Positions 1-64,000 of a stretch of DNA of 64,000 nt are shown piece after piece (the stretch's first letter is position 1; each line of letters begins with the position of its first letter). Below the pieces are notes generated by a model that worked only from the letters and a program-made list of their open reading frames with translations, did not search any database and had not been told where the DNA came from. The DNA lies in NCBI GenBank assembly GCA_031553675.1, contig JAVBLF010000084.1, forward strand, positions 375-64,374, read 5' to 3'. The DNA comes from Eubacteriales bacterium. Lineage in GTDB: Bacteria > Bacillota > Clostridia > Christensenellales > CALWSW01. A program made the position numbers and the translations under genes.

Positions 1-906
<906 letters not shown>

Positions 907-923
907 AAAAACTTCGCGTTTCC

Positions 924-945
924 AAGTGGCCGAAAGGCCACTTTT
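924..945 (+). terminator. Rho-independent terminator after guaB
   Basis: AAGTGGCC-GAAA-GGCCACTT hairpin followed by a T run. Confidence 0.7.
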
Positions 946-988
946 CGCGTGGGCCTCACCAACTTCACCCCAATTCACAGTCCGACGG

Positions 989-1017
989 TTGTCAAGCGGT
1001 CGCTTTTTCTGTATGAT
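989..1017 (+). promoter_or_regulatory. sigmaA-type promoter for larC
   Basis: TTGTCA-17 nt-TATGAT. Confidence 0.55.
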
Positions 1018-1089
1018 AGTGCATAGGATAATGGTGCTTCTTGGAATGAGGAAAACCCACCCGTAAGGGCATCACAAAGGGGTAACGCG

Positions 1090-2586
1090 ATGAAGACATT
1101 GTACCTCGACTGCGCGAGCGGCATCAGCGGCGACATGACGCTGGGTGCCCTGCTGGATCTCGGCGCGAACGAAGGCGTACTGAAAAAGGCGCTTAACAGC
1201 CTTCCTTGTGCGAACGAGTTCCGCGTGCTCGTGCAGAAGACGCAGAAATATGGCTTGACCGGCACACACGTCAAAGTGCGACTCGTGGCCCATCCCACGC
1301 GCCCGCGCACGGGGTTTCGCGACCTCGGCGAAAGCGAGGAATGCGATGCCACGCCCAGCTTCCCTCCCGCGTGCGAGGGGAGCTTTTCGGACGGCGCCGG
1401 CTTTTCCCACGACCACGACCACGGGTTTGCGCACGGCCATGATCACTCCCACGATCACGATCACCCCCACGACCATCCGCATGACAACGGCCACGCGAGC
1501 GGCCTGTGGGAGGATCCGGTTTACGGACAAGCCCCCATTCCCGCGCCCGTCTCGGAAGAGGGAGAAGCGCATCAGAACTTCTTGCCGCCGCGCATTGGCT
1601 ATACCGCCATACTCGCCCAGATCGACCGCAGCGCGATGAGCCCTTATGCCAAATCCAAAGCAAAGTCGATACTCGAAAAGCTCGCCCTGGCCGAATCCCA
1701 CGTCCACGGCGTCGACATCGAAGAGGTTCACTTCCACGAGATCGGGGCCGTCGATACGATCGTCGACATTTGCGGCGCCGTCGTGCTGCTCGAAAATCTC
1801 GACGTAGGGCGCGTGATCGCTTCGCCCGTCAACCTTGGCGGGGGGCGCATCATGTTCTCCCACGGCTCCCTCGGCGTACCCGCTCCGGCCGTCGCGCGGC
1901 TGCTGGAAAACAAACCCATCTACGGCGACATCCCCTCGCGCGGCGAATTGACCACACCGACCGGCGCGGCCATCCTCGCCGCCATATGCGACGAGTTCGC
2001 TCCTATGCCGCCGATGTACATCGCCGCCCAGGGCTGCGGCTTCGGTACCCGCGACACCGGCATGCCCAATGCGCTGCGTGCCTATCTCGGCGTCACGCGC
2101 GAGAACAAAGCCGAGCGCGAGCCCAACGACAACGACATCGAGCAGGTCTGCGTGCTCGAGACGACGATCGACGATATGACGGGGGAAGCGTTGGCCTTTG
2201 CCGCCGAAACCCTTCGCGATTCGGGCGCGCTCGAGGTCTACTTCACATCGGTCTCGATGAAGAAGAACCGCCCCGCCGTCAAGTTGACCGTCATCTGCGA
2301 GCTCGACAAACGGCGCGACATGGAGATGCTGGTCTTCCGCCACACGAGCACGCTCGGCATTCGCTGCCAGGTCTGCGAGCGCAGTCTTCTTGGCCGCCAC
2401 ACCGTCACCGTCGAAACGCAATACGGCCCCATCCGCGTCAAGTGCGCGCAGTACAAGGGCGAAGTCATCCGCTGTAAACCCGAGTTCGACGATTGCAGCG
2501 CCGCCGCCATCCGCTATGACCAGCCGCTTCACAAGGTCTACGAAAACGCGCTGGAAGTCTACCGGAAAATTCGCAAATACAAATAA
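1090..2586 (+). CDS. larC: Nickel pincer cofactor biosynthesis nickel insertase LarC
   Basis: N-terminal LYLDCASGISGDMTLGALLDLG, His-rich tract, HFHEIGAVDTIVDI, GELTTPTGAA, C-terminal KPEFDDC. Confidence 0.92.
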   Translation: MKTLYLDCASGISGDMTLGALLDLGANEGVLKKALNSLPCANEFRVLVQKTQKYGLTGTHVKVRLVAHPTRPRTGFRDLGESEECDATPSFPPACEGSFSDGAGFSHDHDHGFAHGHDHSHDHDHPHDHPHDNGHASGLWEDPVYGQAPIPAPVSEEGEAHQNFLPPRIGYTAILAQIDRSAMSPYAKSKAKSILEKLALAESHVHGVDIEEVHFHEIGAVDTIVDICGAVVLLENLDVGRVIASPVNLGGGRIMFSHGSLGVPAPAVARLLENKPIYGDIPSRGELTTPTGAAILAAICDEFAPMPPMYIAAQGCGFGTRDTGMPNALRAYLGVTRENKAEREPNDNDIEQVCVLETTIDDMTGEALAFAAETLRDSGALEVYFTSVSMKKNRPAVKLTVICELDKRRDMEMLVFRHTSTLGIRCQVCERSLLGRHTVTVETQYGPIRVKCAQYKGEVIRCKPEFDDCSAAAIRYDQPLHKVYENALEVYRKIRKYK

Positions 2587-2768
2587 ACAAACCGAAGCCT
2601 TTCGCCCTCCCTCACACACACGAGGAAGGGCGAGTTTTGTATGCGGTGACAACGAAATCCCCGCCAAAGGCATGGCGGGGATTTCGGGGATATACAAAAG
2701 TTCTTTTGCTCCTTCTCTTTCAAGAAAAGGAGAGGAAAAAACAAGAAAATAAGAGGAAAAACAAAACA

Positions 2769-4139
2769 TTAAGGCGTAACCGTGATGAAGTCCTGCCGGA
2801 CGTAGCCCTCGACGCCGGCGATGCTAACCTTGTACCAGTCGCCTTCTTTGCCGACGATGTCGACGGTCCTGCCGTTGGCGATGCCCATGACGATCTCGCC
2901 GTCGGTGCTGGGCGTCTTGCGGACGTTGGCGTTGCCGCTCGTGACCTTGATGACGCCGGTCTGCTTCTGGGTCGAGACGTTGGCGGGCAGGATGTAGAGG
3001 CTTTGGAGCTTGCCTTGGGCATCGATGCTCGACACCTCCTGGCCGACTGACACGAGCGCGAAGCCGTTTGCGAAGGATTCGGCGCTGTCGAAGGCGAACT
3101 CGGTGACGGGTTGTCCGCTCAGGTCGATGTAGCCCCATTTGCCGTTTTGCTTGACGGCGGCGAGGCCGTCGGCGTAGGGCTCTGCGGCTTCGTATACGCA
3201 TTCGACCGTCTGTGCGCCGTCTTTGTCGATGAAGCCCCACTTGCCGTTCTTCTTGACGGCGGCGCGTTCCTCGGTGAAGGCCTTGGCGTCTTCAAACACG
3301 GCGGCGTCGCCAAACTGCTGCTGGCCCATCATGTTGTAGTAGACGTACTGGTTGTCCGCCTTTTTGACCGCGACGAGTCCCTGCGAGAAGACGCCTGCCT
3401 CCGCTTTTCCGATGCCCTTCGTCACGACGCCCGACGTATCGATGAAGTGGTAGCTCATCGAGCCGTCTGCGTCCTTGGTGCCGACGGTCGCGACAGTGCC
3501 CGAGAAGTCTTCCGCAAAATCAAAGTTGAGCGGGATCGCGGGGTTGTTGGGGGCATCGGCGCTGATGTAGCCCCACTTGCCCTCTTTTTGCACGCGGGCC
3601 AGACCACTCGAGAAATCGCCGACCGCATCGTATTCGTAGTTGAAGGTCAGTGCGAAACTCGCGTTGACAAAGCCCCAGTGCGAGCCCTGTTTGACCGCCG
3701 CAAAGCCTTCTTTAAAAGGATGTGCGTCTTCGTAGCTCGGCTGCGCGAGAACTTCGCCGTTTTCGCCGATCACCTGGTAGCGGATACCGCCGTCCTGCTT
3801 GACAGCGACGAAAGCCATGCCTTCCGAGAAGGGTTGTACATTCTCGTAAATCGCGTCGATCGCGACGTCGCCGTTGTCGTCCTTGAAGCCCCAGGTGCCG
3901 CCTGTACCTGCGGAGTTGGAATTGAAATAGGGGAAGAGGCGCGAAGCCGGCGGCTTGGCCGTGGGCGTCGGCGGGGGCGTCGGCGCGGTCGAATCGGGCG
4001 TCGGCGTGAGACTGGTCGCCTCTTCGGGCAGACCGCCGCGTCCCAAAATCACAAAAAGTAACGTCGCGATCGCGACGACGATGATCAAGAGCGGAAAGTA
4101 GATCCAAGTCTTGAGTTTCCTTCTTCTGCGACGAGCCAT
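2769..4139 (-). CDS. Membrane-anchored WG-repeat protein with C-terminal bacterial SH3 domain
   Basis: Basic N-terminus plus TM helix, Pro/Thr linker, repeated FSEGLAAVK...GKWGYID units, C-terminal ANVRKTPS...WYKV...GYVRQDFI. SD GGAGGT before ATG 4139. Confidence 0.85.
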   Translation of the reverse strand: MARRRRRKLKTWIYFPLLIIVVAIATLLFVILGRGGLPEEATSLTPTPDSTAPTPPPTPTAKPPASRLFPYFNSNSAGTGGTWGFKDDNGDVAIDAIYENVQPFSEGMAFVAVKQDGGIRYQVIGENGEVLAQPSYEDAHPFKEGFAAVKQGSHWGFVNASFALTFNYEYDAVGDFSSGLARVQKEGKWGYISADAPNNPAIPLNFDFAEDFSGTVATVGTKDADGSMSYHFIDTSGVVTKGIGKAEAGVFSQGLVAVKKADNQYVYYNMMGQQQFGDAAVFEDAKAFTEERAAVKKNGKWGFIDKDGAQTVECVYEAAEPYADGLAAVKQNGKWGYIDLSGQPVTEFAFDSAESFANGFALVSVGQEVSSIDAQGKLQSLYILPANVSTQKQTGVIKVTSGNANVRKTPSTDGEIVMGIANGRTVDIVGKEGDWYKVSIAGVEGYVRQDFITVTP

Positions 4140-4427
4140 GGGCCACCTCCGAAACGGCATATCTCACAAGGCGAACGCATCCGCTTGTGGTTTTCGGGAA
4201 AACGGGGTACAATAGGAGCGAAGTTTCGACCCAATAAGCGCTTTGCCGAACGCCATTATTATAACATACGGATATACAAGATGCACTCTTTTTGTGTATG
4301 AACGAGAAACATTTTCGGATGAGTTAAAACCCATGCCTTTCGCCATTGGTTTTGTAGAATATTGTTGCTTTGCACAGGAAAAACGCACTTGCCATCGCGC
4401 GAGTCGTTGATCTGACTGGAGGATGCT

Positions 4428-5303
4428 ATGCCCAAGTTCGCGCTGTTTACTGACTCTGCCTGCGACATGCCCCTCGCGTTCCTACAGGAACACGACGTTC
4501 ACACCTTGTTTATGCGCTACAGCATCGACGGGCAGGAAAGCGTCGATACGATGACGGTCGAGAGCGCAAAGGCGTTTTTCGCCGCGATGCGTGAGGGAAA
4601 GACGCCGCGCACGACCCAGGTGTCGACACAGCAGTGCCTCGACGGGTGGCTGCCAGTCTACGAGACGGGCATGCCGATCGTGTACGTTGCGCTTTCGTCC
4701 GGCCTGAGTGGTTCCTACAACAGCGCCTGCTTGGCGCGCGCGCAATTTTTGGAAGAGCATCCCGACGCCGAGATCCATGTTGTCGATTCGCTCTGCGCGT
4801 GCCAGGGAGAGGGCTTGCTGGTCGACGCGGCGGTGCGCTTGCGCGACGAGGAAAAGACGGCCGCAGAATGCGCGAAATGGCTGGAAGACAACCGGCTCAA
4901 CGTCAACGCGTGGTTTACCGTGCAGGACCTCGTTTACCTCAAACGCGGCGGGCGCGTGTCGGCGGCGTCGGCGGCGATTGGCACGATGCTCGACATCAAG
5001 CCGATCATCAACGTCGACACGCAAGGGCACCTGATCCCGCGCCAGAAGGTCAAGGGACGCAAGCGCGCCATCAAGACCTTGGCCGAGATTGCCCTCGCGC
5101 AGCGGACCGAGCAGAGCAACGCCTACCCCTTTTACATCACGCATGGCGACTGCTTCGAAGACGCGTCGGCGCTGGCCGAGCAGCTCAGGGCGGGCGGCGC
5201 AGCCGACGTCAAGCTCAACGATATGGGCTCGATCATCGGCACGCATACCGGCCCGGGTATCATCGCGCTCTTTTACTTCGGCAAGACGCGCCCCGAAGAA
5301 TAG
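4428..5303 (+). CDS. DegV family fatty-acid-binding protein (FakB-like)
   Basis: TDSACD, LSSGLSGSYNSA, YLKRGGRVS, GTHTGPG motifs. Confidence 0.93.
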   Translation: MPKFALFTDSACDMPLAFLQEHDVHTLFMRYSIDGQESVDTMTVESAKAFFAAMREGKTPRTTQVSTQQCLDGWLPVYETGMPIVYVALSSGLSGSYNSACLARAQFLEEHPDAEIHVVDSLCACQGEGLLVDAAVRLRDEEKTAAECAKWLEDNRLNVNAWFTVQDLVYLKRGGRVSAASAAIGTMLDIKPIINVDTQGHLIPRQKVKGRKRAIKTLAEIALAQRTEQSNAYPFYITHGDCFEDASALAEQLRAGGAADVKLNDMGSIIGTHTGPGIIALFYFGKTRPEE

Positions 5304-5313
5304 ACCGGAATCG

Positions 5314-5348
5314 AAAAAGTGACCTGCGCAGTGCAAGTCACTTTTTTT
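5314..5348. terminator. Bidirectional terminator between convergent DegV and HD genes
   Basis: AAAAAGTGAC...GTCACTTTTTTT inverted repeat. Confidence 0.75.
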
Positions 5349-5350
5349 GA

Positions 5351-5947
5351 TCACTTGGCAGCGGCCCGGGCGCGGCGCCGCTCGACGCGCTTTTGGAGCG
5401 CGAGCGATGCGCTGGCGAAAAGCTCGGTCGTCGCGCAACACTTATCGACAAGCGAGACGATTTGGGCTTCCCAGCGGAAGGAAATGCCGCCCAGCGGGAA
5501 CATGTGCTTGACGATGATCTCCTCTTCCAAGGGGGTCAGAGCAGTGAGCTTTCGCGCGTTTTTCAGCGCCTGGCGCGGATGCGTGAAGGCCAACCAGCCT
5601 TTTTCCCAGGGGCTTTCTTCGAAATCGTCCTGGATGCCCTCCTTGTCAAAAAACAAGTCGTGCAAAAGTCCGCCGCGCGCGGCGGCGCGGTAATTGAGAC
5701 CCCAGGCATGGCAGATCAAAAAGCTGTAATACGATACGCCCAGGCTGTGCGCCAGGCGCGACACGAGCATGTGCTGGTTGAAAGCAGCCAAACGGCGTAC
5801 TTGCGGCGTATCGATGATGTCTTCCACGCATGCGAGGTATGTTTCGACGTAGGGCAGATCGTTTTGCAGGAAGGTTTCACGGCTAAACAGAGGGGAAATG
5901 GCAATCACATCTTTCGGAAGCAATCGTTGGTCGTACAGCGTTAGCAT
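5351..5947 (-). CDS. HD-domain metal-dependent phosphohydrolase
   Basis: SRLAHS...GGLLHDLF...HP...KHMFP...DK motifs. Confidence 0.85.
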   Translation of the reverse strand: MLTLYDQRLLPKDVIAISPLFSRETFLQNDLPYVETYLACVEDIIDTPQVRRLAAFNQHMLVSRLAHSLGVSYYSFLICHAWGLNYRAAARGGLLHDLFFDKEGIQDDFEESPWEKGWLAFTHPRQALKNARKLTALTPLEEEIIVKHMFPLGGISFRWEAQIVSLVDKCCATTELFASASLALQKRVERRRARAAAK

Positions 5948-6130
5948 ACGCCTGCCGCGCGAAATGATGCGCGGTTCCTAACAGTATACCACTTTTTTCG
6001 CCGCCGACGTACCGCTTTTTGCATCAGAGGAACAAAAACCTCTTCGCCCCCAAACGCATCGCGCTTTTTGCTGCGTCGCATGCCGGATTGCCTGGCTTTG
6101 AACCAGGAAACATCTCGGAAGCCAAGCCGA

Positions 6131-7618
6131 TTATGGGCGCTTTTCTTGGCGCTCCACAACGCACAAATACGCGCCATACGCCTCTCGCCAGCGCTCGACG
6201 TCCTCTGGAAGGAATTCCAGGGTTCCGCTCGAACGGCGCACAAGTTCCTGCGCTTCTTCCAAGGAAGCGACGTCGCCACAAGCGATCAGCTGTGCCATCA
6301 GATTTCCGATCGCAGTACCTTCCACATGTCCGACGCGCACGGGGCGATCGATCGCGTTGGCCGTGAACTGCATCAGGAGGCCGTTTTGTGTGCCCCCGCC
6401 GACGGCGTCCAGCACGTCGAGCGGCGCGCCCAACGCGCCCTCGAAGGAGCGAAACGCCCATGCAAAGCGCATTGCGAGACTCTCTGTGATTACGCGCAAC
6501 ACGTCGCCGATGCTTTCAGGGATGTGCTGACCGCTTTCCGCGCAGTAGTCTCGGACGCGTTGGGGCATGTCGCCGCTGGAAAAAAAGCGCTCGTCGTCCG
6601 GATTGACAAAGGCTTGAAACGGTTTTGCGTCGCTTGCGAATCTCGTGAATGTATTCCAATCGATCGGCGCGACATGGGTTTCGTAATGGCGCTTGCATTC
6701 CTGGAGCATCCAAAGGCCGTTGATGTTTTTCGCCGGACGGAAGCTGCCCTGGAATGTGCCCTCGTTTGTGAAGCGGTCGCGGTAAAAGGCGTCGGTCAAA
6801 ATGGGTTGATCGCGCACGATGCCCACGATGCACCAGGTACCGGTCGACAAGTAAGCGCTGTGGGCGCTGCTCGGCACGGCGGCCAACACAGCGCTGGCCG
6901 TGTCGTGCGAAGCGACCGATACGACGGGGCAGCCCAGCCCCGTCGCCACCTCGATCAAAGGTAGGGTCTGCCCAACGACCCGTCCGGGCGGCGTGATCGC
7001 CGTCAAAAAGCGGCTGGGCAATTGCAGGGTGTTGAGCAGTTCGTAATCCCAGGCCTTCGCGAAGGGATTCATGAACTGCGTCGTCGAAGCGTTGCTGTAC
7101 TCGGTCGTCATTTCGCCGCACAGGAAGTAATTGAGGAGGTCGGGGATCATGAGAAGTGTCTCGGCTGTTTCGAGCGCGGGATCGTCGAGCGCCACCATGC
7201 CCGCCAGGTGGTAGAGCGTGTTGACGAGCGACGGGCAATTGGCCGTGCGCCGGTAAATCGTCTCCGCTGGCACGATGCCATGCAACGCGTCCATCATTCC
7301 GGTGGTGCGCGGGTCGCGGTAACAGTGCGGGTGGCCGATCAGTTGGCCGCGCCGGTCGAGCAGACCGAAGTCCACCCCCCAGGTATCGATGCCGATCGAG
7401 GCGGCGTCGCCAAAGCGTTTTCGAAAGGCCGCCATACCTTCTTGGATGTGGCCGTATATCGCGAAGATGTCCCACAAAAGGTCGTCTTTCATGGTCGTAT
7501 AGCCGTTTGGAAAGCGCGTGCAAGCTTCCAGGGAGAGCCGTTCGCCGTCGAAGTGTCCGGCGAGCACGCGTCCGCCACTCGCACCGACGTCAACTACGAC
7601 ATAATGTTTCGCCGTCAT
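6131..7618 (-). CDS. rhaB: Rhamnulokinase-like FGGY sugar kinase
   Basis: DVGASGGR, GIDTWGVDF, YRDPRT, SHDTASAV, STGTW, FTNEG, GLWMLQE. Confidence 0.85.
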   Translation of the reverse strand: MTAKHYVVVDVGASGGRVLAGHFDGERLSLEACTRFPNGYTTMKDDLLWDIFAIYGHIQEGMAAFRKRFGDAASIGIDTWGVDFGLLDRRGQLIGHPHCYRDPRTTGMMDALHGIVPAETIYRRTANCPSLVNTLYHLAGMVALDDPALETAETLLMIPDLLNYFLCGEMTTEYSNASTTQFMNPFAKAWDYELLNTLQLPSRFLTAITPPGRVVGQTLPLIEVATGLGCPVVSVASHDTASAVLAAVPSSAHSAYLSTGTWCIVGIVRDQPILTDAFYRDRFTNEGTFQGSFRPAKNINGLWMLQECKRHYETHVAPIDWNTFTRFASDAKPFQAFVNPDDERFFSSGDMPQRVRDYCAESGQHIPESIGDVLRVITESLAMRFAWAFRSFEGALGAPLDVLDAVGGGTQNGLLMQFTANAIDRPVRVGHVEGTAIGNLMAQLIACGDVASLEEAQELVRRSSGTLEFLPEDVERWREAYGAYLCVVERQEKRP

Positions 7619-7717
7619 ATCCGCAAACCTCCGTATGATCGTTTCGTTCCGCAGGAAAGATGCCGATGCTTGGCAGAAAGGGTGAGATCGGGTGGAAATG
7701 GAAAGATTCTACGTTCG

Positions 7718-7746
7718 ATTATAGCAGCGCGGGACGATCGATACAA
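7718..7746 (-). promoter_or_regulatory. sigmaA promoter for the rhaB-like gene
   Basis: Minus strand TTGTAT-17-TATAAT with TG extended -10. Confidence 0.65.
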
Positions 7747-7863
7747 GCGTGCGATGATTGAAACGATCATCGATCGCCGCCACCGCCGTGAAAACCCTCC
7801 CCACGAACGCGTGTGGTGTGCTATACTGGTGATGAGCAGGAAACAAATGCGGGGGTTGAGATC

Positions 7864-8658
7864 ATGTTTGCGTCGGCGAGGATGGAAAAAATCAAAGAGC
7901 TGATGAAGGAGATCAAAAAGATCGAGATCTCCTCGCTCGTTTCGATCTTGCAGGTTTCCGAAGCCACCATTCGACGGGATCTCGAAAAACTGGAGCAAGA
8001 AGGCTTTTTGTACCGCACCCATGGCGGCGCGGTCTTGATCGAGCCCAAAGAGCCGGAAGCCGAAGCGGAGATCGAAAACAGCGAAGAAAAAAACCTCGTC
8101 GGCTACATCGCCGCCCAACTCGTGAACGACGGCCAGATCATCTTCGTCGGCGACGGCACGACCTGCCTGGCGATGTGCAAGCACCTCAAAAACAAGCGCG
8201 ATCTCACCGTCGTCACCAACAACGTCGAAGCCTCTCTGCTGCTCAAAAAGGAGAGCGACGCCAGCGTCGTGCTGACCGGCGGCACCCTCCACACGCGCAA
8301 GGACAGCGTCATGTTGTGCGGCGAATTCGCGCGCAATATGCTGAAGGGAATCTTTGTCGACACCGCGTTTCTCGGCGTGAGCGGCATCGACCTCAACAAC
8401 GGCTATGCGGCCGATTCGCCGGAATGCGGCATGATCTGGAAACTCTGCCACGAAATCGCCAGCGAAACGGCGATCCTCAGCGACAGCAGCAAGTTTGACC
8501 GCAAAAGCCTCTTTCCGCTCGGGCCGCTCGATTGTGTGTCGCGTGTCATCACCGACAAAGGCGTTCCCGACGCCTTCCGCGAGTACTATTTCAGCAAGGG
8601 CATCCCGATCTATACCAGCTACGCGCTCGACGCGCACAAAGACGTCAACGCGATCTGA
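7864..8658 (+). CDS. DeoR/GlpR family transcriptional regulator
   Basis: VSEATIRRDL...RTHGGA wHTH, DGTT, VVTNN, DSSKF. Confidence 0.93.
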   Translation: MFASARMEKIKELMKEIKKIEISSLVSILQVSEATIRRDLEKLEQEGFLYRTHGGAVLIEPKEPEAEAEIENSEEKNLVGYIAAQLVNDGQIIFVGDGTTCLAMCKHLKNKRDLTVVTNNVEASLLLKKESDASVVLTGGTLHTRKDSVMLCGEFARNMLKGIFVDTAFLGVSGIDLNNGYAADSPECGMIWKLCHEIASETAILSDSSKFDRKSLFPLGPLDCVSRVITDKGVPDAFREYYFSKGIPIYTSYALDAHKDVNAI

Positions 8659-8734
8659 TCTCCATTTTCAGCCAATACACGGGGAAGCGAAAAGGGCGCT
8701 GGCGCGACGGGCGCGGCGGCCTGGGGTTTGTGCT

Positions 8735-10234
8735 GTGGAAGAATTTCTGACGGTGCGCGATGTCAGCCTGCACTACATCAACCAAATCGCCCTGCAAGAC
8801 GTATCCGTTTCACTGACGCGCGGCAGCATCCATGCCTTCATCGGTGAAAACGGCGCGGGCAAGTCGTCGCTCATGAAGGTGATCGCGGGCGCTGTTCGGC
8901 CCACATCCGGAAGCGTCTTTTTTCGTGGGCAGCGGATCGACAAGCTCGGCTTCTACGCTGTACAGAAGCTCGGCGTCCGAATGATGTTCCAGGACGTAAA
9001 TTTGGTGCCGAACATGTCGGTGATGGACAACCTCTTTCTCGGCAACTGGATCGCGCCCAAGTCGGGCCTGTTCAAACACGTCGCGATCGACAAAGCCCGG
9101 CAGTGGGAGAAGACGGTCGAGACGCTGCAAACACTCGATTTCGAGCTCGATCCGGCCACGCGGGTGAGCGAGCTCGACATCGGCCAGCAAAAGATGGTCG
9201 AGATCGCCAAGTCGATCCTCTGGGAGTCGTCCGTTCTGATCCTGGACGAAGCGACGGCCTACCTCAACGACCTCGAAACGGCCAAGCTCTTTCGCGTGCT
9301 GCGCCGCGTCGCCGACATGGGCCACACGGTTCTCATGGTGTCGCACAAAATCGAAGAGCTGATCCGCCTGGCCGACGCGATCAGCGTGCTGCGCGAAGGG
9401 CGGCTCATCCGCACCATCCCCAAGGAATCCTACGAGAAGGAGTCGATCCTCCTCAGCATGGCAGTCGGTGGCTACCTCGATCGCTACCCCAAGATCAAGC
9501 TCAAAAAGGGGAGCGAGCTGCTTCGCCTGACGGACGTCGGCGACGGCTTGCGGGTACACGGCATCGAACTGACCCTGCGAAAGCGGGAGATCCTCGGCGT
9601 CTTTGGCCTGGTCGGTTCGGGACGCAGCGCGCTCGCCGATCTGATCACGGGCAATTGCCCGCTGCGGAAGGGACGCATCGACATCGAGGGAAAAGCCGTC
9701 AAGCTCGCCAACCCACGCGACGCCCAACACGCGCGGATCGCCTACATCCCCGCGACGACGATGGATTCCCTCGTGCCGCTCATGAACGCAGAACAGAACA
9801 TCACCCTCTCCAACCTCAGAAGCATCACGTCGCGCGGCATACTCGAAAAACACCTCGAACACGAAATCGCGCAGGACTATGCCTATCGCCTGGGCTTCGA
9901 CAAAATCCCGCTCGAACGCAGCGTCCGCGATCTCTCGGGCGGCACGCGGCAGAAAGTCATGCTCTCCAAAGCGCTGCTGGCCCACGCGAAGATCTTCGTT
10001 TTCAACGAGCCGACGAAGGGCCTCGACATCTCCTCGAAGGTCGAAGCCTACAACCTGATCAACGAGCTGGTGCTCGAAAACGCCGGCATCCTCTTGATCT
10101 CGTCGGACATCAACGAGCTTTTGGGCATGTGCGACCGGCTGCTCATCCTCTACCGCGGGCAGGTCGTCGCCGAACTGAGCGCGAAGGAAATGACCGAGTT
10201 GCAGGTTCTCAATTACGCCTCCGGGCTGCGATAA
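8735..10234 (+). CDS. Ribose-type sugar ABC transporter ATP-binding protein (two NBDs, partly degenerate)
   Basis: GENGAGKS Walker A, ILDEAT, second half LSGGTRQK and VFNEPTKGLD. GTG start at 8735 is inferred. Confidence 0.88.
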   Translation: MEEFLTVRDVSLHYINQIALQDVSVSLTRGSIHAFIGENGAGKSSLMKVIAGAVRPTSGSVFFRGQRIDKLGFYAVQKLGVRMMFQDVNLVPNMSVMDNLFLGNWIAPKSGLFKHVAIDKARQWEKTVETLQTLDFELDPATRVSELDIGQQKMVEIAKSILWESSVLILDEATAYLNDLETAKLFRVLRRVADMGHTVLMVSHKIEELIRLADAISVLREGRLIRTIPKESYEKESILLSMAVGGYLDRYPKIKLKKGSELLRLTDVGDGLRVHGIELTLRKREILGVFGLVGSGRSALADLITGNCPLRKGRIDIEGKAVKLANPRDAQHARIAYIPATTMDSLVPLMNAEQNITLSNLRSITSRGILEKHLEHEIAQDYAYRLGFDKIPLERSVRDLSGGTRQKVMLSKALLAHAKIFVFNEPTKGLDISSKVEAYNLINELVLENAGILLISSDINELLGMCDRLLILYRGQVVAELSAKEMTELQVLNYASGLR

Positions 10235-10244
10235 AGGAGGGAGT

Positions 10245-11219
10245 ATGCAGAAAACGAAAGAACGCGTCGCAGTCGTCTTGCGCAGCCACCCGATCCTGGT
10301 GTTCCTGATCGGCATGATCCTGGTCTTTTCGCTCTTTTCGCCGGGCTTTTTGTCCCTGTCCACGCTCGTGCTGATCGTCAAGCGGACCAGCATCGTCGGC
10401 GTGATCGCGGCCGGCATGACGCTCGTGATCCTGATCGGTGAAATCGACCTCTCGATCGGCGCGATCGGCGCGTTTTCGTCCGTGACCTGCGCGCAGCTCA
10501 TGGCGCACAACCTGCCCTGGCCGCTCGCCACCCTCCTGACGCTCTTGCTTTGCTGCTGCTGGGGCGCGCTCAACGGCTGGATCACCACCCGATTTTCGCT
10601 GCCGGCTTTTTTGATCACGATGGTGATGTCGGGCATCATCCGCACTGTCAGTTCCCTGATCACGGGGACGATGGCGATCCCCATCGCCCAATCCGGTTTT
10701 CTGCGGATCGGCACGGGGAGCCTTCTTTTCATCCCCAATTCCGTGCTGATCCTGGTGTTCGTCTACGCGCTCGGTGTCTTTGTGATGAGCCGGACACCCT
10801 TTGGGCGCTGCGTGGCGGCGATTGGCGGCAACACCCGCGCCGCGGCGCTTTCGGGCATCCGCGTCGACCGCATCAAGCTCACGGTTTTGATCCTCTCGTC
10901 CTGCATGGCGTCGATCAGCGGCCTCATCATGACGAGCAAGCTCTGCGCCGGAACGTCCCAGATCGGAACGTTTTGGGAGATCCCCGTCATCGCGTCCGTG
11001 CTGATCGGCGGCACGCAGTTCGGCGAAGGCGAGGGCCGTCTGATCTCGACACTGCTCGGATCGCTCTGCATCGAGATCATCAGCAGCTTCCAAACCTCGC
11101 TCGGCATGCCATCCTTCACCCAGGAGCTCTTCCGCGGCGTGCTGATCCTCATCGCGATCATCCTCAACAGCCGCAAGCGCTTTTTCAGGAAGTCGAGCGC
11201 TGTGCCGGAGATCTTCTAA
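10245..11219 (+). CDS. Sugar ABC transporter permease (RbsC-like)
   Basis: GMTLVILIGEIDLSIG, AIGGN..AA.LSGI, multiple TM helices. Confidence 0.92.
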   Translation: MQKTKERVAVVLRSHPILVFLIGMILVFSLFSPGFLSLSTLVLIVKRTSIVGVIAAGMTLVILIGEIDLSIGAIGAFSSVTCAQLMAHNLPWPLATLLTLLLCCCWGALNGWITTRFSLPAFLITMVMSGIIRTVSSLITGTMAIPIAQSGFLRIGTGSLLFIPNSVLILVFVYALGVFVMSRTPFGRCVAAIGGNTRAAALSGIRVDRIKLTVLILSSCMASISGLIMTSKLCAGTSQIGTFWEIPVIASVLIGGTQFGEGEGRLISTLLGSLCIEIISSFQTSLGMPSFTQELFRGVLILIAIILNSRKRFFRKSSAVPEIF

Positions 11220-11240
11220 GACGCGGGTGCGCGGGAGCTT

Positions 11241-11264
11241 GGCGCTTTCGGGCGCCTTTTTTTG
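11241..11264 (+). terminator. Probable terminator after the first ABC cassette
   Basis: GGCGC-TTTCGG-GCGCC followed by a T run. Confidence 0.55.
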
Positions 11265-11302
11265 TGCGTTTTGCGCGGAAGGATGCTCGTTTAAATCAAC
11301 AG

Positions 11303-11331
11303 TTGCGCGAATCAATCACGAGCGTTATAAT
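11303..11331 (+). promoter_or_regulatory. sigmaA promoter for the second ABC/UroD operon
   Basis: TTGCGC-17-TATAAT. Confidence 0.6.
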
Positions 11332-11427
11332 GTTTGCATACACCCGATCTTTCCTTGGCATTCTTTCCACATCTTCTCATCTCTGGAGCAACAGCTCCAA
11401 GCCCCCAAAACGCAGGAGGAATGACAC

Positions 11428-12591
11428 ATGAAAAAGGCGTTGATCCTCGTCCTGTCTCTCGCGATGACCCTGAGCCTGTTCACGGCATGCACGCAAGAAG
11501 CACCGCCCGCTGAAGAAGCGAAAACCGAAACCGAGGCCGCTCCCGAAGCTGCCCCCGCATCCGAAGCGCCCAAAGAAGCCGAAGCCGCTCCCGAAGCGGC
11601 AAGCGAGGCGCCCGCCGCTCCCGAAGCGCCCGCTGACAAAAAGTACGTATTTGGCCGCGTGATCTTCGACCTCAGCCACCCCTACCAGCAGGCCGACGCG
11701 AAATGGTTCGAGAAGTACTGCCAGGAGATGGGCGCCGAGGCGATCATCATGGATGGCAAATCGAGCGCGGAAGTCATGACGAAGTGCGTCGAAGACCTGA
11801 TCGCGAAGAAGGTCGACGGCATCGTCATCCAGCCGGCCGACGCTGCCAGTGGAAATGGCTTCGTCAAGATGGCGCAGGACGCGGGCATCCCGATCGTGAC
11901 CTTCGTCAACAACCCGCCTGATGTCCCCGCGCCCCACATCGAGCTGGCCGAAGCCGCCACCTCCAAAGCCATGGGCGCGCTCGCCGCGACGAAGTGGAAA
12001 GAATTCTACCCCGACAAACCCATCAAGGTCGGCATCATCGACCTGCCCAGCGTGCAGCAGGTGCACGAACAGCGCGCGATGGCCTTCTTCGAAGGTGTCC
12101 AGAGCGTCGCTTCCGACGCCGAGCTCGTTGCGACGCTCGACGGCGGCGGCATCCGCGACAAATCTTTCACTGCGGCGCAAGACCTCATCCAGGCCCATCC
12201 CGAAGTCAACATCATCTACGGCATCAACTGCGACGCCGGCATGGGCGCGCTCGCGGCGTTTGAAGAAGCCGGACGCGGCAAGGCCGTCGACGGCGTACCG
12301 CAAACCGAGCTCTTCGTCAGCACGGACGGCACCGAACTCGAAGCCGTGAAGATCTTCGACAAGACGAGCGCCCTCAAGCTCACGATGGCCCTGTCGCCCC
12401 GCCTCTTCGCGCGCGCCCACCTGGACCTCCTCATGCGCGTGATCAACGGCGAGATCAAGATGACCGACGAAGAGATCGTCGACGTCAACGACGTGATCTT
12501 CGATTACTGGAACACAACGCCGGAAGAATTCGAGAAATTCCTCGTCGACGACTACTTCTCGCAGCCCGGCTTTGCGGCGACCGTGAAGTAG
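11428..12591 (+). CDS. Sugar ABC transporter substrate-binding lipoprotein (RbsB-like)
   Basis: Lipobox LFTAC, Ala/Glu/Pro low-complexity linker, KKVDGIVIQP periplasmic-binding-fold motif. Confidence 0.9.
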   Translation: MKKALILVLSLAMTLSLFTACTQEAPPAEEAKTETEAAPEAAPASEAPKEAEAAPEAASEAPAAPEAPADKKYVFGRVIFDLSHPYQQADAKWFEKYCQEMGAEAIIMDGKSSAEVMTKCVEDLIAKKVDGIVIQPADAASGNGFVKMAQDAGIPIVTFVNNPPDVPAPHIELAEAATSKAMGALAATKWKEFYPDKPIKVGIIDLPSVQQVHEQRAMAFFEGVQSVASDAELVATLDGGGIRDKSFTAAQDLIQAHPEVNIIYGINCDAGMGALAAFEEAGRGKAVDGVPQTELFVSTDGTELEAVKIFDKTSALKLTMALSPRLFARAHLDLLMRVINGEIKMTDEEIVDVNDVIFDYWNTTPEEFEKFLVDDYFSQPGFAATVK

Positions 12592-12705
12592 GAAACACAA
12601 CGTTCTTCCTCTCCTAAAGCGATTCGGTCGGGCTGCGGCATGGCGATGCGATGCCGCAGCCTTTCCGAAGCGCGGCGCTTTTCTAAAAAAGAAGGGCTGA
12701 CGTGT

Positions 12706-14211
12706 ATGTACAACCCACATGCCTCGAACGAACCCATCATCGAAATCAGCGGCGTCGCGAAAAGCTACCCCGGTGTGCGCGCGCTCAAAGGCGTCAGTTT
12801 TGCGATCGCGCGTGGGACGGTGCATTGCCTCGTCGGTGAAAACGGCGCGGGCAAATCGACGCTGATCAAGATCTTGACCGGCGCCGAAAAGCACGACGAA
12901 GGAAGCATCCTTTGGCAGGGGCAGACCTACCAACCCAAGAGCATCAAGGACGCCATGCGCGCCGGCATGAGCGTGCTGTACCAGGAACTTAACATCGTGG
13001 ACTCGCTGACCGTGCGCGAAAACCTCGTGCTGGGCAAAGAAAAGTCCCGCTGGGGCATCGTGCAGCGCAGCGACATCGACCAACAGGCGATCGACATCCT
13101 CCGCTCGCTCGACGCCAACATCGATCCCGATACCAAGGCGTCGGCCTACAGCGTGGCGCAAAAGCAAGTCATGCAGATCGCCAAGGCCATCGCCGACGAA
13201 TGCCAAGTGCTGATCATGGACGAACCGACGGCCGCCCTGACCGAAGAGGAGATCCAGCAGCTTTTCCGCGTCGTCGGGCAGCTCAAAGAAAAAGGCGTCA
13301 CGATCGTCTATGTCTCGCACCGCCTCGAGGAGATCTTCGCGATCGGCGACAACGTGACGGTGCTGCGCGACGGCGAAGTCGTCGCGACGAAGAGCGTGCA
13401 GGAGATCGGCGATCGACAGGAACTGATCCGCCTCATGCTCGGCAAAGTCGTCTACCAAAGCTATGTTCCGCGCGCCTTTGACAGGAGCAAGGTCATTCTG
13501 GAGGTCAAAGACCTTCGCAACCGCGTGCTCAACGGCGTCAGTTTCGAGCTTCACCAAGGTGAGATCCTCGGCTTCTACGGCCTGATCGGTTCGGGCAAGA
13601 CCGAGATCGCCCGCGCGATCTACGGCGCCGATCCCGTCGAGGGCGGTGTACTGCTGGGCGGCGCGGACGCCAAAAGCCGCCTGCCGCGGCATGCCATCCG
13701 GCGCGGCATCTCGCTCGTCCCCGAGGAGCGACGCACGGAAGGGATCTTCCCTGTGCTGCCCATCCGCGAGAACGTCTCGCTCATGAACACGAAAAAAATC
13801 CTCTCCGGTTTTGCGACGAGTCTGCAAAAGGAAAGGGCGCTCGCCCAGGACTTCATCCAGCGGCTGCACATCGCCACCGACAGCATGGAAAAGGCCGTCG
13901 CCTACCTGAGCGGGGGCAACCAACAAAAGGTCGTGCTCGCCAAGTGCATCAACGCCGACGCCAAAGTGCTCATGCTGGACGAACCGACGCGCGGTGTCGA
14001 CATCGGCGCGAAAGAAGAGATTCACAACATCATCCGCACGCTGGCCGACGAAGGCACGTCCATACTCGTCTTTTCTTCCGAGCTGATGGAGATCGTCAAC
14101 CTCTGCGATCGCATTTTGCTGCTCTTCAATGGCGAAATCAAGGCCGAACTCCAAAACGGCGAGGACATCGATTCCGAAACCGTCATGCACATCGTCACGG
14201 GCGGCGCGTGA
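12706..14211 (+). CDS. Sugar ABC transporter ATP-binding protein (RbsA-like)
   Basis: GENGAGKST, IMDEPT, LSGGNQQK, LDEPTRGVDIGAK. Confidence 0.95.
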   Translation: MYNPHASNEPIIEISGVAKSYPGVRALKGVSFAIARGTVHCLVGENGAGKSTLIKILTGAEKHDEGSILWQGQTYQPKSIKDAMRAGMSVLYQELNIVDSLTVRENLVLGKEKSRWGIVQRSDIDQQAIDILRSLDANIDPDTKASAYSVAQKQVMQIAKAIADECQVLIMDEPTAALTEEEIQQLFRVVGQLKEKGVTIVYVSHRLEEIFAIGDNVTVLRDGEVVATKSVQEIGDRQELIRLMLGKVVYQSYVPRAFDRSKVILEVKDLRNRVLNGVSFELHQGEILGFYGLIGSGKTEIARAIYGADPVEGGVLLGGADAKSRLPRHAIRRGISLVPEERRTEGIFPVLPIRENVSLMNTKKILSGFATSLQKERALAQDFIQRLHIATDSMEKAVAYLSGGNQQKVVLAKCINADAKVLMLDEPTRGVDIGAKEEIHNIIRTLADEGTSILVFSSELMEIVNLCDRILLLFNGEIKAELQNGEDIDSETVMHIVTGGA

Positions 14212-14263
14212 CCGAAGTCTTCATCCACGCACTTCGGCACCATCCGATCGGGAGGCACTCACT

Positions 14264-15229
14264 ATGAATGAAAAACGAAGACCCAAAATCCTGCAAATCT
14301 TGCCCATGCAGACCCTCGTCACGGTTGGCATCCTTTTTGTTTTGTTCATCACGCTTTCTTTTATCTCCAAGGAATTTTTCACGAGCACCAACCTCTTGAA
14401 CGTCACCCGCCAGGTCGCCACCGTCGTGATCACGGGTTCGGCCGTGACGCTCCTGATGATCTCGGGCAACATGGACCTTTCCGTCGGCAGCATCTTCGCG
14501 CTGGCCGGCGTGCTGGCGGCGAAGTTCGCCGTCGCGGGCATACCGATCCCCGTGTGCATCCTGCTCGCTATGCTGATCGGTGGCTTTTGCGGGCTGATCA
14601 GCGGCATCTGCGTGACCAAGCTGCACGTCACGCCCGTCATCGCGACGCTGGGCGTCATGTACGTCGCGCGCGGCCTGGCTTTGATCTTCTGCGAAGGACG
14701 TACCGTCAACCTGGGATTGCCTGCGAATTATGCCGACCTCGGCCGCACCTTGATCGCCGGAAAGATCCCGATCATGCTCGTGATCACGATCGTGATCGTC
14801 GCCATCTTTCTCTTCATTCAGAATAAGACGCTGATCGGGAAATACGCGTATGCCATCGGCGGAAACCCTGTCGCTTCGGTTCTCTCGGGCATCAACGCCG
14901 ACCTGATCATCTTGACGCTTTTCATCCTCTCGGGTATGCTGGCAGCATTCTCGGGCGTGCTGATGGGCTCGCGCCTCGGCGTCGGCGACCCCAACGTCGG
15001 CGTGGGCTTCGAGTTCGACGTCATCGTCGCGATCGTGCTGGGCGGCACCAGTCTGCGCGGCGGCGAAGGATCGATCTTCGGCATGATCATTGGGGCGCTC
15101 ATCGTCGGCTTCCTCGGCAACGGCCTCAACCTGCTCGACGTGCAGTCCTTTTACCAGGACGTGCTCAAGGGCGTCGTGCTCGTGCTGGCCGTCATCGCGG
15201 ACGCTGCCTTCAAACGCCGCATCCGCTGA
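14264..15229 (+). CDS. Sugar ABC transporter permease (RbsC-like)
   Basis: ISGNMDLSVG, YAIGGN, IVLGGTSLRGGEG. SD GGAGG. Confidence 0.93.
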   Translation: MNEKRRPKILQILPMQTLVTVGILFVLFITLSFISKEFFTSTNLLNVTRQVATVVITGSAVTLLMISGNMDLSVGSIFALAGVLAAKFAVAGIPIPVCILLAMLIGGFCGLISGICVTKLHVTPVIATLGVMYVARGLALIFCEGRTVNLGLPANYADLGRTLIAGKIPIMLVITIVIVAIFLFIQNKTLIGKYAYAIGGNPVASVLSGINADLIILTLFILSGMLAAFSGVLMGSRLGVGDPNVGVGFEFDVIVAIVLGGTSLRGGEGSIFGMIIGALIVGFLGNGLNLLDVQSFYQDVLKGVVLVLAVIADAAFKRRIR

Positions 15230-15287
15230 CACCCTTACAACCAACCAACCGGGCCCGCGTGTCCAACCCAAGGAGGAGACCCATCCC

Positions 15288-16418
15288 ATGAATCCACGCG
15301 AACGCATGCAACGCACCCTGTCACACGAAGAAGTCGACCGTCCCCCGCTCGACATCGGCGGCACGACGGTATCGGGCGTCCGATCCGGCGTCTACGCGCG
15401 CTTGTTGGAGACATTCGGCCTCGGACATCTGGCCGTGACGCTCGACAATCCTTCGAAAAAAATCGAAATGGCGGATGAACTGCTGACCCAGCTCGGCGTC
15501 GATACGCGCACCGTCATCGCGCCCTCGCTGATCAGCCCCCACGCCAAACACATTTCGCCCCTGGCCTTCATCAACGAGTGGGGCGTCGAATACCGCGTGC
15601 CCGAGGATGCGCCCTATTCTTACATTCCAGTGCGGGGCCCCTTCACAGATGACGCGACCGAAAAGGCCGTGCTCGATTTCGCTTGGCCCGACGTCGAAGA
15701 CGAAGCCAACTACGCCGGCCTCGCCGAAAAAGCGCGGCACCTGCACGAAGACACGCCCTATGCCGTCTGCGGCAACGTCGAACGCTCGGTGATTCTCGAG
15801 CTCGCGATCGCCATGCGCGGCTTTGAAGACCTTCTGGTCGACATGGTGGCTGAACCCGACTTCTACCACGCGCTCATGGACGCGATCACGCGCCTGCAAA
15901 TCCGGCGCTTTGAAAAACTGCTCGACGCGACTGGGCCCTATCTCGACGTGATCGCGTTCGGGGACGACGTCGGCACGCAAAACGCGCTTCTCGTCTCGCC
16001 CGCCATGTACCGCGAATGCGTCAAGCCCTACCACAAGCGCCTGTTTGAGGCAATTCGCGCCAAGACGGACGCCAAGATCTTCTACCATAGCTGCGGCAAC
16101 GTCTTCGACCTGATCCCCGACTTCATCGAAATCGGCGTCGATATCCTCAACCCCGTCCAGGTGAAGGCCAAGAACATGGACCCCGACGCACTCAAAGCGA
16201 CCTACGGCAAAAACATCACGTTCTGGGGCGGCGTCGATTCCCAGCAGGTTTTGCCCTTCGGTACACCCGACGAGGTGCGCGCCGAAACGGCGAAGCTCAT
16301 CGATCGCATGGGCGCAAACGGCGGCCTCGTCATCGCGGGTGTTCACAACATCCAAGACGAAGTGCCCGTCGACAACATCCGCGCCATGTGCGAGGCGACG
16401 CTGCAATACAAACGCTAA
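15288..16418 (+). CDS. Uroporphyrinogen decarboxylase-fold (URO-D/MtaA/CmuA-like) protein
   Basis: MNPRER...HEEVDRPP, GDDVGTQ, FYHSCG, ILNPVQ, FWGGVDSQ, HNIQ. Confidence 0.88.
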   Translation: MNPRERMQRTLSHEEVDRPPLDIGGTTVSGVRSGVYARLLETFGLGHLAVTLDNPSKKIEMADELLTQLGVDTRTVIAPSLISPHAKHISPLAFINEWGVEYRVPEDAPYSYIPVRGPFTDDATEKAVLDFAWPDVEDEANYAGLAEKARHLHEDTPYAVCGNVERSVILELAIAMRGFEDLLVDMVAEPDFYHALMDAITRLQIRRFEKLLDATGPYLDVIAFGDDVGTQNALLVSPAMYRECVKPYHKRLFEAIRAKTDAKIFYHSCGNVFDLIPDFIEIGVDILNPVQVKAKNMDPDALKATYGKNITFWGGVDSQQVLPFGTPDEVRAETAKLIDRMGANGGLVIAGVHNIQDEVPVDNIRAMCEATLQYKR

Positions 16419-16473
16419 ACGCAAAAGCCCGGCACAAGTGTCGCGCGAGCGCGCGGCGGAAAGGAGGGTGCGC

Positions 16474-17718
16474 ATGACCGCAAGGGAGAGAGTTCTGGCC
16501 GCGATCGACCACAAGGAGCCCGACCGCGTCCCCGTCGACCTCGGCGCGACGCCCAGCTCCAACATATCGGCCATCGCTTACAACAATCTCAAAGCGTATC
16601 TGGGCATGCCGCAGGGCCACACGCGGATCTACGACGTCTGCCAACAAGTGATCATGCCCGAGGCGGCCCTGCTCGACCGCTTCGGCGTCGACGTGATCGA
16701 TGTCGCGCAGGCCTATTGCCAGGACGCGCGCGAATGGGTGGACGTCACCCTGGCAGACGGCAGCTGCGCCGAATCGCCCGCATGGTTCGACGAGCGCGTC
16801 CAGCAGGACGGGTCTACGCTTGCTTTCCTCCAAGATGGCAGTGTGGGCGGCAAAATGCCCAAGGGCGCGACCTTCTTTGACCAGACCATTTGGCCTTACC
16901 TCGACGGTTACCCCGACGATTACAAAGCCCTGCCCGAAGCGATGAAGAAAGTGAGCTGGCAGGCCTTTGCGCATCCCCCCTGGGATCACGCGGGCGGCGA
17001 AACGTTCTGGCAGGATCTCCGCACGCGCACGCTCGCGCTCCGAGAATCGACCGACCGCGCGCTGATGATCGTCTGCGGGTGCAACCTCTTTGAATGGGGC
17101 ACCTTCCTGCGCAAGATCGACAACTTCCTCTGCGACCTCATCACCGACGAAGGCGAGGTCGAACGGCTCTTGGACGCACTGATGGAAGTGCACATGGCGA
17201 CGCTCGCCAAAGTCTGTGACGCCGTCGGCGACATCGTCGACGTGATCCGTTTCGGCGACGATCTCGGCATGGACACTGGTCCCTTCATGCGCCCCGAGAC
17301 TTACCGCAAGCTCTTCAAACCGCGCCACGCCCAGCTTTGCGCCTACGTCAAACAGCACAGCTCCATGCGCACCTTCTTGCACACCTGCGGATCGATTTAC
17401 AAGCTCATGCCTGACCTGATCGAAGCGGGCTACGACATCCTCAACCCCGTGCAGACCTCGGCGCGCGACATGGACGCGGTTACGCTCAAGCGCGACTTTG
17501 GCCGGGATGTCACGTTCTGGGGAGGCGGTGTCGACACGCGCCACATCCTTAATCACGGTTCGCCGGAAGACGTCCGCGCCGACGTTGCGCACAGGCTGGA
17601 GATCTTTATGCCGGGCGGGGGCTTTGTGTTCAATCCCATCCACAACATCATGCCCGACTGCCCGCCCGCGAACGTCGTCGCGATGTTCGAGGCGGTCGAG
17701 CGCTTCGGCGTCTATTGA
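16474..17718 (+). CDS. Uroporphyrinogen decarboxylase-fold (methyltransferase-like) protein
   Basis: MTARERV...HKEPDRVPVD, GDDLG, FLHTCG, ILNPVQ, FWGGGVDT, HNIMPD. Confidence 0.88.
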   Translation: MTARERVLAAIDHKEPDRVPVDLGATPSSNISAIAYNNLKAYLGMPQGHTRIYDVCQQVIMPEAALLDRFGVDVIDVAQAYCQDAREWVDVTLADGSCAESPAWFDERVQQDGSTLAFLQDGSVGGKMPKGATFFDQTIWPYLDGYPDDYKALPEAMKKVSWQAFAHPPWDHAGGETFWQDLRTRTLALRESTDRALMIVCGCNLFEWGTFLRKIDNFLCDLITDEGEVERLLDALMEVHMATLAKVCDAVGDIVDVIRFGDDLGMDTGPFMRPETYRKLFKPRHAQLCAYVKQHSSMRTFLHTCGSIYKLMPDLIEAGYDILNPVQTSARDMDAVTLKRDFGRDVTFWGGGVDTRHILNHGSPEDVRADVAHRLEIFMPGGGFVFNPIHNIMPDCPPANVVAMFEAVERFGVY

Positions 17719-17735
17719 CTGAAGGAGGGGAAAAT

Positions 17736-18581
17736 ATGCATCTCGCCTTCATCACGCCCTGCGTGGGGGAAGAGGTGTTTTCGCACATCCGGCGCGGCGC
17801 ACAGGACGCCGCCGACCTTCACGGCATCACATTTGATTTCCTCGGCACAGAGGACGTCGACATTGAAGAACAGATCGCGATCGTCGAAAAGGCGATCGCC
17901 GATCGCGTCGACGGCATCGCACTGAGCTATCCACATGAAACGGCATTTGACGAAGTGACGGCCAAGGCCATCGAAGCGAGCATCCCCGTGATCGCGTTCA
18001 ACATCGACAGCCCTCACCCTGACAACCCGCGTCTAGCCGGGATTGCGCAGGACATGCGCGAAGCCGGGAGACGCTTTGGACGCCGTGCCGCCGCGAGCAT
18101 CCCCGAGGGCGCCCATGTGCTCTTCACCGAACATTCAGAGGGCATCAGTGCGCTCGACGATCGCATCGCCGGGGCGCTCGAAACGCTGGCCGACAAGCGC
18201 ATCACACATGAGATCGCGATCACCGGTATGACGGCCGAGGGCGCGGCCGACGTCATCGTCGCGCGTTTGGAGCGTGTTCCCGCGATCACGGCGGTTTTCG
18301 CGACGGGCATGGCGGACACAGAAGGCGCCGGCCTCGCCAAGCAGCGCTTTCCGGAACGCGAGCTCTTCGTCGCGGGCTTTGACGTGTCCGACGGCATACT
18401 CCGCCTCGTCCGGTCGGGCGCGATCGCCTTTACGGTCGATCAACAGCTCTACGCGCAAGGCTTTTATGCCGTGACGCAACTGGCGCTCTACCTGCGAAAG
18501 GGCGTCGTGCCCATGGACATGAACACCGGCGCCGTTTGCATCGACATACCGCATCTGCAAAGAAAAGGAGAGGCAATTTGA
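17736..18581 (+). CDS. Sugar-binding (periplasmic-binding fold) protein without signal peptide
   Basis: RVDGIAL, IPVIAFN, VAGFD, TVDQQLYAQG. Starts directly at the first beta strand. Confidence 0.8.
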   Translation: MHLAFITPCVGEEVFSHIRRGAQDAADLHGITFDFLGTEDVDIEEQIAIVEKAIADRVDGIALSYPHETAFDEVTAKAIEASIPVIAFNIDSPHPDNPRLAGIAQDMREAGRRFGRRAAASIPEGAHVLFTEHSEGISALDDRIAGALETLADKRITHEIAITGMTAEGAADVIVARLERVPAITAVFATGMADTEGAGLAKQRFPERELFVAGFDVSDGILRLVRSGAIAFTVDQQLYAQGFYAVTQLALYLRKGVVPMDMNTGAVCIDIPHLQRKGEAI

Positions 18582-19729
18582 ACCATCGGGAAAGATTGCA
18601 CGCGCTTCTGCACGGCCAGGCATACGATCGCCTGCCCATCGTCCATTTCGGATGGTGGGACGAAACGATCGCGATGTGGCGGGACGAAGGCCATATCCCC
18701 GGCGATCTCGCGGAAGCCTACTTCGACGCCGCCCGCCGCGGCATGGCGGACGGGAGCGACGCGGATCGCGCCATCACGGCCCTCATGGGCTTCGATTACA
18801 ACTACTTCACGGTGCTCTTTACGAAGAGCGGGCTGAACATGCTCTACCCGAAGTTCGAACGGAAGATCGTCCGCGAACTGGAGGGCGGCGCGTGTCACGT
18901 CATGAACGAGGACGGCGTGATCGTGCTGCAAAAAGAAGGTGCTCACGGCATTCCGGCCGAGATCGATCATACGCTGCGCGATCGCGCGTCCTGGGAGGAA
19001 CACTACAAGCCGCGCTTGCAATGGTCAGAGGATCGCATCGACGCCGAACGCCTGGCCCGCGTGATCGCCGAGCAGGAAGATCGCCAATTTCCGCTTGGAA
19101 TCTACTGTGGCAGCGTGATGGGCCAGGTGCGCGACTGGTTCGGCATCGAGGGACTGAGCTACCTTTATGTCGACGATGAAGACCTCTTCGTCGAAATCGT
19201 CGAAACCCTGGGCGAGCTGCAATACACAGTCGTCAAGCGAACGCTCGAAAGCGGCGCGCGTTTTGACTTCGGCCATTTTTGGGAGGACATCGCCTTCAAG
19301 AATGGCCCTCTCGTCGTGCCGTCGGTCTTCGACGAAGTTGCGGGTCCGATCTATCGCCGGATCACCGACCTTCTCGGGCGATACGGCATCGATATCGTCT
19401 CGCTCGACTGCGACGGTGTGCCGGACAAACTGCTACCCACCTGGCTGCACAATGGCGTCAACACGATGTTCCCCATTGAGGTCGGAACTTGGGGCGGCAG
19501 CATCGCGCCTTGGCGCGCCCAGTTCGGCCCCGCTCTGCGCGGTGTCGGCGGCGTGAAAAAACACGTGCTCGCGCTGGACGAAGCGGCTGTCGATCGGGAG
19601 ATCGAAAGGCTTCGGCCCCTCGTCGCGCTGGGCGGCTATCTTCCTTGCTTCGATCACAGGATCCCGCCGGACGCGAAGTGGGAGCTTGTGCAGTACTACG
19701 CGGCGAAGATGCGCGAAGTGTTTGCGTAG
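18578..19729 (+). CDS. Uroporphyrinogen decarboxylase-fold protein
   Basis: RERL...YDRLP, FWEDIAFKNGPL, SLDCDG, GGYLPCFDHRIPPD. TTG start after SD AGGAG. Confidence 0.85.
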   Translation: MNHRERLHALLHGQAYDRLPIVHFGWWDETIAMWRDEGHIPGDLAEAYFDAARRGMADGSDADRAITALMGFDYNYFTVLFTKSGLNMLYPKFERKIVRELEGGACHVMNEDGVIVLQKEGAHGIPAEIDHTLRDRASWEEHYKPRLQWSEDRIDAERLARVIAEQEDRQFPLGIYCGSVMGQVRDWFGIEGLSYLYVDDEDLFVEIVETLGELQYTVVKRTLESGARFDFGHFWEDIAFKNGPLVVPSVFDEVAGPIYRRITDLLGRYGIDIVSLDCDGVPDKLLPTWLHNGVNTMFPIEVGTWGGSIAPWRAQFGPALRGVGGVKKHVLALDEAAVDREIERLRPLVALGGYLPCFDHRIPPDAKWELVQYYAAKMREVFA

Positions 19730-19891
19730 ACCCTGCCCGACGGCGGTGTTTCGCGTGTGCATGCGGGACCCGCCGTTTTTTTGTACACGTTTGCCCCATG
19801 CTGCCGAAGCGCAACAAATGGCATTCGTGCTATAATGATACAGCACAGCGTCAAATTGCCTGCCAAGAAGATTACGGAGGTGCAAGTACAA

Positions 19892-21022
19892 ATGAGCGTT
19901 CTACCGAAAGCAGTTTTCCAGAGGAGAATCGAAACCCTCCGCGCGCGCATGGCCGAAAACGGAATCGATTGCTTGATCGCGTACTCTGACATTTGGCGCA
20001 GCAACAACGTGGCCTATCTGACGGACTATCGCCAGGGCGGCGGCGGCATCGGGCAATCCTGGACGGCGCTCCTTCTGCCGATCGAAGGACGCCCCAGCAT
20101 CTTCGTCGGCTTCGAAGAAATCGGCTGCTGCCAAGATCAGATCAAAATCGACGCGGACATCCAGCCTTCGACGCAGTTTGAGACCGTGCTGCGCGCGTAC
20201 GCCCAAGCGCATCGCCCGTCCAAAATCGGCCTGGCGGGAACCCCCATCGTCTTGCACGCCGTGTATGCCTGCATGGAGCGGTCGTTTCCCGCTGCGGAGA
20301 TCGTCGATTGCGACCGGATGATCGCGCGGGATCGCTGGGTCAAAGAGGCGGCGGAAATCGAGGCGATCGCGCGAGCATTTGAACGCAGCGATCGTGCCAT
20401 CAGCGAAGTGCTTTCCGCGGTGAAAGAGGGCGTAACGGAGAGGGAACTCTTCGCGATCGGAACGGCCAGCCTGGCGCGCCAGCAGTGCGAGCTCGCCTTC
20501 ATCCCGACCGTCGCCATCGGTGGGAACGCCGGCATCGCGATGAAGCGGCCGTCCGACAAACGCCTCCAAAGCGGGGACTTGATCATGCTCGACTTCGGCG
20601 CCATCTTCGAGGGCTATACATCCGATACGACGCGGACGGTCGGCTACCATGTCGACGATCCCTTCGAGCGCGGCATACTCGACGCGGCGCTGGCCGGTCG
20701 GAAAGCGGGGTTGGATGTCATCCGTCCCGGCCTACCCTTCTCGAAACTGGAATGGGCCGTCCGCGACGCCATCAGCGAGAAGGGTTACGGCGCCTACCTC
20801 CTGCACAACGTCGGACACGGTTTGGGGATCGACTCTTCGGAAGAGGATCTGCCGATTGGACCGGACAGCCAGGAATGCATGCAGGTCGGCATGGTGTTCA
20901 CGGTGGAGCCCGGCATCTACGTGCCCGGAATCGGAGGGTGCCGCATCGAAGAATGCGTGGTCGTGACGGAAGACGGCTACGAGGTGTTCAGCAAGCTCCC
21001 TGCCGAGCCTGCGCTCCCCTAA
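19892..21022 (+). CDS. M24 family (Xaa-Pro peptidase/creatinase-like) hydrolase
   Basis: N-terminal creatinase-type domain, DFGA..GYTSD, GHGLG, VEPGIY, RIEE. Extended -10 TG-C-TATAAT at 19828-19836. Confidence 0.88.
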   Translation: MSVLPKAVFQRRIETLRARMAENGIDCLIAYSDIWRSNNVAYLTDYRQGGGGIGQSWTALLLPIEGRPSIFVGFEEIGCCQDQIKIDADIQPSTQFETVLRAYAQAHRPSKIGLAGTPIVLHAVYACMERSFPAAEIVDCDRMIARDRWVKEAAEIEAIARAFERSDRAISEVLSAVKEGVTERELFAIGTASLARQQCELAFIPTVAIGGNAGIAMKRPSDKRLQSGDLIMLDFGAIFEGYTSDTTRTVGYHVDDPFERGILDAALAGRKAGLDVIRPGLPFSKLEWAVRDAISEKGYGAYLLHNVGHGLGIDSSEEDLPIGPDSQECMQVGMVFTVEPGIYVPGIGGCRIEECVVVTEDGYEVFSKLPAEPALP

Positions 21023-21095
21023 ATTCCCAAGTGGGTGGCTCCATACCTGACGAGAACCAGTATGAATGTGTTGCGTTTCGCTGGAAGGGATCGCG

Positions 21096-22742
21096 ATGAA
21101 GCAGACCACGGGCAAACCCAAAAAAACGTACCGCGTCAGTTGGACGTGGTATGTTCGCAGCGTCATCGTGATCATTTCGACCCTTTTGCTGCTGACCTAC
21201 CTCATCCTGTCGCAGTTTGCCAGCCTGGTGCTGATCCCTTTGAGCGAGGCGCAAAGCGGCGCGCCTGTCGCCGGCCTCACCGCGATCCAGAACGCCTTTT
21301 TCGACAGCGTGTGCAAGAGCGTGATCATCGTGATGGCAGTGGGGGTGTTCTGGTCCTTCTTCACCATGCAAAACTACCACATCGCCGTCAACAACCTGCT
21401 CGATATCTTTGGCATCGCGGCGCCCGAAACCCGTCTCAAAGCCCAGGCCTACTCGCGGGATGACCGGCTCGATTTTCTCGAAGCGTCGGTCAAGGGCATC
21501 CTCCAGACGAACCGCTACTACCAAACGCGCCTCGAACAGCAGCAAGAGGCGGTCCGCGAAAACTTTCTCATTCGGCTGATGCGCGGGCGATTGCGCGACA
21601 TTCCAACCGTGTACGAGTCGGCCGGTTCGCTTGGGATCGACCTGCGGGCCAGCGGGCTGCAAGTGCTGCTCTTCGTGATCGAGGACTCGGACACGGCCTC
21701 GCAGGACGACAACATGGACGCCGTTTACAGCATGCTCCGCGGCACCATCGAGGCGATGGTGCGCGAGGCATTTGTCGGCCATCTGGTCGAGATCGACGGC
21801 ATGATGGCCTGCCTGATCATGCCGCTGACCAGCGAGCGCCTCGACAGCGAATGGTCGGAACAGGAGATCGCACGCATCGCCCGCCTGACCCAGCAGATCG
21901 TCCGCGATCAGACAGGCTTTTCGCTGGGCGTCTCGGTCAGCCGGGTCAATCGGGGTATTTCCGGCGTCGAACAAGCCTTTTCCGAGTCGCTTGAGATCTA
22001 CCAATACGCACAGTTGATCGGCGACACGAACGCCGCCATCTTCTACGACCGCATGCAGCCCATTCACCTCTTTGACCGCGGGGACTACTTCTTTTTCGAA
22101 AAGGAACGCCAGTTCATCAACTGCATCGCTTCGGAGGACTACCGAAGCGCCAGCATCGTCTTCAACGAGATACTCGAAAGCGATTACATCCGCAACGCAA
22201 CCTCGCTCAAGCTCGCGAGCTGCCGGCTCTTCGGCCTCGTCAATTCCATGATGAACGCCATGGGCGAAATGCGCCTGACCATGGACGCCGATTTTTTCGA
22301 CAAGCTCGACCCGTCCGGCATCCTGCTGAACTGCAATTCGATCCCCGAGCTCAAGCAACAGGGCAAGGCCATCTTCGACAAGATCAACTACTACACCGAA
22401 TCGCAAAAGAAGCACAGCCCCTATGACAAGATGCTCCGCATCGTGGACTACCTCAAGGAAACTTACAGCAATCCCGACCTGAGCGTCTCATTGATCGCCG
22501 AGCATTTCGACATGCATCCGTCCTACCTGTCGCGCACCTTCAAGAAACTCATGGGCATCGGCCTGGCAGACTATCTCCAGCGCCTTCGCATCAAAGAGGC
22601 CAAGGAGCTGATGAAAGACAAGAAGCGCAGCGTGCGCGAGGTGTCGGAGATCGTCGGCTACAACAGCGTGCTGACCATGAACCGCGCGTTCAAAAAATAC
22701 GAAGGCACGACGCCCGGCAAGATCCGGCTCGAGAGCAACTGA
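21096..22742 (+). CDS. AraC family regulator with two N-terminal TM helices
   Basis: Two hydrophobic segments at the N-terminus. C-terminal YLSRTFKK...RIKEAKELM...VGY...RAFKKYEGTTPG. Confidence 0.88.
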   Translation: MKQTTGKPKKTYRVSWTWYVRSVIVIISTLLLLTYLILSQFASLVLIPLSEAQSGAPVAGLTAIQNAFFDSVCKSVIIVMAVGVFWSFFTMQNYHIAVNNLLDIFGIAAPETRLKAQAYSRDDRLDFLEASVKGILQTNRYYQTRLEQQQEAVRENFLIRLMRGRLRDIPTVYESAGSLGIDLRASGLQVLLFVIEDSDTASQDDNMDAVYSMLRGTIEAMVREAFVGHLVEIDGMMACLIMPLTSERLDSEWSEQEIARIARLTQQIVRDQTGFSLGVSVSRVNRGISGVEQAFSESLEIYQYAQLIGDTNAAIFYDRMQPIHLFDRGDYFFFEKERQFINCIASEDYRSASIVFNEILESDYIRNATSLKLASCRLFGLVNSMMNAMGEMRLTMDADFFDKLDPSGILLNCNSIPELKQQGKAIFDKINYYTESQKKHSPYDKMLRIVDYLKETYSNPDLSVSLIAEHFDMHPSYLSRTFKKLMGIGLADYLQRLRIKEAKELMKDKKRSVREVSEIVGYNSVLTMNRAFKKYEGTTPGKIRLESN

Positions 22743-22758
22743 GCGTCTGGCCACTAGC

Positions 22759-22784
22759 AAAAGCCCCCGCTCATGCGCGGGGGC
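22759..22784. terminator. Terminator between convergent AraC and DMT genes
   Basis: GCCCCCGC-TCATGC-GCGGGGGC hairpin, T run on the minus strand. Confidence 0.65.
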
Positions 22785-22815
22785 CGATTGCGCACGCTGG
22801 CGCGGAATGCGAGCC

Positions 22816-23868
22816 TTATTCAAGAGGCACGGCCGCAGGGGCCGCGGCGATGTCGGTGTCGGTGTTGCTTTCGCGAACGACGAGCACGGCGCCACCAAAG
22901 ACGATGAGGGAGCCGATCGCCGTCCCGATCGTCGGGAAGGTGAGGAAGGGCGGCAAACAGAGAAGCACTGTGATCCAGATGCCGTATGTGATGTTGAGCA
23001 CCTGTGCCGTCGCGACGCCGCTGTATTCCATCGCGTAGTACCAGCAGATGTAGGAGATGCCGCTACAGGTCGAGCCGAGGAAGAACATGAGCCAGATGAA
23101 GCCCTTGTTGCCGATCAGCCCGCCCAGGAAAGGATAGGTGGCGGCGTTGACGTCAAAGCTGGCGATGAGGTGGCCGATGTAGCCGAAGTTTTTCGTGCTG
23201 AGGGAAATCACGACGAGCAGGATGATGTAGACGCCGATCAGGAAAGTGCGGCGCAGGGTCGTCGTCACGCTCGAACTGATGTCGCCACGCATCATGTTGT
23301 AGCCGAAGCAGCCCTCCATGGCGTAGCCGATCGCGCAGACGAAGGCGATCATATAGACGAAAAACGGTACCTTGCCACCCGAAAGGCCGTACATGCTCGC
23401 CGAGCCCACGATGCAGATGATGATGCCGAGGAATTTAAGCTTGGTCAAGCGCTCCTTGAACCAGATGACGGCGACGATCGCGCCGATCGCCGGAAAGGAT
23501 GCCGAGATCGACCCCGCGACGGAGGGAGAATAGCTGCCAGCGATCGCGTAGGGCACGGCGCCCAGAAGACCGGAAAAGAGGGCTGCCGGCAGGATGCCGA
23601 ACGACGATTTGCTGCACAAGACTGACACGTATTCCTTCAAAAGTCCCTTTTTGGCCAGGTAAGCGAGTTCGACGATCATGGCCAGGATGCAGTCGCACAG
23701 CCCGATCACGAGCGCCGTCGTGATGATCAAAAGCCATCCGCCCGCCGAATCGATCGAGCCCTGGTCGCCTGCGAATAAGTTCAGAATGCTGTAGAGAAAG
23801 ATCGTGTAGACGCCCCAGGTCAGGCCGGACGCCAGACCGTAAAAGACGCCTCTCTTGTTCTTCAACAT
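22816..23868 (-). CDS. DMT/EamA superfamily transporter
   Basis: About 10 TM helices, two-repeat structure, WFKERL, YAMEG, LNITYGIW. Confidence 0.8.
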   Translation of the reverse strand: MLKNKRGVFYGLASGLTWGVYTIFLYSILNLFAGDQGSIDSAGGWLLIITTALVIGLCDCILAMIVELAYLAKKGLLKEYVSVLCSKSSFGILPAALFSGLLGAVPYAIAGSYSPSVAGSISASFPAIGAIVAVIWFKERLTKLKFLGIIICIVGSASMYGLSGGKVPFFVYMIAFVCAIGYAMEGCFGYNMMRGDISSSVTTTLRRTFLIGVYIILLVVISLSTKNFGYIGHLIASFDVNAATYPFLGGLIGNKGFIWLMFFLGSTCSGISYICWYYAMEYSGVATAQVLNITYGIWITVLLCLPPFLTFPTIGTAIGSLIVFGGAVLVVRESNTDTDIAAAPAAVPLE

Positions 23869-23907
23869 GGGGTTGGAACCTCCTTTCGCTCTGGATTGTT
23901 GTGGGAC

Positions 23908-23966
23908 AGATCGGTGAAGAGATGCATGCCTTCATTATAAAAAACGCGTCGAGGCCCGACAAGGCC
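23908..23966 (-). promoter_or_regulatory. Promoter plus conserved leader motif, copy 1 (shared with the mop promoter)
   Basis: Minus strand GGCC-TTGTCG-17-TATAAT-GA...CATCTCTTCACCGATCT. Confidence 0.65.
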
Positions 23967-24135
23967 GTTGTCGTGCATTTCCCTTCATTTTCTGCGTTTT
24001 CCTGGGAAATGTCACAAAACGATATCGCGCACAAGGAAAGTTGCTGCTTTCCGGCGGCGCACAGAAGGGTTGCGCGCCGAAGACGGCGAAGTAAAAAGGA
24101 CGCGCTTCGCGCGACGGTCGAAAGGGGGAGTTGCC

Positions 24136-25524
24136 TTGCAGCCATCGGCGAACATGCAAGACGTTCGCGACCGGCAAAACATGGTCCGTTACAACTGGGG
24201 CTTTCGTTTTGCGCTCTGGTGCGCCATCTTGTGGAGCATCGCTTACCAGGCGATCGGTTTGCTTTTCGACAAGGCGCCCTTTGCCCCGGACAGCCCCGTG
24301 CCCTTTTCGCCCTTCGATTCGGCGCTCGTGATCGGTGCCTTTACTGCCTTCACGATCACACTGATCGCGCTCATTTGGCTGGCAGCTCTCGGCAAATTCC
24401 GCGATATGATCCGCACGGTTCGATACATGCCGCGGATCGCGCTGCTCCACCTCGTTTGCGCATGCGTCGGCGGCATTGTCGCGTTTGGCACCTACATGGC
24501 GGCCGGTTTGGTCGATACCATTTTTGCCGTCGCTTCGGTCATGTTCTACCCGATCATCGGGAGCGCCCTCGCTCGCATGCTCTGCCGCGAATCGATCTCG
24601 CGCAAATGCATGCTCGGCATCGCCGTGATCGCGTCGAGTTGCCTGATGATCTACCTGCCGAACCTCTTTTCCGGCGGAAGCGGGGGGAAATGGGGCCTCT
24701 TGCTCGGTTTGTTGGCCGGCGTTGGATGGGGCATCGAAGGCGCGCTTATGGGGCGGGCGCTCGACTTCACCGACCCGGACGTCAGCATCGGGCTCCGCTT
24801 TTGTTGTGAGGCGATCCTCTGGGCGATCGGCCTTCTCGTACTGGTTATCACCAAGCCACAGGCGCCCGCTTTGGCCTGCGCCATGGCCCTTCGCACCGAG
24901 CCCGTGTCCGCGCTCTTGCTCTTCGTGTGCGCCCTCTGTCTCGCCTTCAACTATATGTCCTGGTACCGCAGTTTTACGCTGATCGGCGTTTGTCGCGGGC
25001 TTGCCGTCAGCGACGCGTCCTGCTTCATTTCGGCCGTGTGCAGCATGGTGCTTCTCCCGACGATGCCCGGCTGGTCGACCATACTCGCGTCGATCGCGAT
25101 GCTCGTTGGCGTTTTCATCATCTACTTGGAGGGTGAGAGCGAAGACGGCATCCTGCGTTCCGCCCCATCGATCGAGCGGTTTTGCGAGGAAAGGCTCCCT
25201 CTCTATCCGGCGTCGGCGGACATCCCCATCAAAGCCCGCGCGCTCCAAATCGTCGCCATGGATGGCCCGATATGGGATTACGACATCGTCGATCGCCTGA
25301 TGCGCGAATACGGTGCCCTGGACAAGCCCATCCGGATCCGGAACCAATTTCGGCTCTGGATCATCGAAGCGGGCTGCGCAGGTCTCATTCGCGCGATCGA
25401 CGACAAGCAGGACGACGGCACCCGCTTTTCCGAGGGCAAGCTGCTCTGCCGTTACCGCCTGACGGAATTCGGCTACCGACGCCTTGCCGCGGTCGGCTTG
25501 CTCCGCGCAGAAGAGGTAGATTGA
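24136..25524 (+). CDS. DMT transporter fused to a C-terminal ~100-aa soluble (winged-helix-like) domain
   Basis: About 10 TM helices (GWGIEG, WYRSF..IGVCRG) then hydrophilic PIKARAL...WDYDIVDRLMREYG...YRLTEFG. Start is TTG 24136 after SD GGGGAG, or ATG 24154. Confidence 0.75.
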   Translation: MQPSANMQDVRDRQNMVRYNWGFRFALWCAILWSIAYQAIGLLFDKAPFAPDSPVPFSPFDSALVIGAFTAFTITLIALIWLAALGKFRDMIRTVRYMPRIALLHLVCACVGGIVAFGTYMAAGLVDTIFAVASVMFYPIIGSALARMLCRESISRKCMLGIAVIASSCLMIYLPNLFSGGSGGKWGLLLGLLAGVGWGIEGALMGRALDFTDPDVSIGLRFCCEAILWAIGLLVLVITKPQAPALACAMALRTEPVSALLLFVCALCLAFNYMSWYRSFTLIGVCRGLAVSDASCFISAVCSMVLLPTMPGWSTILASIAMLVGVFIIYLEGESEDGILRSAPSIERFCEERLPLYPASADIPIKARALQIVAMDGPIWDYDIVDRLMREYGALDKPIRIRNQFRLWIIEAGCAGLIRAIDDKQDDGTRFSEGKLLCRYRLTEFGYRRLAAVGLLRAEEVD

Positions 25525-25525
25525 C

Positions 25526-25639
25526 ATGCTGCAACACTGGATCGACCTGACCTACTCGCCCGCGATCTGCATCCTGATCGCGTTTGCCTTGGGCGGCATT
25601 TGTGCCTACCAGAGCTTTCAATTCATCACAAAGCTCTAA
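25526..25639 (+). CDS. Putative 37-aa single-TM small protein
   Basis: MLQHWIDLTYSPAICILIAFALGGICAYQSFQFITKL*. SD AGAGGT, starts 1 nt after the DMT stop and ends before the terminator. Confidence 0.5.
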   Translation: MLQHWIDLTYSPAICILIAFALGGICAYQSFQFITKL

Positions 25640-25662
25640 GCATCTGCAATCATCGCAAAAAC

Positions 25663-25702
25663 AAAAAGAATCCCCGGCCCCGTGCCTCGGATTCTTTTTT
25701 TT
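25663..25702 (+). terminator. Rho-independent terminator
   Basis: AAAAAGAATCC...GGATTCTTTTTTTT. Confidence 0.75.
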
Positions 25703-25753
25703 GCACACTGGCGCACCGCGCGGCCGACAAAACCCAACCTTCACAGGTGGATA

Positions 25754-25829
25754 CATAGATACGATCGATGCAAGTCCAAAGGCGCATCGACAAAGCGAAT
25801 TTCGAAAAGATTCGGGGATGCGTTATACT
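25754..25829 (+). promoter_or_regulatory. yedF operon promoter with upstream LysR-type T-N11-A palindrome
   Basis: CATAGAT-ACG-ATCGATG (25754-25770), then TTCGAA-17-TATACT. Confidence 0.45.
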
Positions 25830-25857
25830 GAATGAATAGTAGAAGGGAGGGGTTCTC

Positions 25858-26457
25858 GTGATTCAGATCGACGCTTTGGGCGATGTCTGCCCGATTCCCG
25901 TCGTCAAAGCCAAAAAAGCCGTCCAAAAACTGAATGGCCCCGGAACGGTCGAAATCCTGGTCGACAACGAGATCGCCGTTCAGAATCTGCACAAAATGGC
26001 GGATCAGATGGGCTGCGCGTTTCAGTCCGAGACGATGGGCCCTGATCGGTTTCGCGTCACCGTCACGGCGGGAGAAAACGACGCAGTAGAAGGGGAACTG
26101 CCCCAAGCCACACCCGGGCTTCAAAACACCGTGGTGCTCATTTCGTCCGCTCGGATGGGCGAGGGCGATGACGACCTGGGCAAAGTGCTCATGAAGGGCT
26201 TTTTGTACGCCCTGGGCCAACAGGACAAACTGCCCCAAAGCATCCTGTTTTACAACGGCGGCGCGGCGCTTACCTGCGAGGAATCCCCCGCCCTGGAAGA
26301 CCTGCAATCCATGGAAGCCCGGGGCGTCGAGATCTTGACCTGCGGGACCTGCCTCAATCACTACGGCCTGTCCGATCGGCTCAAAGTAGGCGCGGTTAGC
26401 AACATGTACGTCATTGTGGAAAAGATGACGCAGGCCGGCCTGATCGTCAAGCCCTGA
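25858..26457 (+). CDS. yedF: Sulfurtransferase-like selenium metabolism protein YedF (TusA/SirA + DsrE-like)
   Basis: DALGDVCPIPVVKAKKA, VDNEIAVQNL, MGEGDDDLGKVLMKGF, CGTCL, SNMY. Confidence 0.88.
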   Translation: MIQIDALGDVCPIPVVKAKKAVQKLNGPGTVEILVDNEIAVQNLHKMADQMGCAFQSETMGPDRFRVTVTAGENDAVEGELPQATPGLQNTVVLISSARMGEGDDDLGKVLMKGFLYALGQQDKLPQSILFYNGGAALTCEESPALEDLQSMEARGVEILTCGTCLNHYGLSDRLKVGAVSNMYVIVEKMTQAGLIVKP

Positions 26458-26460
26458 CCC

Positions 26461-26697
26461 ATGCGAGACAAGAAAGCGACGCTCGTCGTCACCTTTTCCA
26501 GCACGATGGATGCGATGGCGTGGGAAAAGCGCTGCATTGAGCAAAAACTGCCCGGCAGGTTGATTCCGGTTCCGCGGGAGATCACGGCGGGTTGCGGCCT
26601 GGCCTGGAAAGCCCCGCCTGAAGAGGAAGCGCGCCTGACACAAGCGCTGCGCGAAGCCGGCCTGCAAGGGTCGTCGCTATGCGTGATCGACATTTGA
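26461..26697 (+). CDS. DUF3343 domain protein
   Basis: VTFSST.DAM..EK...GRLIPVPREITAGCGLAW. Confidence 0.85.
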   Translation: MRDKKATLVVTFSSTMDAMAWEKRCIEQKLPGRLIPVPREITAGCGLAWKAPPEEEARLTQALREAGLQGSSLCVIDI

Positions 26698-26711
26698 GAC
26701 ACGGATGAAAT

Positions 26712-27527
26712 ATGAAGCATTGTATCGGCATCGACATCGGCTCGACCAGCGCGAAGACGATCGTGTTGGACGCACATGGGAGCATCTTGCACCGTTTGAT
26801 GCAGCCCACCGGATGGAGCAGCGTTGACACGGCGATGGACATCCGCGCGAAACTGGCGGATCTAGGGGTCAGCGCCGAAACCTCGACGGTCGTCGCGACC
26901 GGCTATGGCCGCGTGTCCGTTCCCTACGCAGACCAGTGCGTGACGGAAATCACCTGCCACGGCAAGGGCGCTTACCACCTGCACGAAGCGCCTACACTGA
27001 CGGTGATCGACATCGGTGGCCAGGACACGAAGCTGATCACGACGGAAAACGGCGTTGTGACGGACTTCGTGATGAACGACAAGTGCTCGGCGGGCACGGG
27101 CCGCTTTTTGGAGATCATGGCCAACACGCTATCGCTGCGTCCCGAAGAGCTCTGCGCGCTGGCCGCCGACGGCGGCGGCGTTTCCATCAGTTCCATGTGC
27201 ACGGTGTTCGCGGAGTCAGAAGTCATCAGCCTGATCGGCCGCGGTGAGGCAAAACACAACATCGCGTTTGCGGTGGTCGATTCCATCGTGAAAAAAGTCA
27301 CCTCCCAGGCCAGCCGCCTGCGTGTGAACGGATCGCAGGTCTGCTTGACGGGCGGGCTTTGTGGTTTTGCCTACCTGCGCGACTCGCTGTCCCGCGCATT
27401 GCGCGTCACCGTGCAGGCCCACGAAGACGGACGATACGCCGGGGCCATCGGCGCTGCGCGTTGTGCGGCTGCCCTCCGCGATGCAGCGCCGAAGCGGGAA
27501 GGGGGATCCGATGATCTACTTGGATAA
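26712..27527 (+). CDS. BadF/BadG/HgdC-type ATPase electron activator (double-cubane protein reductase)
   Basis: GIDIGSTSAK, TGYGR, EITCH, DIGGQDTK, MNDKCSAGTGRFLE, SSMCTVFAESE. Confidence 0.9.
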   Translation: MKHCIGIDIGSTSAKTIVLDAHGSILHRLMQPTGWSSVDTAMDIRAKLADLGVSAETSTVVATGYGRVSVPYADQCVTEITCHGKGAYHLHEAPTLTVIDIGGQDTKLITTENGVVTDFVMNDKCSAGTGRFLEIMANTLSLRPEELCALAADGGGVSISSMCTVFAESEVISLIGRGEAKHNIAFAVVDSIVKKVTSQASRLRVNGSQVCLTGGLCGFAYLRDSLSRALRVTVQAHEDGRYAGAIGAARCAAALRDAAPKREGGSDDLLG

Positions 27528-28644
27528 CGCGGCGACCACGATGCGAAAACCGGCACAGGTGATCGAAGCCGTCGTCGTCGCCATGGGGCACATGGGCAAC
27601 GCGTCGCGGGGCGCGCACAGCGGTGCCTTGCACGCGACCCGAACCGTCTACGACGCGCGTGTCAAGCTGGCCGCGCTTTTTGGATGCAAGGCGACGCACG
27701 TGGTCTTCACGTCCAATGCGACCGAAGCGCTTAACATCGCCATCAATGGCATCGTGAATCCCGGCGATCACGTGATCAGCACCGACCTGGAGCACAATTC
27801 CGTCCTGCGCCCGCTCTACCGCCTGGAAGCGGAGCGGTCGATCGCGCTGAGCTTTGTGCCGGCGAACGATGAGGGCGCGCTCGACTACGGCGATTTTGAG
27901 CGCCTGATCCGCCCACAGACGCGGGCGATCGTCTGCACACACGCCTCCAACCTGACGGGCTACCAGCTCGATCTGGAGCGCGTGGGCGCGATCGCCCGGC
28001 GAAACGGCTTGTTGCTGATCGTCGATGCGTCGCAGACGGCGGGCGCCACCCCGATCGACATGGAGGCCATGCAGATCGACGCGCTATGCTTCACCGGCCA
28101 CAAGGGGCTCATGGGACCGCAGGGCACCGGCGGCCTGTGCATCCGGGAGGGTTTGGAGATCCGCCCTTGGAAAGTGGGCGGATCCGGTGTGCAGTCCTAC
28201 CACAAATCGCAGCCGGACGCCTATCCGACGCGTCTCGAAGCGGGCACGCTGAACGGGCACGGCATCGCCGGACTGTCGGCGGCGCTGGATTTCATCGCCG
28301 AAACGGGGATCGATGCGATCGGCCAGCATGAACGGGGCTTGATGCGACGCTTTTACGAAGGCGTTTCTTCCCTCGAAGGCGTGACGGTCTACGGCGATTT
28401 TTCCACCGACAACCGCGCGGCTATCGTCGCCCTGAACCTGCGCGGCTACGACTCCAGTGCGGTATCCGATGAATTGGCTGAGAACTACGGCATCGCGACC
28501 CGACCGGGCGCGCACTGTGCGCCTCGGATGCACACCGCCTTGCGCACCAGCGAACAAGGGGCGGTGCGCTTCAGCTTTTCGTGGTTCAACACAGCGGAAG
28601 AAGTAGACGCGGCGATCGACGCCGTGCGAGAACTGGCAAGATGA
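27511..28644 (+). CDS. Class V aminotransferase, cysteine desulfurase/selenocysteine lyase family
   Basis: IYLDNAATT, EHNSV, DASQTAG, TGHKG (PLP Lys), EAGT, RPGAHCAP (active Cys). Confidence 0.9.
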   Translation: MIYLDNAATTMRKPAQVIEAVVVAMGHMGNASRGAHSGALHATRTVYDARVKLAALFGCKATHVVFTSNATEALNIAINGIVNPGDHVISTDLEHNSVLRPLYRLEAERSIALSFVPANDEGALDYGDFERLIRPQTRAIVCTHASNLTGYQLDLERVGAIARRNGLLLIVDASQTAGATPIDMEAMQIDALCFTGHKGLMGPQGTGGLCIREGLEIRPWKVGGSGVQSYHKSQPDAYPTRLEAGTLNGHGIAGLSAALDFIAETGIDAIGQHERGLMRRFYEGVSSLEGVTVYGDFSTDNRAAIVALNLRGYDSSAVSDELAENYGIATRPGAHCAPRMHTALRTSEQGAVRFSFSWFNTAEEVDAAIDAVRELAR

Positions 28645-28658
28645 ACGAGGAGGACACG

Positions 28659-29933
28659 ATGTCAAATTACGTAAAAATGTGGGAAGATCTCGGAATGGAT
28701 CTGGAAAACCACGACCTCTTGTGCCAAGTGCTGCCGACCGCGGTCGGCGACGTGTTTCTGACACAGGAAAACCGCCCGAAAGCCATGGATTTTTGGGATC
28801 TGGTCATTTCGGAGGTTCACGGCATACGGCCTGCCGAGTTGATCGAAGAGCAGAAAAAGGGACGCAAAGTATTCGGGACCTTTTGCGTGTATGTGCCCGA
28901 TGAAGTGGTCCTCGCCGCAAACGGGATCGTGACCGGACTCTGCGGCGGTTCGCAGTTTTGGGTCGCCGACGGCGAGACAGTCTTGCCAAAAAGCACCTGC
29001 CCGCTGATCAAGGCCTCCGTGGGCGCACGTTTGGGCAAAACCTGTCCCTTCTTCCGCATCGCGGACATGTACGTCGGCGAAACCACCTGCGACGGCAAGA
29101 AAAAGGCTTACGAGATCCTGGGCGAAGACGTGCCGATCTACGTCATGGACGTACCCCAGATGAAGCGCGACAAGGACATCCTGAAGTGGAAGGACGAAAT
29201 TGCGGAATTTGCCGGCCAAGTCGAGACCTTCACTGGCAACGCGATCACGTCCGAAAAGCTGGCCGAAGCGATCCGCATCGTCAACGAAAAGCGCAAGGCG
29301 CTGGCCCGCGTCTACGAATGCCGCAAGTCGGAATGCCTGCCCATCTCCGGCCGCGACGCACTGCTCATGATGCAGATCTCCTTCTTCGACGATCCCGTCC
29401 GTTGCGCGCAGATGTGCAACAAACTGGCCGATGAGCTGGAACAGCGCATCGCGGACGGCGTGTCGGTCGTGCCTGTCGGAACGAAGCGCATCCTCATCAC
29501 GGGTACACCGCTGGCCGTGCCGAACTGGAAGCTCCACAACATCATCGAAACCAGTGGCGCGGCTGTGGTTTGCGAAGAAATGTGCACCGGTACCCGCTAT
29601 TTCGAAAACCTGGTGGATGAGAGCAAAAATTCGCTCGACGATCAGTACATGGCGTTGTCCGAGCGCTACATGAAGACGAATTGCGCCTGCTTCACGCCGA
29701 ATACGGGCCGCATCGACGACATCCTTCGCATGGTCGAAGAATACAAGGTGGACGGCGTGATCGATTGCAACCTGAAATTCTGCTGCCTTTACGACACCGA
29801 AAAGTACGCCGTTTCGCGCGCGCTGAAAGAAGCGGGCGTTCCCGTGCTCAGCCTGGAAACCGACTACGCCGACACCGACACGGAACAGCTTCGCACGAGA
29901 ATCGGCGCCTTCGTCGAGATGATGCATGCATAA
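28659..29933 (+). CDS. Double-cubane [8Fe-9S] cluster protein (2-hydroxyacyl-CoA dehydratase D-component family reductase)
   Basis: GTFCVYVP, GLCGG, TCPLIK, CPFF, ETTCDGKKK, EEMCTG, NCACF, KFCCLY, QLRTRIGAF. Confidence 0.82.
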   Translation: MSNYVKMWEDLGMDLENHDLLCQVLPTAVGDVFLTQENRPKAMDFWDLVISEVHGIRPAELIEEQKKGRKVFGTFCVYVPDEVVLAANGIVTGLCGGSQFWVADGETVLPKSTCPLIKASVGARLGKTCPFFRIADMYVGETTCDGKKKAYEILGEDVPIYVMDVPQMKRDKDILKWKDEIAEFAGQVETFTGNAITSEKLAEAIRIVNEKRKALARVYECRKSECLPISGRDALLMMQISFFDDPVRCAQMCNKLADELEQRIADGVSVVPVGTKRILITGTPLAVPNWKLHNIIETSGAAVVCEEMCTGTRYFENLVDESKNSLDDQYMALSERYMKTNCACFTPNTGRIDDILRMVEEYKVDGVIDCNLKFCCLYDTEKYAVSRALKEAGVPVLSLETDYADTDTEQLRTRIGAFVEMMHA

Positions 29934-30198
29934 CGAAGCGCACCGCCACTATATCCTCTTCGAGAATTACGAGCAGGGTATGGCGCTGCACGATTGGCTG
30001 TCCGAAGCGGGGATACCGAATCGCATTGCGCCCGCGCCGCGCGCCATCCAGGGAGAGCTGTCCTGCGGCATGTCCCTTTTGATCGAAGCGGAGCACTTGG
30101 AAGCGTGCCGGTCTTGCATCGAAACGCACCACGCTGCCTACCATGCGATCGTGGCGCTGACTGGGCAGCTCAAGTCGCAACGGGACCAATACTGCTGA
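29926..30198 (+). CDS. DUF3343 domain protein
   Basis: YILF.N...GM.L...RIAPAPR...SCGMSLL. Confidence 0.75.
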   Translation: MHNEAHRHYILFENYEQGMALHDWLSEAGIPNRIAPAPRAIQGELSCGMSLLIEAEHLEACRSCIETHHAAYHAIVALTGQLKSQRDQYC

Positions 30199-30256
30199 TG
30201 CCTGTCTGCCATCGAAGGGATCGTGCTCCCGCGAGATGAAACGCAATGCCGCGCGC

Positions 30257-30286
30257 AAAAGCACCACGAAGGCGTGGTGCTTTTTT
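30257..30286 (+). terminator. Rho-independent terminator of the yedF operon
   Basis: AAAAGCACCACG-AAGG-CGTGGTGCTTTTTT. Confidence 0.8.
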
Positions 30287-30435
30287 GTGTGATAGACATG
30301 CATTGTTTGGATGGGTCTTTGTGATGTCAAGCGATTGGCAGCTCGCTGGCTCTGGCTTTGGATTGTCTCAAAAACCTTGCTCCGGTCGCGATTTCGCTGT
30401 ATACTATGCAGACCAAAGAAACGGAGGGTGAGCGT

Positions 30436-30852
30436 ATGGGTGCAAACAAGGTGACAGACACGGGGCCTTTTTACCACGGCACGAAGGCGGACTTAAAAGC
30501 GGGGGATTTGCTGGAGGCCAGGCATCGATCCAACTATGGCGGGCGTGAAATTGCCAACTTTGTCTACCTGTCGGCGACGATGGACGCGGCGGTGTGGGGT
30601 GCGGAACTCGCGGTGGGCGACGGAGCGGGCCGCATCTACCGTGTCGAACCCACCGGCCCGATCGTGGACGACCCCAATCTGACCGACAAAGTGTATCCGG
30701 GGAATCCAACGCGATCGTATCGCACGCGGGAAGCACTGCGGGTGCTCGGCGAAGTGCTGGATTGGGAAGGACATTCCCCCGAAGTGCTCCAGAACATGCG
30801 CGATCATCTGGAGTCCCTCAAGCAGCGCGGCATCGAAGCGATCAACGAATGA
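30436..30852 (+). CDS. arr: NAD(+)--rifampin ADP-ribosyltransferase
   Basis: FYHGTKADL, AVWGAELA, VEPTG, DDPNLTDK.PGNPTRSYR. Promoter TTGCTC-17-TATACT at 30377-30405. Confidence 0.92.
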   Translation: MGANKVTDTGPFYHGTKADLKAGDLLEARHRSNYGGREIANFVYLSATMDAAVWGAELAVGDGAGRIYRVEPTGPIVDDPNLTDKVYPGNPTRSYRTREALRVLGEVLDWEGHSPEVLQNMRDHLESLKQRGIEAINE

Positions 30853-30877
30853 TCGTTCTTGCGATCGAAGGACGCAT

Positions 30878-31369
30878 ATGGGGAAAATCATCAAAGACGG
30901 TTTTGCGTTTATGGCTTATGCCAACGCGGGCTTGATCCGAAAGGTGGACGACATTCCGGTGCTCAAGCACGAACTGATCGCGCTGAGCGAATCGAAGACG
31001 CACCTGGCGATGTCCCACTATGCCCTTTTGCTGGGTGAACACGTGATAGACGTCGGTGGTCTGGAGCGGACCGCCCTGATGGAAGCGTGCTTTACCATCC
31101 TGGCGAAATGGCAGAACCAAGAGGCGAAGTTCCGCGAGGCGCTCGCGATCGCCGGACAGATCAACGATCTCGCCCGGGTCGAAACGGACCCGATCCGAAC
31201 GAAAGCCTTGCGCGCCATGGGGCAGATCGCGGCGACGCCGCACGTCAGGTGGCATCCTTTGGTCGCTTCGGAATACGCCGTCGTCATGATCAACCTGCTG
31301 CATCCGAAAGATTTTGACAAAGTGAAAGAAGAACGCGAGCTACAAATCCAAATGATGAATCGCGTGTAG
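30878..31369 (+). CDS. Hypothetical protein (possibly Imm5-like all-helical family)
   Basis: Clean ORF with SD AAGGA. RAMGQIAATPHV..H motif. Confidence 0.6.
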   Translation: MGKIIKDGFAFMAYANAGLIRKVDDIPVLKHELIALSESKTHLAMSHYALLLGEHVIDVGGLERTALMEACFTILAKWQNQEAKFREALAIAGQINDLARVETDPIRTKALRAMGQIAATPHVRWHPLVASEYAVVMINLLHPKDFDKVKEERELQIQMMNRV

Positions 31370-31469
31370 CGAAGATGCCAATGCCGTCGGCGCGCCAAGG
31401 GAGACGAGCGATTCGTCAGCCCTCTGGCCACCGGCGGCATTGTGTTCCAGACCTCGTGTCAGCGGCTCT

Positions 31470-33119
31470 TTACTGTGCGATCACGTTTCCGTTTTCGATT
31501 TGCTTTTTCACCAGGCTCCCGCCGCAGTATTTTTCGCGGAGCCTGGGTTTTTCGATCTTGCCTGTGGGATTGCGGGGCACCGTGTCGAAGATGATCCGGC
31601 GGGGGCGTTTGTAGCGCGGGAGTGCCAGACAGAAGTCCATGATGTCGGTTTCGGAGCAGACGGCGCCCGGCTTGAGCTCGATGATGGCCGCCGCGATCTC
31701 GCCGAGGCGCCGGTGGGCCAGGCCGATGACGGCCACGTCCTTGACCTGCTCGCTCTGTCGCAAAAAGTCCTCGATCTGGACGGGATAGAGGTTTTCGCCG
31801 CCCGTGATGATCACGTCTTTTTTGCGGTCGACGAGGAAGATGAAACCGTCCTCGTCTTCGCGTGCCATGTCGCCGGTGTGCAGCCATTCGCCTTTGAGAA
31901 CGGCGGCCGTCGCCTCGGGATCCTTGTAGTAGCAGGTCATCACCCCGGGGCCGGACACCGCCAGTTCGCCCACTTCGCCGTGCGGCACGGGGTTGCCGTT
32001 TTCATCGACGATGCGCGTCTTCCACCCGAAGCCCGCCTTTCCGATGGCGCCGATCTTGTGCATGTTTTCGATGCCGAGGTGGACGCTGCCGGGACCAATC
32101 GATTCGCTGAGGCCATAGTTGGTGTCGTAGTCGTGTTTGGGGAAGATTTTTTTCCATCGCTTGACCAGGCTGGGCGGTACAGGTTGCGCGCCGATGTGCA
32201 TCAGCCGCCACTTCGAGAGATCGTAGTTTTGCAGATCGACTTCACCGCTGTCGATTGCGTCGAGTATGTCCTGCGCCCAAGGAACCAGCAGCCAAACGAT
32301 CGTCGCGCGTTCCTGGCTGGCCGCCTCGAGAATCCACTGCGGGCTGGTGCCGCGCAGGAGTACGGCCTTGCTTCCGGCCAGGAGACTGCCGAACCAGTGC
32401 ATTTTTGCGCCCGTGTGGTAGAGCGGGGGGATGCAGAGAAACACGTCGTCGCGGGTCTGGCCGTGGTGGGCTTGCTCGGTGACGCAAGCCGATACCAGGT
32501 TGGCGTGGGAATGCAGGATCGCTTTCGGAAAGCCCGTCGTGCCGGATGAAAAGTAGACGGCGGCGTCGTCTTCGTCCCGCAATTTGATGTCGGGCGCTTG
32601 GGGAGAGCATGCTTCGGTCAGCGCTTCGTAGCTTTCGGCGAAAGAGGGGCAGTCCGCGCCGACGAAAAACCGTCTCGTCACAGCGGGGATCGCTTGCCGG
32701 ATCGCATCGATGCGCTCGACGAATTCCGGGCCGAAGAAGAGGGTGGTCACGTCGGCCAGGGCGAGGCAGTACTGGATTTCGTCGGCGGCATAGCGGAAAT
32801 TCATCGGGACGACGATCGCGCCGGACTTGAGCACGCCGAAGTAGATCGGCAGCCATTCGATGCAGTTCATCAACAGAATGGCCACGTTGTCGCCGCGTTG
32901 GACGCCGCGTTCCAGCAGGAGGTTGGCCACGCGGTTGGCTTTTTCGTCGAAGGCCGACCAAGTGATCTGTTTGCGGTAGGCGTGCTGGTGGCCGGTTTCG
33001 ACCAACGCAAATTCGCGCCAGTCAAACGAATCGTCGTAATGCTCGGGGTTGACCTCGACGAGGCAGACCTCCGGACCGTAAAGCTTCGCGTTGCGTTCGA
33101 GAATGGATGTGATGGGCAT
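31470..33119 (-). CDS. Class I adenylate-forming enzyme (acyl/aryl-CoA ligase)
   Basis: FSSGTTGFPK, YGLSE, WLHTGD, DRKKDVIITGGEN, PRNPTGKI. SD AAGGAG. Confidence 0.92.
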   Translation of the reverse strand: MPITSILERNAKLYGPEVCLVEVNPEHYDDSFDWREFALVETGHQHAYRKQITWSAFDEKANRVANLLLERGVQRGDNVAILLMNCIEWLPIYFGVLKSGAIVVPMNFRYAADEIQYCLALADVTTLFFGPEFVERIDAIRQAIPAVTRRFFVGADCPSFAESYEALTEACSPQAPDIKLRDEDDAAVYFSSGTTGFPKAILHSHANLVSACVTEQAHHGQTRDDVFLCIPPLYHTGAKMHWFGSLLAGSKAVLLRGTSPQWILEAASQERATIVWLLVPWAQDILDAIDSGEVDLQNYDLSKWRLMHIGAQPVPPSLVKRWKKIFPKHDYDTNYGLSESIGPGSVHLGIENMHKIGAIGKAGFGWKTRIVDENGNPVPHGEVGELAVSGPGVMTCYYKDPEATAAVLKGEWLHTGDMAREDEDGFIFLVDRKKDVIITGGENLYPVQIEDFLRQSEQVKDVAVIGLAHRRLGEIAAAIIELKPGAVCSETDIMDFCLALPRYKRPRRIIFDTVPRNPTGKIEKPRLREKYCGGSLVKKQIENGNVIAQ

Positions 33120-33196
33120 GTCGACATCTCCTTTGGATCGAAATTCTTTCGCCTGCAATGTCCGGAATCTCCGGACAATGGGGCTTGGCAAAGAAA

Positions 33197-33466
33197 CAAA
33201 AAAACTCTCGCCCCGACATAGGGCGAGAGTGACTCGCGGTACCACCTAATTTTGCAGGCCGCTCGCGCGGACCGCCTCTTCAAGTACGCGCACAAAGGTG
33301 CGGATACTCTAGTGTGCTAACGGGCACATCCGTCACAGCCTACTGGGCAAAACCGTTCGGTGTGAAGCTAGAGGATGTATTCGCGTCTATGTGCCATGCC
33401 CCTCTCATCGACCGGGAACTTTCTGTATGGCCTGAATGGACGTTACTTCTTCCTCATCGTGGCTTT
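33197..33466 (-). ncRNA. T-box riboswitch, Tyr (UAC) specifier
   Basis: Minus strand: stem I with AGTA, AG-bulge and GAUGAGAG loop, specifier GAA-UAC-A (codon 33377-33379), CCGTTA F-box, T-box AATTAGGTGGTACCGCG (33235-33251), terminator ACTCTCGCCC/GGGCGAGAGT plus U run. Confidence 0.9.
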
Positions 33467-33504
33467 TGGCGTATGCTTCGAGCTTGCGCTACGAAATTAA
33501 CGCC

Positions 33505-33533
33505 ATTATAAATCAAAGCCGCGATCTTGTCAA
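33505..33533 (-). promoter_or_regulatory. Consensus sigmaA promoter for the T-box/CoA ligase transcript
   Basis: Perfect TTGACA-17-TATAAT on the minus strand. Confidence 0.85.
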
Positions 33534-33562
33534 GCGGGAAATCCTGTAACGCCAGGGCACGG

Positions 33563-33757
33563 CTATTTTTCTTCGAGCTGCATTTCCACCTCGGCCATTT
33601 TTCCGCTCGCCAGTTCTTCCGGTATGTATACCTGTCCGCAACGCGGGCAACGCAAAAGCGAGGTGCTGAAGGCATGGCCGAGGTAGTTCAGCGTGGTCTT
33701 TCGCGCTTCCATTTCGACGTCGCAGAGACAGCAAAGAAAGCGTTCGTTTTCGTTCAT
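33563..33757 (-). CDS. Small CxxC...CxxC redox protein (DVU_1557-like family)
   Basis: CLC...YLGHAF...CPRCGQVYIPEELA.GKM.EVE..LE.K. ATGA-coupled to the upstream gene. Confidence 0.75.
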   Translation of the reverse strand: MNENERFLCCLCDVEMEARKTTLNYLGHAFSTSLLRCPRCGQVYIPEELASGKMAEVEMQLEEK

Positions 33758-36066
33758 GGCGTTTCCTCGATGGACATGCGGTGCAAGTAAACGTTGTGGA
33801 GCCGGAAGCTGCCTTCGCCCTCCGCTTCGTAGCACACCCAAAACGTGAGCTTTCCTTGCGCGAGGTGGGCAGTGATGCGTCCGCTTTCTTTGTCGAGTAC
33901 CTTTTTGCCGCTTTGTTCCGCATACGCGATGACGGCCTTGACGTTGTCTTCCACGACGAGATCGCGATCCATCTTGCGCTGGACGGCTTCGTCGATCGAG
34001 AGCGCAAACGAAAAGAGATCTTCTGGCGGCGGGACGGGCTCCTGTGCCAAAAAGGCATGGGCCAATTCCCGTTTCAGACGGTGGCGGTTGTGGCGGCGGG
34101 CCGTGAGCGTCGGCGGCGTGCGCGCGGCACGGTCTTCGTCCGGAAAGAAGATCGCATCAAGTACGTGGAGGGCGGGCTGGCCGTCTGCGGCAAAGTGGTC
34201 GCGGCAGTTCGTGCAGTAGGTGATCACAGCTCCGGCGTTTGGGCGGTAGGCCGATCGCAGAACCGTCTCGTAAAGGGTGCGGTCGGCGCCGTAAATGAGA
34301 CCGCCATAACCGCAGCAGCGTCCCTTGTCTTCTTCGGGGGTTTCCGACCATGCGAGTCCACACCGATCGAGAAGGCGGCGGACGCTCTGGCGCATGGACG
34401 GAAAATCCGAGCTCGCGCATGGATCGAACAATGTGGCCCGCTCACGGGTGTTTTGTGGGAACGCTTCACCTTCTTGCGCCTTCAATTCCCAGAGCGACAG
34501 GATTTGGATGTCCGGCAAGTGTCGTGCAAACACGTCGATGCAGGTGGGGCAGGGGAGGACGAAAGTCGGCCGATCCCATTCCACCCAGGCATCGCGAATG
34601 CGCGCCAACACGGCGGCATGGGATTCGCCTTCGGCAGCCCATTCGGCGGGCGCACCGCAACACGAGACGAGGAGCGCAGAGCTGCCGCCAAAGCGCTCGC
34701 GCATCCAAGTGAAAGTTTTTGCAACGTAAGCGGGATCGGAAGCACCCATCTGGCAGCCGGGAAAGAGGACGTAGCGCGCCCGTTTGCCTTCCGAAGCCGC
34801 GATCGCCAAATACGCGTCCTCGCTTTGGGCGTCCTTCATTTCATCGAGCCAATACGCGTAGATCGCGCTCGGAACTTGTTTCTTTTGCGCGAGAAGCTGT
34901 TTGCTTTCCATGTAAACGGCTTGGAAATCGATGCCCACCGGACAGACATCGCGGCAGCGCCCACACTGCGTACAGGACAGAATGGCGCGCAATGCGGGCT
35001 TGCCCGAAAGCGGGGTCGAATGCAGGGTGTCGCTCAGCTCGACGATGGCTTTCTTGGGGTCTTTGCGGTGGTATTGGAGCAAGTCGCAGGACTCGACACA
35101 GCGGTTGCACGCGCACAAAAGACAACGTTGCGCTTCGCCCTGCGCTTGATCCGCGTCGAGGGGGTTATCCGCAGGCGGGAGCGCGGACGGCTTGCGCGGC
35201 ACGCGGGCCGTGTCGGGGCGGTACACCGCTTGGCTGGCTGTGCTTTCCGCCGAGGATTCGCCCGGCATGCGGCCGACCTTGATGTAGGTTTCGATTTCGT
35301 AGGAGCGATCGCTCGCTTCTCGGATGCAGGAGAGCAGTTCGAGAGCCGGGTTGCGGACCGCGCCCGCAAAGAAAACGCCGGTTTGGGGTTCGGCACGATC
35401 GCCATCGGCGCGATTGCCATCGGCACGATCGCCATCGGCACGATTGCCATCGGCGCGATTGCCGAAAGTGGCGCCGCCCGCGCCCGTGCAGACGAGGATG
35501 GCGTCGAAGCCCTCGCATGGGAGATCGGCCATTTCGCACTTCGTTTCGATGTGTAGATATTTGAGCGCGTGCAGCGCCGCGATTTCGGCTTCAAACACGG
35601 AGGGCGAAAGTCGATCGCCCAGAAGCGGAAGCAGTTGACCGCCGAGCCGATCGCCCTTTTCGGCGAGCGTCGTGCGGTAGCCGCGCTGGGCGAGCTTGGC
35701 CGCCGCCGTCATGCCGCTGAGACCGCCGCCGACGATGAGTATGCGCTTCTTTTTGTCCGGAATGTAAAAGGGTTTCGGGGGCGTGGCTTGGCTGTCCTGC
35801 CACAAAAACCGCTCGATCCGGTTCAGCGCGACCGGATCGTCAACATCCGCGCGCGGGCAGGCGCTTTCGCAGGGGCGCGGACAAAGCTGCGATACGATGC
35901 CGGGGAAGACGGCGGACTTCGCGAAAGCGCGAAACGCCGCCGAAAAGGAGCCGATCTTGGCCCTTTCGATCATGTCTTTGACGTCGATACCGAGCGGACA
36001 CGCGCGCGCGCAGGGCGGCGGAGCGTCGGCGATGCAGTCGCGCAGGAGTTGATGGGGATCCAACAT
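33754..36066 (-). CDS. Pyridine nucleotide-disulfide oxidoreductase/4Fe-4S dicluster/CCG-domain protein
   Basis: C...PPCARACP, CPRPCESAC, GGGLSG FAD motif, CxxCxxCxxxCP, FPGCQ, SCCG, DPC, CCGYGG, YCTNC. Confidence 0.8.
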   Translation of the reverse strand: MLDPHQLLRDCIADAPPPCARACPLGIDVKDMIERAKIGSFSAAFRAFAKSAVFPGIVSQLCPRPCESACPRADVDDPVALNRIERFLWQDSQATPPKPFYIPDKKKRILIVGGGLSGMTAAAKLAQRGYRTTLAEKGDRLGGQLLPLLGDRLSPSVFEAEIAALHALKYLHIETKCEMADLPCEGFDAILVCTGAGGATFGNRADGNRADGDRADGNRADGDRAEPQTGVFFAGAVRNPALELLSCIREASDRSYEIETYIKVGRMPGESSAESTASQAVYRPDTARVPRKPSALPPADNPLDADQAQGEAQRCLLCACNRCVESCDLLQYHRKDPKKAIVELSDTLHSTPLSGKPALRAILSCTQCGRCRDVCPVGIDFQAVYMESKQLLAQKKQVPSAIYAYWLDEMKDAQSEDAYLAIAASEGKRARYVLFPGCQMGASDPAYVAKTFTWMRERFGGSSALLVSCCGAPAEWAAEGESHAAVLARIRDAWVEWDRPTFVLPCPTCIDVFARHLPDIQILSLWELKAQEGEAFPQNTRERATLFDPCASSDFPSMRQSVRRLLDRCGLAWSETPEEDKGRCCGYGGLIYGADRTLYETVLRSAYRPNAGAVITYCTNCRDHFAADGQPALHVLDAIFFPDEDRAARTPPTLTARRHNRHRLKRELAHAFLAQEPVPPPEDLFSFALSIDEAVQRKMDRDLVVEDNVKAVIAYAEQSGKKVLDKESGRITAHLAQGKLTFWVCYEAEGEGSFRLHNVYLHRMSIEETP
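35390..35464. repeat. Five tandem 15-bp repeats encoding G(N/D)RA(D/E)
   Basis: Units TCGGC(A/G)CGAT(C/T)GCC(A/G) x5, in frame. Confidence 0.9.
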
Positions 36067-36151
36067 GGAGTTTGCCTCGCTGTAAAAAAGCGCGAGAAAG
36101 TGCCCAATGGACACTTTCTCGATTGTTTCGCCTTGTGAAAACGTTCGATGC

Positions 36152-38980
36152 CTAGACGGGGTTTTCCTTGATGAAGTCGATCGCGTCGTAGAAGTCTTCG
36201 CCGAAGAAGTACTTCTCCTGAACGAGAGGCGTACCGGCGTTGGCGGCGTCCATCGCGGCCTTGACCTTGTCGGGCGTCGCGGGGAGCGTATAGATCCGCG
36301 CACCGGTGGCGTTGCCGATCGCATTGATGATCGACATGTGCCCGCCGGATTGGAAGCATTCGGACGCGCCGCCCGAGAATTGTGGGCCGTTGGGGCGCGG
36401 TGTCTCGTTGTACTCGACCGTGAAGTTTTCCCCGTCGGGGATGACGTCGATGTAGGGGAAGCCGGCACCGGCCAAGCTGGCGTGCTTCTTGTGGTCGGAA
36501 TAGTCTTCCGAGAGCGCATAACCGATGACGTGCTCCATGCCGCCGTAAGCTTGCCCGTCGACGGCGAGGTAGTTGCCGATCACGCCGACGTCGGCGACGC
36601 CGTGCATGGCGACCACTTTGACCTGACCGGTGGCGACGTCCACTTCGACTTCGGCCGCATATGCCGCGTAGGAGTGTTCGATCGTCGGATTGCCTTGGCC
36701 GGTGTTCGGGTCAAGCGGGGAAAGCTTCAGTTCGGCGGGCGTATCGTAGACGCCGGTGTATTTCGTCGGGATGCCTTCCGCGACCATTTCGTCGTAGCTG
36801 CGGAAACTGCCGTCCGGCTTGCGCATGGCGTCCATCAGTTTTTCCGCCGCGTCGAGCGTGGCGTTTCCCGCGTAGAAGTGCGAACGACTGGCGGCTGCGA
36901 CGCCGGTTGGCGGGCAAAGGCCGGTGTCGTTCATCACGAAACGGATCTGTTCGGGCGCCAGGCCGAGCGGGCGCAGCGCTTCATGTGTATGCACGAGCGC
37001 GCCGACGTCGCCACCCTGTCCGATCTCTTCCCAGGAATTGAAGTTCGTGACGCTGCCGTCGGGGTTGAGCTCCAGCGCGACCTCCGAATGGTCGATGGTC
37101 ATGCCGACCTGGTAAGCGCCGCACGCCACGCCGACGCCGTACTTTTTCTCGGCGGTCGAGGCTGCTTCGGCGTGTGCCTTAAGGGCCTGGTATTTCGGGC
37201 GCAGCTTGTCGAAGATGCCTTCCATGGGGTAGACGGACAAGATGTGTCCGGCGTTGGCGGTGTCGCCGGGGCGGAACACGTTCTGGTAGCGGAATTCGAA
37301 GGGATCGATGCCGGTTTTTTCGGCGAGCATGTCCATCAACGCTTCGGAAGCCGTCATGGTCTGCGGCGAGCCGAAGCCGCGGTAAGCGGTCGAAAAGGCC
37401 TGGTTCGAGAACGTTGCGCTGCTCAGGGCCATGACGTTGGGCAGCGTGTAGGGGAAGGCAAAAAAGCGCAAACCCGCATAGCAGAGGTCGGCCGCTAGTT
37501 CCGAGTAGGAGCCTTTGTCGTACATGATGTCGATTTCACCCGCGAGGAGTTTGCCCTTTTCGTCACAGGCGAGGCGGGCATTCGAATAGGACGCGGCGCG
37601 TTTGCCGGTGTAGTGCTGGTGTTCGGCGTAGGTGAAGGCGAGCGAAACCGGCTTGTCGAGCGCGAGGGCTGCCACGCCGACCAGCGCCGCCATACCGGGC
37701 GAAAAGGCGTAGCCAAAGCTGGCGCCCGCCGGGTTTTCGATGATGCGGATTTTGTCCATCGGGAGGCCGACGCCCGCCGCGATCAAGGCGATCGTCATGT
37801 GCAGGGCGTGGGACTTCATCTGGAGCGTGAGTATGCCGTCCGCGTCGACGTAGCCCTGGGCGACGTCCGGCTCGATGGGCAGATGCGGCTGGCGCGTCGT
37901 GTAGAAGCTGCCTTCGACGACGTGCGCGGCTTGCGGCACGACTTCGCGCGTGTCTTCGCCCTTCAAAAGAGGAATCCGGAAGAAGACATTCGGCACGCCG
38001 GGGTGAATTTCGAGAGCGTCTTCCGCCATAGCGTCGAGCGCTTCGAGGTATTCGGGCAGGTGCTCCAGCTCGACTTTGACGAGCTTGGCCGCTTCGCGCG
38101 CATGCTTTTCGGTGTCGGCAGCGACGAGGGCGATGATGTCGCCGCGGCGGAAGATCTTTTTGTCGGCGAGGATCGGGCGTTCGAAGCCGTCGGTCTTGGC
38201 GCGCGGATGGCCGAGCGGGAAGGTGATGCGGTTGATTCCCTTGACATCGGCTGAGGTAATGATGCGGTGGACGCCGGGGGCTTTTTCCGCCTCGCTGAAG
38301 TCGACGCTGAGCAGGTTGGCGTGGGAACAATCCGGCATGACAGGCGCGAGGAAGTAAATGTCCTCGGCTTTTTGGGCGACGTCGTTGCCGTAATCGCAGG
38401 TGCCCAGCACCTTCGAAAGCGCGGACGGGCGCGGGATGCGCGTGCCGTAGATCTTCTGGTCGGCCGGCATTTTCCACGCGATGTCTTCCATGGTGCATTC
38501 GCCGCGCATGACTTTTGCGGCGTCCAGCACGGCATCGACGAGCATTTTGTAGCCCGTGCAGCGGCAGGCGTTGCGGTGTTTGCGGAACCATTCGCGAATG
38601 TCTTCGCGGCTGGGGTTGTCGTTTTGATCCAGCAGTGCCTTGGCCGAGACGATAAAGCCCGGCGTGCAGAAGCCGCACTGAACGCCGCCGTGTACCATCC
38701 AGGCGAGCTGCAAGGGATGCAGGTGCTCCGCTGTCCCGAGGCCCTCGATCGTCACGACGCAGCTCGATTCTGCCACTGTCTTCATCTTGCGTACGCAGGA
38801 ACGGACGAGCTCGCCGTCCAAGATGACATTGCATGCGCCGCACTGGCCGGTGCCACAGCCGATTTTCGTGCCCGTCAAGCCGAGGCGACGCAATACGTCG
38901 GCCAGGCTGTCCCGTTCCGGATCGCAAAGGAAACTGCGTTCCGCGCCATTGATCTTGAGCGTTTTCCTCATTGTCGCCAT
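36152..38980 (-). CDS. mop: Molybdopterin-dependent aldehyde oxidoreductase (Mop type, xanthine oxidase family)
   Basis: Two [2Fe-2S] motifs GCGTGQCGAC and QCGFC...CRCTGY, GASFG, AYRGFG, EIGQG, catalytic GASE. No FAD domain. Confidence 0.88.
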   Translation of the reverse strand: MATMRKTLKINGAERSFLCDPERDSLADVLRRLGLTGTKIGCGTGQCGACNVILDGELVRSCVRKMKTVAESSCVVTIEGLGTAEHLHPLQLAWMVHGGVQCGFCTPGFIVSAKALLDQNDNPSREDIREWFRKHRNACRCTGYKMLVDAVLDAAKVMRGECTMEDIAWKMPADQKIYGTRIPRPSALSKVLGTCDYGNDVAQKAEDIYFLAPVMPDCSHANLLSVDFSEAEKAPGVHRIITSADVKGINRITFPLGHPRAKTDGFERPILADKKIFRRGDIIALVAADTEKHAREAAKLVKVELEHLPEYLEALDAMAEDALEIHPGVPNVFFRIPLLKGEDTREVVPQAAHVVEGSFYTTRQPHLPIEPDVAQGYVDADGILTLQMKSHALHMTIALIAAGVGLPMDKIRIIENPAGASFGYAFSPGMAALVGVAALALDKPVSLAFTYAEHQHYTGKRAASYSNARLACDEKGKLLAGEIDIMYDKGSYSELAADLCYAGLRFFAFPYTLPNVMALSSATFSNQAFSTAYRGFGSPQTMTASEALMDMLAEKTGIDPFEFRYQNVFRPGDTANAGHILSVYPMEGIFDKLRPKYQALKAHAEAASTAEKKYGVGVACGAYQVGMTIDHSEVALELNPDGSVTNFNSWEEIGQGGDVGALVHTHEALRPLGLAPEQIRFVMNDTGLCPPTGVAAASRSHFYAGNATLDAAEKLMDAMRKPDGSFRSYDEMVAEGIPTKYTGVYDTPAELKLSPLDPNTGQGNPTIEHSYAAYAAEVEVDVATGQVKVVAMHGVADVGVIGNYLAVDGQAYGGMEHVIGYALSEDYSDHKKHASLAGAGFPYIDVIPDGENFTVEYNETPRPNGPQFSGGASECFQSGGHMSIINAIGNATGARIYTLPATPDKVKAAMDAANAGTPLVQEKYFFGEDFYDAIDFIKENPV

Positions 38981-39054
38981 AAGGTCCTCCATTGTGTCGA
39001 AGGTGAAGGGTGGTTTTGGATGAAATTGGTCGAATGAGGGGCTTTTCAGAGAGA

Positions 39055-39114
39055 AGATCGGTAGAACAGATGAATAAGGTCATTATATCGCCAATGCATA
39101 GCGGTGACAAGGCC
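39055..39114 (-). promoter_or_regulatory. mop promoter plus conserved leader motif, copy 2
   Basis: Minus strand GGCC-TTGTCA-17-TATAAT-GA...CATCTGTTCTACCGATCT. Confidence 0.7.
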
Positions 39115-39177
39115 TTGCAGCGGGCTCGCGGTTGGGCACGCTCTGAGACCACACGCGCTACTGTTGGCAACCAAAAG

Positions 39178-39211
39178 CAACACCGCCCTGTGCTTCGGCA
39201 GAGCGGTGTTG
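39178..39211 (-). terminator. Probable terminator downstream of the IclR gene
   Basis: CAACACCGC...GCGGTGTTG hairpin, TTTT follows on the minus strand. Confidence 0.55.
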
Positions 39212-39244
39212 TGATGCCTATATTTGCAAGATTCGTGGAACGCC

Positions 39245-40012
39245 CTAAAACCAGCTCGACTGCCGCGCGATCGTTTGGGACGCTTCGCGGACGAGGGGCG
39301 CGAGTTCCGCCATGCGATGGTCGCTCATGCGCGTGCTCGGGGCGGAAACCGAAAAGGCGAAACGGCAACGCCCCGTTCGTTCGCGGATGGCGGCTGCGAT
39401 GCACCGCAGACCGGCTTCGTTTTCCTCGTCGTCGATGGCGTAACCGCGTTGGCGCGTGACCGCCAGTTCTCGCGAGAGCGCGTCGAGCGATGTGATCGTG
39501 TGCTCGGTGAGCGCTTGCTTGTCGGACATGTCCCAAATGCGTGCCACGTCATCGGCTTCCAGCATGGCGAGGATGGCTTTTCCCGCTGCCGTGCAGTGGA
39601 GGGGACGGCGCATCCCGATGCGGGAAGCCATATAGTAGGCGTTGGATTCCGATTCCGCTTTGTAGAGGTAGACGATGTCGGCACCGTCGCGGGTCACGAG
39701 GTGGACGGTCTCCCGGCAGGCGTCCCGCAGCCCATCCAATATGGGGCGCGCGATCGCGATGATGTCCGCATTGCCCAGCATGCGTCCGGCGATCTCGTAG
39801 AGCTTCCAGGTGAGCTGGTAAAAGCACTCGCGCTCATCGGTTTTTTGTACGTATCCCAGATCGATCAGCGAGGCCAACAAGCGGTGTGCTGTGCTCTTGT
39901 GAAGGCAAGCGTCGCGCGCGATCTCGCTCAGGCGGGCGCCTTCTTTTTTGGTCGATAGCAATTCCAGCAGCGCAAACGCGCGCTTCAGCGACTGAACACT
40001 TGACTCTGCCAT
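39245..40012 (-). CDS. IclR family regulator (KdgR-like)
   Basis: VQSLKRAF...LHKSTAHRLL HTH, PLHCTAAGKA, GYAIDDEENE.G.RCIA. Confidence 0.93.
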   Translation of the reverse strand: MAESSVQSLKRAFALLELLSTKKEGARLSEIARDACLHKSTAHRLLASLIDLGYVQKTDERECFYQLTWKLYEIAGRMLGNADIIAIARPILDGLRDACRETVHLVTRDGADIVYLYKAESESNAYYMASRIGMRRPLHCTAAGKAILAMLEADDVARIWDMSDKQALTEHTITSLDALSRELAVTRQRGYAIDDEENEAGLRCIAAAIRERTGRCRFAFSVSAPSTRMSDHRMAELAPLVREASQTIARQSSWF

Positions 40013-40123
40013 AAAACGCTCCCATCGTGCAATACCGTGTGACCGACATTATACCAGATTCCGATCCGAACGCATACCGAAGAAAATGCGGCGCGACTTG
40101 CGACTTGGCATGCATTTCGGGCC

Positions 40124-40195
40124 TTGCCAAAACGCTGCATCCTTGAGATAATACAAACGGTTCATATTGCAGACCTACGTTTCATAATATGGAAC
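40124..40195 (+). promoter_or_regulatory. eda-kdgK promoter with two tandem IclR-type operators
   Basis: TTGCCA-17-GATAAT, then imperfect palindromes GGTTCAT-ATT-GCAGACC (40159-40175) and GTTTCAT-AAT-ATGGAAC (40179-40195). Confidence 0.55.
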
Positions 40196-40213
40196 ATATA
40201 CAGAGGTGACGCC

Positions 40214-41182
40214 ATGCATCCCATTCTGGAACAAATCAGCCGCATCGGCATCGTACCCGTCATCAAGATCGACGACCCGCAAAACGCCCTTCCCCTGGCC
40301 CACGCCCTCGTCGAAGGAGGGATTCCCTGTGCCGAAGTGACCTTCCGCACCGCACAGGCGGCCGACGCCATTCGCGCCATGGCCGCCGGATCGGCTGACA
40401 TCCTGGTGGGCGCCGGCACGGTCCTGAGCACCGAACAAGTCGACCGCGCCATCGACGCAGGCGCTTCTTTCATCGTCAGCCCGGGTTTCAACCCAGAGGT
40501 CGTCGCCCACTGCGTCAAGCGCGGCATCCCGATCACGCCCGGTTGCGCGACCCCTTCCGACATCGAACGCGCGCTTGCATTTGGCTTGGAAGCCGTCAAG
40601 TTTTTCCCGGCCGAACAGGCGGGCGGACTCGACTACATCAAGGCGGTCTCCGCCCCTTACGGCAACGTGAAGTTCATCCCGACAGGCGGCATCAACGCCG
40701 AAAATCTGGGGCGCTACCTCGCCTTCGACAAAGTGCTCGCCTGTGGCGGGTCCTGGATGGTCCAGGCCGACTGGATTCGCGACGGGCGCTTTGACGAGAT
40801 CGCCGCGCTCTGCCGCGAAGCCGTTCACAAGATGCTGGGTTTCTCACTCGCGCACATCGGAATCAACACGGAAAGCGATGCCGAAGCGCTTCGTTCGGCC
40901 GAGCAAATCGCGCGGCTCTTCGGATTCGCCGTCAAGCCGGGGAGCAGCTCCGTGTTCGCGGGCACGGCATTCGAGTTCATGAAGGCACCCTATCTCGGGA
41001 AAAACGGCCACATCGCCATCGCGACCAAGAGCCTGTCACGCGCTCGATATCAGCTCGAACGCCAAGGTTTCGGCTTCCGGGACGACACGGAAAAGCGCGA
41101 CGCCAGCGGTGCACCGATGGCCATCTACCTCCAGGACGAGTTCGCGGGCTTTGCCATTCACCTGCTGCAAGCTGGAAAGTGA
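40214..41182 (+). CDS. eda: KDPG/KHG aldolase with C-terminal extension
   Basis: EVTFRT, GAGTV, FIVSPG, KFFPA, PTGGI, CGGSW. Confidence 0.93.
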   Translation: MHPILEQISRIGIVPVIKIDDPQNALPLAHALVEGGIPCAEVTFRTAQAADAIRAMAAGSADILVGAGTVLSTEQVDRAIDAGASFIVSPGFNPEVVAHCVKRGIPITPGCATPSDIERALAFGLEAVKFFPAEQAGGLDYIKAVSAPYGNVKFIPTGGINAENLGRYLAFDKVLACGGSWMVQADWIRDGRFDEIAALCREAVHKMLGFSLAHIGINTESDAEALRSAEQIARLFGFAVKPGSSSVFAGTAFEFMKAPYLGKNGHIAIATKSLSRARYQLERQGFGFRDDTEKRDASGAPMAIYLQDEFAGFAIHLLQAGK

Positions 41183-41190
41183 GGGGTATC

Positions 41191-42216
41191 ATGAAAAAAA
41201 GAGTTGTCAGTTTCGGGGAAATCATGCTCCGCCTCGCGCCAGAGGGATACGAGCGCTTTGTGCAGTCCCGTCGATTTGGCGCAAGCTATGGCGGCGGGGA
41301 AGCGAACGTCGCGGTGTCACTCGCCAACTTCGGCCTCGACGCGGCTTTCGTGACCAAGCTGCCCACCCACGAGATCGGCCAGTCCGCAGTGAACGCCCTG
41401 CGCCAGTTCGGCGTGGATACGAGCGCAATCGCGCGCGGCGGTGCGCGTGTCGGCATCTACTTCCTCGAAAAAGGCGCGTCCCAGCGTCCGTCCAAGGTCA
41501 TTTACGACCGCGCTGGATCTTCGATTGCGTCGGCGGACGCCGCCGACTTCGATTGGGACACCATTTTTGCGGGTGCCGACTGGTTCCACTTCACCGGCAT
41601 TACGCCCGCGCTGGGAGACAAGGTGGCGGCGATCTGCCTCAGCGCCTGCCAAGCCGCCAAAGCCAAGGGATTGACCGTCTCCTGCGACCTCAACTACCGG
41701 AAAAACCTCTGGAGCCGCGAAAAGGCGGGCCAGGTCATGGCGGGCCTGATGGAATACGTCGATGTTTGCATCGCCAACGAGGAAGATGCCGCCGACGTGT
41801 TCGGCATTCGCGCCGCCAATACCGATGTCACGAGCGGACAAGTCGACCACAATGCCTATCAGGACGTCGCGCGTCAGTTGGCAGCGCGCTTTGGTTTTTC
41901 GCGCGTCGCGATCACGCTGCGCGAATCGATCTCGGCGAGCGACAACAACTGGGCAGGCATGCTCTACGACGGCCAGCAATGCTATTTTTCCAAAACGTAT
42001 GCCGTTCGCATCGTCGATCGCGTCGGCGGCGGCGACAGCTTTGGCGGTGGCTTGATTTACGCGTCGCTCATGGACTATGCGCCCCAGGAAGCGATCGAAT
42101 TCGCGGTGGCGGCGAGCTGTCTCAAACACAGCGTCGAGGGCGACTTCAACATGGTCGGCGTCGACGAAGTCAAAAAACTGGCGGGCGGCGATGCATCCGG
42201 CCGCGTCCAGCGTTAG
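41191..42216 (+). CDS. kdgK: 2-dehydro-3-deoxygluconokinase (PfkB family)
   Basis: FGEIMLRL, GGGEANVA, DLNYR..LW, DRVGGGDSF. Confidence 0.92.
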   Translation: MKKRVVSFGEIMLRLAPEGYERFVQSRRFGASYGGGEANVAVSLANFGLDAAFVTKLPTHEIGQSAVNALRQFGVDTSAIARGGARVGIYFLEKGASQRPSKVIYDRAGSSIASADAADFDWDTIFAGADWFHFTGITPALGDKVAAICLSACQAAKAKGLTVSCDLNYRKNLWSREKAGQVMAGLMEYVDVCIANEEDAADVFGIRAANTDVTSGQVDHNAYQDVARQLAARFGFSRVAITLRESISASDNNWAGMLYDGQQCYFSKTYAVRIVDRVGGGDSFGGGLIYASLMDYAPQEAIEFAVAASCLKHSVEGDFNMVGVDEVKKLAGGDASGRVQR

Positions 42217-42227
42217 GGGAGGAAGCG

Positions 42228-43310
42228 ATGAAGCTCGACACCTACCTGGCCGATCTCGAAGAACGAATTGACATCGAAGAAGAAGAACGCATCGCGCAAA
42301 CGTGGCTGGATTTCGCCGACCTCCGCTGTGATACGCCCTACTTTGAACCCCGACGCGCGCCGCATCCCCCGACCGTCGAATGGAAGCCCATGCTGATCAA
42401 CGACGCGCTCGAAAGCGACGAGGGCATGGTCTACCAACAGCTCTGCCTCATCTCGGACGTGCTGCGGCGGGGCGGCGGCGACATGCTCTGCCTGCGCAGC
42501 AATTTCGGCACGGGCATCATCCCGGGCATCTTCGGCGCGGAGACTTTCATCATGCCGCGCGAAACGAATACCCTCCCGGGATCCCGTCCTTTGGCGGGCG
42601 GCATTGACGCCATCCGGCGCATCCTGGACGCGGGTCGCTATGATTTCGAATCGGGATATGCCAAGCGCGTGTTTACCGTCGCGGAACTCTACCTGTCGAA
42701 GATCGCCGCCTTCCCTAAGCTACAGCGCTATCTCTCCTACTACAACCCCGACTTGCAGGGGCCGCTGTCGCTCTGTGAGGCGACCTGGGGCTCCGACATC
42801 TATGCCGACGTGTTTGACGAGCCCGAGCTGGTCGAGCAGGCGCTCGATTTCTTTGCCGACGTCTACATCGACTTCACGAAGAAGTGGCACGCGCTCTGCC
42901 CGCCCTACGACGCGACGCACAGCGTCGAATGGGGCTGCCTGCACCGCGGCGGTACGATCATCCGCAACGATGCTGCGATGAACATTTCGGGCGAGATGTA
43001 CCGGCAATATGTCGCCCCGCGCGACCAGCGCATCATCGACGCCTTTGGCGGCGGCGTGCACTTTTGCGGGCGCGGACACCACTTCATCGGGCATGTCGCC
43101 GCGCTTCGCGGTCTGAGTTGCATCAACCTGTCGCAGCCCGACTGGAACGACATGGAGATCATCTACCAAAACACCATCGATCGGGACATCATCATCTTCG
43201 GCATGGTGCCGGAGGAGGTCGAACGCGCCACGCAGGCAGGCCGTCCGCTGCGTGGGCGTGTGCACTGCGGGGCATCGCAGGCGGCTTGGCGCGAAGAAGC
43301 GGATGCGTGA
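42228..43310 (+). CDS. UroD-fold (methyltransferase-like) hypothetical protein
   Basis: NFGTGI.P..FG, PDLQGP, VHFCG. Confidence 0.65.
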   Translation: MKLDTYLADLEERIDIEEEERIAQTWLDFADLRCDTPYFEPRRAPHPPTVEWKPMLINDALESDEGMVYQQLCLISDVLRRGGGDMLCLRSNFGTGIIPGIFGAETFIMPRETNTLPGSRPLAGGIDAIRRILDAGRYDFESGYAKRVFTVAELYLSKIAAFPKLQRYLSYYNPDLQGPLSLCEATWGSDIYADVFDEPELVEQALDFFADVYIDFTKKWHALCPPYDATHSVEWGCLHRGGTIIRNDAAMNISGEMYRQYVAPRDQRIIDAFGGGVHFCGRGHHFIGHVAALRGLSCINLSQPDWNDMEIIYQNTIDRDIIIFGMVPEEVERATQAGRPLRGRVHCGASQAAWREEADA

Positions 43311-43315
43311 CGAAT

Positions 43316-43330
43316 AGAAAACGTTTTTCT
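43316..43330. promoter_or_regulatory. LacI-type operator (auxiliary)
   Basis: AGAAAACGTTTTTCT, CG-centred palindrome. Confidence 0.5.
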
Positions 43331-43469
43331 TCAAGCAAAGCCGCAATCCAAATGAGTGCGCGAAAGCGCGAGGATCGATCCGATGCGTCCCGCCGAAAGG
43401 GAGGAAGGTCGCAGACGGCTTCCGTGGCCATTCGGCTTTCGTAGGCCGCAATTCTTTTTCGGAATGATA

Positions 43470-43519
43470 TTGACAAATGTTTGTCTATATTGTATCTTCG
43501 TGGTAAGGTAAACGTTTTC
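43470..43519 (+). promoter_or_regulatory. Promoter and LacI-type operator of the ABC/uxa operon
   Basis: TTGACA-17-TATCTT, operator GTAAACGTTTTC at 43508-43519. Confidence 0.6.
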
Positions 43520-43603
43520 TCAATCGCATGCCCTTTCTGTTCCATATTTTGCATTCCCATCGTGCCTCGTCCTGTCGTCCCATCATCGTTTGGAGGATTC
43601 ACC

Positions 43604-44995
43604 ATGAAGCATTTGAAATCGTTCCTTTCGGTCGCACTTGCAGCTGCGATGCTCGTTTCCATGGCCGCATGTGGCGGCTCGACGCCCCCGCCCGCCGAAG
43701 CGAAACCGTCCGCCGAAGCAGCACAGCCGGCCGCCGAGGAAGCAAAGGCGGAGGAACCCAAAGCCGATGCGGAAGCGCCTGCCGCGAACGCGGAACTCAC
43801 CGGCGAACTGCGCGTCACGACGCAGTCGTGGATGATGGGCAAGTACGACTTCGAGGGCATGAAAGCCGAATTCGAAGCGAACCACCCGGGTGTGACCGTC
43901 GTCTACAACAAAGTGGACAACGCCGACGTCACGACGAACATGCTGCAATGGTCCCAGGGCAAGACAGACTGCGACATCGCCATCGGCGGCAGCCGTGAGC
44001 ACGCCGTCCAGTACGCCGCGAAGGACTACATCATCAGCTTCGACGACGACTTCTTCGCCGGTGACTACACCAAAGACAAGTTCTTCCCGGCCTTCCTAGA
44101 GCTGGGCAACGTCGACGGCACCCAGTACATGATCCCCGTGACGGGCGAAGTCATGTTCATCGTCGCGAACAAAGAACTCATGAAAAACGCCGGCATCGCC
44201 GACGCGAACGGCGCCATCGCCGCGCCGAAGACCTGGGCGGAGCTGACGGAATACGCCAAGGCCGCCACCGTTTCCGAAGGCGGCAAAGTGACGCAAACCG
44301 GCCTTTCGATCGATTGGGGCACCAACTTCATGGCCTACTCCTACCTCGCCTGCTTGCAGGGCCTGAAGGGCAACTTCTACGAATCGGACGGCCATACGAT
44401 CGACTTCACCAGCCCGCAGTCGGCTGAACTCCTCCAGACCTGGACCGATCTCGTCAAAGCCGGCTACACGCCGACCGATACCTTTGCCGATGCCGATGCC
44501 GGACGCACGAACTTCAAAGCCGGCAAGGTCGCCATGCTGCTCACCGCCGCCTCCCGCTGGATCGAATGCCAAGAGAACGTCGGCCAGGGCAATACGACCG
44601 TGCTGCCCATCCCCGGCACCGACGCGAACGGCTCGCTCGTCTACATCCACGGCGCCGTCATCCCGAAGGCTTCCAAGCAGATCGAGCTGGCCAAACTCTT
44701 CATTCAGGAAGAACTCCTCAGCGCGAAGGTCCACCAGCAGGCACTGAACACCTATGGCAAGATGTCGCCCATGCTCGCCCACTATGAAAACCTCGACAAC
44801 CCCGATTGGCCGATGGTTCTCGAAGCGACGAAGAGCGGCGTGACGACCCCGCTGTACAAGGATTTCTCCAAGCTCGACACCAACATGCAGGTCGAAATCC
44901 AAAAGTGCATCCAGGGCGCGCAGTCGGTGGCCGACACACAGGCCCACCTGTCCAAGACCATCGGTGGACTTGACCTGAGCACCGGCCTCAAATAA
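43604..44995 (+). CDS. Carbohydrate ABC transporter extracellular solute-binding lipoprotein (CUT1 family)
   Basis: Lipobox MAAC, PKTWAEL, FKAGKVAM. Confidence 0.9.
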   Translation: MKHLKSFLSVALAAAMLVSMAACGGSTPPPAEAKPSAEAAQPAAEEAKAEEPKADAEAPAANAELTGELRVTTQSWMMGKYDFEGMKAEFEANHPGVTVVYNKVDNADVTTNMLQWSQGKTDCDIAIGGSREHAVQYAAKDYIISFDDDFFAGDYTKDKFFPAFLELGNVDGTQYMIPVTGEVMFIVANKELMKNAGIADANGAIAAPKTWAELTEYAKAATVSEGGKVTQTGLSIDWGTNFMAYSYLACLQGLKGNFYESDGHTIDFTSPQSAELLQTWTDLVKAGYTPTDTFADADAGRTNFKAGKVAMLLTAASRWIECQENVGQGNTTVLPIPGTDANGSLVYIHGAVIPKASKQIELAKLFIQEELLSAKVHQQALNTYGKMSPMLAHYENLDNPDWPMVLEATKSGVTTPLYKDFSKLDTNMQVEIQKCIQGAQSVADTQAHLSKTIGGLDLSTGLK

Positions 44996-45025
44996 GCAAA
45001 GAAGCAACGCGCCAACCGGGCGCAC

Positions 45026-45064
45026 AACGAACCGCAGAGGCTTCGAACGCTTCTGCGGTTCGTT
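45026..45064 (+). other. Stem-loop after the solute-binding gene (mRNA stabiliser/attenuator)
   Basis: AACGAACCGCAGAGGC...GCTTCTGCGGTTCGTT with no U tail. Confidence 0.55.
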
Positions 45065-45089
45065 ACAAAAAGGGGGGCGAAAAGCCGCT

Positions 45090-46058
45090 ATGAAACGCAA
45101 TCTGTCGTCCGGTGTCAAACGTCAACTGACCGGGTATGCTTTTTTGACGCCGGGCTTTCTCTTCATCGCCATCTACATGGCTTATCCGCTCGTGCGGTCC
45201 CTGTTTCTCAGCTTTACCCAGTACAACTTTGCGTTCGACGACGCGCCGACCTTTGTCGGCCTCAAGAACTACGTCGACATGTTCTCCGACACCTTTTTTC
45301 TCGACGCGCTCCGCAACACGACGGTCTTTGCCGTTGTGTTCTTCCCGAGCGTGATTGTGCTGTCACTGATCGTCGCTTTGCTGCTCGATCACGGCGTGCG
45401 CGGATCGGCCTTTTTCCGCACTTGCATCTTCTTGCCGGTCGTCGTGCCGCTCTCCCTCACGGGTATCATCTTCCAGTGGATCCTGAACGAAAACTACGGG
45501 CTCCTCAACTGGTTTTTGTCGGACTTTCTCCCCTTCACGTCCTGGGCGCACAACTGGCTGGGGGAGGACAAATGGGCGATGGTCAGCATCATCGTCGTCA
45601 GCTTGTGGAAAAACATCGGCCTGCTCGTCGTCATGTTTATGGCCGGATTGCAGGCGATTTCAAATGACATCATCGAAGCTTCGATGATCGACGGCTGCAA
45701 CACGATGCAGCGCATTTTCCGCGTCGTGATCCCCAACCTGAAAGAGAGCTTCGTGATATGCGGCATTTGGGCGATCATCCAGGCGGTCAAGGTCTTCGAG
45801 CAGCCCTTCATCATGACGAACGGCGGCCCCGGTACGGCGACGCTCGTGCTCTACCAATACACATGGATGAACGCGTTCAAGCACTTTGAGATGGGCTACG
45901 CGTCCTCGATCGCCTACTTCATGGGCGTCGTCATCCTCGTGCTGTCTTACCTCAACATGCGCGTCAACCGCAGCGACGAAGAAAAAGAAGCCATTCAGAA
46001 AAAACGCGAGCAGAAAAAACGCAAGGCCGAGGCCAGATTGGAGGGGACTGTCGCGTGA
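45090..46058 (+). CDS. Carbohydrate ABC transporter permease (MalF-like)
   Basis: FVGLKNY, AGLQAI..IIEASMIDG EAA motif, MTNGGP. Confidence 0.93.
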   Translation: MKRNLSSGVKRQLTGYAFLTPGFLFIAIYMAYPLVRSLFLSFTQYNFAFDDAPTFVGLKNYVDMFSDTFFLDALRNTTVFAVVFFPSVIVLSLIVALLLDHGVRGSAFFRTCIFLPVVVPLSLTGIIFQWILNENYGLLNWFLSDFLPFTSWAHNWLGEDKWAMVSIIVVSLWKNIGLLVVMFMAGLQAISNDIIEASMIDGCNTMQRIFRVVIPNLKESFVICGIWAIIQAVKVFEQPFIMTNGGPGTATLVLYQYTWMNAFKHFEMGYASSIAYFMGVVILVLSYLNMRVNRSDEEKEAIQKKREQKKRKAEARLEGTVA

Positions 46059-46894
46059 AAAAGAAATCCATTGCGGCCAACACCGCCATTTTCCTCGTGC
46101 TGGCAATCACGGCGTTCGTGTTCATCGTCCCGTTCATTTGGACCCTCTTGACCTCGATCAAGAGCAACGAGGACATCTATGCCGCGACCATGGTCATTCT
46201 GCCCACCCACGTGACGTTCGAGCATTACGTCAAGGTCATCACGCAGATGGGCGACTTCCTCCGCTACTTCTCCAACTCTGTCGCGACCTCGTTTTGGAGC
46301 GTGCTGGCGACCGTCGTGTTGAGCGCGACCTTGGGCTATGCGTTCGCCAAACTCGACTTCAAGTTTAAGAATGTCTACCTGGGTTTCATCCTCTTCATCC
46401 TGACCCTCCCTTACGTCATCTACCTGATCCCGATCTACCTCATGCAGTCGAAGCTCGACTTGATCGACAAGGTGGGCGGTCTGGTGCTCCCCTACGTCGC
46501 GACCAACCTTCCGATGGCCGTGTTCATCATGCGCGGACAGTTCAACGGCGTGCCCGACACGCTGAGCGAGGCTGCCATGCTGGACGGCTGCAACGCCTGG
46601 CAGATCTTCTACAAGATCGTGTTGCCTGTCGTCAAGCCCGGCATCGCGACGGTGATCATCTTCACCTTCATCAACGTATGGGGCGAATTCACCTATGCCC
46701 GCACGCTGACTTCGACGATCAATTCCCAGACGCTGCCGGTCGGCATTACCTTCTTGCGCGACGAGGCGGCGTCCTGGCAGTATGGAACGCTGACAGCGAC
46801 GATCACGCTCTCGCTGATCCCGCTGCTGGCCATCTTCCTGAGCATGCAAAAGTACTTCGTCGCCGGCCTGATGGAAGGCGCACTCAAGGGTTAA
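46055..46894 (+). CDS. Carbohydrate ABC transporter permease (MalG-like)
   Basis: SEAAMLDG EAA motif, QKYFVAGL..GALKG. Confidence 0.93.
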   Translation: MKKKSIAANTAIFLVLAITAFVFIVPFIWTLLTSIKSNEDIYAATMVILPTHVTFEHYVKVITQMGDFLRYFSNSVATSFWSVLATVVLSATLGYAFAKLDFKFKNVYLGFILFILTLPYVIYLIPIYLMQSKLDLIDKVGGLVLPYVATNLPMAVFIMRGQFNGVPDTLSEAAMLDGCNAWQIFYKIVLPVVKPGIATVIIFTFINVWGEFTYARTLTSTINSQTLPVGITFLRDEAASWQYGTLTATITLSLIPLLAIFLSMQKYFVAGLMEGALKG

Positions 46895-46935
46895 ACCGCC
46901 GAATGCGGCGAATCAAAGGGGGGTGTGTTTCGAAG

Positions 46936-47613
46936 ATGTTTTCGCAAAACGCAGACCGGAAGCCCACGTCTGGCGGCGAGCCGTCTGCCAAAGCGGGCAT
47001 GCAGCTCTTCTTTGATCTGCTTCGGCAAAATGCCTGGGAGTTGCTCCTCCTCAATCTGATGTTTTTGTTGGCGTCGCTTCCGGTGATCACACTGCCCCCC
47101 GCCCTCGCCGCCATGAGCCGGATCAACATGCAGGCGTTTGAGCAGCGCGGCTGTCCGCTCCTGCGTTCATTTTGGACCGCGTTTCGGGAGACATTTGGGG
47201 CATCCTACGCCATCGGACTCCCGATCGCCGTCGTCGATATGGCTGCGTTCTTCCTCGTTCCCTTTTACCTGGCGGCTGCGGCGCAAAACGCTATGTTTTT
47301 CCTGCCGCTGGCCGTCGTCGTCACGACGGTACTGCTGGCGACGATGGCGGGCTTTTACGCCTTTGCGATGCTGGGCACGGTCGATCTGCCGCTCGGGAAG
47401 CTCCTCAAGAACGCGATCCTTTTGGCCTTCCTGCGCTTTCCCGTCAACGTGGCGGCCTGTGTCGCCCTTGCTTTCATCGCGATCGTGATCCTGATCGGTC
47501 TGCCGTATACGGCGGCGGCGCTGTCGATCGCGTTTGCCCTGGGCAACTTCATCGCGACCTTTTGCGCGTGGGGCGGCATACGGCGCTACATCGTCGCCGA
47601 CGATCCCCGATAA
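46936..47613 (+). CDS. YesL/DUF624 family membrane protein
   Basis: LNLMFLL.SLPVITLPPALAAM, follows the ABC permeases. Confidence 0.75.
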   Translation: MFSQNADRKPTSGGEPSAKAGMQLFFDLLRQNAWELLLLNLMFLLASLPVITLPPALAAMSRINMQAFEQRGCPLLRSFWTAFRETFGASYAIGLPIAVVDMAAFFLVPFYLAAAAQNAMFFLPLAVVVTTVLLATMAGFYAFAMLGTVDLPLGKLLKNAILLAFLRFPVNVAACVALAFIAIVILIGLPYTAAALSIAFALGNFIATFCAWGGIRRYIVADDPR

Positions 47614-47649
47614 CCCGCATTCCACACTAGCACGCCGGGAGGAAATGCC

Positions 47650-48708
47650 GTGTCGAAGAAAATCGTGACGATCAAGGATGTCGCAACGGAGATGGGCGTT
47701 TCCGTCACGACCGTCCACAAGGCGATTTACAACAAAAAGGGCATCAACGGCGCCACCCGCCGCGAGATCCTCGACTACATCGACAAGAACAACTTCAAGC
47801 TCAACAAAGTGGCCTCCGCGCTGAAGCGCCGCCCCATTCGCCTGGCATCCGTCGTGATCGAGCCGGTGGGCATCAACCACTATTTTTATGCCAGCGTGCA
47901 AAAGGGCATCGACGACGCCAACAGCGACCTCGAGCCTTTCAACGTCGAGCTGACCCGATACTTCACCGACTTCAACGCGGCATCCCAAAAGCGCGTACTC
48001 AAACAGGTGCTGGACGAGCGCGGCGACGAGATCGACGGGCTACTCTTCGTTCCGGCCCACGAGCGCAGCTTGGCGGAGGACGTCGCACGCTTTACCGAAA
48101 GGGGCACGAAGGTCGTCACGGTCAACAGCGATGCGCTGGGCAGCACGCGAAGCGCCTGCGTCACCAGCAACGCGAAGATGGCCGGGCAAATCGCGGCCGA
48201 GCTTTTGACGCGCTGCAACGGCGAGCGCGAAGGGCAGGTCATCCTGCTGGGCGGCAACCACGAGATGTACAACCACCGCCGGATCGCCAACGGTTTTTTT
48301 TCCTACATGCGCGAGGAAGCGCCTTCGCTCGACATCCTGGAGCTTTACGACTTCGAAGATCTCAAAAGCACGGAGCGCAAACTGCGCAAGTACCTGTCGA
48401 GCTTTGACGACATCGCGGGCCTTTTCAGCAACACGAGCCGCAATACCTACGTCATGTGCCAGGTCATCGCCGATATGGGCTTGTCCGGACGCTTTCCGGT
48501 GATTGGCAGCGACGTGTTTGCCGAGCTGATGCCCTTCTTTGCGGATCGAACCCTCATGGCTTCGACCTACCAAAACCAATACATGCAGGGCTATCGGGGC
48601 TTACAGAGCCTTTACTACCTGATCACAGGGGAAGAATCCGTTCCCGACCTGACAGAGATGCACATCGGCATCGCCATCCAGAGCAATGCCGCAAGCTTTC
48701 TGACCTGA
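47650..48708 (+). CDS. LacI family transcriptional regulator
   Basis: VTIKDVA...GVS.TTV.KA HTH plus sugar-binding domain. Confidence 0.92.
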   Translation: MSKKIVTIKDVATEMGVSVTTVHKAIYNKKGINGATRREILDYIDKNNFKLNKVASALKRRPIRLASVVIEPVGINHYFYASVQKGIDDANSDLEPFNVELTRYFTDFNAASQKRVLKQVLDERGDEIDGLLFVPAHERSLAEDVARFTERGTKVVTVNSDALGSTRSACVTSNAKMAGQIAAELLTRCNGEREGQVILLGGNHEMYNHRRIANGFFSYMREEAPSLDILELYDFEDLKSTERKLRKYLSSFDDIAGLFSNTSRNTYVMCQVIADMGLSGRFPVIGSDVFAELMPFFADRTLMASTYQNQYMQGYRGLQSLYYLITGEESVPDLTEMHIGIAIQSNAASFLT

Positions 48709-48797
48709 GACATGGCGCGATTGATCTTCCGATCGACAGCATGAGCCCGAATCTTCCGACTGCGTCGCGGCAGCCAGAAATGGAGGAACGAATCACG

Positions 48798-50222
48798 TTG
48801 AAAACTTTTATGAACGACGACTTTTTGCTCAGCACCGACAGCGCCCGCTTGCTCTACCACGACTACGCGAAAGCGGCGCCCATCCTCGATTACCACTGCC
48901 ACATCAACCCGGCCGACATCGCGACCGACAAGCGCTATGATACGATCACAGACCTTTGGCTGGGGGGCGATCACTATAAATGGCGCGCCATGCGCTGCAA
49001 CGGCATCCCGGAAAGCGAGATCACCGGCGCCCGCGAACGCGATCCCTTTCTGCTCTTTCAACGCTGGACGCAGACCCTCCAGCGCGCGATCGGCAACCCG
49101 CTCTACCATTGGAGCTATTTGGAACTCAAGCGCTATTTCGGCATCGACGAAGCCCTGACCGAGGCCAATTGCCGCGCCGTCTACGACCGCTGCAACGAAC
49201 GCCTGCAGGACGAGGACATGAGCGTCCGCGGCTTGATCCGCCAGTCCCGCGTCAACCTGATCTGTACGACCGACGATCCCGCCGACGACCTGCAATGGCA
49301 TCGGTCGATCGCGGAGGACACTTCCTTTGCCTGCCAAGTATTGCCCGCGTTCCGTCCTGACAAGGCGATGAATGTCGACAAACCCGGCTTCGCCGCCTAC
49401 GTCGAAACGCTCGCCGCAGCGGCTGGAAGCCCCATTCGGTGTTTTGACGATCTCATGGGCGCGTTGCGCAGCCGCATGGATTTCTTTGACCGCATGGGCT
49501 GCCGCGTCTCCGACCACGCCCTCGATCATCCGGTCTGTACCCCGGCCGATCCCGCCACGCTCGACGCGATCTTCGCCGAGGCACTCGAAGGAGAAGTTTC
49601 GACCGCGAAGGCCGATGCGCTTAAGACGGCGGTTTTGACCTCGCTGGCCGCTCGCTACGCCGAATTGGGCTGGGCGATGCAAATCCACTACGGCTGCATC
49701 CGCAACAATTCCGACCGAGGCCTCGCAAATGTGGGTTGCGATTCAGGCTTTGACTGCATGGCGGACAGCGGCGGTGCGGCGGCGCTCGTCAATTTTTTGC
49801 GGCAGCTCGAAAACGCGGGCGCATTGCCGCGCATGGTGCTCTACTCGCTCAATCCCGCCGACAACGAAGTCATCATGACGGTGGCGGGCAGCTTCAGCCT
49901 CGACAGCGGCTGCGCGACGAAGATCCAGCTTGGGTCGGCATGGTGGTTCAACGACCACAAGACCGGCATGCAGAAGCAGCTCATCGATTTTGCCAACCTT
50001 GGCGTGCTGGGCAACTTCATCGGCATGCTGACCGACAGCCGCTCCTTCCTGTCCTATACGCGGCACGAGTATTTCCGGCGCATCCTCTGCGATCTCGTCG
50101 GCCGCTGGATGGAGGACGGCGAGATCGTGAACGACCCGTCGGCGACAGGCGGGCTGATCCGGGATATTAGCTACAACAACGCCGTTCGCTTCTTCGGTTT
50201 CGACCTGCCATTGGTCCAATAG
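48798..50222 (+). CDS. uxaC: Uronate isomerase
   Basis: DYHCH, GDHYKWRAMR, GNPLYHW, TTDDP, GSAWWFND, TDSRSFLSY.RHEYFRR. Confidence 0.96.
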   Translation: MKTFMNDDFLLSTDSARLLYHDYAKAAPILDYHCHINPADIATDKRYDTITDLWLGGDHYKWRAMRCNGIPESEITGARERDPFLLFQRWTQTLQRAIGNPLYHWSYLELKRYFGIDEALTEANCRAVYDRCNERLQDEDMSVRGLIRQSRVNLICTTDDPADDLQWHRSIAEDTSFACQVLPAFRPDKAMNVDKPGFAAYVETLAAAAGSPIRCFDDLMGALRSRMDFFDRMGCRVSDHALDHPVCTPADPATLDAIFAEALEGEVSTAKADALKTAVLTSLAARYAELGWAMQIHYGCIRNNSDRGLANVGCDSGFDCMADSGGAAALVNFLRQLENAGALPRMVLYSLNPADNEVIMTVAGSFSLDSGCATKIQLGSAWWFNDHKTGMQKQLIDFANLGVLGNFIGMLTDSRSFLSYTRHEYFRRILCDLVGRWMEDGEIVNDPSATGGLIRDISYNNAVRFFGFDLPLVQ

Positions 50223-50228
50223 GAGGCC

Positions 50229-51710
50229 ATGCTGATGAATACGCTCACATACGACACACTGCGCGCGTCCGATTACGAAGGCTATCTCCTCGAAAACGCG
50301 CCCGAACGCGTGCTCCAGTTTGGCGAGGGCAATTTTCTGCGCGCCTTCGTCGACGACTTCATCGACCGTCTGAACGAGTGCGCGGGCTTCGACGGAAAAG
50401 TGGTGCTCGTGCAGCCGATCGCGCCCGGTCTCGCCGGAATGATCAACGATCAGCAGGGGCTCTACACGCTCTACCTGCGCGGCTTTGCGGACGGCCAGGC
50501 CGTCGATGAAAAACGCGTCATTTCCTGTGTTTCTCGCTGCCTCAACCCTTATGACGACTTCGATGCGCTTCTGGCTTGCGCAAAAAACCCCGACTTACGC
50601 TTCATCGTCAGCAACACGACCGAAGCCGGCATCGTCTACGACGCGAATTCCACTTTTGATCAGAGGCCGCCTCACTCTTTTCCGGCCAAACTGACGCGCT
50701 TTCTCTACGAGCGCTTCCAAAACGGCCTGTCCGGCTTCATCGTGCTGAGCTGCGAGCTGATCGACGACAACGGACGCATCCTGCGCGAATGCGTGCTGCG
50801 CCATGCGGCGGAATGGAAGCTGGGCGAAGCGTTTTCGCGCTGGATCGAAGGCGAGAACACCTTCTGCTCGACGCTCGTCGATCGCATCGTGACCGGCTAT
50901 CCGCGCGCCGAAGCCGACGCGCTCAACGCGAAAAACGGCTACACCGACAATCTGATCGACACCGGCGAATGCTTCGGCCTCTGGGTGATCGAGGGGCCGC
51001 AGTCCTTGCTGGCGGAACTTCCCTTCGATCGGGCGGGCCTTCCCGTCATCGTCACGGACGATCACAGCCCCTACAAACAGCGCAAGGTCCGCATCCTCAA
51101 CGGTTCCCACACCTCGATGGTGCTCGGCGCTTACCTCGCCGGTTTTGACATCGTGCGCGACTGCATGCACGACGACATTGTACGCGGCTTTATGGAAAAG
51201 GCCATCTTCGACGAGATCATCCCGACGCTTTCTTTGCCGTGCGACGAACTGATCGCCTTTGCCCAGTCCGTCACCGACCGCTACCAGAACCCCTTCATCG
51301 ACCACAAACTGCTCGACATCGCGCTCAACTCGACCGCCAAGTGGCGGGCACGCGTGCTGCCGAGTGTCAAAGGCTATCTGGAATCGACCGGAAAGCCGCC
51401 GCGCTGCCTCAGCTTTTCGCTCGCCGCCTACCTCGCGTTCTACCGCGCGGGCGAAGCACTGGAAAACGGCACGCTCGTCGCGCGTCGGGGTGACGATAGC
51501 TACGCCATACGCGACGACGAATGGGTGCTGGAATGGTTCCTCGCGCATCGGCATCTCGACGCCGCGGCGCTCACACGGGAACTCTGCCGCAACGAGCGGA
51601 TGTGGGGGGAAGATCTGACGGCGCTTCCGGGCTTTGCCGAAGCCGTCGCTTCGAGCTTGGAAGCGATCGACCGCGACGGCATGCGCGACGCGATGCGCGC
51701 TTGCGTCTAG
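50229..51710 (+). CDS. uxaB: Tagaturonate reductase (altronate oxidoreductase)
   Basis: QFGEGNFLRAF, SNTTEAGI, LVDRIVTGYP, KVRILNG.HT. Confidence 0.95.
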   Translation: MLMNTLTYDTLRASDYEGYLLENAPERVLQFGEGNFLRAFVDDFIDRLNECAGFDGKVVLVQPIAPGLAGMINDQQGLYTLYLRGFADGQAVDEKRVISCVSRCLNPYDDFDALLACAKNPDLRFIVSNTTEAGIVYDANSTFDQRPPHSFPAKLTRFLYERFQNGLSGFIVLSCELIDDNGRILRECVLRHAAEWKLGEAFSRWIEGENTFCSTLVDRIVTGYPRAEADALNAKNGYTDNLIDTGECFGLWVIEGPQSLLAELPFDRAGLPVIVTDDHSPYKQRKVRILNGSHTSMVLGAYLAGFDIVRDCMHDDIVRGFMEKAIFDEIIPTLSLPCDELIAFAQSVTDRYQNPFIDHKLLDIALNSTAKWRARVLPSVKGYLESTGKPPRCLSFSLAAYLAFYRAGEALENGTLVARRGDDSYAIRDDEWVLEWFLAHRHLDAAALTRELCRNERMWGEDLTALPGFAEAVASSLEAIDRDGMRDAMRACV

Positions 51711-51719
51711 GGGGTCGGC

Positions 51720-53198
51720 ATGCAGCTCATTCAAATCCACCCCCGCGACAACGTCGCCGTCGCTTTGCGCGCGATCGCCATAGGCGAGACGATCGAAGTT
51801 CCAACCGGCGCACTCGTCGCGCTGGAAGCCATCCAGAGCGGCCACAAGATCGCACTCGCAAACATCGAAGAAGGGCAGCCGGTGATCAAGTACGGTTGCC
51901 CAATCGGCGCTACGACGCGAGCGATCGAAAAAGGCACCTTCGTCCACACGCACAACCTGCGCACACGCCTCGACACGGCCGCTGCCTACGCGTATGAACC
52001 CGCTTGGATGCCACTGCCCGCCGTCCCGCCCCGCAGTTTTCAGGGCTACCTACGCGCGGACGGGAGCGCCGCGACCCGCAACGAGCTTTGGGTCATCCCG
52101 ACGGTCGGCTGCGTCAACGGCATCGCCCACCAGATCGCGGCGCAGAACCAGGCGCTGGTCGCCGGCACGATCGAAGGCCTCTACGCCTTTCCGCATCCCT
52201 TCGGCTGCTCCCAGATGGGGCGCGATCACGAAATGACGCGCAGGCTGCTCGCGGCACTCGCGCGACATCCCAACGCAGGCGGCGTGCTCGTGCTCGGATT
52301 GGGCTGCGAAAACAACACGATGCGCGAATTCCAGGCGGAGCTGGGCGAATGGGATCCCGATCGCGTGCAATTCCTCGTCTGCCAGGAGGTCGAAGATGAA
52401 TTCGATGAGGCGGCGCGGATGCTTCAAGCCCTCGCGACGCATGCGTCCCAAGCCCGGCGCGAAACGCTCCCGGTGTCCAAACTCGTCGTGGGCATGAAGT
52501 GCGGCGGCTCGGACGGGCTCTCGGGCGTGACGGCCAACCCGGTGGTCGGCGCGTTTTCCGATCGGCTCATCGCCCAGGGCGGCACCACGATCCTCACCGA
52601 GGTGCCGGAGATGTTTGGCGCGGAAGATCTCCTGATGCGCCGCTGCGAAAGCCGGCAGGTATTCAACAAGACCGTGCAGATGATCGAGGGTTTTAAGGAC
52701 TATTTCACCGGCCACGGCCAGGTCGTCTATGAAAACCCCAGCCCCGGGAACAAAGCGGGCGGCATTACGACGCTCGAAGAAAAGAGCTGCGGCTGCGTTC
52801 AAAAGGGCGGCGACGCGCCGATCGTCGATGTGATCGATTACGGGCAGGCCGTGACAAAGCCGGGCTTGAACCTCCTCAACGGCCCCGGAAACGACCTGGT
52901 CAGCACGACAGCCCTCACCGCTGCCGGCGCACACCTGATCCTGTTTACGACGGGAAGGGGCACGCCGTTTGGCGCGCCCGTGCCGACGCTGAAGGTCGCG
53001 ACGAACCACGATCTCGCGACCCACAAACGCGGCTGGATCGATTTCGACGCCAGCGCCGTTGCCGCGGGCGAAGCGGTGGACGAGGTGGGCGCGCGCCTCT
53101 TTGCATGTGTGATCGCCTGCGCGTCGGGCCAGCCGACCAAGAGCGAGCTGCAAGGCTGCCGCGAGATCTCGATCTGGAAAGACGGCGTCGTCCTATAA
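51720..53198 (+). CDS. uxaA: Altronate dehydratase
   Basis: SAF domain (DNVAVAL, GHKIAL, HTHN), PTVGCVN, HPFGCSQ, CGGSDG, NPSPGN, TGRGTP. Confidence 0.95.
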   Translation: MQLIQIHPRDNVAVALRAIAIGETIEVPTGALVALEAIQSGHKIALANIEEGQPVIKYGCPIGATTRAIEKGTFVHTHNLRTRLDTAAAYAYEPAWMPLPAVPPRSFQGYLRADGSAATRNELWVIPTVGCVNGIAHQIAAQNQALVAGTIEGLYAFPHPFGCSQMGRDHEMTRRLLAALARHPNAGGVLVLGLGCENNTMREFQAELGEWDPDRVQFLVCQEVEDEFDEAARMLQALATHASQARRETLPVSKLVVGMKCGGSDGLSGVTANPVVGAFSDRLIAQGGTTILTEVPEMFGAEDLLMRRCESRQVFNKTVQMIEGFKDYFTGHGQVVYENPSPGNKAGGITTLEEKSCGCVQKGGDAPIVDVIDYGQAVTKPGLNLLNGPGNDLVSTTALTAAGAHLILFTTGRGTPFGAPVPTLKVATNHDLATHKRGWIDFDASAVAAGEAVDEVGARLFACVIACASGQPTKSELQGCREISIWKDGVVL

Positions 53199-53225
53199 TT
53201 CTTGTTTCACAAAGGAGCGAATGGT

Positions 53226-54362
53226 ATGTCAGAATTTGATACGAGCGTGCGAGACAGCCAGGGCAGCGATGTGCGGCCCATCGCGCCCGAACGCTTCGAC
53301 CTCGAAGCCTACGCCGCCTACGAAGCGGCGTTGCTCGAAGCAAACCGCGCCTTTCAAGAGGCCGAAAGCGGCCTGCTCGTCTATCGGCGCTTCCGCGCCG
53401 ACGGCGTGTTCTACGACAAATGCCGCGACGCCGACGAATCGCTCGCCCTCCAATTGGGCGCGTTGCAGGCGAGCATGGCCTACAAAGCCGACGTCGCGAA
53501 TTTCCTCGAACCCTGGTATGGCATCGGTTACATCGCGTCGAGCTTTGGCACCGACTACATTTGGCTTCCCGACCAAGCGCCCAACGTCGCGCAGCCCTTT
53601 GCGTCGTGCGAAGCGATTTTGGAAGTGGATCCCGTTCCGATCCAGAACACGCCGATCGGTAAGACGATACTCGACATGATCGAGCGCTTCCTCGACAAGA
53701 CGCGCGGCCAGATCCCGATCTCGTTTTCCGACATCCAGTCGCCGCTCAACATGCTTTCTTACTTGCTGCCGACGACAGAGCTGTTCATGACGGCCATCCT
53801 CGACCCAGACGGCCTCCGGGAAGCGGCCAAACGCGTGACGGATCTGCTGATCGACTTCCTGCGCATCCAGCGGGATTTGATCGGTTCATGCCTGGCTCGG
53901 CCCGGCCACGGTTTCGCCAGCAGCCGCGCGTTTCGTGGCGCCGGCATGAGCGACGATATGTCGCTGATGCTCTCGCCCGCGGACTATCTTTCGCTCTTTG
54001 CCCCCCATGATGAGCGAATCGGCCAAGCGTTTGACGGCGTCGTTTACCATTCGTGCGGCAACTGGGAAGCCAAAATCGACATGGTCAAGCAGCTTAAAGG
54101 CTTGATCGCGGTCGATGGCGCGTTCAACATCCAGACCGACCCGGCTCCCAACACACCCGCCCCCTTTGCGGAAGCTTTCGCCGGAACGGGTGTCGTCGTC
54201 AACGCCCGCGCCGTCGGCGATCTCGACGAGGCATTCGCGAGCTTCGAATCGCTGTGGAAGCCCGGGCAAAAGCTGATCGCGGTCACCTACTGCAAAACGC
54301 CCGAGGAACAGGTGATGCTCTACGATCGCCTGCATGCCATGGCAAGGGAGCTAGCGCTATGA
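53226..54362 (+). CDS. UroD-fold (methyltransferase-like) protein
   Basis: EPWYGIG, DIQSPL, GMSDD, YHSCG. Confidence 0.7.
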   Translation: MSEFDTSVRDSQGSDVRPIAPERFDLEAYAAYEAALLEANRAFQEAESGLLVYRRFRADGVFYDKCRDADESLALQLGALQASMAYKADVANFLEPWYGIGYIASSFGTDYIWLPDQAPNVAQPFASCEAILEVDPVPIQNTPIGKTILDMIERFLDKTRGQIPISFSDIQSPLNMLSYLLPTTELFMTAILDPDGLREAAKRVTDLLIDFLRIQRDLIGSCLARPGHGFASSRAFRGAGMSDDMSLMLSPADYLSLFAPHDERIGQAFDGVVYHSCGNWEAKIDMVKQLKGLIAVDGAFNIQTDPAPNTPAPFAEAFAGTGVVVNARAVGDLDEAFASFESLWKPGQKLIAVTYCKTPEEQVMLYDRLHAMARELAL

Positions 54363-55408
54363 TCTACGACATCACCTTTCACCCCTCGTGGTGGCACAAG
54401 AACGCCGGCATCGATTTCTCCCAGCGCTTTTTTGACGACGCGGCCTACCGCGTGCAATGCGATGTCGAGATGCGGCGCTGTCTCTACGAGCACTTTGGCG
54501 ACTGGGGCATCGGCGAGGCCGACCCTGTAGAGCGACCCATTCTCGGCACGGACTTGCTGGCTGCCGGACATCTTCACTCGGCGCTCATGGGCTGCGAGGT
54601 CATCTATGCGCCCGACGACGCGCCCCAGGTGGTGTGCCGCCATCTCGACGTCGATGGGATTGCAGACCTGAAAGCGCCCGATCTGGACGCGCATCCACTC
54701 TGGCAGACCGTCGAGGCACAGATCAAGTGGCTTGAAGGCCGTTTTGGGCGCGTCGAGCCCTGCGTCAATCTGATGGGCGTGCAGAACATTGCGCTCGACC
54801 TGATGGGCGAGGCGCTCATGACCGCCTACTACACCGACCCCGATGCGATCCACGCGCTGCTCGACACGATCACCAAGCTCTCGATCGACGTCGGCACGCG
54901 CCTTCGCCGCCTCTCGGACGACATTTCGGGCGGCGTGACGGCCATCGTCCGCAAGGTGCGCCCGGATTGCTATTTGGGTTCCAACTGTTCCGTCGAGATG
55001 ATTTCGCAGGCCACCTACGAGGCTTTCCTCCTCGAAACGGACCAACGCTTGGCCGATGCCTTCGGTCCCTTCGGCGTCCACCACTGCGGCGGAACGATGG
55101 AACACGTCGTCGGCGGTTACGCCAAGATTCGTAACTTGGTTTTCGCAGAGGTGGGCGCTGGCTCGGACCTTGCGAACGTGCGCGCCGTGTTGCCCGATAT
55201 CCCCCTGAACGCGCGCTATTCGCCCGCCAAACTCATGGTTCAAAGCCAAACCGAAATCGAAGCGGGCGTGCAGTCGCTCTATGAAGCCGGTCAGGCACAG
55301 GGCGGCGGACGCCTTTCGATTTCCTGTGTCGGCATCGACTATCAGGTCAGCGACGACGCGATCCAAGCCTTTTTGTCCGCCTGTCGGGCGTGTGGGACAG
55401 ACGTGTAG
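54359..55408 (+). CDS. UroD-fold-like hypothetical protein
   Basis: ATGA-coupled. GVQNIALDL.G, SNCSVEMIS, GVHHCG. Confidence 0.6.
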   Translation: MIYDITFHPSWWHKNAGIDFSQRFFDDAAYRVQCDVEMRRCLYEHFGDWGIGEADPVERPILGTDLLAAGHLHSALMGCEVIYAPDDAPQVVCRHLDVDGIADLKAPDLDAHPLWQTVEAQIKWLEGRFGRVEPCVNLMGVQNIALDLMGEALMTAYYTDPDAIHALLDTITKLSIDVGTRLRRLSDDISGGVTAIVRKVRPDCYLGSNCSVEMISQATYEAFLLETDQRLADAFGPFGVHHCGGTMEHVVGGYAKIRNLVFAEVGAGSDLANVRAVLPDIPLNARYSPAKLMVQSQTEIEAGVQSLYEAGQAQGGGRLSISCVGIDYQVSDDAIQAFLSACRACGTDV

Positions 55409-55451
55409 GCTTTGTGACGCTGTCGCTGCGCGCAATGTAGCGCTTGCCTTT

Positions 55452-55484
55452 GCCCCCACCGTCAATTTTAAGGTGGGGGTTTTT
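55452..55484 (+). terminator. Terminator of the uxa operon
   Basis: GCCCCCACC...GGTGGGGGT-TTTT. Confidence 0.65.
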
Positions 55485-55605
55485 GGCGGTCGCAAACGCG
55501 CGATTGACTCCTTCCGTCGGATCGGTTCTACAACGAGAATCGGAGTTGTGATATGATGGGGCTACGAGAAACCTGATGGAGTGTATTGACAGGAGGAGGG
55601 GCAAG

Positions 55606-56004
55606 ATGAACCCGAATATCCTCATGCTGTTCGAAAAGATGCCCGGTGCGCTGCCATTGTACGAAGTGCTGGAGAAGCGCATGCTGGCACGCTTTCCGGA
55701 CGTGACGATCGTGGTGAAGGCAACACAAGTGAGCTTTTACGATACCCTCGCTTTCGCCTGGGCATGGCCGCCTTTTCGCAAGCGAAAGGGCTGGCCGGAT
55801 ACGTATTTGATCGTTACCTTCGGCTTGGATCACCAGCTCGTCCATCCACGCATCGCGGAATCCGTAGAGCCGTATCCCAATCGCTGGACACACCATGTCA
55901 TCGTCGAGCGCCCGGATGAGATCGACGAAGAACTCATGGGCTGGATCGAGGAAAGCCATCGGTTTTCGCGCAGCAAAAGGAGGGGCCGCCGTGGACAGCC
56001 ATAG
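55606..56004 (+). CDS. DUF5655-like protein
   Basis: KATQVSF, VTFGL...PRIAE.VEPYPNRWTHHV, IDEELMGWI.ES. Confidence 0.7.
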   Translation: MNPNILMLFEKMPGALPLYEVLEKRMLARFPDVTIVVKATQVSFYDTLAFAWAWPPFRKRKGWPDTYLIVTFGLDHQLVHPRIAESVEPYPNRWTHHVIVERPDEIDEELMGWIEESHRFSRSKRRGRRGQP

Positions 56005-56362
56005 GGAAGATTGGGAAGGCGCGCTGCAAAGCATGCATTCGATGATCGCCCGATGCGAAAAAGCGCAGGAAAAATTCGCTTCCGGTACTTCCCAGCACAC
56101 CTTGCTACAGAACCGCATGCACGCGCTGCGGGTTTCGGCGGCGCTCATTGGGCAAAAATTGACGGGAGCCGACGCTCTCGAAGGATATGGGAAAGAGGAC
56201 TACGAAAAAGCGGAAGCCCCGATCCTATCACTGATCCACAAGAGCGAAAAGGCCCGACAGAAACTATCGCCAGGCACTTGGCAGGACACGACCACAGGTG
56301 ACAATCTCAAAGCGTTGTACATAGCCTCATCGCTACTGACGGAGGTTTTGGAACGGCCCTGA
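55991..56362 (+). CDS. Hypothetical protein with internal duplication
   Basis: Two similar halves: S(M/L)I..(C/S)EKA.(E/Q)K...GT.Q.T....N...AL. GTG start after AGGAGG. Confidence 0.6.
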   Translation: MDSHREDWEGALQSMHSMIARCEKAQEKFASGTSQHTLLQNRMHALRVSAALIGQKLTGADALEGYGKEDYEKAEAPILSLIHKSEKARQKLSPGTWQDTTTGDNLKALYIASSLLTEVLERP

Positions 56363-56424
56363 AACGGAAGCTGCATGAAATAGGCCTTCATGCAAAACGA
56401 ATCGACAGATCGGAGCATAAAGAG

Positions 56425-57321
56425 ATGCAGAAAATCACCCCCTGTATCTGGTGTGACCGAGAGGCCTTGGAGGCCGCTGAGCTGTATGTGTCCGCATTCG
56501 ACGAAGCTCGCATGGAACATGTGACCTACTATCAGGAGAACGACGCCTCGCCCTCCGCACTGCCTGCCGGTACGCCGCTGACGGTGCGCTTTGTCCTGTG
56601 CGGACAAGAAATGATTGTCATGAACGGCGGCCCGATCTTCCGGCCCAACCCTGCGCTTTCCTTTTTCGTCGGGTGCACGAGCGAGGCGCAGATGGATGCG
56701 CTCTGGGACAAGCTTTCGGCGGGGGGCACTGTGCTGATGGAAGTGGCGCAATACCCCTTTAGCGAGCGTTTTGGCTGGTGCGCCGACCGATTCGGCGTCT
56801 CCTGGCAATTGAGCCTGACCGGAAGCAAACAAAGCATTGCGCCCTATCTGATGTTCACCGAGCCGGTTTGCGGCAGGGCGGAAGAGGCGATGCGGTTTTA
56901 CACCGACCTTTTCGAAGACGCAAAGGTATTGGACATCACCCGCTACGGCAAGGATGCGGGTGGGGCGGAGGGAACGGTCATGTTCGCCCGCTTCTGTCTT
57001 GCGGGGCAGACCTTCATGGCCGCCGACAACGCCTATCCGCACGGCTTTACATTCAACGAAGGGATTTCCTTGTCCGTTTCCTGCCGCGATCAGGCGGAAA
57101 TCGACGCCTTCTGGCAGCGCCTGGCCGAGGGCGGCGAGGAACAATCTTGCGGCTGGCTGAAGGATCGCTTCGGCATGTCATGGCAGATCGTCCCGCACAA
57201 GATCGAAATGCTGGTCGATGCCTCCGAACCCATCCGGGCATTGCGCGTCAACGCGGCGCTGATGCAAATGAAGCGGATCGACGTGCAGCGTTTGCAGGAC
57301 GCGTATGACGGCCTGCTATGA
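56425..57321 (+). CDS. VOC family protein (PhnB/3-demethylubiquinone-9 3-methyltransferase-like, duplicated)
   Basis: Two repeats ending GW..DRFG.SWQ, FNEGISL. Confidence 0.88.
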   Translation: MQKITPCIWCDREALEAAELYVSAFDEARMEHVTYYQENDASPSALPAGTPLTVRFVLCGQEMIVMNGGPIFRPNPALSFFVGCTSEAQMDALWDKLSAGGTVLMEVAQYPFSERFGWCADRFGVSWQLSLTGSKQSIAPYLMFTEPVCGRAEEAMRFYTDLFEDAKVLDITRYGKDAGGAEGTVMFARFCLAGQTFMAADNAYPHGFTFNEGISLSVSCRDQAEIDAFWQRLAEGGEEQSCGWLKDRFGMSWQIVPHKIEMLVDASEPIRALRVNAALMQMKRIDVQRLQDAYDGLL

Positions 57322-57558
57322 CGCGTGAGGCGGCGCTGTGGTATGCGATGTTAACGAGCGTTGTTGAGAGTAGCGTAAGCGAAAAAAGTGTGTCGATGAG
57401 AAGAAGCAAGGCATTCCGGTGAGCATTTCGCCGGAATGCGCGTATGTGAACAAGAGCCGCGTCTATGGGTGCGGCTCTTTGCATGGAAGTTTGCGCCAGC
57501 CCATGGGCAAGACGCGTCGCTTTTTTTGAATCGGAAGCGCGATGCACCGAAATTTTGC

Positions 57559-57587
57559 TTGCCGCGCAGACTACTCTGTGGTATTAT
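57559..57587 (+). promoter_or_regulatory. Promoter for the padR-DUF1048 operon
   Basis: TTGCCG-17-TATTAT with TG extended -10. Confidence 0.5.
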
Positions 57588-57677
57588 GTACTTACTACCA
57601 CGTGATACTGCATATCTGCGACAGAGAATATCAATGGTGCGGCATACCAGCCGTGCAACATAGCGAGGGGTGGAAGA

Positions 57678-58004
57678 ATGGAAAACCTGACTGAAATGCT
57701 CAAAGGCGTGTTGGAAGGCTGCGTGCTGGAAATCATCAGCCGGGAGCCGACCTATGGCTACGAAATCACGCGCCGATTGAATGCGCTCGGCTTTACGGAA
57801 CTGGTCGAGGGAACCGTGTATACCATTTTGATCCGGCTCGAAAAAAACAAGCTGGTGGACATGGAGAAACGAACGTCCAACCAGGGGCCTCCGCGCAAGT
57901 TTTACGCGCTCAACGACGCAGGACGCGAGGAACTGGGCCGCTTCTGGGAGAAATGGAATTTCATCGCGTCGAAAATGAACGAGCTGAAGGAGAAAAGGCC
58001 ATGA
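57678..58004 (+). CDS. PadR family regulator
   Basis: LKGVLEGCVL, YGYEI, EGTVYTIL.RLE, GPPRKFY. Confidence 0.93.
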   Translation: MENLTEMLKGVLEGCVLEIISREPTYGYEITRRLNALGFTELVEGTVYTILIRLEKNKLVDMEKRTSNQGPPRKFYALNDAGREELGRFWEKWNFIASKMNELKEKRP

Positions 58005-58348
58005 ATTTTTGGGACAAAATCACGGGCAGCGACATGACGAAAGAAATGAAGGGCTTCGAGGCGCGCGCCCAAAAACTGCCGTCCGACTACCAGGCGGCAT
58101 GGGAGGAAACCAAGGCCCATCTTTGGCTCCACGCCGACTTCACGGGACGCAATCTCATGCCCATACTCGACGGTGTGCTCGGCTTTTTCGAGGAAGCGGC
58201 GGCGGATGGCCAACGCGCAGAGGCGGTTTTGGGCACCGACATCGAAGGTTTCTGCGCGGCGCTGGCCGGCGGAGAAGGAGCAAAGACCTATCGCGACAAG
58301 TGGCGCGAACAGCTCAACCGCAATGTGGCAAAAAAATTGGGAAGGTGA
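58001..58348 (+). CDS. DUF1048 protein
   Basis: LPSDYQAAW.E, FEEAAADG, G.DIEGF. Confidence 0.85.
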   Translation: MNFWDKITGSDMTKEMKGFEARAQKLPSDYQAAWEETKAHLWLHADFTGRNLMPILDGVLGFFEEAAADGQRAEAVLGTDIEGFCAALAGGEGAKTYRDKWREQLNRNVAKKLGR

Positions 58349-58357
58349 GGAAGAGCC

Positions 58358-58708
58358 ATGCGCATCCAGGAGATCATCGAAGGCAAAAAAGAATGGCGCG
58401 CACACGTGGCACGCGTCAAGGCGCTGCCCCCGGATTACCAGATCGTCTATGAGGAGATCCAAAAATACCTGTTCAAGGTCGGACCCGTTGAGCTGACGAA
58501 GGGGAACGATCTGCTGTCGGGAATCGTCGATCTGTTCGAAGAGGGGGTTGCCGCGGGCCAAGACGTGCTCGACGTGTCCGGCCGAGACGTGGCAGCCTTC
58601 TGCGACGAACTCATCCAAGGTTCGACGACGTACGCCGACCTGTACAAGGACTATGTAGATGAAAAAGTGTCTGCGGCCATCAAAAAGGCGACGGACAAAA
58701 TGAAGTGA
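58358..58708 (+). CDS. DUF1048 protein
   Basis: KKEWR, LPPDYQIVY.EIQKY, LFEEG, G.DVAAFCDEL. Confidence 0.88.
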   Translation: MRIQEIIEGKKEWRAHVARVKALPPDYQIVYEEIQKYLFKVGPVELTKGNDLLSGIVDLFEEGVAAGQDVLDVSGRDVAAFCDELIQGSTTYADLYKDYVDEKVSAAIKKATDKMK

Positions 58709-58744
58709 AACGGGTCGGAGCATAAGCAGCCGCATGCGTACAAA

Positions 58745-58774
58745 TTGACATCGGTATCACTCTCTATTTATAAT
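58745..58774 (+). promoter_or_regulatory. sigmaA promoter for the aconitase X operon
   Basis: TTGACA-18-TATAAT. Confidence 0.65.
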
Positions 58775-58841
58775 CAAAGTGTCTCCGACGAATTGACCCA
58801 TCCGTCCACACGAGAGATGAAAACCCATGGGAGGTGCGCGA

Positions 58842-60131
58842 ATGCTCCGACTCAGCCCCTACGAAGAAGCCATGCGAAACGGTGACATGGGCGCGTTCAA
58901 ACAAAAGGCGATGGAATTTATCATCCGCTACGGTGAAGTGCTGGGCGCGGAGGAACTCTGCGAAGTGTCCCGCGCGACGCTCTTCATCGGCGCACAGCAC
59001 TACCTCGACTGCTATGGTGCGGACGTCGATTACGAATCGATCTTTTCGGAGTTTTACCTTTGTAGCGACGAACGCCTCGCGTTCGGGGCGGTTGCCGACA
59101 CGTGCAGCGCGCAAACCTGCGCGGCCGCCTGCGATTATTTCGAGTGCGAGCGTACCCATCAATCGCCCGGGCGCTGGGAACGAAACCGCGCCTTTTTAGA
59201 GAAAACCAAGGCGGCGGGCGTCAAGATCGTCGATTCGTGCACGCCCTATTACGTCGGTTGGGTTCCGCTTTTCGGCGAGCACTTCGTGACGACCGAATCG
59301 AGCAACGTCGTGATCAGCAATTCCGTCTTCGGCGCGCGGGGCAATTCCGACGGCGTCGAAGCCGCCGTATGCGCTGCGATCACCGGCCGCATTCCCAAAT
59401 GGGGCATGCACGACGAAAAGAACCGCTTCGGCACCTGCCTCTTCCACGTCGAGTGTCGGGATGAAAGCATGTTGGATTGGGATGTGCTAGGTTTCACGAT
59501 GGGGCGACTCATGCCGAAGCATCAGGTGCCCGTGATCTCGAAGCGCCTGCCCCATCCCGACATCCACAAATTGCGCCAGCTTTGCGCGTCGCTGTCGGTC
59601 ACGAGCGCTGCCGAGATTTGCCACATCGTCGGCCTGACGCCCGAAGCCCTGACGCTCGACATGGCGCTCGGCGGCAAACAGGCTGCCTACGAGATCGTCG
59701 TGACGCAAAAGGATTACGACGAGTCGCTCGCTATGCTCTGCGACAGCGGGGAAGGTGCGGTCGATTTCGTCAGCGTCGGCTGCCCCCACCTGTCGCTCGA
59801 CGAGCTGCGTGCTATCTCGATCTATCTCGAAGGCAAGCGCTTGGCCCCCGGCGTCGAGCTCCAGATCTGGACGGACTACGCCACCCGCGCCATGGCCGAC
59901 GTCAACGGCTATACGCAGGCGATCGAGGCGTCCGGCGCGGCGGTGCTGACGGGCACCTGCCCCATCGTCATGGGCAAGGAAGCGCATCGACACGCCAAGG
60001 CGATGGTCATGTTCGGGGCGAAGCAAGCTTTTGGCATTCGCCACCAGACGAAAGCGCCGGTCTACTACGGCGATGTGTTCCGCTGCATCGATGCCGCCCT
60101 GACGGGGCGATGGGAGGTGGCTTCCACATGA
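58842..60131 (+). CDS. Aconitase X catalytic subunit (DUF521)
   Basis: SCTPY, ESSNV..NSVFGAR.N, HIVGLTPEA, GCPHLS, GTCP. Confidence 0.85.
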   Translation: MLRLSPYEEAMRNGDMGAFKQKAMEFIIRYGEVLGAEELCEVSRATLFIGAQHYLDCYGADVDYESIFSEFYLCSDERLAFGAVADTCSAQTCAAACDYFECERTHQSPGRWERNRAFLEKTKAAGVKIVDSCTPYYVGWVPLFGEHFVTTESSNVVISNSVFGARGNSDGVEAAVCAAITGRIPKWGMHDEKNRFGTCLFHVECRDESMLDWDVLGFTMGRLMPKHQVPVISKRLPHPDIHKLRQLCASLSVTSAAEICHIVGLTPEALTLDMALGGKQAAYEIVVTQKDYDESLAMLCDSGEGAVDFVSVGCPHLSLDELRAISIYLEGKRLAPGVELQIWTDYATRAMADVNGYTQAIEASGAAVLTGTCPIVMGKEAHRHAKAMVMFGAKQAFGIRHQTKAPVYYGDVFRCIDAALTGRWEVAST

Positions 60132-60550
60132 CGTTTACACTGCAAGGCCGCGGCGTATTGCCCGGCATCGCGCGGGGCCGCGCCGTCGTCTGTCCGGACA
60201 GCATCGCGGGCAATTCGGGCGCGTTGGGCGATACTGACGGCGTCATCTACGAAAAGGGCAACGTCAATTACGGCGTCTGCATCCAGGACGCCATACTCGT
60301 CGTTCCCTGCGCGAAGGGTTCGAACGGCTTTTCCGCCCACTTCAAAGGGGCGTTCATCGCGGGGGTTCGTCCCGCCGGATGGGTTTCGACGCGCATGGAC
60401 GCGCGCTTGGGCGTCGCGGTCGCCAGCATGCAGATCCCGACCGTCGCCGATTTCCCCGACGATGATCCCATCGATCGGATCCAGACGGGCGATTGGGTCG
60501 AAATCGACGGCGCAACCGGCATCGTCACCGTGACGCGCGGCGAAGCGTAG
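60128..60550 (+). CDS. Aconitase X swivel subunit (DUF126)
   Basis: GRGVLPGIARG.A, ILVVP.AKGS, IQTGDWVEIDG..G.V. ATGA-coupled. Confidence 0.85.
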   Translation: MTFTLQGRGVLPGIARGRAVVCPDSIAGNSGALGDTDGVIYEKGNVNYGVCIQDAILVVPCAKGSNGFSAHFKGAFIAGVRPAGWVSTRMDARLGVAVASMQIPTVADFPDDDPIDRIQTGDWVEIDGATGIVTVTRGEA

Positions 60551-60596
60551 TGCTCCGCAACGATAAAACCAATATTATCGCACCTGATCGGCACAC

Positions 60597-60628
60597 AAAA
60601 AAAGGACGGCACGCGCCGTCCTTTTTTT
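60597..60628. terminator. Bidirectional terminator
   Basis: AAAAAAAGGACGGC-ACGC-GCCGTCCTTTTTTT. Confidence 0.85.
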
Positions 60629-60638
60629 GTTGCATCGC

Positions 60639-61829
60639 TTATGTCGCGTAATTGTCAAAGTAGCCCTGGATCCAGATCACGGGCGTGCCCTTGTCGCCGC
60701 TGCCGCTCGTGAGGTCGCAGAGCGAGCCCAGCAGGTCACAGAGGCGTCGGGGCGTCGTGCCCATGGATTGCATCGTGTCTTTCAGCGCAGAGCTTTTTTG
60801 GCGAATCCGCGCCTTCATCGCTTCGTCGAGCGCCGCGCCCGAGAGGTCGGACAGCTCGTTGTCGGCGAGGTATTTGAGCTTGATTTCGTGCGGCGTGCCG
60901 AAGAGTCCGTCGGTGTATGCGGGGGAAACGACGGGATCGGCCAGCTCCCAAATGCCGCCGACCGGGTCTTTGAATGCGCCGTCGCCATAGACCATGACCT
61001 CGATCGTTTGGCCGATCGCGGCATAAAGGCGCTGCTGGACGTCGACAATGAATTCATGGCAGTCGCGCGGAAAAAGCTTGATGCTGTCTTCTGTCGCCTT
61101 GTTCGAGCCGAGCAAGCCGTAGTCGGGGTTATAGCCGCTGTCGCCGACGGGTTTCGTGAGAATGTCGGTCAGCGTGATGACGGAACGCGCGCCCGCCGCT
61201 TCCAGAAGTCGTTTGGTGCGCGCGTGGCTGTGGATGTCGGCGCAAATGACGTCTTTGCAGCGCTGGAGGGCAAAGCGGGGGTCGTTTGCCATGCTGATCT
61301 CGACTTCACAGCCCGCTTCCTCGGCAACCTGGCGGTAAAAGGCGATGTAGTCCACGCCGGTAAACGGGTGGAGAACGCTGCCAAAGAGGGCGCGAAAGCG
61401 ATCTTCGCTCAGTACGTCGCTATAGGGGTTGATGCCCTTTTGATCGAGCGCGTCGAGCGATACGAGCTCGTTGCCGACCTCGTCCGAAGGGTAGCTGAGC
61501 ATGAGATGGAGCTTCTTCAATCCCTTGCAAATGCCTTTCAGGCAGACCGAAAAGCGATTGCGGCTCAGGATCGGGAAGACCATCGCCGCTTCGCCGCCGG
61601 GGAATTTGGCCCGAATGTCTTCGGCGATTTGGTCGGTGTTAGCATAGTTACCTTGCGCGCGGGCGACGACGGCCTCCGTCACGCCGATGACGTCGCGTTG
61701 GCCCCATTGAAGGCCCTCCGCTTCGGCGCACTGGAGAAGAGAGTCGACTACGATGTCCGCCAACGGATCGCCCTGGCGGATCACTGGCGTGCGCACACCA
61801 CGCACGACGGTGCCAACGGTATGGGACAT
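60639..61829 (-). CDS. Coenzyme F420-0:gamma-glutamyl ligase (CofE)-like protein
   Basis: GVRTPVIRQGD, VTEAVVARAQGN, YGDGAFKDP, DLTSGSGDKGTP. Confidence 0.8.
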   Translation of the reverse strand: MSHTVGTVVRGVRTPVIRQGDPLADIVVDSLLQCAEAEGLQWGQRDVIGVTEAVVARAQGNYANTDQIAEDIRAKFPGGEAAMVFPILSRNRFSVCLKGICKGLKKLHLMLSYPSDEVGNELVSLDALDQKGINPYSDVLSEDRFRALFGSVLHPFTGVDYIAFYRQVAEEAGCEVEISMANDPRFALQRCKDVICADIHSHARTKRLLEAAGARSVITLTDILTKPVGDSGYNPDYGLLGSNKATEDSIKLFPRDCHEFIVDVQQRLYAAIGQTIEVMVYGDGAFKDPVGGIWELADPVVSPAYTDGLFGTPHEIKLKYLADNELSDLSGAALDEAMKARIRQKSSALKDTMQSMGTTPRRLCDLLGSLCDLTSGSGDKGTPVIWIQGYFDNYAT

Positions 61830-62050
61830 AAAAACGCCTCCGTTTCGCGAAACGCCGCGGTTCTGGCGCTTCGATCCCGTTCGTCCATATCTGCGTTCGG
61901 TTGTGCCAAATTGGCACCTTGTATATTATAGCGGCTCTTTTCGGGCAAGTAAACCTCCAATCCGGATGGGATCGAAAATGGGACAAAAGCCCGCGCGCAT
62001 AATGCGGCACTGTCCGTCAAAAGATAACGTCGATTCGAGGGTGGAGGTGG

Positions 62051-63421
62051 ATGAGCGTGCGCAAGACATGGCAGGCGGCGGCTGCGGCGAGTCTGACGGC
62101 GGCCATCCTCTTTTTGCTGCCTCCTATCGTCGGCGACGCGCAAGTCTATGGCAATCTGCCGATCCGCGTGAAACTCGCGGGGTCGTCGGGTCAATTGCAG
62201 CTGTATTGGAGCGAGGGCGGCGCGTGGACCGAGGGGGCGTCACAGCGGAAGCCCTTGCGCTCCGGAGAGAACGCGCTCACATTCTTTCTTCCCAGGGCTT
62301 CGACGCGCGTCCGGATCGATTTCGAGGGCGATCAAAGCGAGGCCGCTTGGACGCTCACATCTCTGACGCTCGACGCGGCGGGCGCCTCCGCCGATTTGTT
62401 GGACGCCTTCGCCGAGGCGGAGGCGCAGGATCTGCGCTTGCAACCCTCGGGCGACGACGTTCGCGTCGATGCGGTGGGGGGCGATCCGCATGTCGCGCTA
62501 TCCGTCGCCGATGCGATGCGCGCGCTCCAGCTTCCGATCGCGGCGCGGACACGCCTGCTCGATGGGATGGCAAAGGTCGGCGTCGGCATCGCGATCGGGC
62601 TTCTGGTCTTGCTCGGTCCGGCGCTCTGCGAGTGGATCGCCTTGCTCTGGAAGTCGCGAAAGCTCATCTTCGATCTGGCCAAGAACGATTTCAAGGGGCG
62701 TTTTGCGGGTTCGACGCTCGGCGTCGTCTGGGCGTTCGTGCAGCCCGTGATCACGATCGCCGTCTATTGCTTTGTGTTTCAGTTTGGCTTTCGCGCGCAG
62801 CCCGTGTCAAACGGCTTCCCTTACGTGCTCTGGCTGGTGGCGGGGATGGTGCCCTGGCTCTTTTTTGGCGAGGGCTGGTCGGGCGGCGGGAACGCGCTGC
62901 TCGAATACAAATACCTTGTGCAGAAGATGGTCTTCCCGATCGCGACGCTGCCCGCCGTCAAGGTCTTCGCTTCGCTGATGCTGCACGCGATCTTCCTCGG
63001 TTTGACGGCGGTACTGTTTGCCTGCTTCGGCGTGATGCCTTCGATGCGCTGGCTCGAACTGCTGTACTACCTCGTCTGTCTCGTCGCGCTTTTGCTGGGC
63101 TTGGCGGCCTTGAGCGCGGCGATGACACCGCTTTGGCGCGACGCGGGCCAAGTGATCGCGATCCTGACGCAACTGGGTTTTTGGATCACGCCGATCGCCT
63201 GGGAACTCGAAAGTACGGTGCGTTCGCCGGCGCTTCGCCTTTGGTTTCGCGCCAACCCCATGCATTACGTCGTGACGGGCTATCGCGACAGCCTGCTCGG
63301 AGGCGCGTTTTTTTTCCAGCGGCCGGAAAGCGTTTACTTTTGGTGTGTAACGTCGATCGCGATCGCGGGAGGGGCTTGGGTTTTCCGGCGCTTAAAACCG
63401 CATTTCGCCGATGTTCTCTGA
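62051..63421 (+). CDS. Polysaccharide/teichoic-acid ABC exporter permease (Wzm/TagG) with N-terminal extracellular domain
   Basis: LAKNDFK.RFAGS.LG..WAFVQP, G.VPW.FF, FWITPI.W, NPM..., FRRLKPHFADVL. Confidence 0.88.
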   Translation: MSVRKTWQAAAAASLTAAILFLLPPIVGDAQVYGNLPIRVKLAGSSGQLQLYWSEGGAWTEGASQRKPLRSGENALTFFLPRASTRVRIDFEGDQSEAAWTLTSLTLDAAGASADLLDAFAEAEAQDLRLQPSGDDVRVDAVGGDPHVALSVADAMRALQLPIAARTRLLDGMAKVGVGIAIGLLVLLGPALCEWIALLWKSRKLIFDLAKNDFKGRFAGSTLGVVWAFVQPVITIAVYCFVFQFGFRAQPVSNGFPYVLWLVAGMVPWLFFGEGWSGGGNALLEYKYLVQKMVFPIATLPAVKVFASLMLHAIFLGLTAVLFACFGVMPSMRWLELLYYLVCLVALLLGLAALSAAMTPLWRDAGQVIAILTQLGFWITPIAWELESTVRSPALRLWFRANPMHYVVTGYRDSLLGGAFFFQRPESVYFWCVTSIAIAGGAWVFRRLKPHFADVL

Positions 63422-63438
63422 GACAAAACTCGACGAAT

Positions 63439-63490
63439 GGGATTCCAAAGGGGCCTTGTCCCTTTGGTGGGGTTTGGGGTGAAACCCCAA
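63439..63490. repeat. Double-hairpin REP-like intergenic element
   Basis: CCAAAGGG-N7-CCCTTTGG followed by TTGGGGT-GAA-ACCCCAA. Confidence 0.55.
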
Positions 63491-63503
63491 GAAGGGAGTC
63501 CGC

Positions 63504-64000
63504 ATGGACAACGCCGTCGAACTGCGCGACGTGAGCAAGGTGTACCGGCTCTACGACAAGCCCTCGGATCGCATGCGGGAGGCCTTGTTTCGCGGGGAAC
63601 ACCACCGCGATTTCTATGCGCTCAACGGCGTGAGCTTCGCCGTGCCGCACGGACAATGCCTGGGCATCGTCGGGGTGAACGGATCGGGCAAATCGACCCT
63701 GCTCAAGGTAATCACGGGGGTGCTGACGCCGACGTCCGGCTGCGTGCGGGTCGATGGTCGGGTCAGCGCGCTGCTGGAGCTGGGGGCGGGCTTCAACGGC
63801 GAATACAGCGGCTTGGAAAACATCTATCTTAACGGGACGATACTGGGCTTTTCCCGCCCGGAGATCGACGCGCGCATGGACGCGATCTTGGCGTTTGCGG
63901 ACATCGGCGACTTCGTCAAGCAGCCCGTCAAGACCTATTCGAGCGGGATGTTCGTGCGATTGGCCTTTGCCGTAGCAAATACCTTTTATCCGATCGTAGT
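63504..64000 (+). CDS. Polysaccharide ABC exporter ATP-binding protein (Wzt/TagH), 3'-truncated
   Basis: MDNAVELRDVSKVYRLY, GVNGSGKST, LLELGAGF, QPVKTYSSGMFVRLAFAVA. Not in the ORF list because no stop falls inside the window. Confidence 0.92.
   Translation, partial: MDNAVELRDVSKVYRLYDKPSDRMREALFRGEHHRDFYALNGVSFAVPHGQCLGIVGVNGSGKSTLLKVITGVLTPTSGCVRVDGRVSALLELGAGFNGEYSGLENIYLNGTILGFSRPEIDARMDAILAFADIGDFVKQPVKTYSSGMFVRLAFAVANTFYPIV

Follow-up and report, generated by a model that had tools for sequence, protein, structure and literature searches.

The segment from position 22816 to 39114 of the 64-kb window (the window being the whole stretch of DNA that was analyzed) contains genes for two transporters of the DMT type, a molybdopterin aldehyde oxidoreductase (Mop) and an acyl-CoA ligase (LIG), and raises the question of whether these genes act in one pathway or whether the ligase has a separate function. 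The original prediction was that they form a single salvage system in which a DMT protein imports tyramine or 4-hydroxyphenylacetaldehyde, Mop oxidizes it to 4-hydroxyphenylacetate, and LIG activates the acid for conversion to tyrosine. The 16-kb stretch is, instead, a set of several separate transcription units and not one system. The features of LIG and its leader suggest, with a probability of roughly 0.6, that it is an arylacetate (4-hydroxyphenylacetate)-CoA ligase that is induced by uncharged tRNA-Tyr and feeds reductive carboxylation to tyrosine.

LIG and its T-box leader

LIG (31470–33119, minus strand) encodes an AMP-forming acyl-CoA ligase of the ANL superfamily with 549 amino acids (Pfam AMP-binding, 1e-76, and AMP-binding_C). 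The gene is monocistronic, with a ribosome-binding site, AAAGGAG, 8 nt before the ATG, and the genes next downstream are convergent. Its leader, on the same strand, contains a full-length T-box RNA (RF00230, model positions 1–219) at 33216–33469, which scores 98.5 bits against a gathering score of 93 (E = 1.9e-20 for the whole window) and is the sole Rfam match across the 64 kb. In the cmscan alignment the specifier loop reads GAA-UAC-A, ahead of the lower stem UCCUC, and puts the codon UAC (Tyr) at 33377–33379; the rule by which specifiers were read gave the right amino acid for all seven readable aaRS and cysES T-boxes of the host genome. The T-box bulge, UGGU (33241–33244), pairs with an ACCA tRNA 3′ end (discriminator A73) and is compatible with the host tRNA-Tyr(GUA), which ends in A-CCA with A73, but not with Thr (U73) or Asn (G73). 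An intrinsic terminator (33198–33230; 11-bp stem and T7) has a 5′ arm that overlaps the 3′ strand of the antiterminator; 7 of the 11 pairs of its stem (33230–33204) are GC, and its tail is TTTTTTTGTTT. The unit has a sigma-70-type promoter of its own, TTGACA-17-TATAAT (33505–33533, minus strand), with 12/12 hexamer matches; there are three promoter-like sites between 33000 and 39400, as compared with 1.4 ± 1.0 in shuffled sequences. Judged from its sequence, the leader is a classical transcription-attenuating T-box riboswitch that is specific for tRNA-Tyr and gates a single gene. The RF00230 match, the specifier and the bulge bear out the prediction that a Tyr (UAC) T-box precedes the acyl-CoA ligase gene.

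Among proteins of solved structure, LIG is closest to ligases of fatty acids, ferulate and 4-coumarate (FadD13, 5.7e-70; feruloyl-CoA synthetase, 4.3e-63). Its top NCBIfam model, NF004837, gives 409 bits, under the cut-off of 476, and the family, although tightly conserved, has database labels only of the generic "long-chain-fatty-acid-CoA ligase"-like kind. To our knowledge, the arylacetate ligases that have been characterized are PaaK-type and belong to a family other than that of LIG. An arylacetate, most likely 4-hydroxyphenylacetate, is proposed as the substrate solely from regulation and gene context.

Relatives of LIG and the pathway genes of the host

The search for relatives of LIG confirmed 598, with orthologue identities of 60–72%; the best 80 loci (67–72% identical), which span Clostridia, Sporomusa, Smithella, Dehalococcoidia, Thermoguttaceae and Coriobacteriia, were fetched, and 77 of these yielded a clustered LIG open reading frame. 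The recurrent neighbors in the 77 loci are iorA (19 loci), a Na+/solute (SSS) symporter (18), iorB (17), PaaK (9) and ACT (9), with profile scores for the representatives of 740 against 651 for IOR_alpha and 290 against 230 for iorB; iorA is not adjacent to LIG in 58 of the 77. T-boxes were found upstream of LIG at 17 loci, with UAC (Tyr) as the specifier in 16 and UUC (Phe) in one, and were not found at 92 of the 109 loci examined. Twelve are among the 80 fetched loci, before LIG or SSS-LIG (11 UAC and, at locus L033, one UUC, read by eye), and five, all UAC, are among a further 29 loci; an Rfam re-scan of nine of the T-box loci reached the gathering score in six. Three loci (L086, L061 and L089) have a single Tyr T-box at the head of an operon, LIG/SSS-iorA-iorB(-paaK-ACT), whose genes are spaced −23 to 148 nt apart. 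Of the 301 genomes sampled from the class, 139 carry LIG, and iorA is present in 134 of these but in 90 of the 161 in which LIG was not found (an odds ratio of 21 that takes no account of phylogeny). The gene neighborhoods, the specifiers and this co-occurrence support the predicted supply of tyrosine via an indolepyruvate-type ferredoxin oxidoreductase (IOR). Because tyrA is present in four of five other genomes having a LIG with a Tyr T-box, the route would be one of salvage rather than a replacement of the shikimate branch.

The host assembly is 94.8% complete in 138 contigs, and against this level of completeness it has no match to PDH_N (tyrA), PDT (pheA) or ilvC and none above cut-off to trpB, each of which matched all 14 control genomes. 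It does contain iorA (697 bits against 651), in a catabolic-looking ptb-iorA-iorB-membrane-buk operon with no T-box, as well as a VorB-type OFOR (VOR), PFOR, eight class I/II aminotransferases and one of class IV. The presence of iorA and the failure to find tyrA fit the predicted role in tyrosine supply. The best host match to the symporter of the LIG clusters is only 26% identical and is located elsewhere. Each of the host's four ANL ligases is preceded by a T-box that exceeds the gathering score (Tyr, Leu CUC, Val GUC and probably Ile AUC), and tblastn with these four (E ≤ 1e-15) found no fifth; a PaaK-like ligase lies behind a Trp T-box (UGG/UGGC), and no Phe T-box ligase was found in the genome. 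The Val- and Ile-linked ligases are most similar to MbcS, a short branched-chain acid CoA synthetase. T-box control does not extend to every ligase family, since it was found at none of 20 MbcS-like and one of 29 PaaK-like loci elsewhere.

The Mop operon, the DMT genes and their shared leader motif

The Mop operon (minus strand) consists of Mop (36152–38992; NF045668, 1267 bits against 1100), its partner diclust_near_Sec, a pyridine-nucleotide-disulfide oxidoreductase/dicluster protein (33754–36066, with its ATG at 36066; NF045663, 651 against 530), and a DVU_1557-family small zinc-ribbon redox protein (33563–33757; NF045645, 81.4 bits against 60), whose ATG overlaps the diclust stop codon (ATGA). 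In all 18 of the other neighborhoods, too, the diclust gene comes after Mop. The two DMT genes, one fused to a small soluble domain as predicted, are the EamA-type transporters DMT1 (22816–23868, minus strand; Pfam EamA, 1.9e-9) and DMT2 (about 24181–25524, plus strand, start codon uncertain; EamA, 1.3e-11), the latter with 10 hydrophobic segments in residues 10–321 and then a hydrophilic C-terminal tail of ∼125 residues. This tail is 38–40% identical in the sole two relatives found, and a search of 299 further genomes of the class (E ≤ 1e-20) did not find DMT2. Both of these relatives, and a DMT1 paralogue on contig C123 (51% identical), adjoin MttB-type methyltransferase genes and not amine or aldehyde genes; the original prediction associated similar DMTs with phenylethylamine/tyramine catabolic clusters.

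The Mop promoter, TTGTCA-17-TATAAT with 11/12 matches, and its leader block (39055–39114, minus strand) have in common with DMT1 the motif GGCCTTGTC..TATAATGA..CATCTnTTC(n)ACCGATCT, represented in the aligned DMT1 promoter/leader (23908–23966, minus strand) by the blocks GGCCTTGTC..TATAATGA..CATCTnTTCACCGATCT. The local alignment of 39087–39055 with 23939–23908 scores 29, as compared with 17.1 ± 2.2 for shuffles, none of 300 being as high, and of six sites in the genome that match the downstream block with ≤2 substitutions, only those of Mop and DMT1 are in a promoter context. The motif described in the original prediction is therefore present, with DMT1 as the partner, and on this sequence evidence the Mop-diclust-DVU_1557 operon and DMT1 are probably co-regulated as a second unit; this motif is the sole real link in the DMT/Mop half of the proposed pathway, and the ligase has no part in it. 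An operon encoding YedF, an acyl-CoA-dehydratase-type activase, an EF2568/SclA-like cysteine desulfurase and a double-cubane-cluster reductase (25858–29933, plus strand) matches TIGR03527 (217 against 110), TIGR00241 (221 against 125), TIGR01977 (417 against 377) and NF040772 (494 against 350), and none of its genes recurs near LIG or Mop in other loci. DMT2, this operon and arr are further unrelated neighbors.

Proposed role of LIG and alternatives

In the proposed mechanism, uncharged tRNA-Tyr would promote formation of the antiterminator and the production of LIG, which would form the CoA thioester of an arylacetate (4-hydroxyphenylacetate being the likeliest) with cleavage of ATP to AMP and PPi; IOR, encoded elsewhere in the host genome, would then reductively carboxylate the thioester to 4-hydroxyphenylpyruvate, from which an aminotransferase would form tyrosine. 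IOR would run in the anabolic direction, and tight gating by the T-box would prevent a futile cycle with the ptb and buk genes that flank the host iorAB.

That the whole 16-kb stretch is one pathway, from import by a DMT through Mop to LIG, is very unlikely. LIG lies next to the Mop operon on the same strand, and only 30 nt separate its promoter from the stop codon of the DVU_1557-family gene, but this arrangement gives no coupling, because LIG has its own 12/12 promoter and terminator-gated leader; transcripts that read through from Mop would run into the T-box terminator all the same. The motif common to Mop and DMT1 is in keeping with such a pathway, as is the lack, in the Mop cluster of the window, of the PaaK-like DVU_1553-type adenylating ligase gene that is present in 12 of 18 Mop neighborhoods elsewhere. 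However, among the 80 fetched loci there is no homologue of Mop, diclust, DVU_1557, DMT1 or DMT2 within 7 kb of LIG, no neighbor of LIG in the window recurs in the 77 LIG loci, and the 18 Mop-diclust neighborhoods contain neither a DMT nor an orthologue of LIG, their lone ANL ligase being 21% identical and accompanied by ACP and PPTase genes. Together with the MttB-type neighbors of the DMT relatives and the finding of no amine-deaminating gene in the window, these observations speak against the integrated system and its DMT/Mop/ligase linkage.

The specificity of LIG may be broader than 4-hydroxyphenylacetate, because the orthologue at L033 has a Phe specifier, and a somewhat unlikely but credible alternative is that LIG supplies aromatic amino acids from other or additional acids: phenylacetate too, or else p-coumarate or 3-(4-hydroxyphenyl)propionate fed into an aryl-lactate route that runs in reverse. 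The feruloyl and 4-coumarate enzymes among its closest solved homologues, the PaaK-type ligase in some LIG clusters, a candidate for the actual arylacetate enzyme, and a host with neither a detectable pheA nor a Phe T-box ligase are compatible with this alternative, whereas the predominance of Tyr (16 of 17 specifiers), the recurrent neighbor iorAB, whose product acts on arylacetyl-CoA/arylpyruvate pairs, and the lack of recurring aryl-lactate dehydratase-type genes beside LIG in the 77 loci favor arylacetates. Also very unlikely is the reading that LIG acts simply as a ligase for fatty acids or other acyl substrates and that its T-box is a remnant or serves an end other than tyrosine synthesis, such as membrane or secondary metabolism during starvation. 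It agrees with the best family models, which are of the "long-chain-fatty-acid--CoA ligase" and FadD types, and with the fact that most orthologues have neither a T-box nor adjoining iorAB, but every functional part of the leader (promoter, specifier, bulge and terminator) is intact, the UAC specifier recurs in 16 loci of distant lineages including Negativicutes, and LIG co-occurs with iorA. A second ligase family, Leu-linked and separate from that of LIG, is equally consistent, with T-boxes at 16 of its 20 loci, every one of them having a Leu specifier (15 CUC and 1 CUG), which is hard to explain unless every ligase serves its own amino acid.

If LIG is indeed a tyrosine-gated arylacetate ligase, a gut-type anaerobe would rebuild tyrosine from a waste acid under the control of a Tyr-sensing RNA switch. 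In the rumen anaerobes studied by Allison, isovalerate, isobutyrate and phenylacetate are carboxylated to Leu, Val and Phe, as cited in PMC7356843. PMC13285125 regards AMP-forming arylacetate-CoA ligases that adjoin IOR as suggestive of an anabolic role.

Tyrosine T-box of the ligase gene

The ligase gene LIG, which encodes an AMP-forming acyl-CoA ligase of 549 residues (31470-33119, minus strand), is preceded by a T-box leader at 33216-33469 (minus strand) that scores 98.5 bits with cmscan against the Rfam model RF00230 (gathering score 93) and extends across model positions 1-219. It is the sole Rfam match of the window, and no further Rfam element was found in 22000-40500 at E ≤ 1. The original prediction had placed a Tyr (UAC) T-box before the ligase, and the details of the leader bear this out. 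The specifier loop reads GAA-UAC-A with the lower stem next, and UAC lies at 33379-33377; the rule by which the specifier was read requires the codon to be followed by a purine, the lower stem, and nGAGC. In the T-boxes of the host genome this rule was right in 7/7 readable leaders, giving UUC for pheS, GUC for valS, AUC for ileS, ACC for thrS, CCG for proS, GGC for glyQS, and UGC for cysE-cysS (gene identities by NCBIfam; the alaS match is truncated). The antiterminator bulge, UGGU, pairs with a discriminator A, and the tRNA-Tyr(GUA) of the host has A73. The overlapping triplets ACA (Thr) and AAU (Asn) were considered as specifiers and rejected: because UGGU needs A73, and the tRNA-Thr and tRNA-Asn of the host have U73 and G73, respectively, both readings are excluded. 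The bulge of the thrS T-box in the same genome is UGGA.

The T-box of LIG is Tyr-specific and self-contained. A perfect TTGACA-17-TATAAT promoter is present at 33533-33505, 30 nt past the stop codon of the last gene of the neighboring Mop operon, and an 11-bp terminator with a run of seven T residues occupies 33230-33198 (stem 33230-33204), its 5' arm overlapping the 3' strand of the antiterminator. The architecture is thereby complete, with specifier codon, UGGN bulge, and mutually exclusive terminator and antiterminator. Transcripts running on from the Mop operon would still stop at the T-box terminator, and because the genes after LIG in the ORF listing are convergent, the LIG unit is monocistronic. 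The co-orientation of LIG with the Mop operon is consequently no functional evidence.

The gene content of 22816-39114 was taken from an ORF listing and from Pfam and NCBIfam scans; the window has a G+C content of ~60%, and its contig, C91, belongs to an assembly of 2.56 Mb in 138 contigs. On the plus strand between the two transporter genes and LIG are an operon at 25858-29933 encoding YedF, an acyl-CoA-dehydratase-type activase, an EF2568/SclA-like cysteine desulfurase, and a double-cubane-cluster reductase, and the gene arr at 30358-30852, an NAD(+)--rifampin ADP-ribosyltransferase (203 bits; cut-off 130), after which a 163-residue ORF has no NCBIfam match. The YedF protein resembles sulfurtransferases of selenium metabolism, and a tRNA-Sec is also encoded by the host. 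Beyond the Mop operon are a KdgR/IclR-type regulator (39245-40012), accompanied by a terminator-like hairpin of its own, and eda/kdgK-like ORFs that were identified by eye from their translations.

The ligase family and its association with indolepyruvate oxidoreductase

LIG contains the AMP-binding domain PF00501 (1e-76, 259 bits) and the C-terminal domain PF13193 (AMP-binding_C, 3.5e-8), which place it in the ANL superfamily. It is below every cut-off among its 25 best NCBIfam models, the top one, NF004837, giving 409 bits against a cut-off of 476, and it therefore falls outside the long-chain-fatty-acid--CoA ligase family (FadD equivalogs) that this model defines. The PaaK model TIGR02155 is absent among the 25 best of 108 NCBIfam matches, and the sole alignment of LIG with the PaaK-like protein of the host is of 26% identity over 143 residues; LIG may act like an arylacetate ligase, yet by its sequence it is not a PaaK. 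The closest solved structures are those of FadD13, FadD5, feruloyl-CoA synthetase, malonyl-CoA synthetase, and 4-coumarate ligases, so that the substrate of LIG is not given by homology alone.

At least 598 relatives of LIG were confirmed when 185,579 species genomes were scanned. The best 80 of these loci, 67-72% identical, are from Clostridia, Negativicutes (Sporomusa), Smithella, Dehalococcoidia, Thermoguttaceae, and Coriobacteriia, and Ruminococcus flavefaciens is among the carriers of LIG orthologues. ORFs within 7 kb of LIG were clustered, the LIG cluster itself covering 77/80 loci. Among these 77 loci the recurrent neighbors are a 577-residue protein identified as the α subunit of indolepyruvate:ferredoxin oxidoreductase (IOR), iorA (19 loci; representative 740 bits, cut-off 651), a 520-residue membrane protein of the sodium/solute symporter (SSS) type (18 loci), the 189-residue IOR β subunit, iorB (17 loci; 290 bits, cut-off 230), a 437-residue PaaK-like ligase (9 loci), and a 143-residue ACT-domain protein (9 loci), the commonest gene order being SSS-LIG-iorA-iorB-paaK-ACT. 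The same neighborhoods (7 kb, E ≤ 1e-5) contain no homologues of the two transporters DMT1 and DMT2, Mop, its partner diclust_near_Sec, or the DVU_1557-family protein, and none of YedF, the activase, the desulfurase, the double-cubane reductase, arr, or the IclR regulator. Thus, the neighborhood analysis called for by the original prediction supports an association of LIG with iorAB, the symporter, PaaK, and the ACT protein but goes against one with Mop or the DMT transporters.

The association with IOR extends to whole genomes. When genomes of the class were sampled evenly and independently, 139/301 contained LIG at E ≤ 1e-150 and 224 of 300 contained iorA; iorA was found in 134/139 LIG-positive and 90/161 LIG-negative genomes, corresponding to an odds ratio of 21 (Fisher's p 1e-17, uncorrected for relatedness). 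The expectation that an IOR would be encoded elsewhere in the host genome proved correct, since iorA (697 bits, cut-off 651) is present with iorB alongside.

T-boxes recur in front of LIG. A search of the 80 loci with a regular expression for the core motif detected a T-box before LIG in 6 and before an SSS-LIG pair in 6, and the specifiers of these 12 leaders, read by eye, are UAC in 11 and UUC in 1 (L033). When 9 such loci were rescanned with Rfam, 6 reached the gathering score and L028, L033, and L039 were below it. Among the 29 best LIG loci of the class sample (1.5-kb flanks), a T-box core is upstream in 5, all UAC, iorA is downstream in 5, and SSS is upstream in 4. The total is 17/109 loci examined, with the 17 specifiers read by eye or regular expression from printed leaders. 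Cultured carriers of the Tyr T-box unit include Sporomusa ovata DSM 2662, S. acidovorans DSM 3132, and Ruminococcus flavefaciens. In L086, L061, and L089, a single Tyr T-box stands at the head of an operon to which iorA-iorB belong, the gaps between genes being -23 to 148 nt, and in L033 a Phe T-box heads LIG-iorA-iorB. In these four loci, therefore, IOR itself would be induced by amino acid starvation, and the placement of iorAB under a T-box argues for an anabolic direction of IOR. It might be expected that genomes with a Tyr T-box on LIG would lack tyrA, but this failed, because 4/5 other such genomes carry tyrA. The patchy distribution of the T-boxes and the frequent retention of tyrA therefore indicate a salvage option that is regulated differently between lineages.

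Mop operon and DMT transporters

The Mop operon comprises the genes for the molybdopterin aldehyde oxidoreductase Mop (36152-38992; NF045668, 1267 bits, cut-off 1100; Pfam domains Fer2, Fer2_2, Ald_Xan_dh_C, and MoCoBD_1/2), diclust_near_Sec (33754-36066), and a DVU_1557-family protein (33563-33757), in that order on the minus strand, and has a promoter at 39110-39082 with 11/12 matches. A strong 13-bp hairpin with a T-rich tail (36121-36093, minus strand) separates the stop codon of Mop from the diclust ATG at 36066 and may be an internal attenuator or mRNA-processing site. Within diclust, 35390-35464 contains four tandem 15-nt units that encode a repeated pentapeptide, about (A/G)D(G)N/D-R (GNRADGNRADGDRADGNRADGDRAEP).

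The transporter genes DMT1 (22816-23868, minus strand) and DMT2 (about 24181-25524, plus strand) were originally described as two DMT transporters, one with a soluble part. Both match EamA and have 9-10 hydrophobic segments by Kyte-Doolittle analysis, and in DMT2 the 10 segments are followed by a hydrophilic C-terminal tail of ~125 residues that is kept in the two relatives found, in agreement with that description. A promoter/leader motif common to Mop and one DMT gene had also been proposed. It escaped a general search for repeats (10-nt seed) but emerged from targeted local alignment of the region upstream of Mop with the DMT intergenic region, which identifies DMT1 as the partner: the DMT1 strand scores 29, as compared with 17.1 ± 2.2 for shuffled sequences (0/300 reach 29), whereas the DMT2 strand scores 20, a value reached by 29/300 shuffles. 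The blocks common to Mop (39055-39114, minus strand) and DMT1 (23908-23966, minus strand) are GGCCTTGTC in the -35 region, TATAATGA in the -10 region, and CATCTnTTC(n)ACCGATCT in the early transcript. The spacers between the three blocks are unlike, an arrangement that resembles functional elements kept by conservation more than a recently duplicated stretch. When up to 2 substitutions are allowed, the CATCTnTTC(n)ACCGATCT block has 6 sites in the host genome, only those of Mop and DMT1 being in promoter context; in 40 relatives there are four single matches with one mismatch, roughly the level of a reversed-pattern control. The blocks probably form an operator or 5' leader element that the two units have in common and that a putative regulator would recognize, and the shared promoter/leader suggests common regulation of Mop and DMT1.

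The order Mop-diclust-(DVU_1557 family) is constant in 18 other neighborhoods from Clostridia, where the usual followers encode proteins of ~240, ~444, and ~147 residues, a PaaK-like ligase of ~420 residues (12 loci), and proteins of ~347 and ~303 residues. These 18 neighborhoods lack a DMT, YedF, double-cubane reductase, or LIG orthologue, so that conserved linkage of DMT and Mop to the ligase across genomes, originally proposed as a check, is found neither here nor within 7 kb of the LIG loci. A possible second pairing of Mop with a ligase, at L130, was rejected: the ligase there has 21% identity to LIG, and the genes after it encode an ACP and a PPTase. The diclust_near_Sec family is above cut-off in 12/300 class genomes. 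The host has a second, higher-scoring copy (929 bits) on a short contig, C58:3333-5606 (minus strand), which implies a second Mop-type cluster in this genome. In relation to the Desulfovibrio-type Mop cluster (DVU_1551-1559, as reflected in NCBIfam family names), the operon of the window has the Mop, diclust, and DVU_1557-family genes in common but represents a minimal three-gene version without the usual accessory genes, and it shares a promoter motif with a DMT gene.

DMT2 has no homologue in 299 other class genomes at 1e-20 and two in a metagenome scan, too few for statistics, and DMT1 has none in 40 relatives at 1e-15. Both metagenomic DMT2 relatives adjoin a DMT1-like gene, and one of them, L108:1456-5483, also adjoins two MttB-family genes; in the host, a DMT1 paralogue with 51% identity (C123:44919-48837) is followed by an MttB-like gene. 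These three loci therefore point, if weakly, to a tie of the DMT pair with methyl-group or quaternary-amine metabolism rather than with tyramine, one of the substrates for which a transporter had originally been proposed. To the left of the pair, three ORFs of the window (15090-19729) appear UroD/MtaA-like by eye. A T-box candidate on C123 given by the regular expression was rejected, being inside an ORF of 1318 residues.

T-box-linked ligases and a proposed route to tyrosine

The host genome has 13 T-box matches, and a CoA ligase is located behind 5 of them. In addition to the Tyr T-box of LIG, a T-box of 123.7 bits with the Leu codon CUC precedes a 556-residue ANL ligase (C71:3497-5481, plus strand), and one of 104.6 bits with the Val codon GUC precedes an XRE-cupin gene and a 563-residue MbcS-like ligase (C72:19032-21895, minus strand). 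A fourth, of 108.3 bits, is followed by an XRE-cupin gene, a 568-residue MbcS-like ligase, and cysK (C47:1043-3634, minus strand); its specifier is probably AUC (Ile), the alignment posterior being about 0.7 and the codon preceding C, not a purine. The fifth, at 49.2 bits below the gathering score, reads UGG (Trp) and is in front of a PaaK-like ligase (C94:22668-24241, minus strand); its bulge, UGGC, fits the G73 of the host tRNA-Trp. With the four ANL ligases as tblastn queries, no fifth ANL paralogue was found in the host at E ≤ 1e-15, and therefore all its detectable ANL ligases are T-box-gated. The C72 and C47 ligases share 54% identity and have as best model MbcS (NF047394; 462 and 438 bits, cut-off 850), the CoA synthetase for short branched-chain acids in Staphylococcus aureus; MbcS is thus the nearest model for the Val-linked and probable Ile-linked ligases, below cut-off, and not for LIG. 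The best NCBIfam models of the LIG and Leu-linked families are generic fatty-acid-CoA ligase families, all below cut-off.

The Leu-linked family (PRK12583-like) is present in 150 of 300 class genomes, and 16/20 of its loci (L144-L163) have a T-box above the gathering score on the coding strand, with 15 CUC and 1 CUG specifiers; by its regulation, the family is a strong candidate for an isovalerate-CoA ligase. T-box control of such ligases is not a general rule: the Leu-linked family shows it, whereas the MbcS-like family does not (56 of 91 genomes; T-box in 0/20 loci) and the PaaK-like family of the Trp-linked ligase hardly does (193 of 301 genomes at 1e-90; T-box core in 1/29 loci by regular expression, reading UGG). 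Having a T-box before each of its ligases makes the host unusual. A paaK-ACT pair of the host is preceded by a leader, C32:16640-16900 (minus strand), that contains a promoter, a possible ORF of 30 codons (MTMRRRKSRLFAYSFSRF) in which a stretch of nine residues includes three Phe and one Tyr, and, directly before paaK, a terminator-like hairpin. This leader may be a Phe-sensing leader-peptide attenuator and, if so, would complete the set of ligases with a member for Phe.

The functional assignments made here are drawn from regulation, gene context, and co-occurrence. Because a T-box names its amino acid, each pair of T-box and ligase is a testable substrate prediction: 4-hydroxyphenylacetate for Tyr, isovalerate for Leu, isobutyrate for Val, 2-methylbutyrate for Ile, and indoleacetate for Trp. 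A broader reading, to which we assign a probability of about one-half, is that the specifier is a built-in substrate label for orphan ligases in anaerobes that live by fermenting or scavenging amino acids, uncharged tRNA inducing an AMP-forming ligase that feeds reversed flux through IOR or the related 2-oxoacid:ferredoxin oxidoreductase VOR, both normally catabolic, and so rebuilds the lacking amino acid from its own fermentation acid. In the case of LIG, uncharged tRNA-Tyr would stabilize the antiterminator and allow the ligase to be made; LIG would convert an arylacetate, most likely 4-hydroxyphenylacetate, to its CoA ester; IOR, with reduced ferredoxin and CO2, would convert the ester to 4-hydroxyphenylpyruvate; and transamination would yield Tyr.

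The host contains components for this route, and also an arrangement that bears on its direction. It encodes a VorB-type oxidoreductase (556 bits, cut-off 399) with β and γ subunits, a PFOR, and chorismate synthase and leuB. The search for an aromatic aminotransferase that the original prediction advised returned 8 class I/II family genes and 1 class IV gene, which may include one able to act on the arylpyruvate. The absence of tyrA, which had also been proposed as a check, is supported: in this assembly, 94.8% complete in 138 contigs, there is no match to PDH_N (tyrA), PDT (pheA), or ilvC and none above cut-off to trpB, and these families were each matched in 14/14 control genomes. Joint loss of four unlinked markers as an assembly artefact is unlikely. 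The iorAB genes of the host are in an operon (C57:2998-8309, plus strand) with the order ptb-like gene, iorA, iorB, a gene for a 220-residue membrane protein, and buk, without a T-box, which is a catabolic (ATP-yielding) arrangement; ptb/buk would convert arylacetyl-CoA to the free acid and ATP. An ungated AMP-forming ligase together with ptb/buk would give rise to a futile cycle, which tight T-box gating would be expected to prevent.

If the broader reading is correct, no gene family before LIG would have been assigned to the ligation of 4-hydroxyphenylacetate with CoA for Tyr synthesis, the isovalerate-CoA ligase in the leucine pathway of Allison would correspond to the Leu-linked family, and the host, in which tyrA, pheA, trpB, and ilvC were not found and each ANL ligase has a T-box, would rely on the ligase route for five amino acids. 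Correct assignment would add a new gene class to the T-box regulon and would alter metabolic models of the gut and rumen with respect to auxotrophy predictions, cross-feeding of branched-chain and aryl acids, and what becomes of 4-hydroxyphenylacetate, from which p-cresol is formed.

The chemistry and the T-box mechanism are each known, and their combination was not found in print. In the literature searched, no bacterial text combines T-box, specifier, and acyl-CoA, the phrase "4-hydroxyphenylacetate-CoA ligase" has 0 occurrences, and the activating ligases of the reductive-carboxylation route and their regulation were not found assigned at the gene level. "CoA" and "acyl" have 0 occurrences in the main text of Wels et al. 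2008 (PMC2494555), and a term search of PMC3766115 did not find the combination of T-box and acyl-CoA ligase; the T-box regulon supplements (Wels 2008, Sun 2013) may list such genes.

Among T-box genes, for which tyrS is the paradigm, the LIG leader has the full architecture in common with the Firmicutes T-boxes (RF00230) on genes of amino acid biosynthesis and transport but differs in its target, an acyl-CoA ligase as opposed to an aminoacyl-tRNA synthetase, canonical biosynthetic enzyme, or transporter. Rumen anaerobes make amino acids from volatile and aryl acids by reductive carboxylation (Allison 1962-1971, as cited in PMC7356843), and the T-box specifiers of the host ligases (Leu, Val, probably Ile, Trp, and Tyr) fall among the amino acids so obtainable, for which the matching acyl-CoA can be reductively carboxylated to the 2-oxo acid. 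The work of Allison consisted of physiological labeling; such labeling showed some sixty years ago that anaerobes of the rumen and gut carboxylate fermentation acids to amino acids. In the accessible portions of PMC13285125, AMP-forming arylacetate ligases of Bacteroides that adjoin IOR are argued to point to biosynthesis; T-boxes are unmentioned there, and the LIG family is not represented among the ligases named or assayed, which comprise a PaaK (phenylacetyl-CoA ligase) and further arylacetate ligases. The chemistry of those IOR and PaaK-type clusters, as described in these portions, is like that proposed here, proceeding from arylacetate through AMP-forming synthesis of arylacetyl-CoA to IOR, and LIG orthologues share clusters with iorAB and a PaaK-type ligase. 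LIG differs from the PaaK-type systems in being a 549-residue FadD/4CL-like ANL enzyme that is T-box-gated here and at 16 other loci, and this gating is a further, regulatory reason to favor the anabolic direction, one that is absent from the same portions of PMC13285125.
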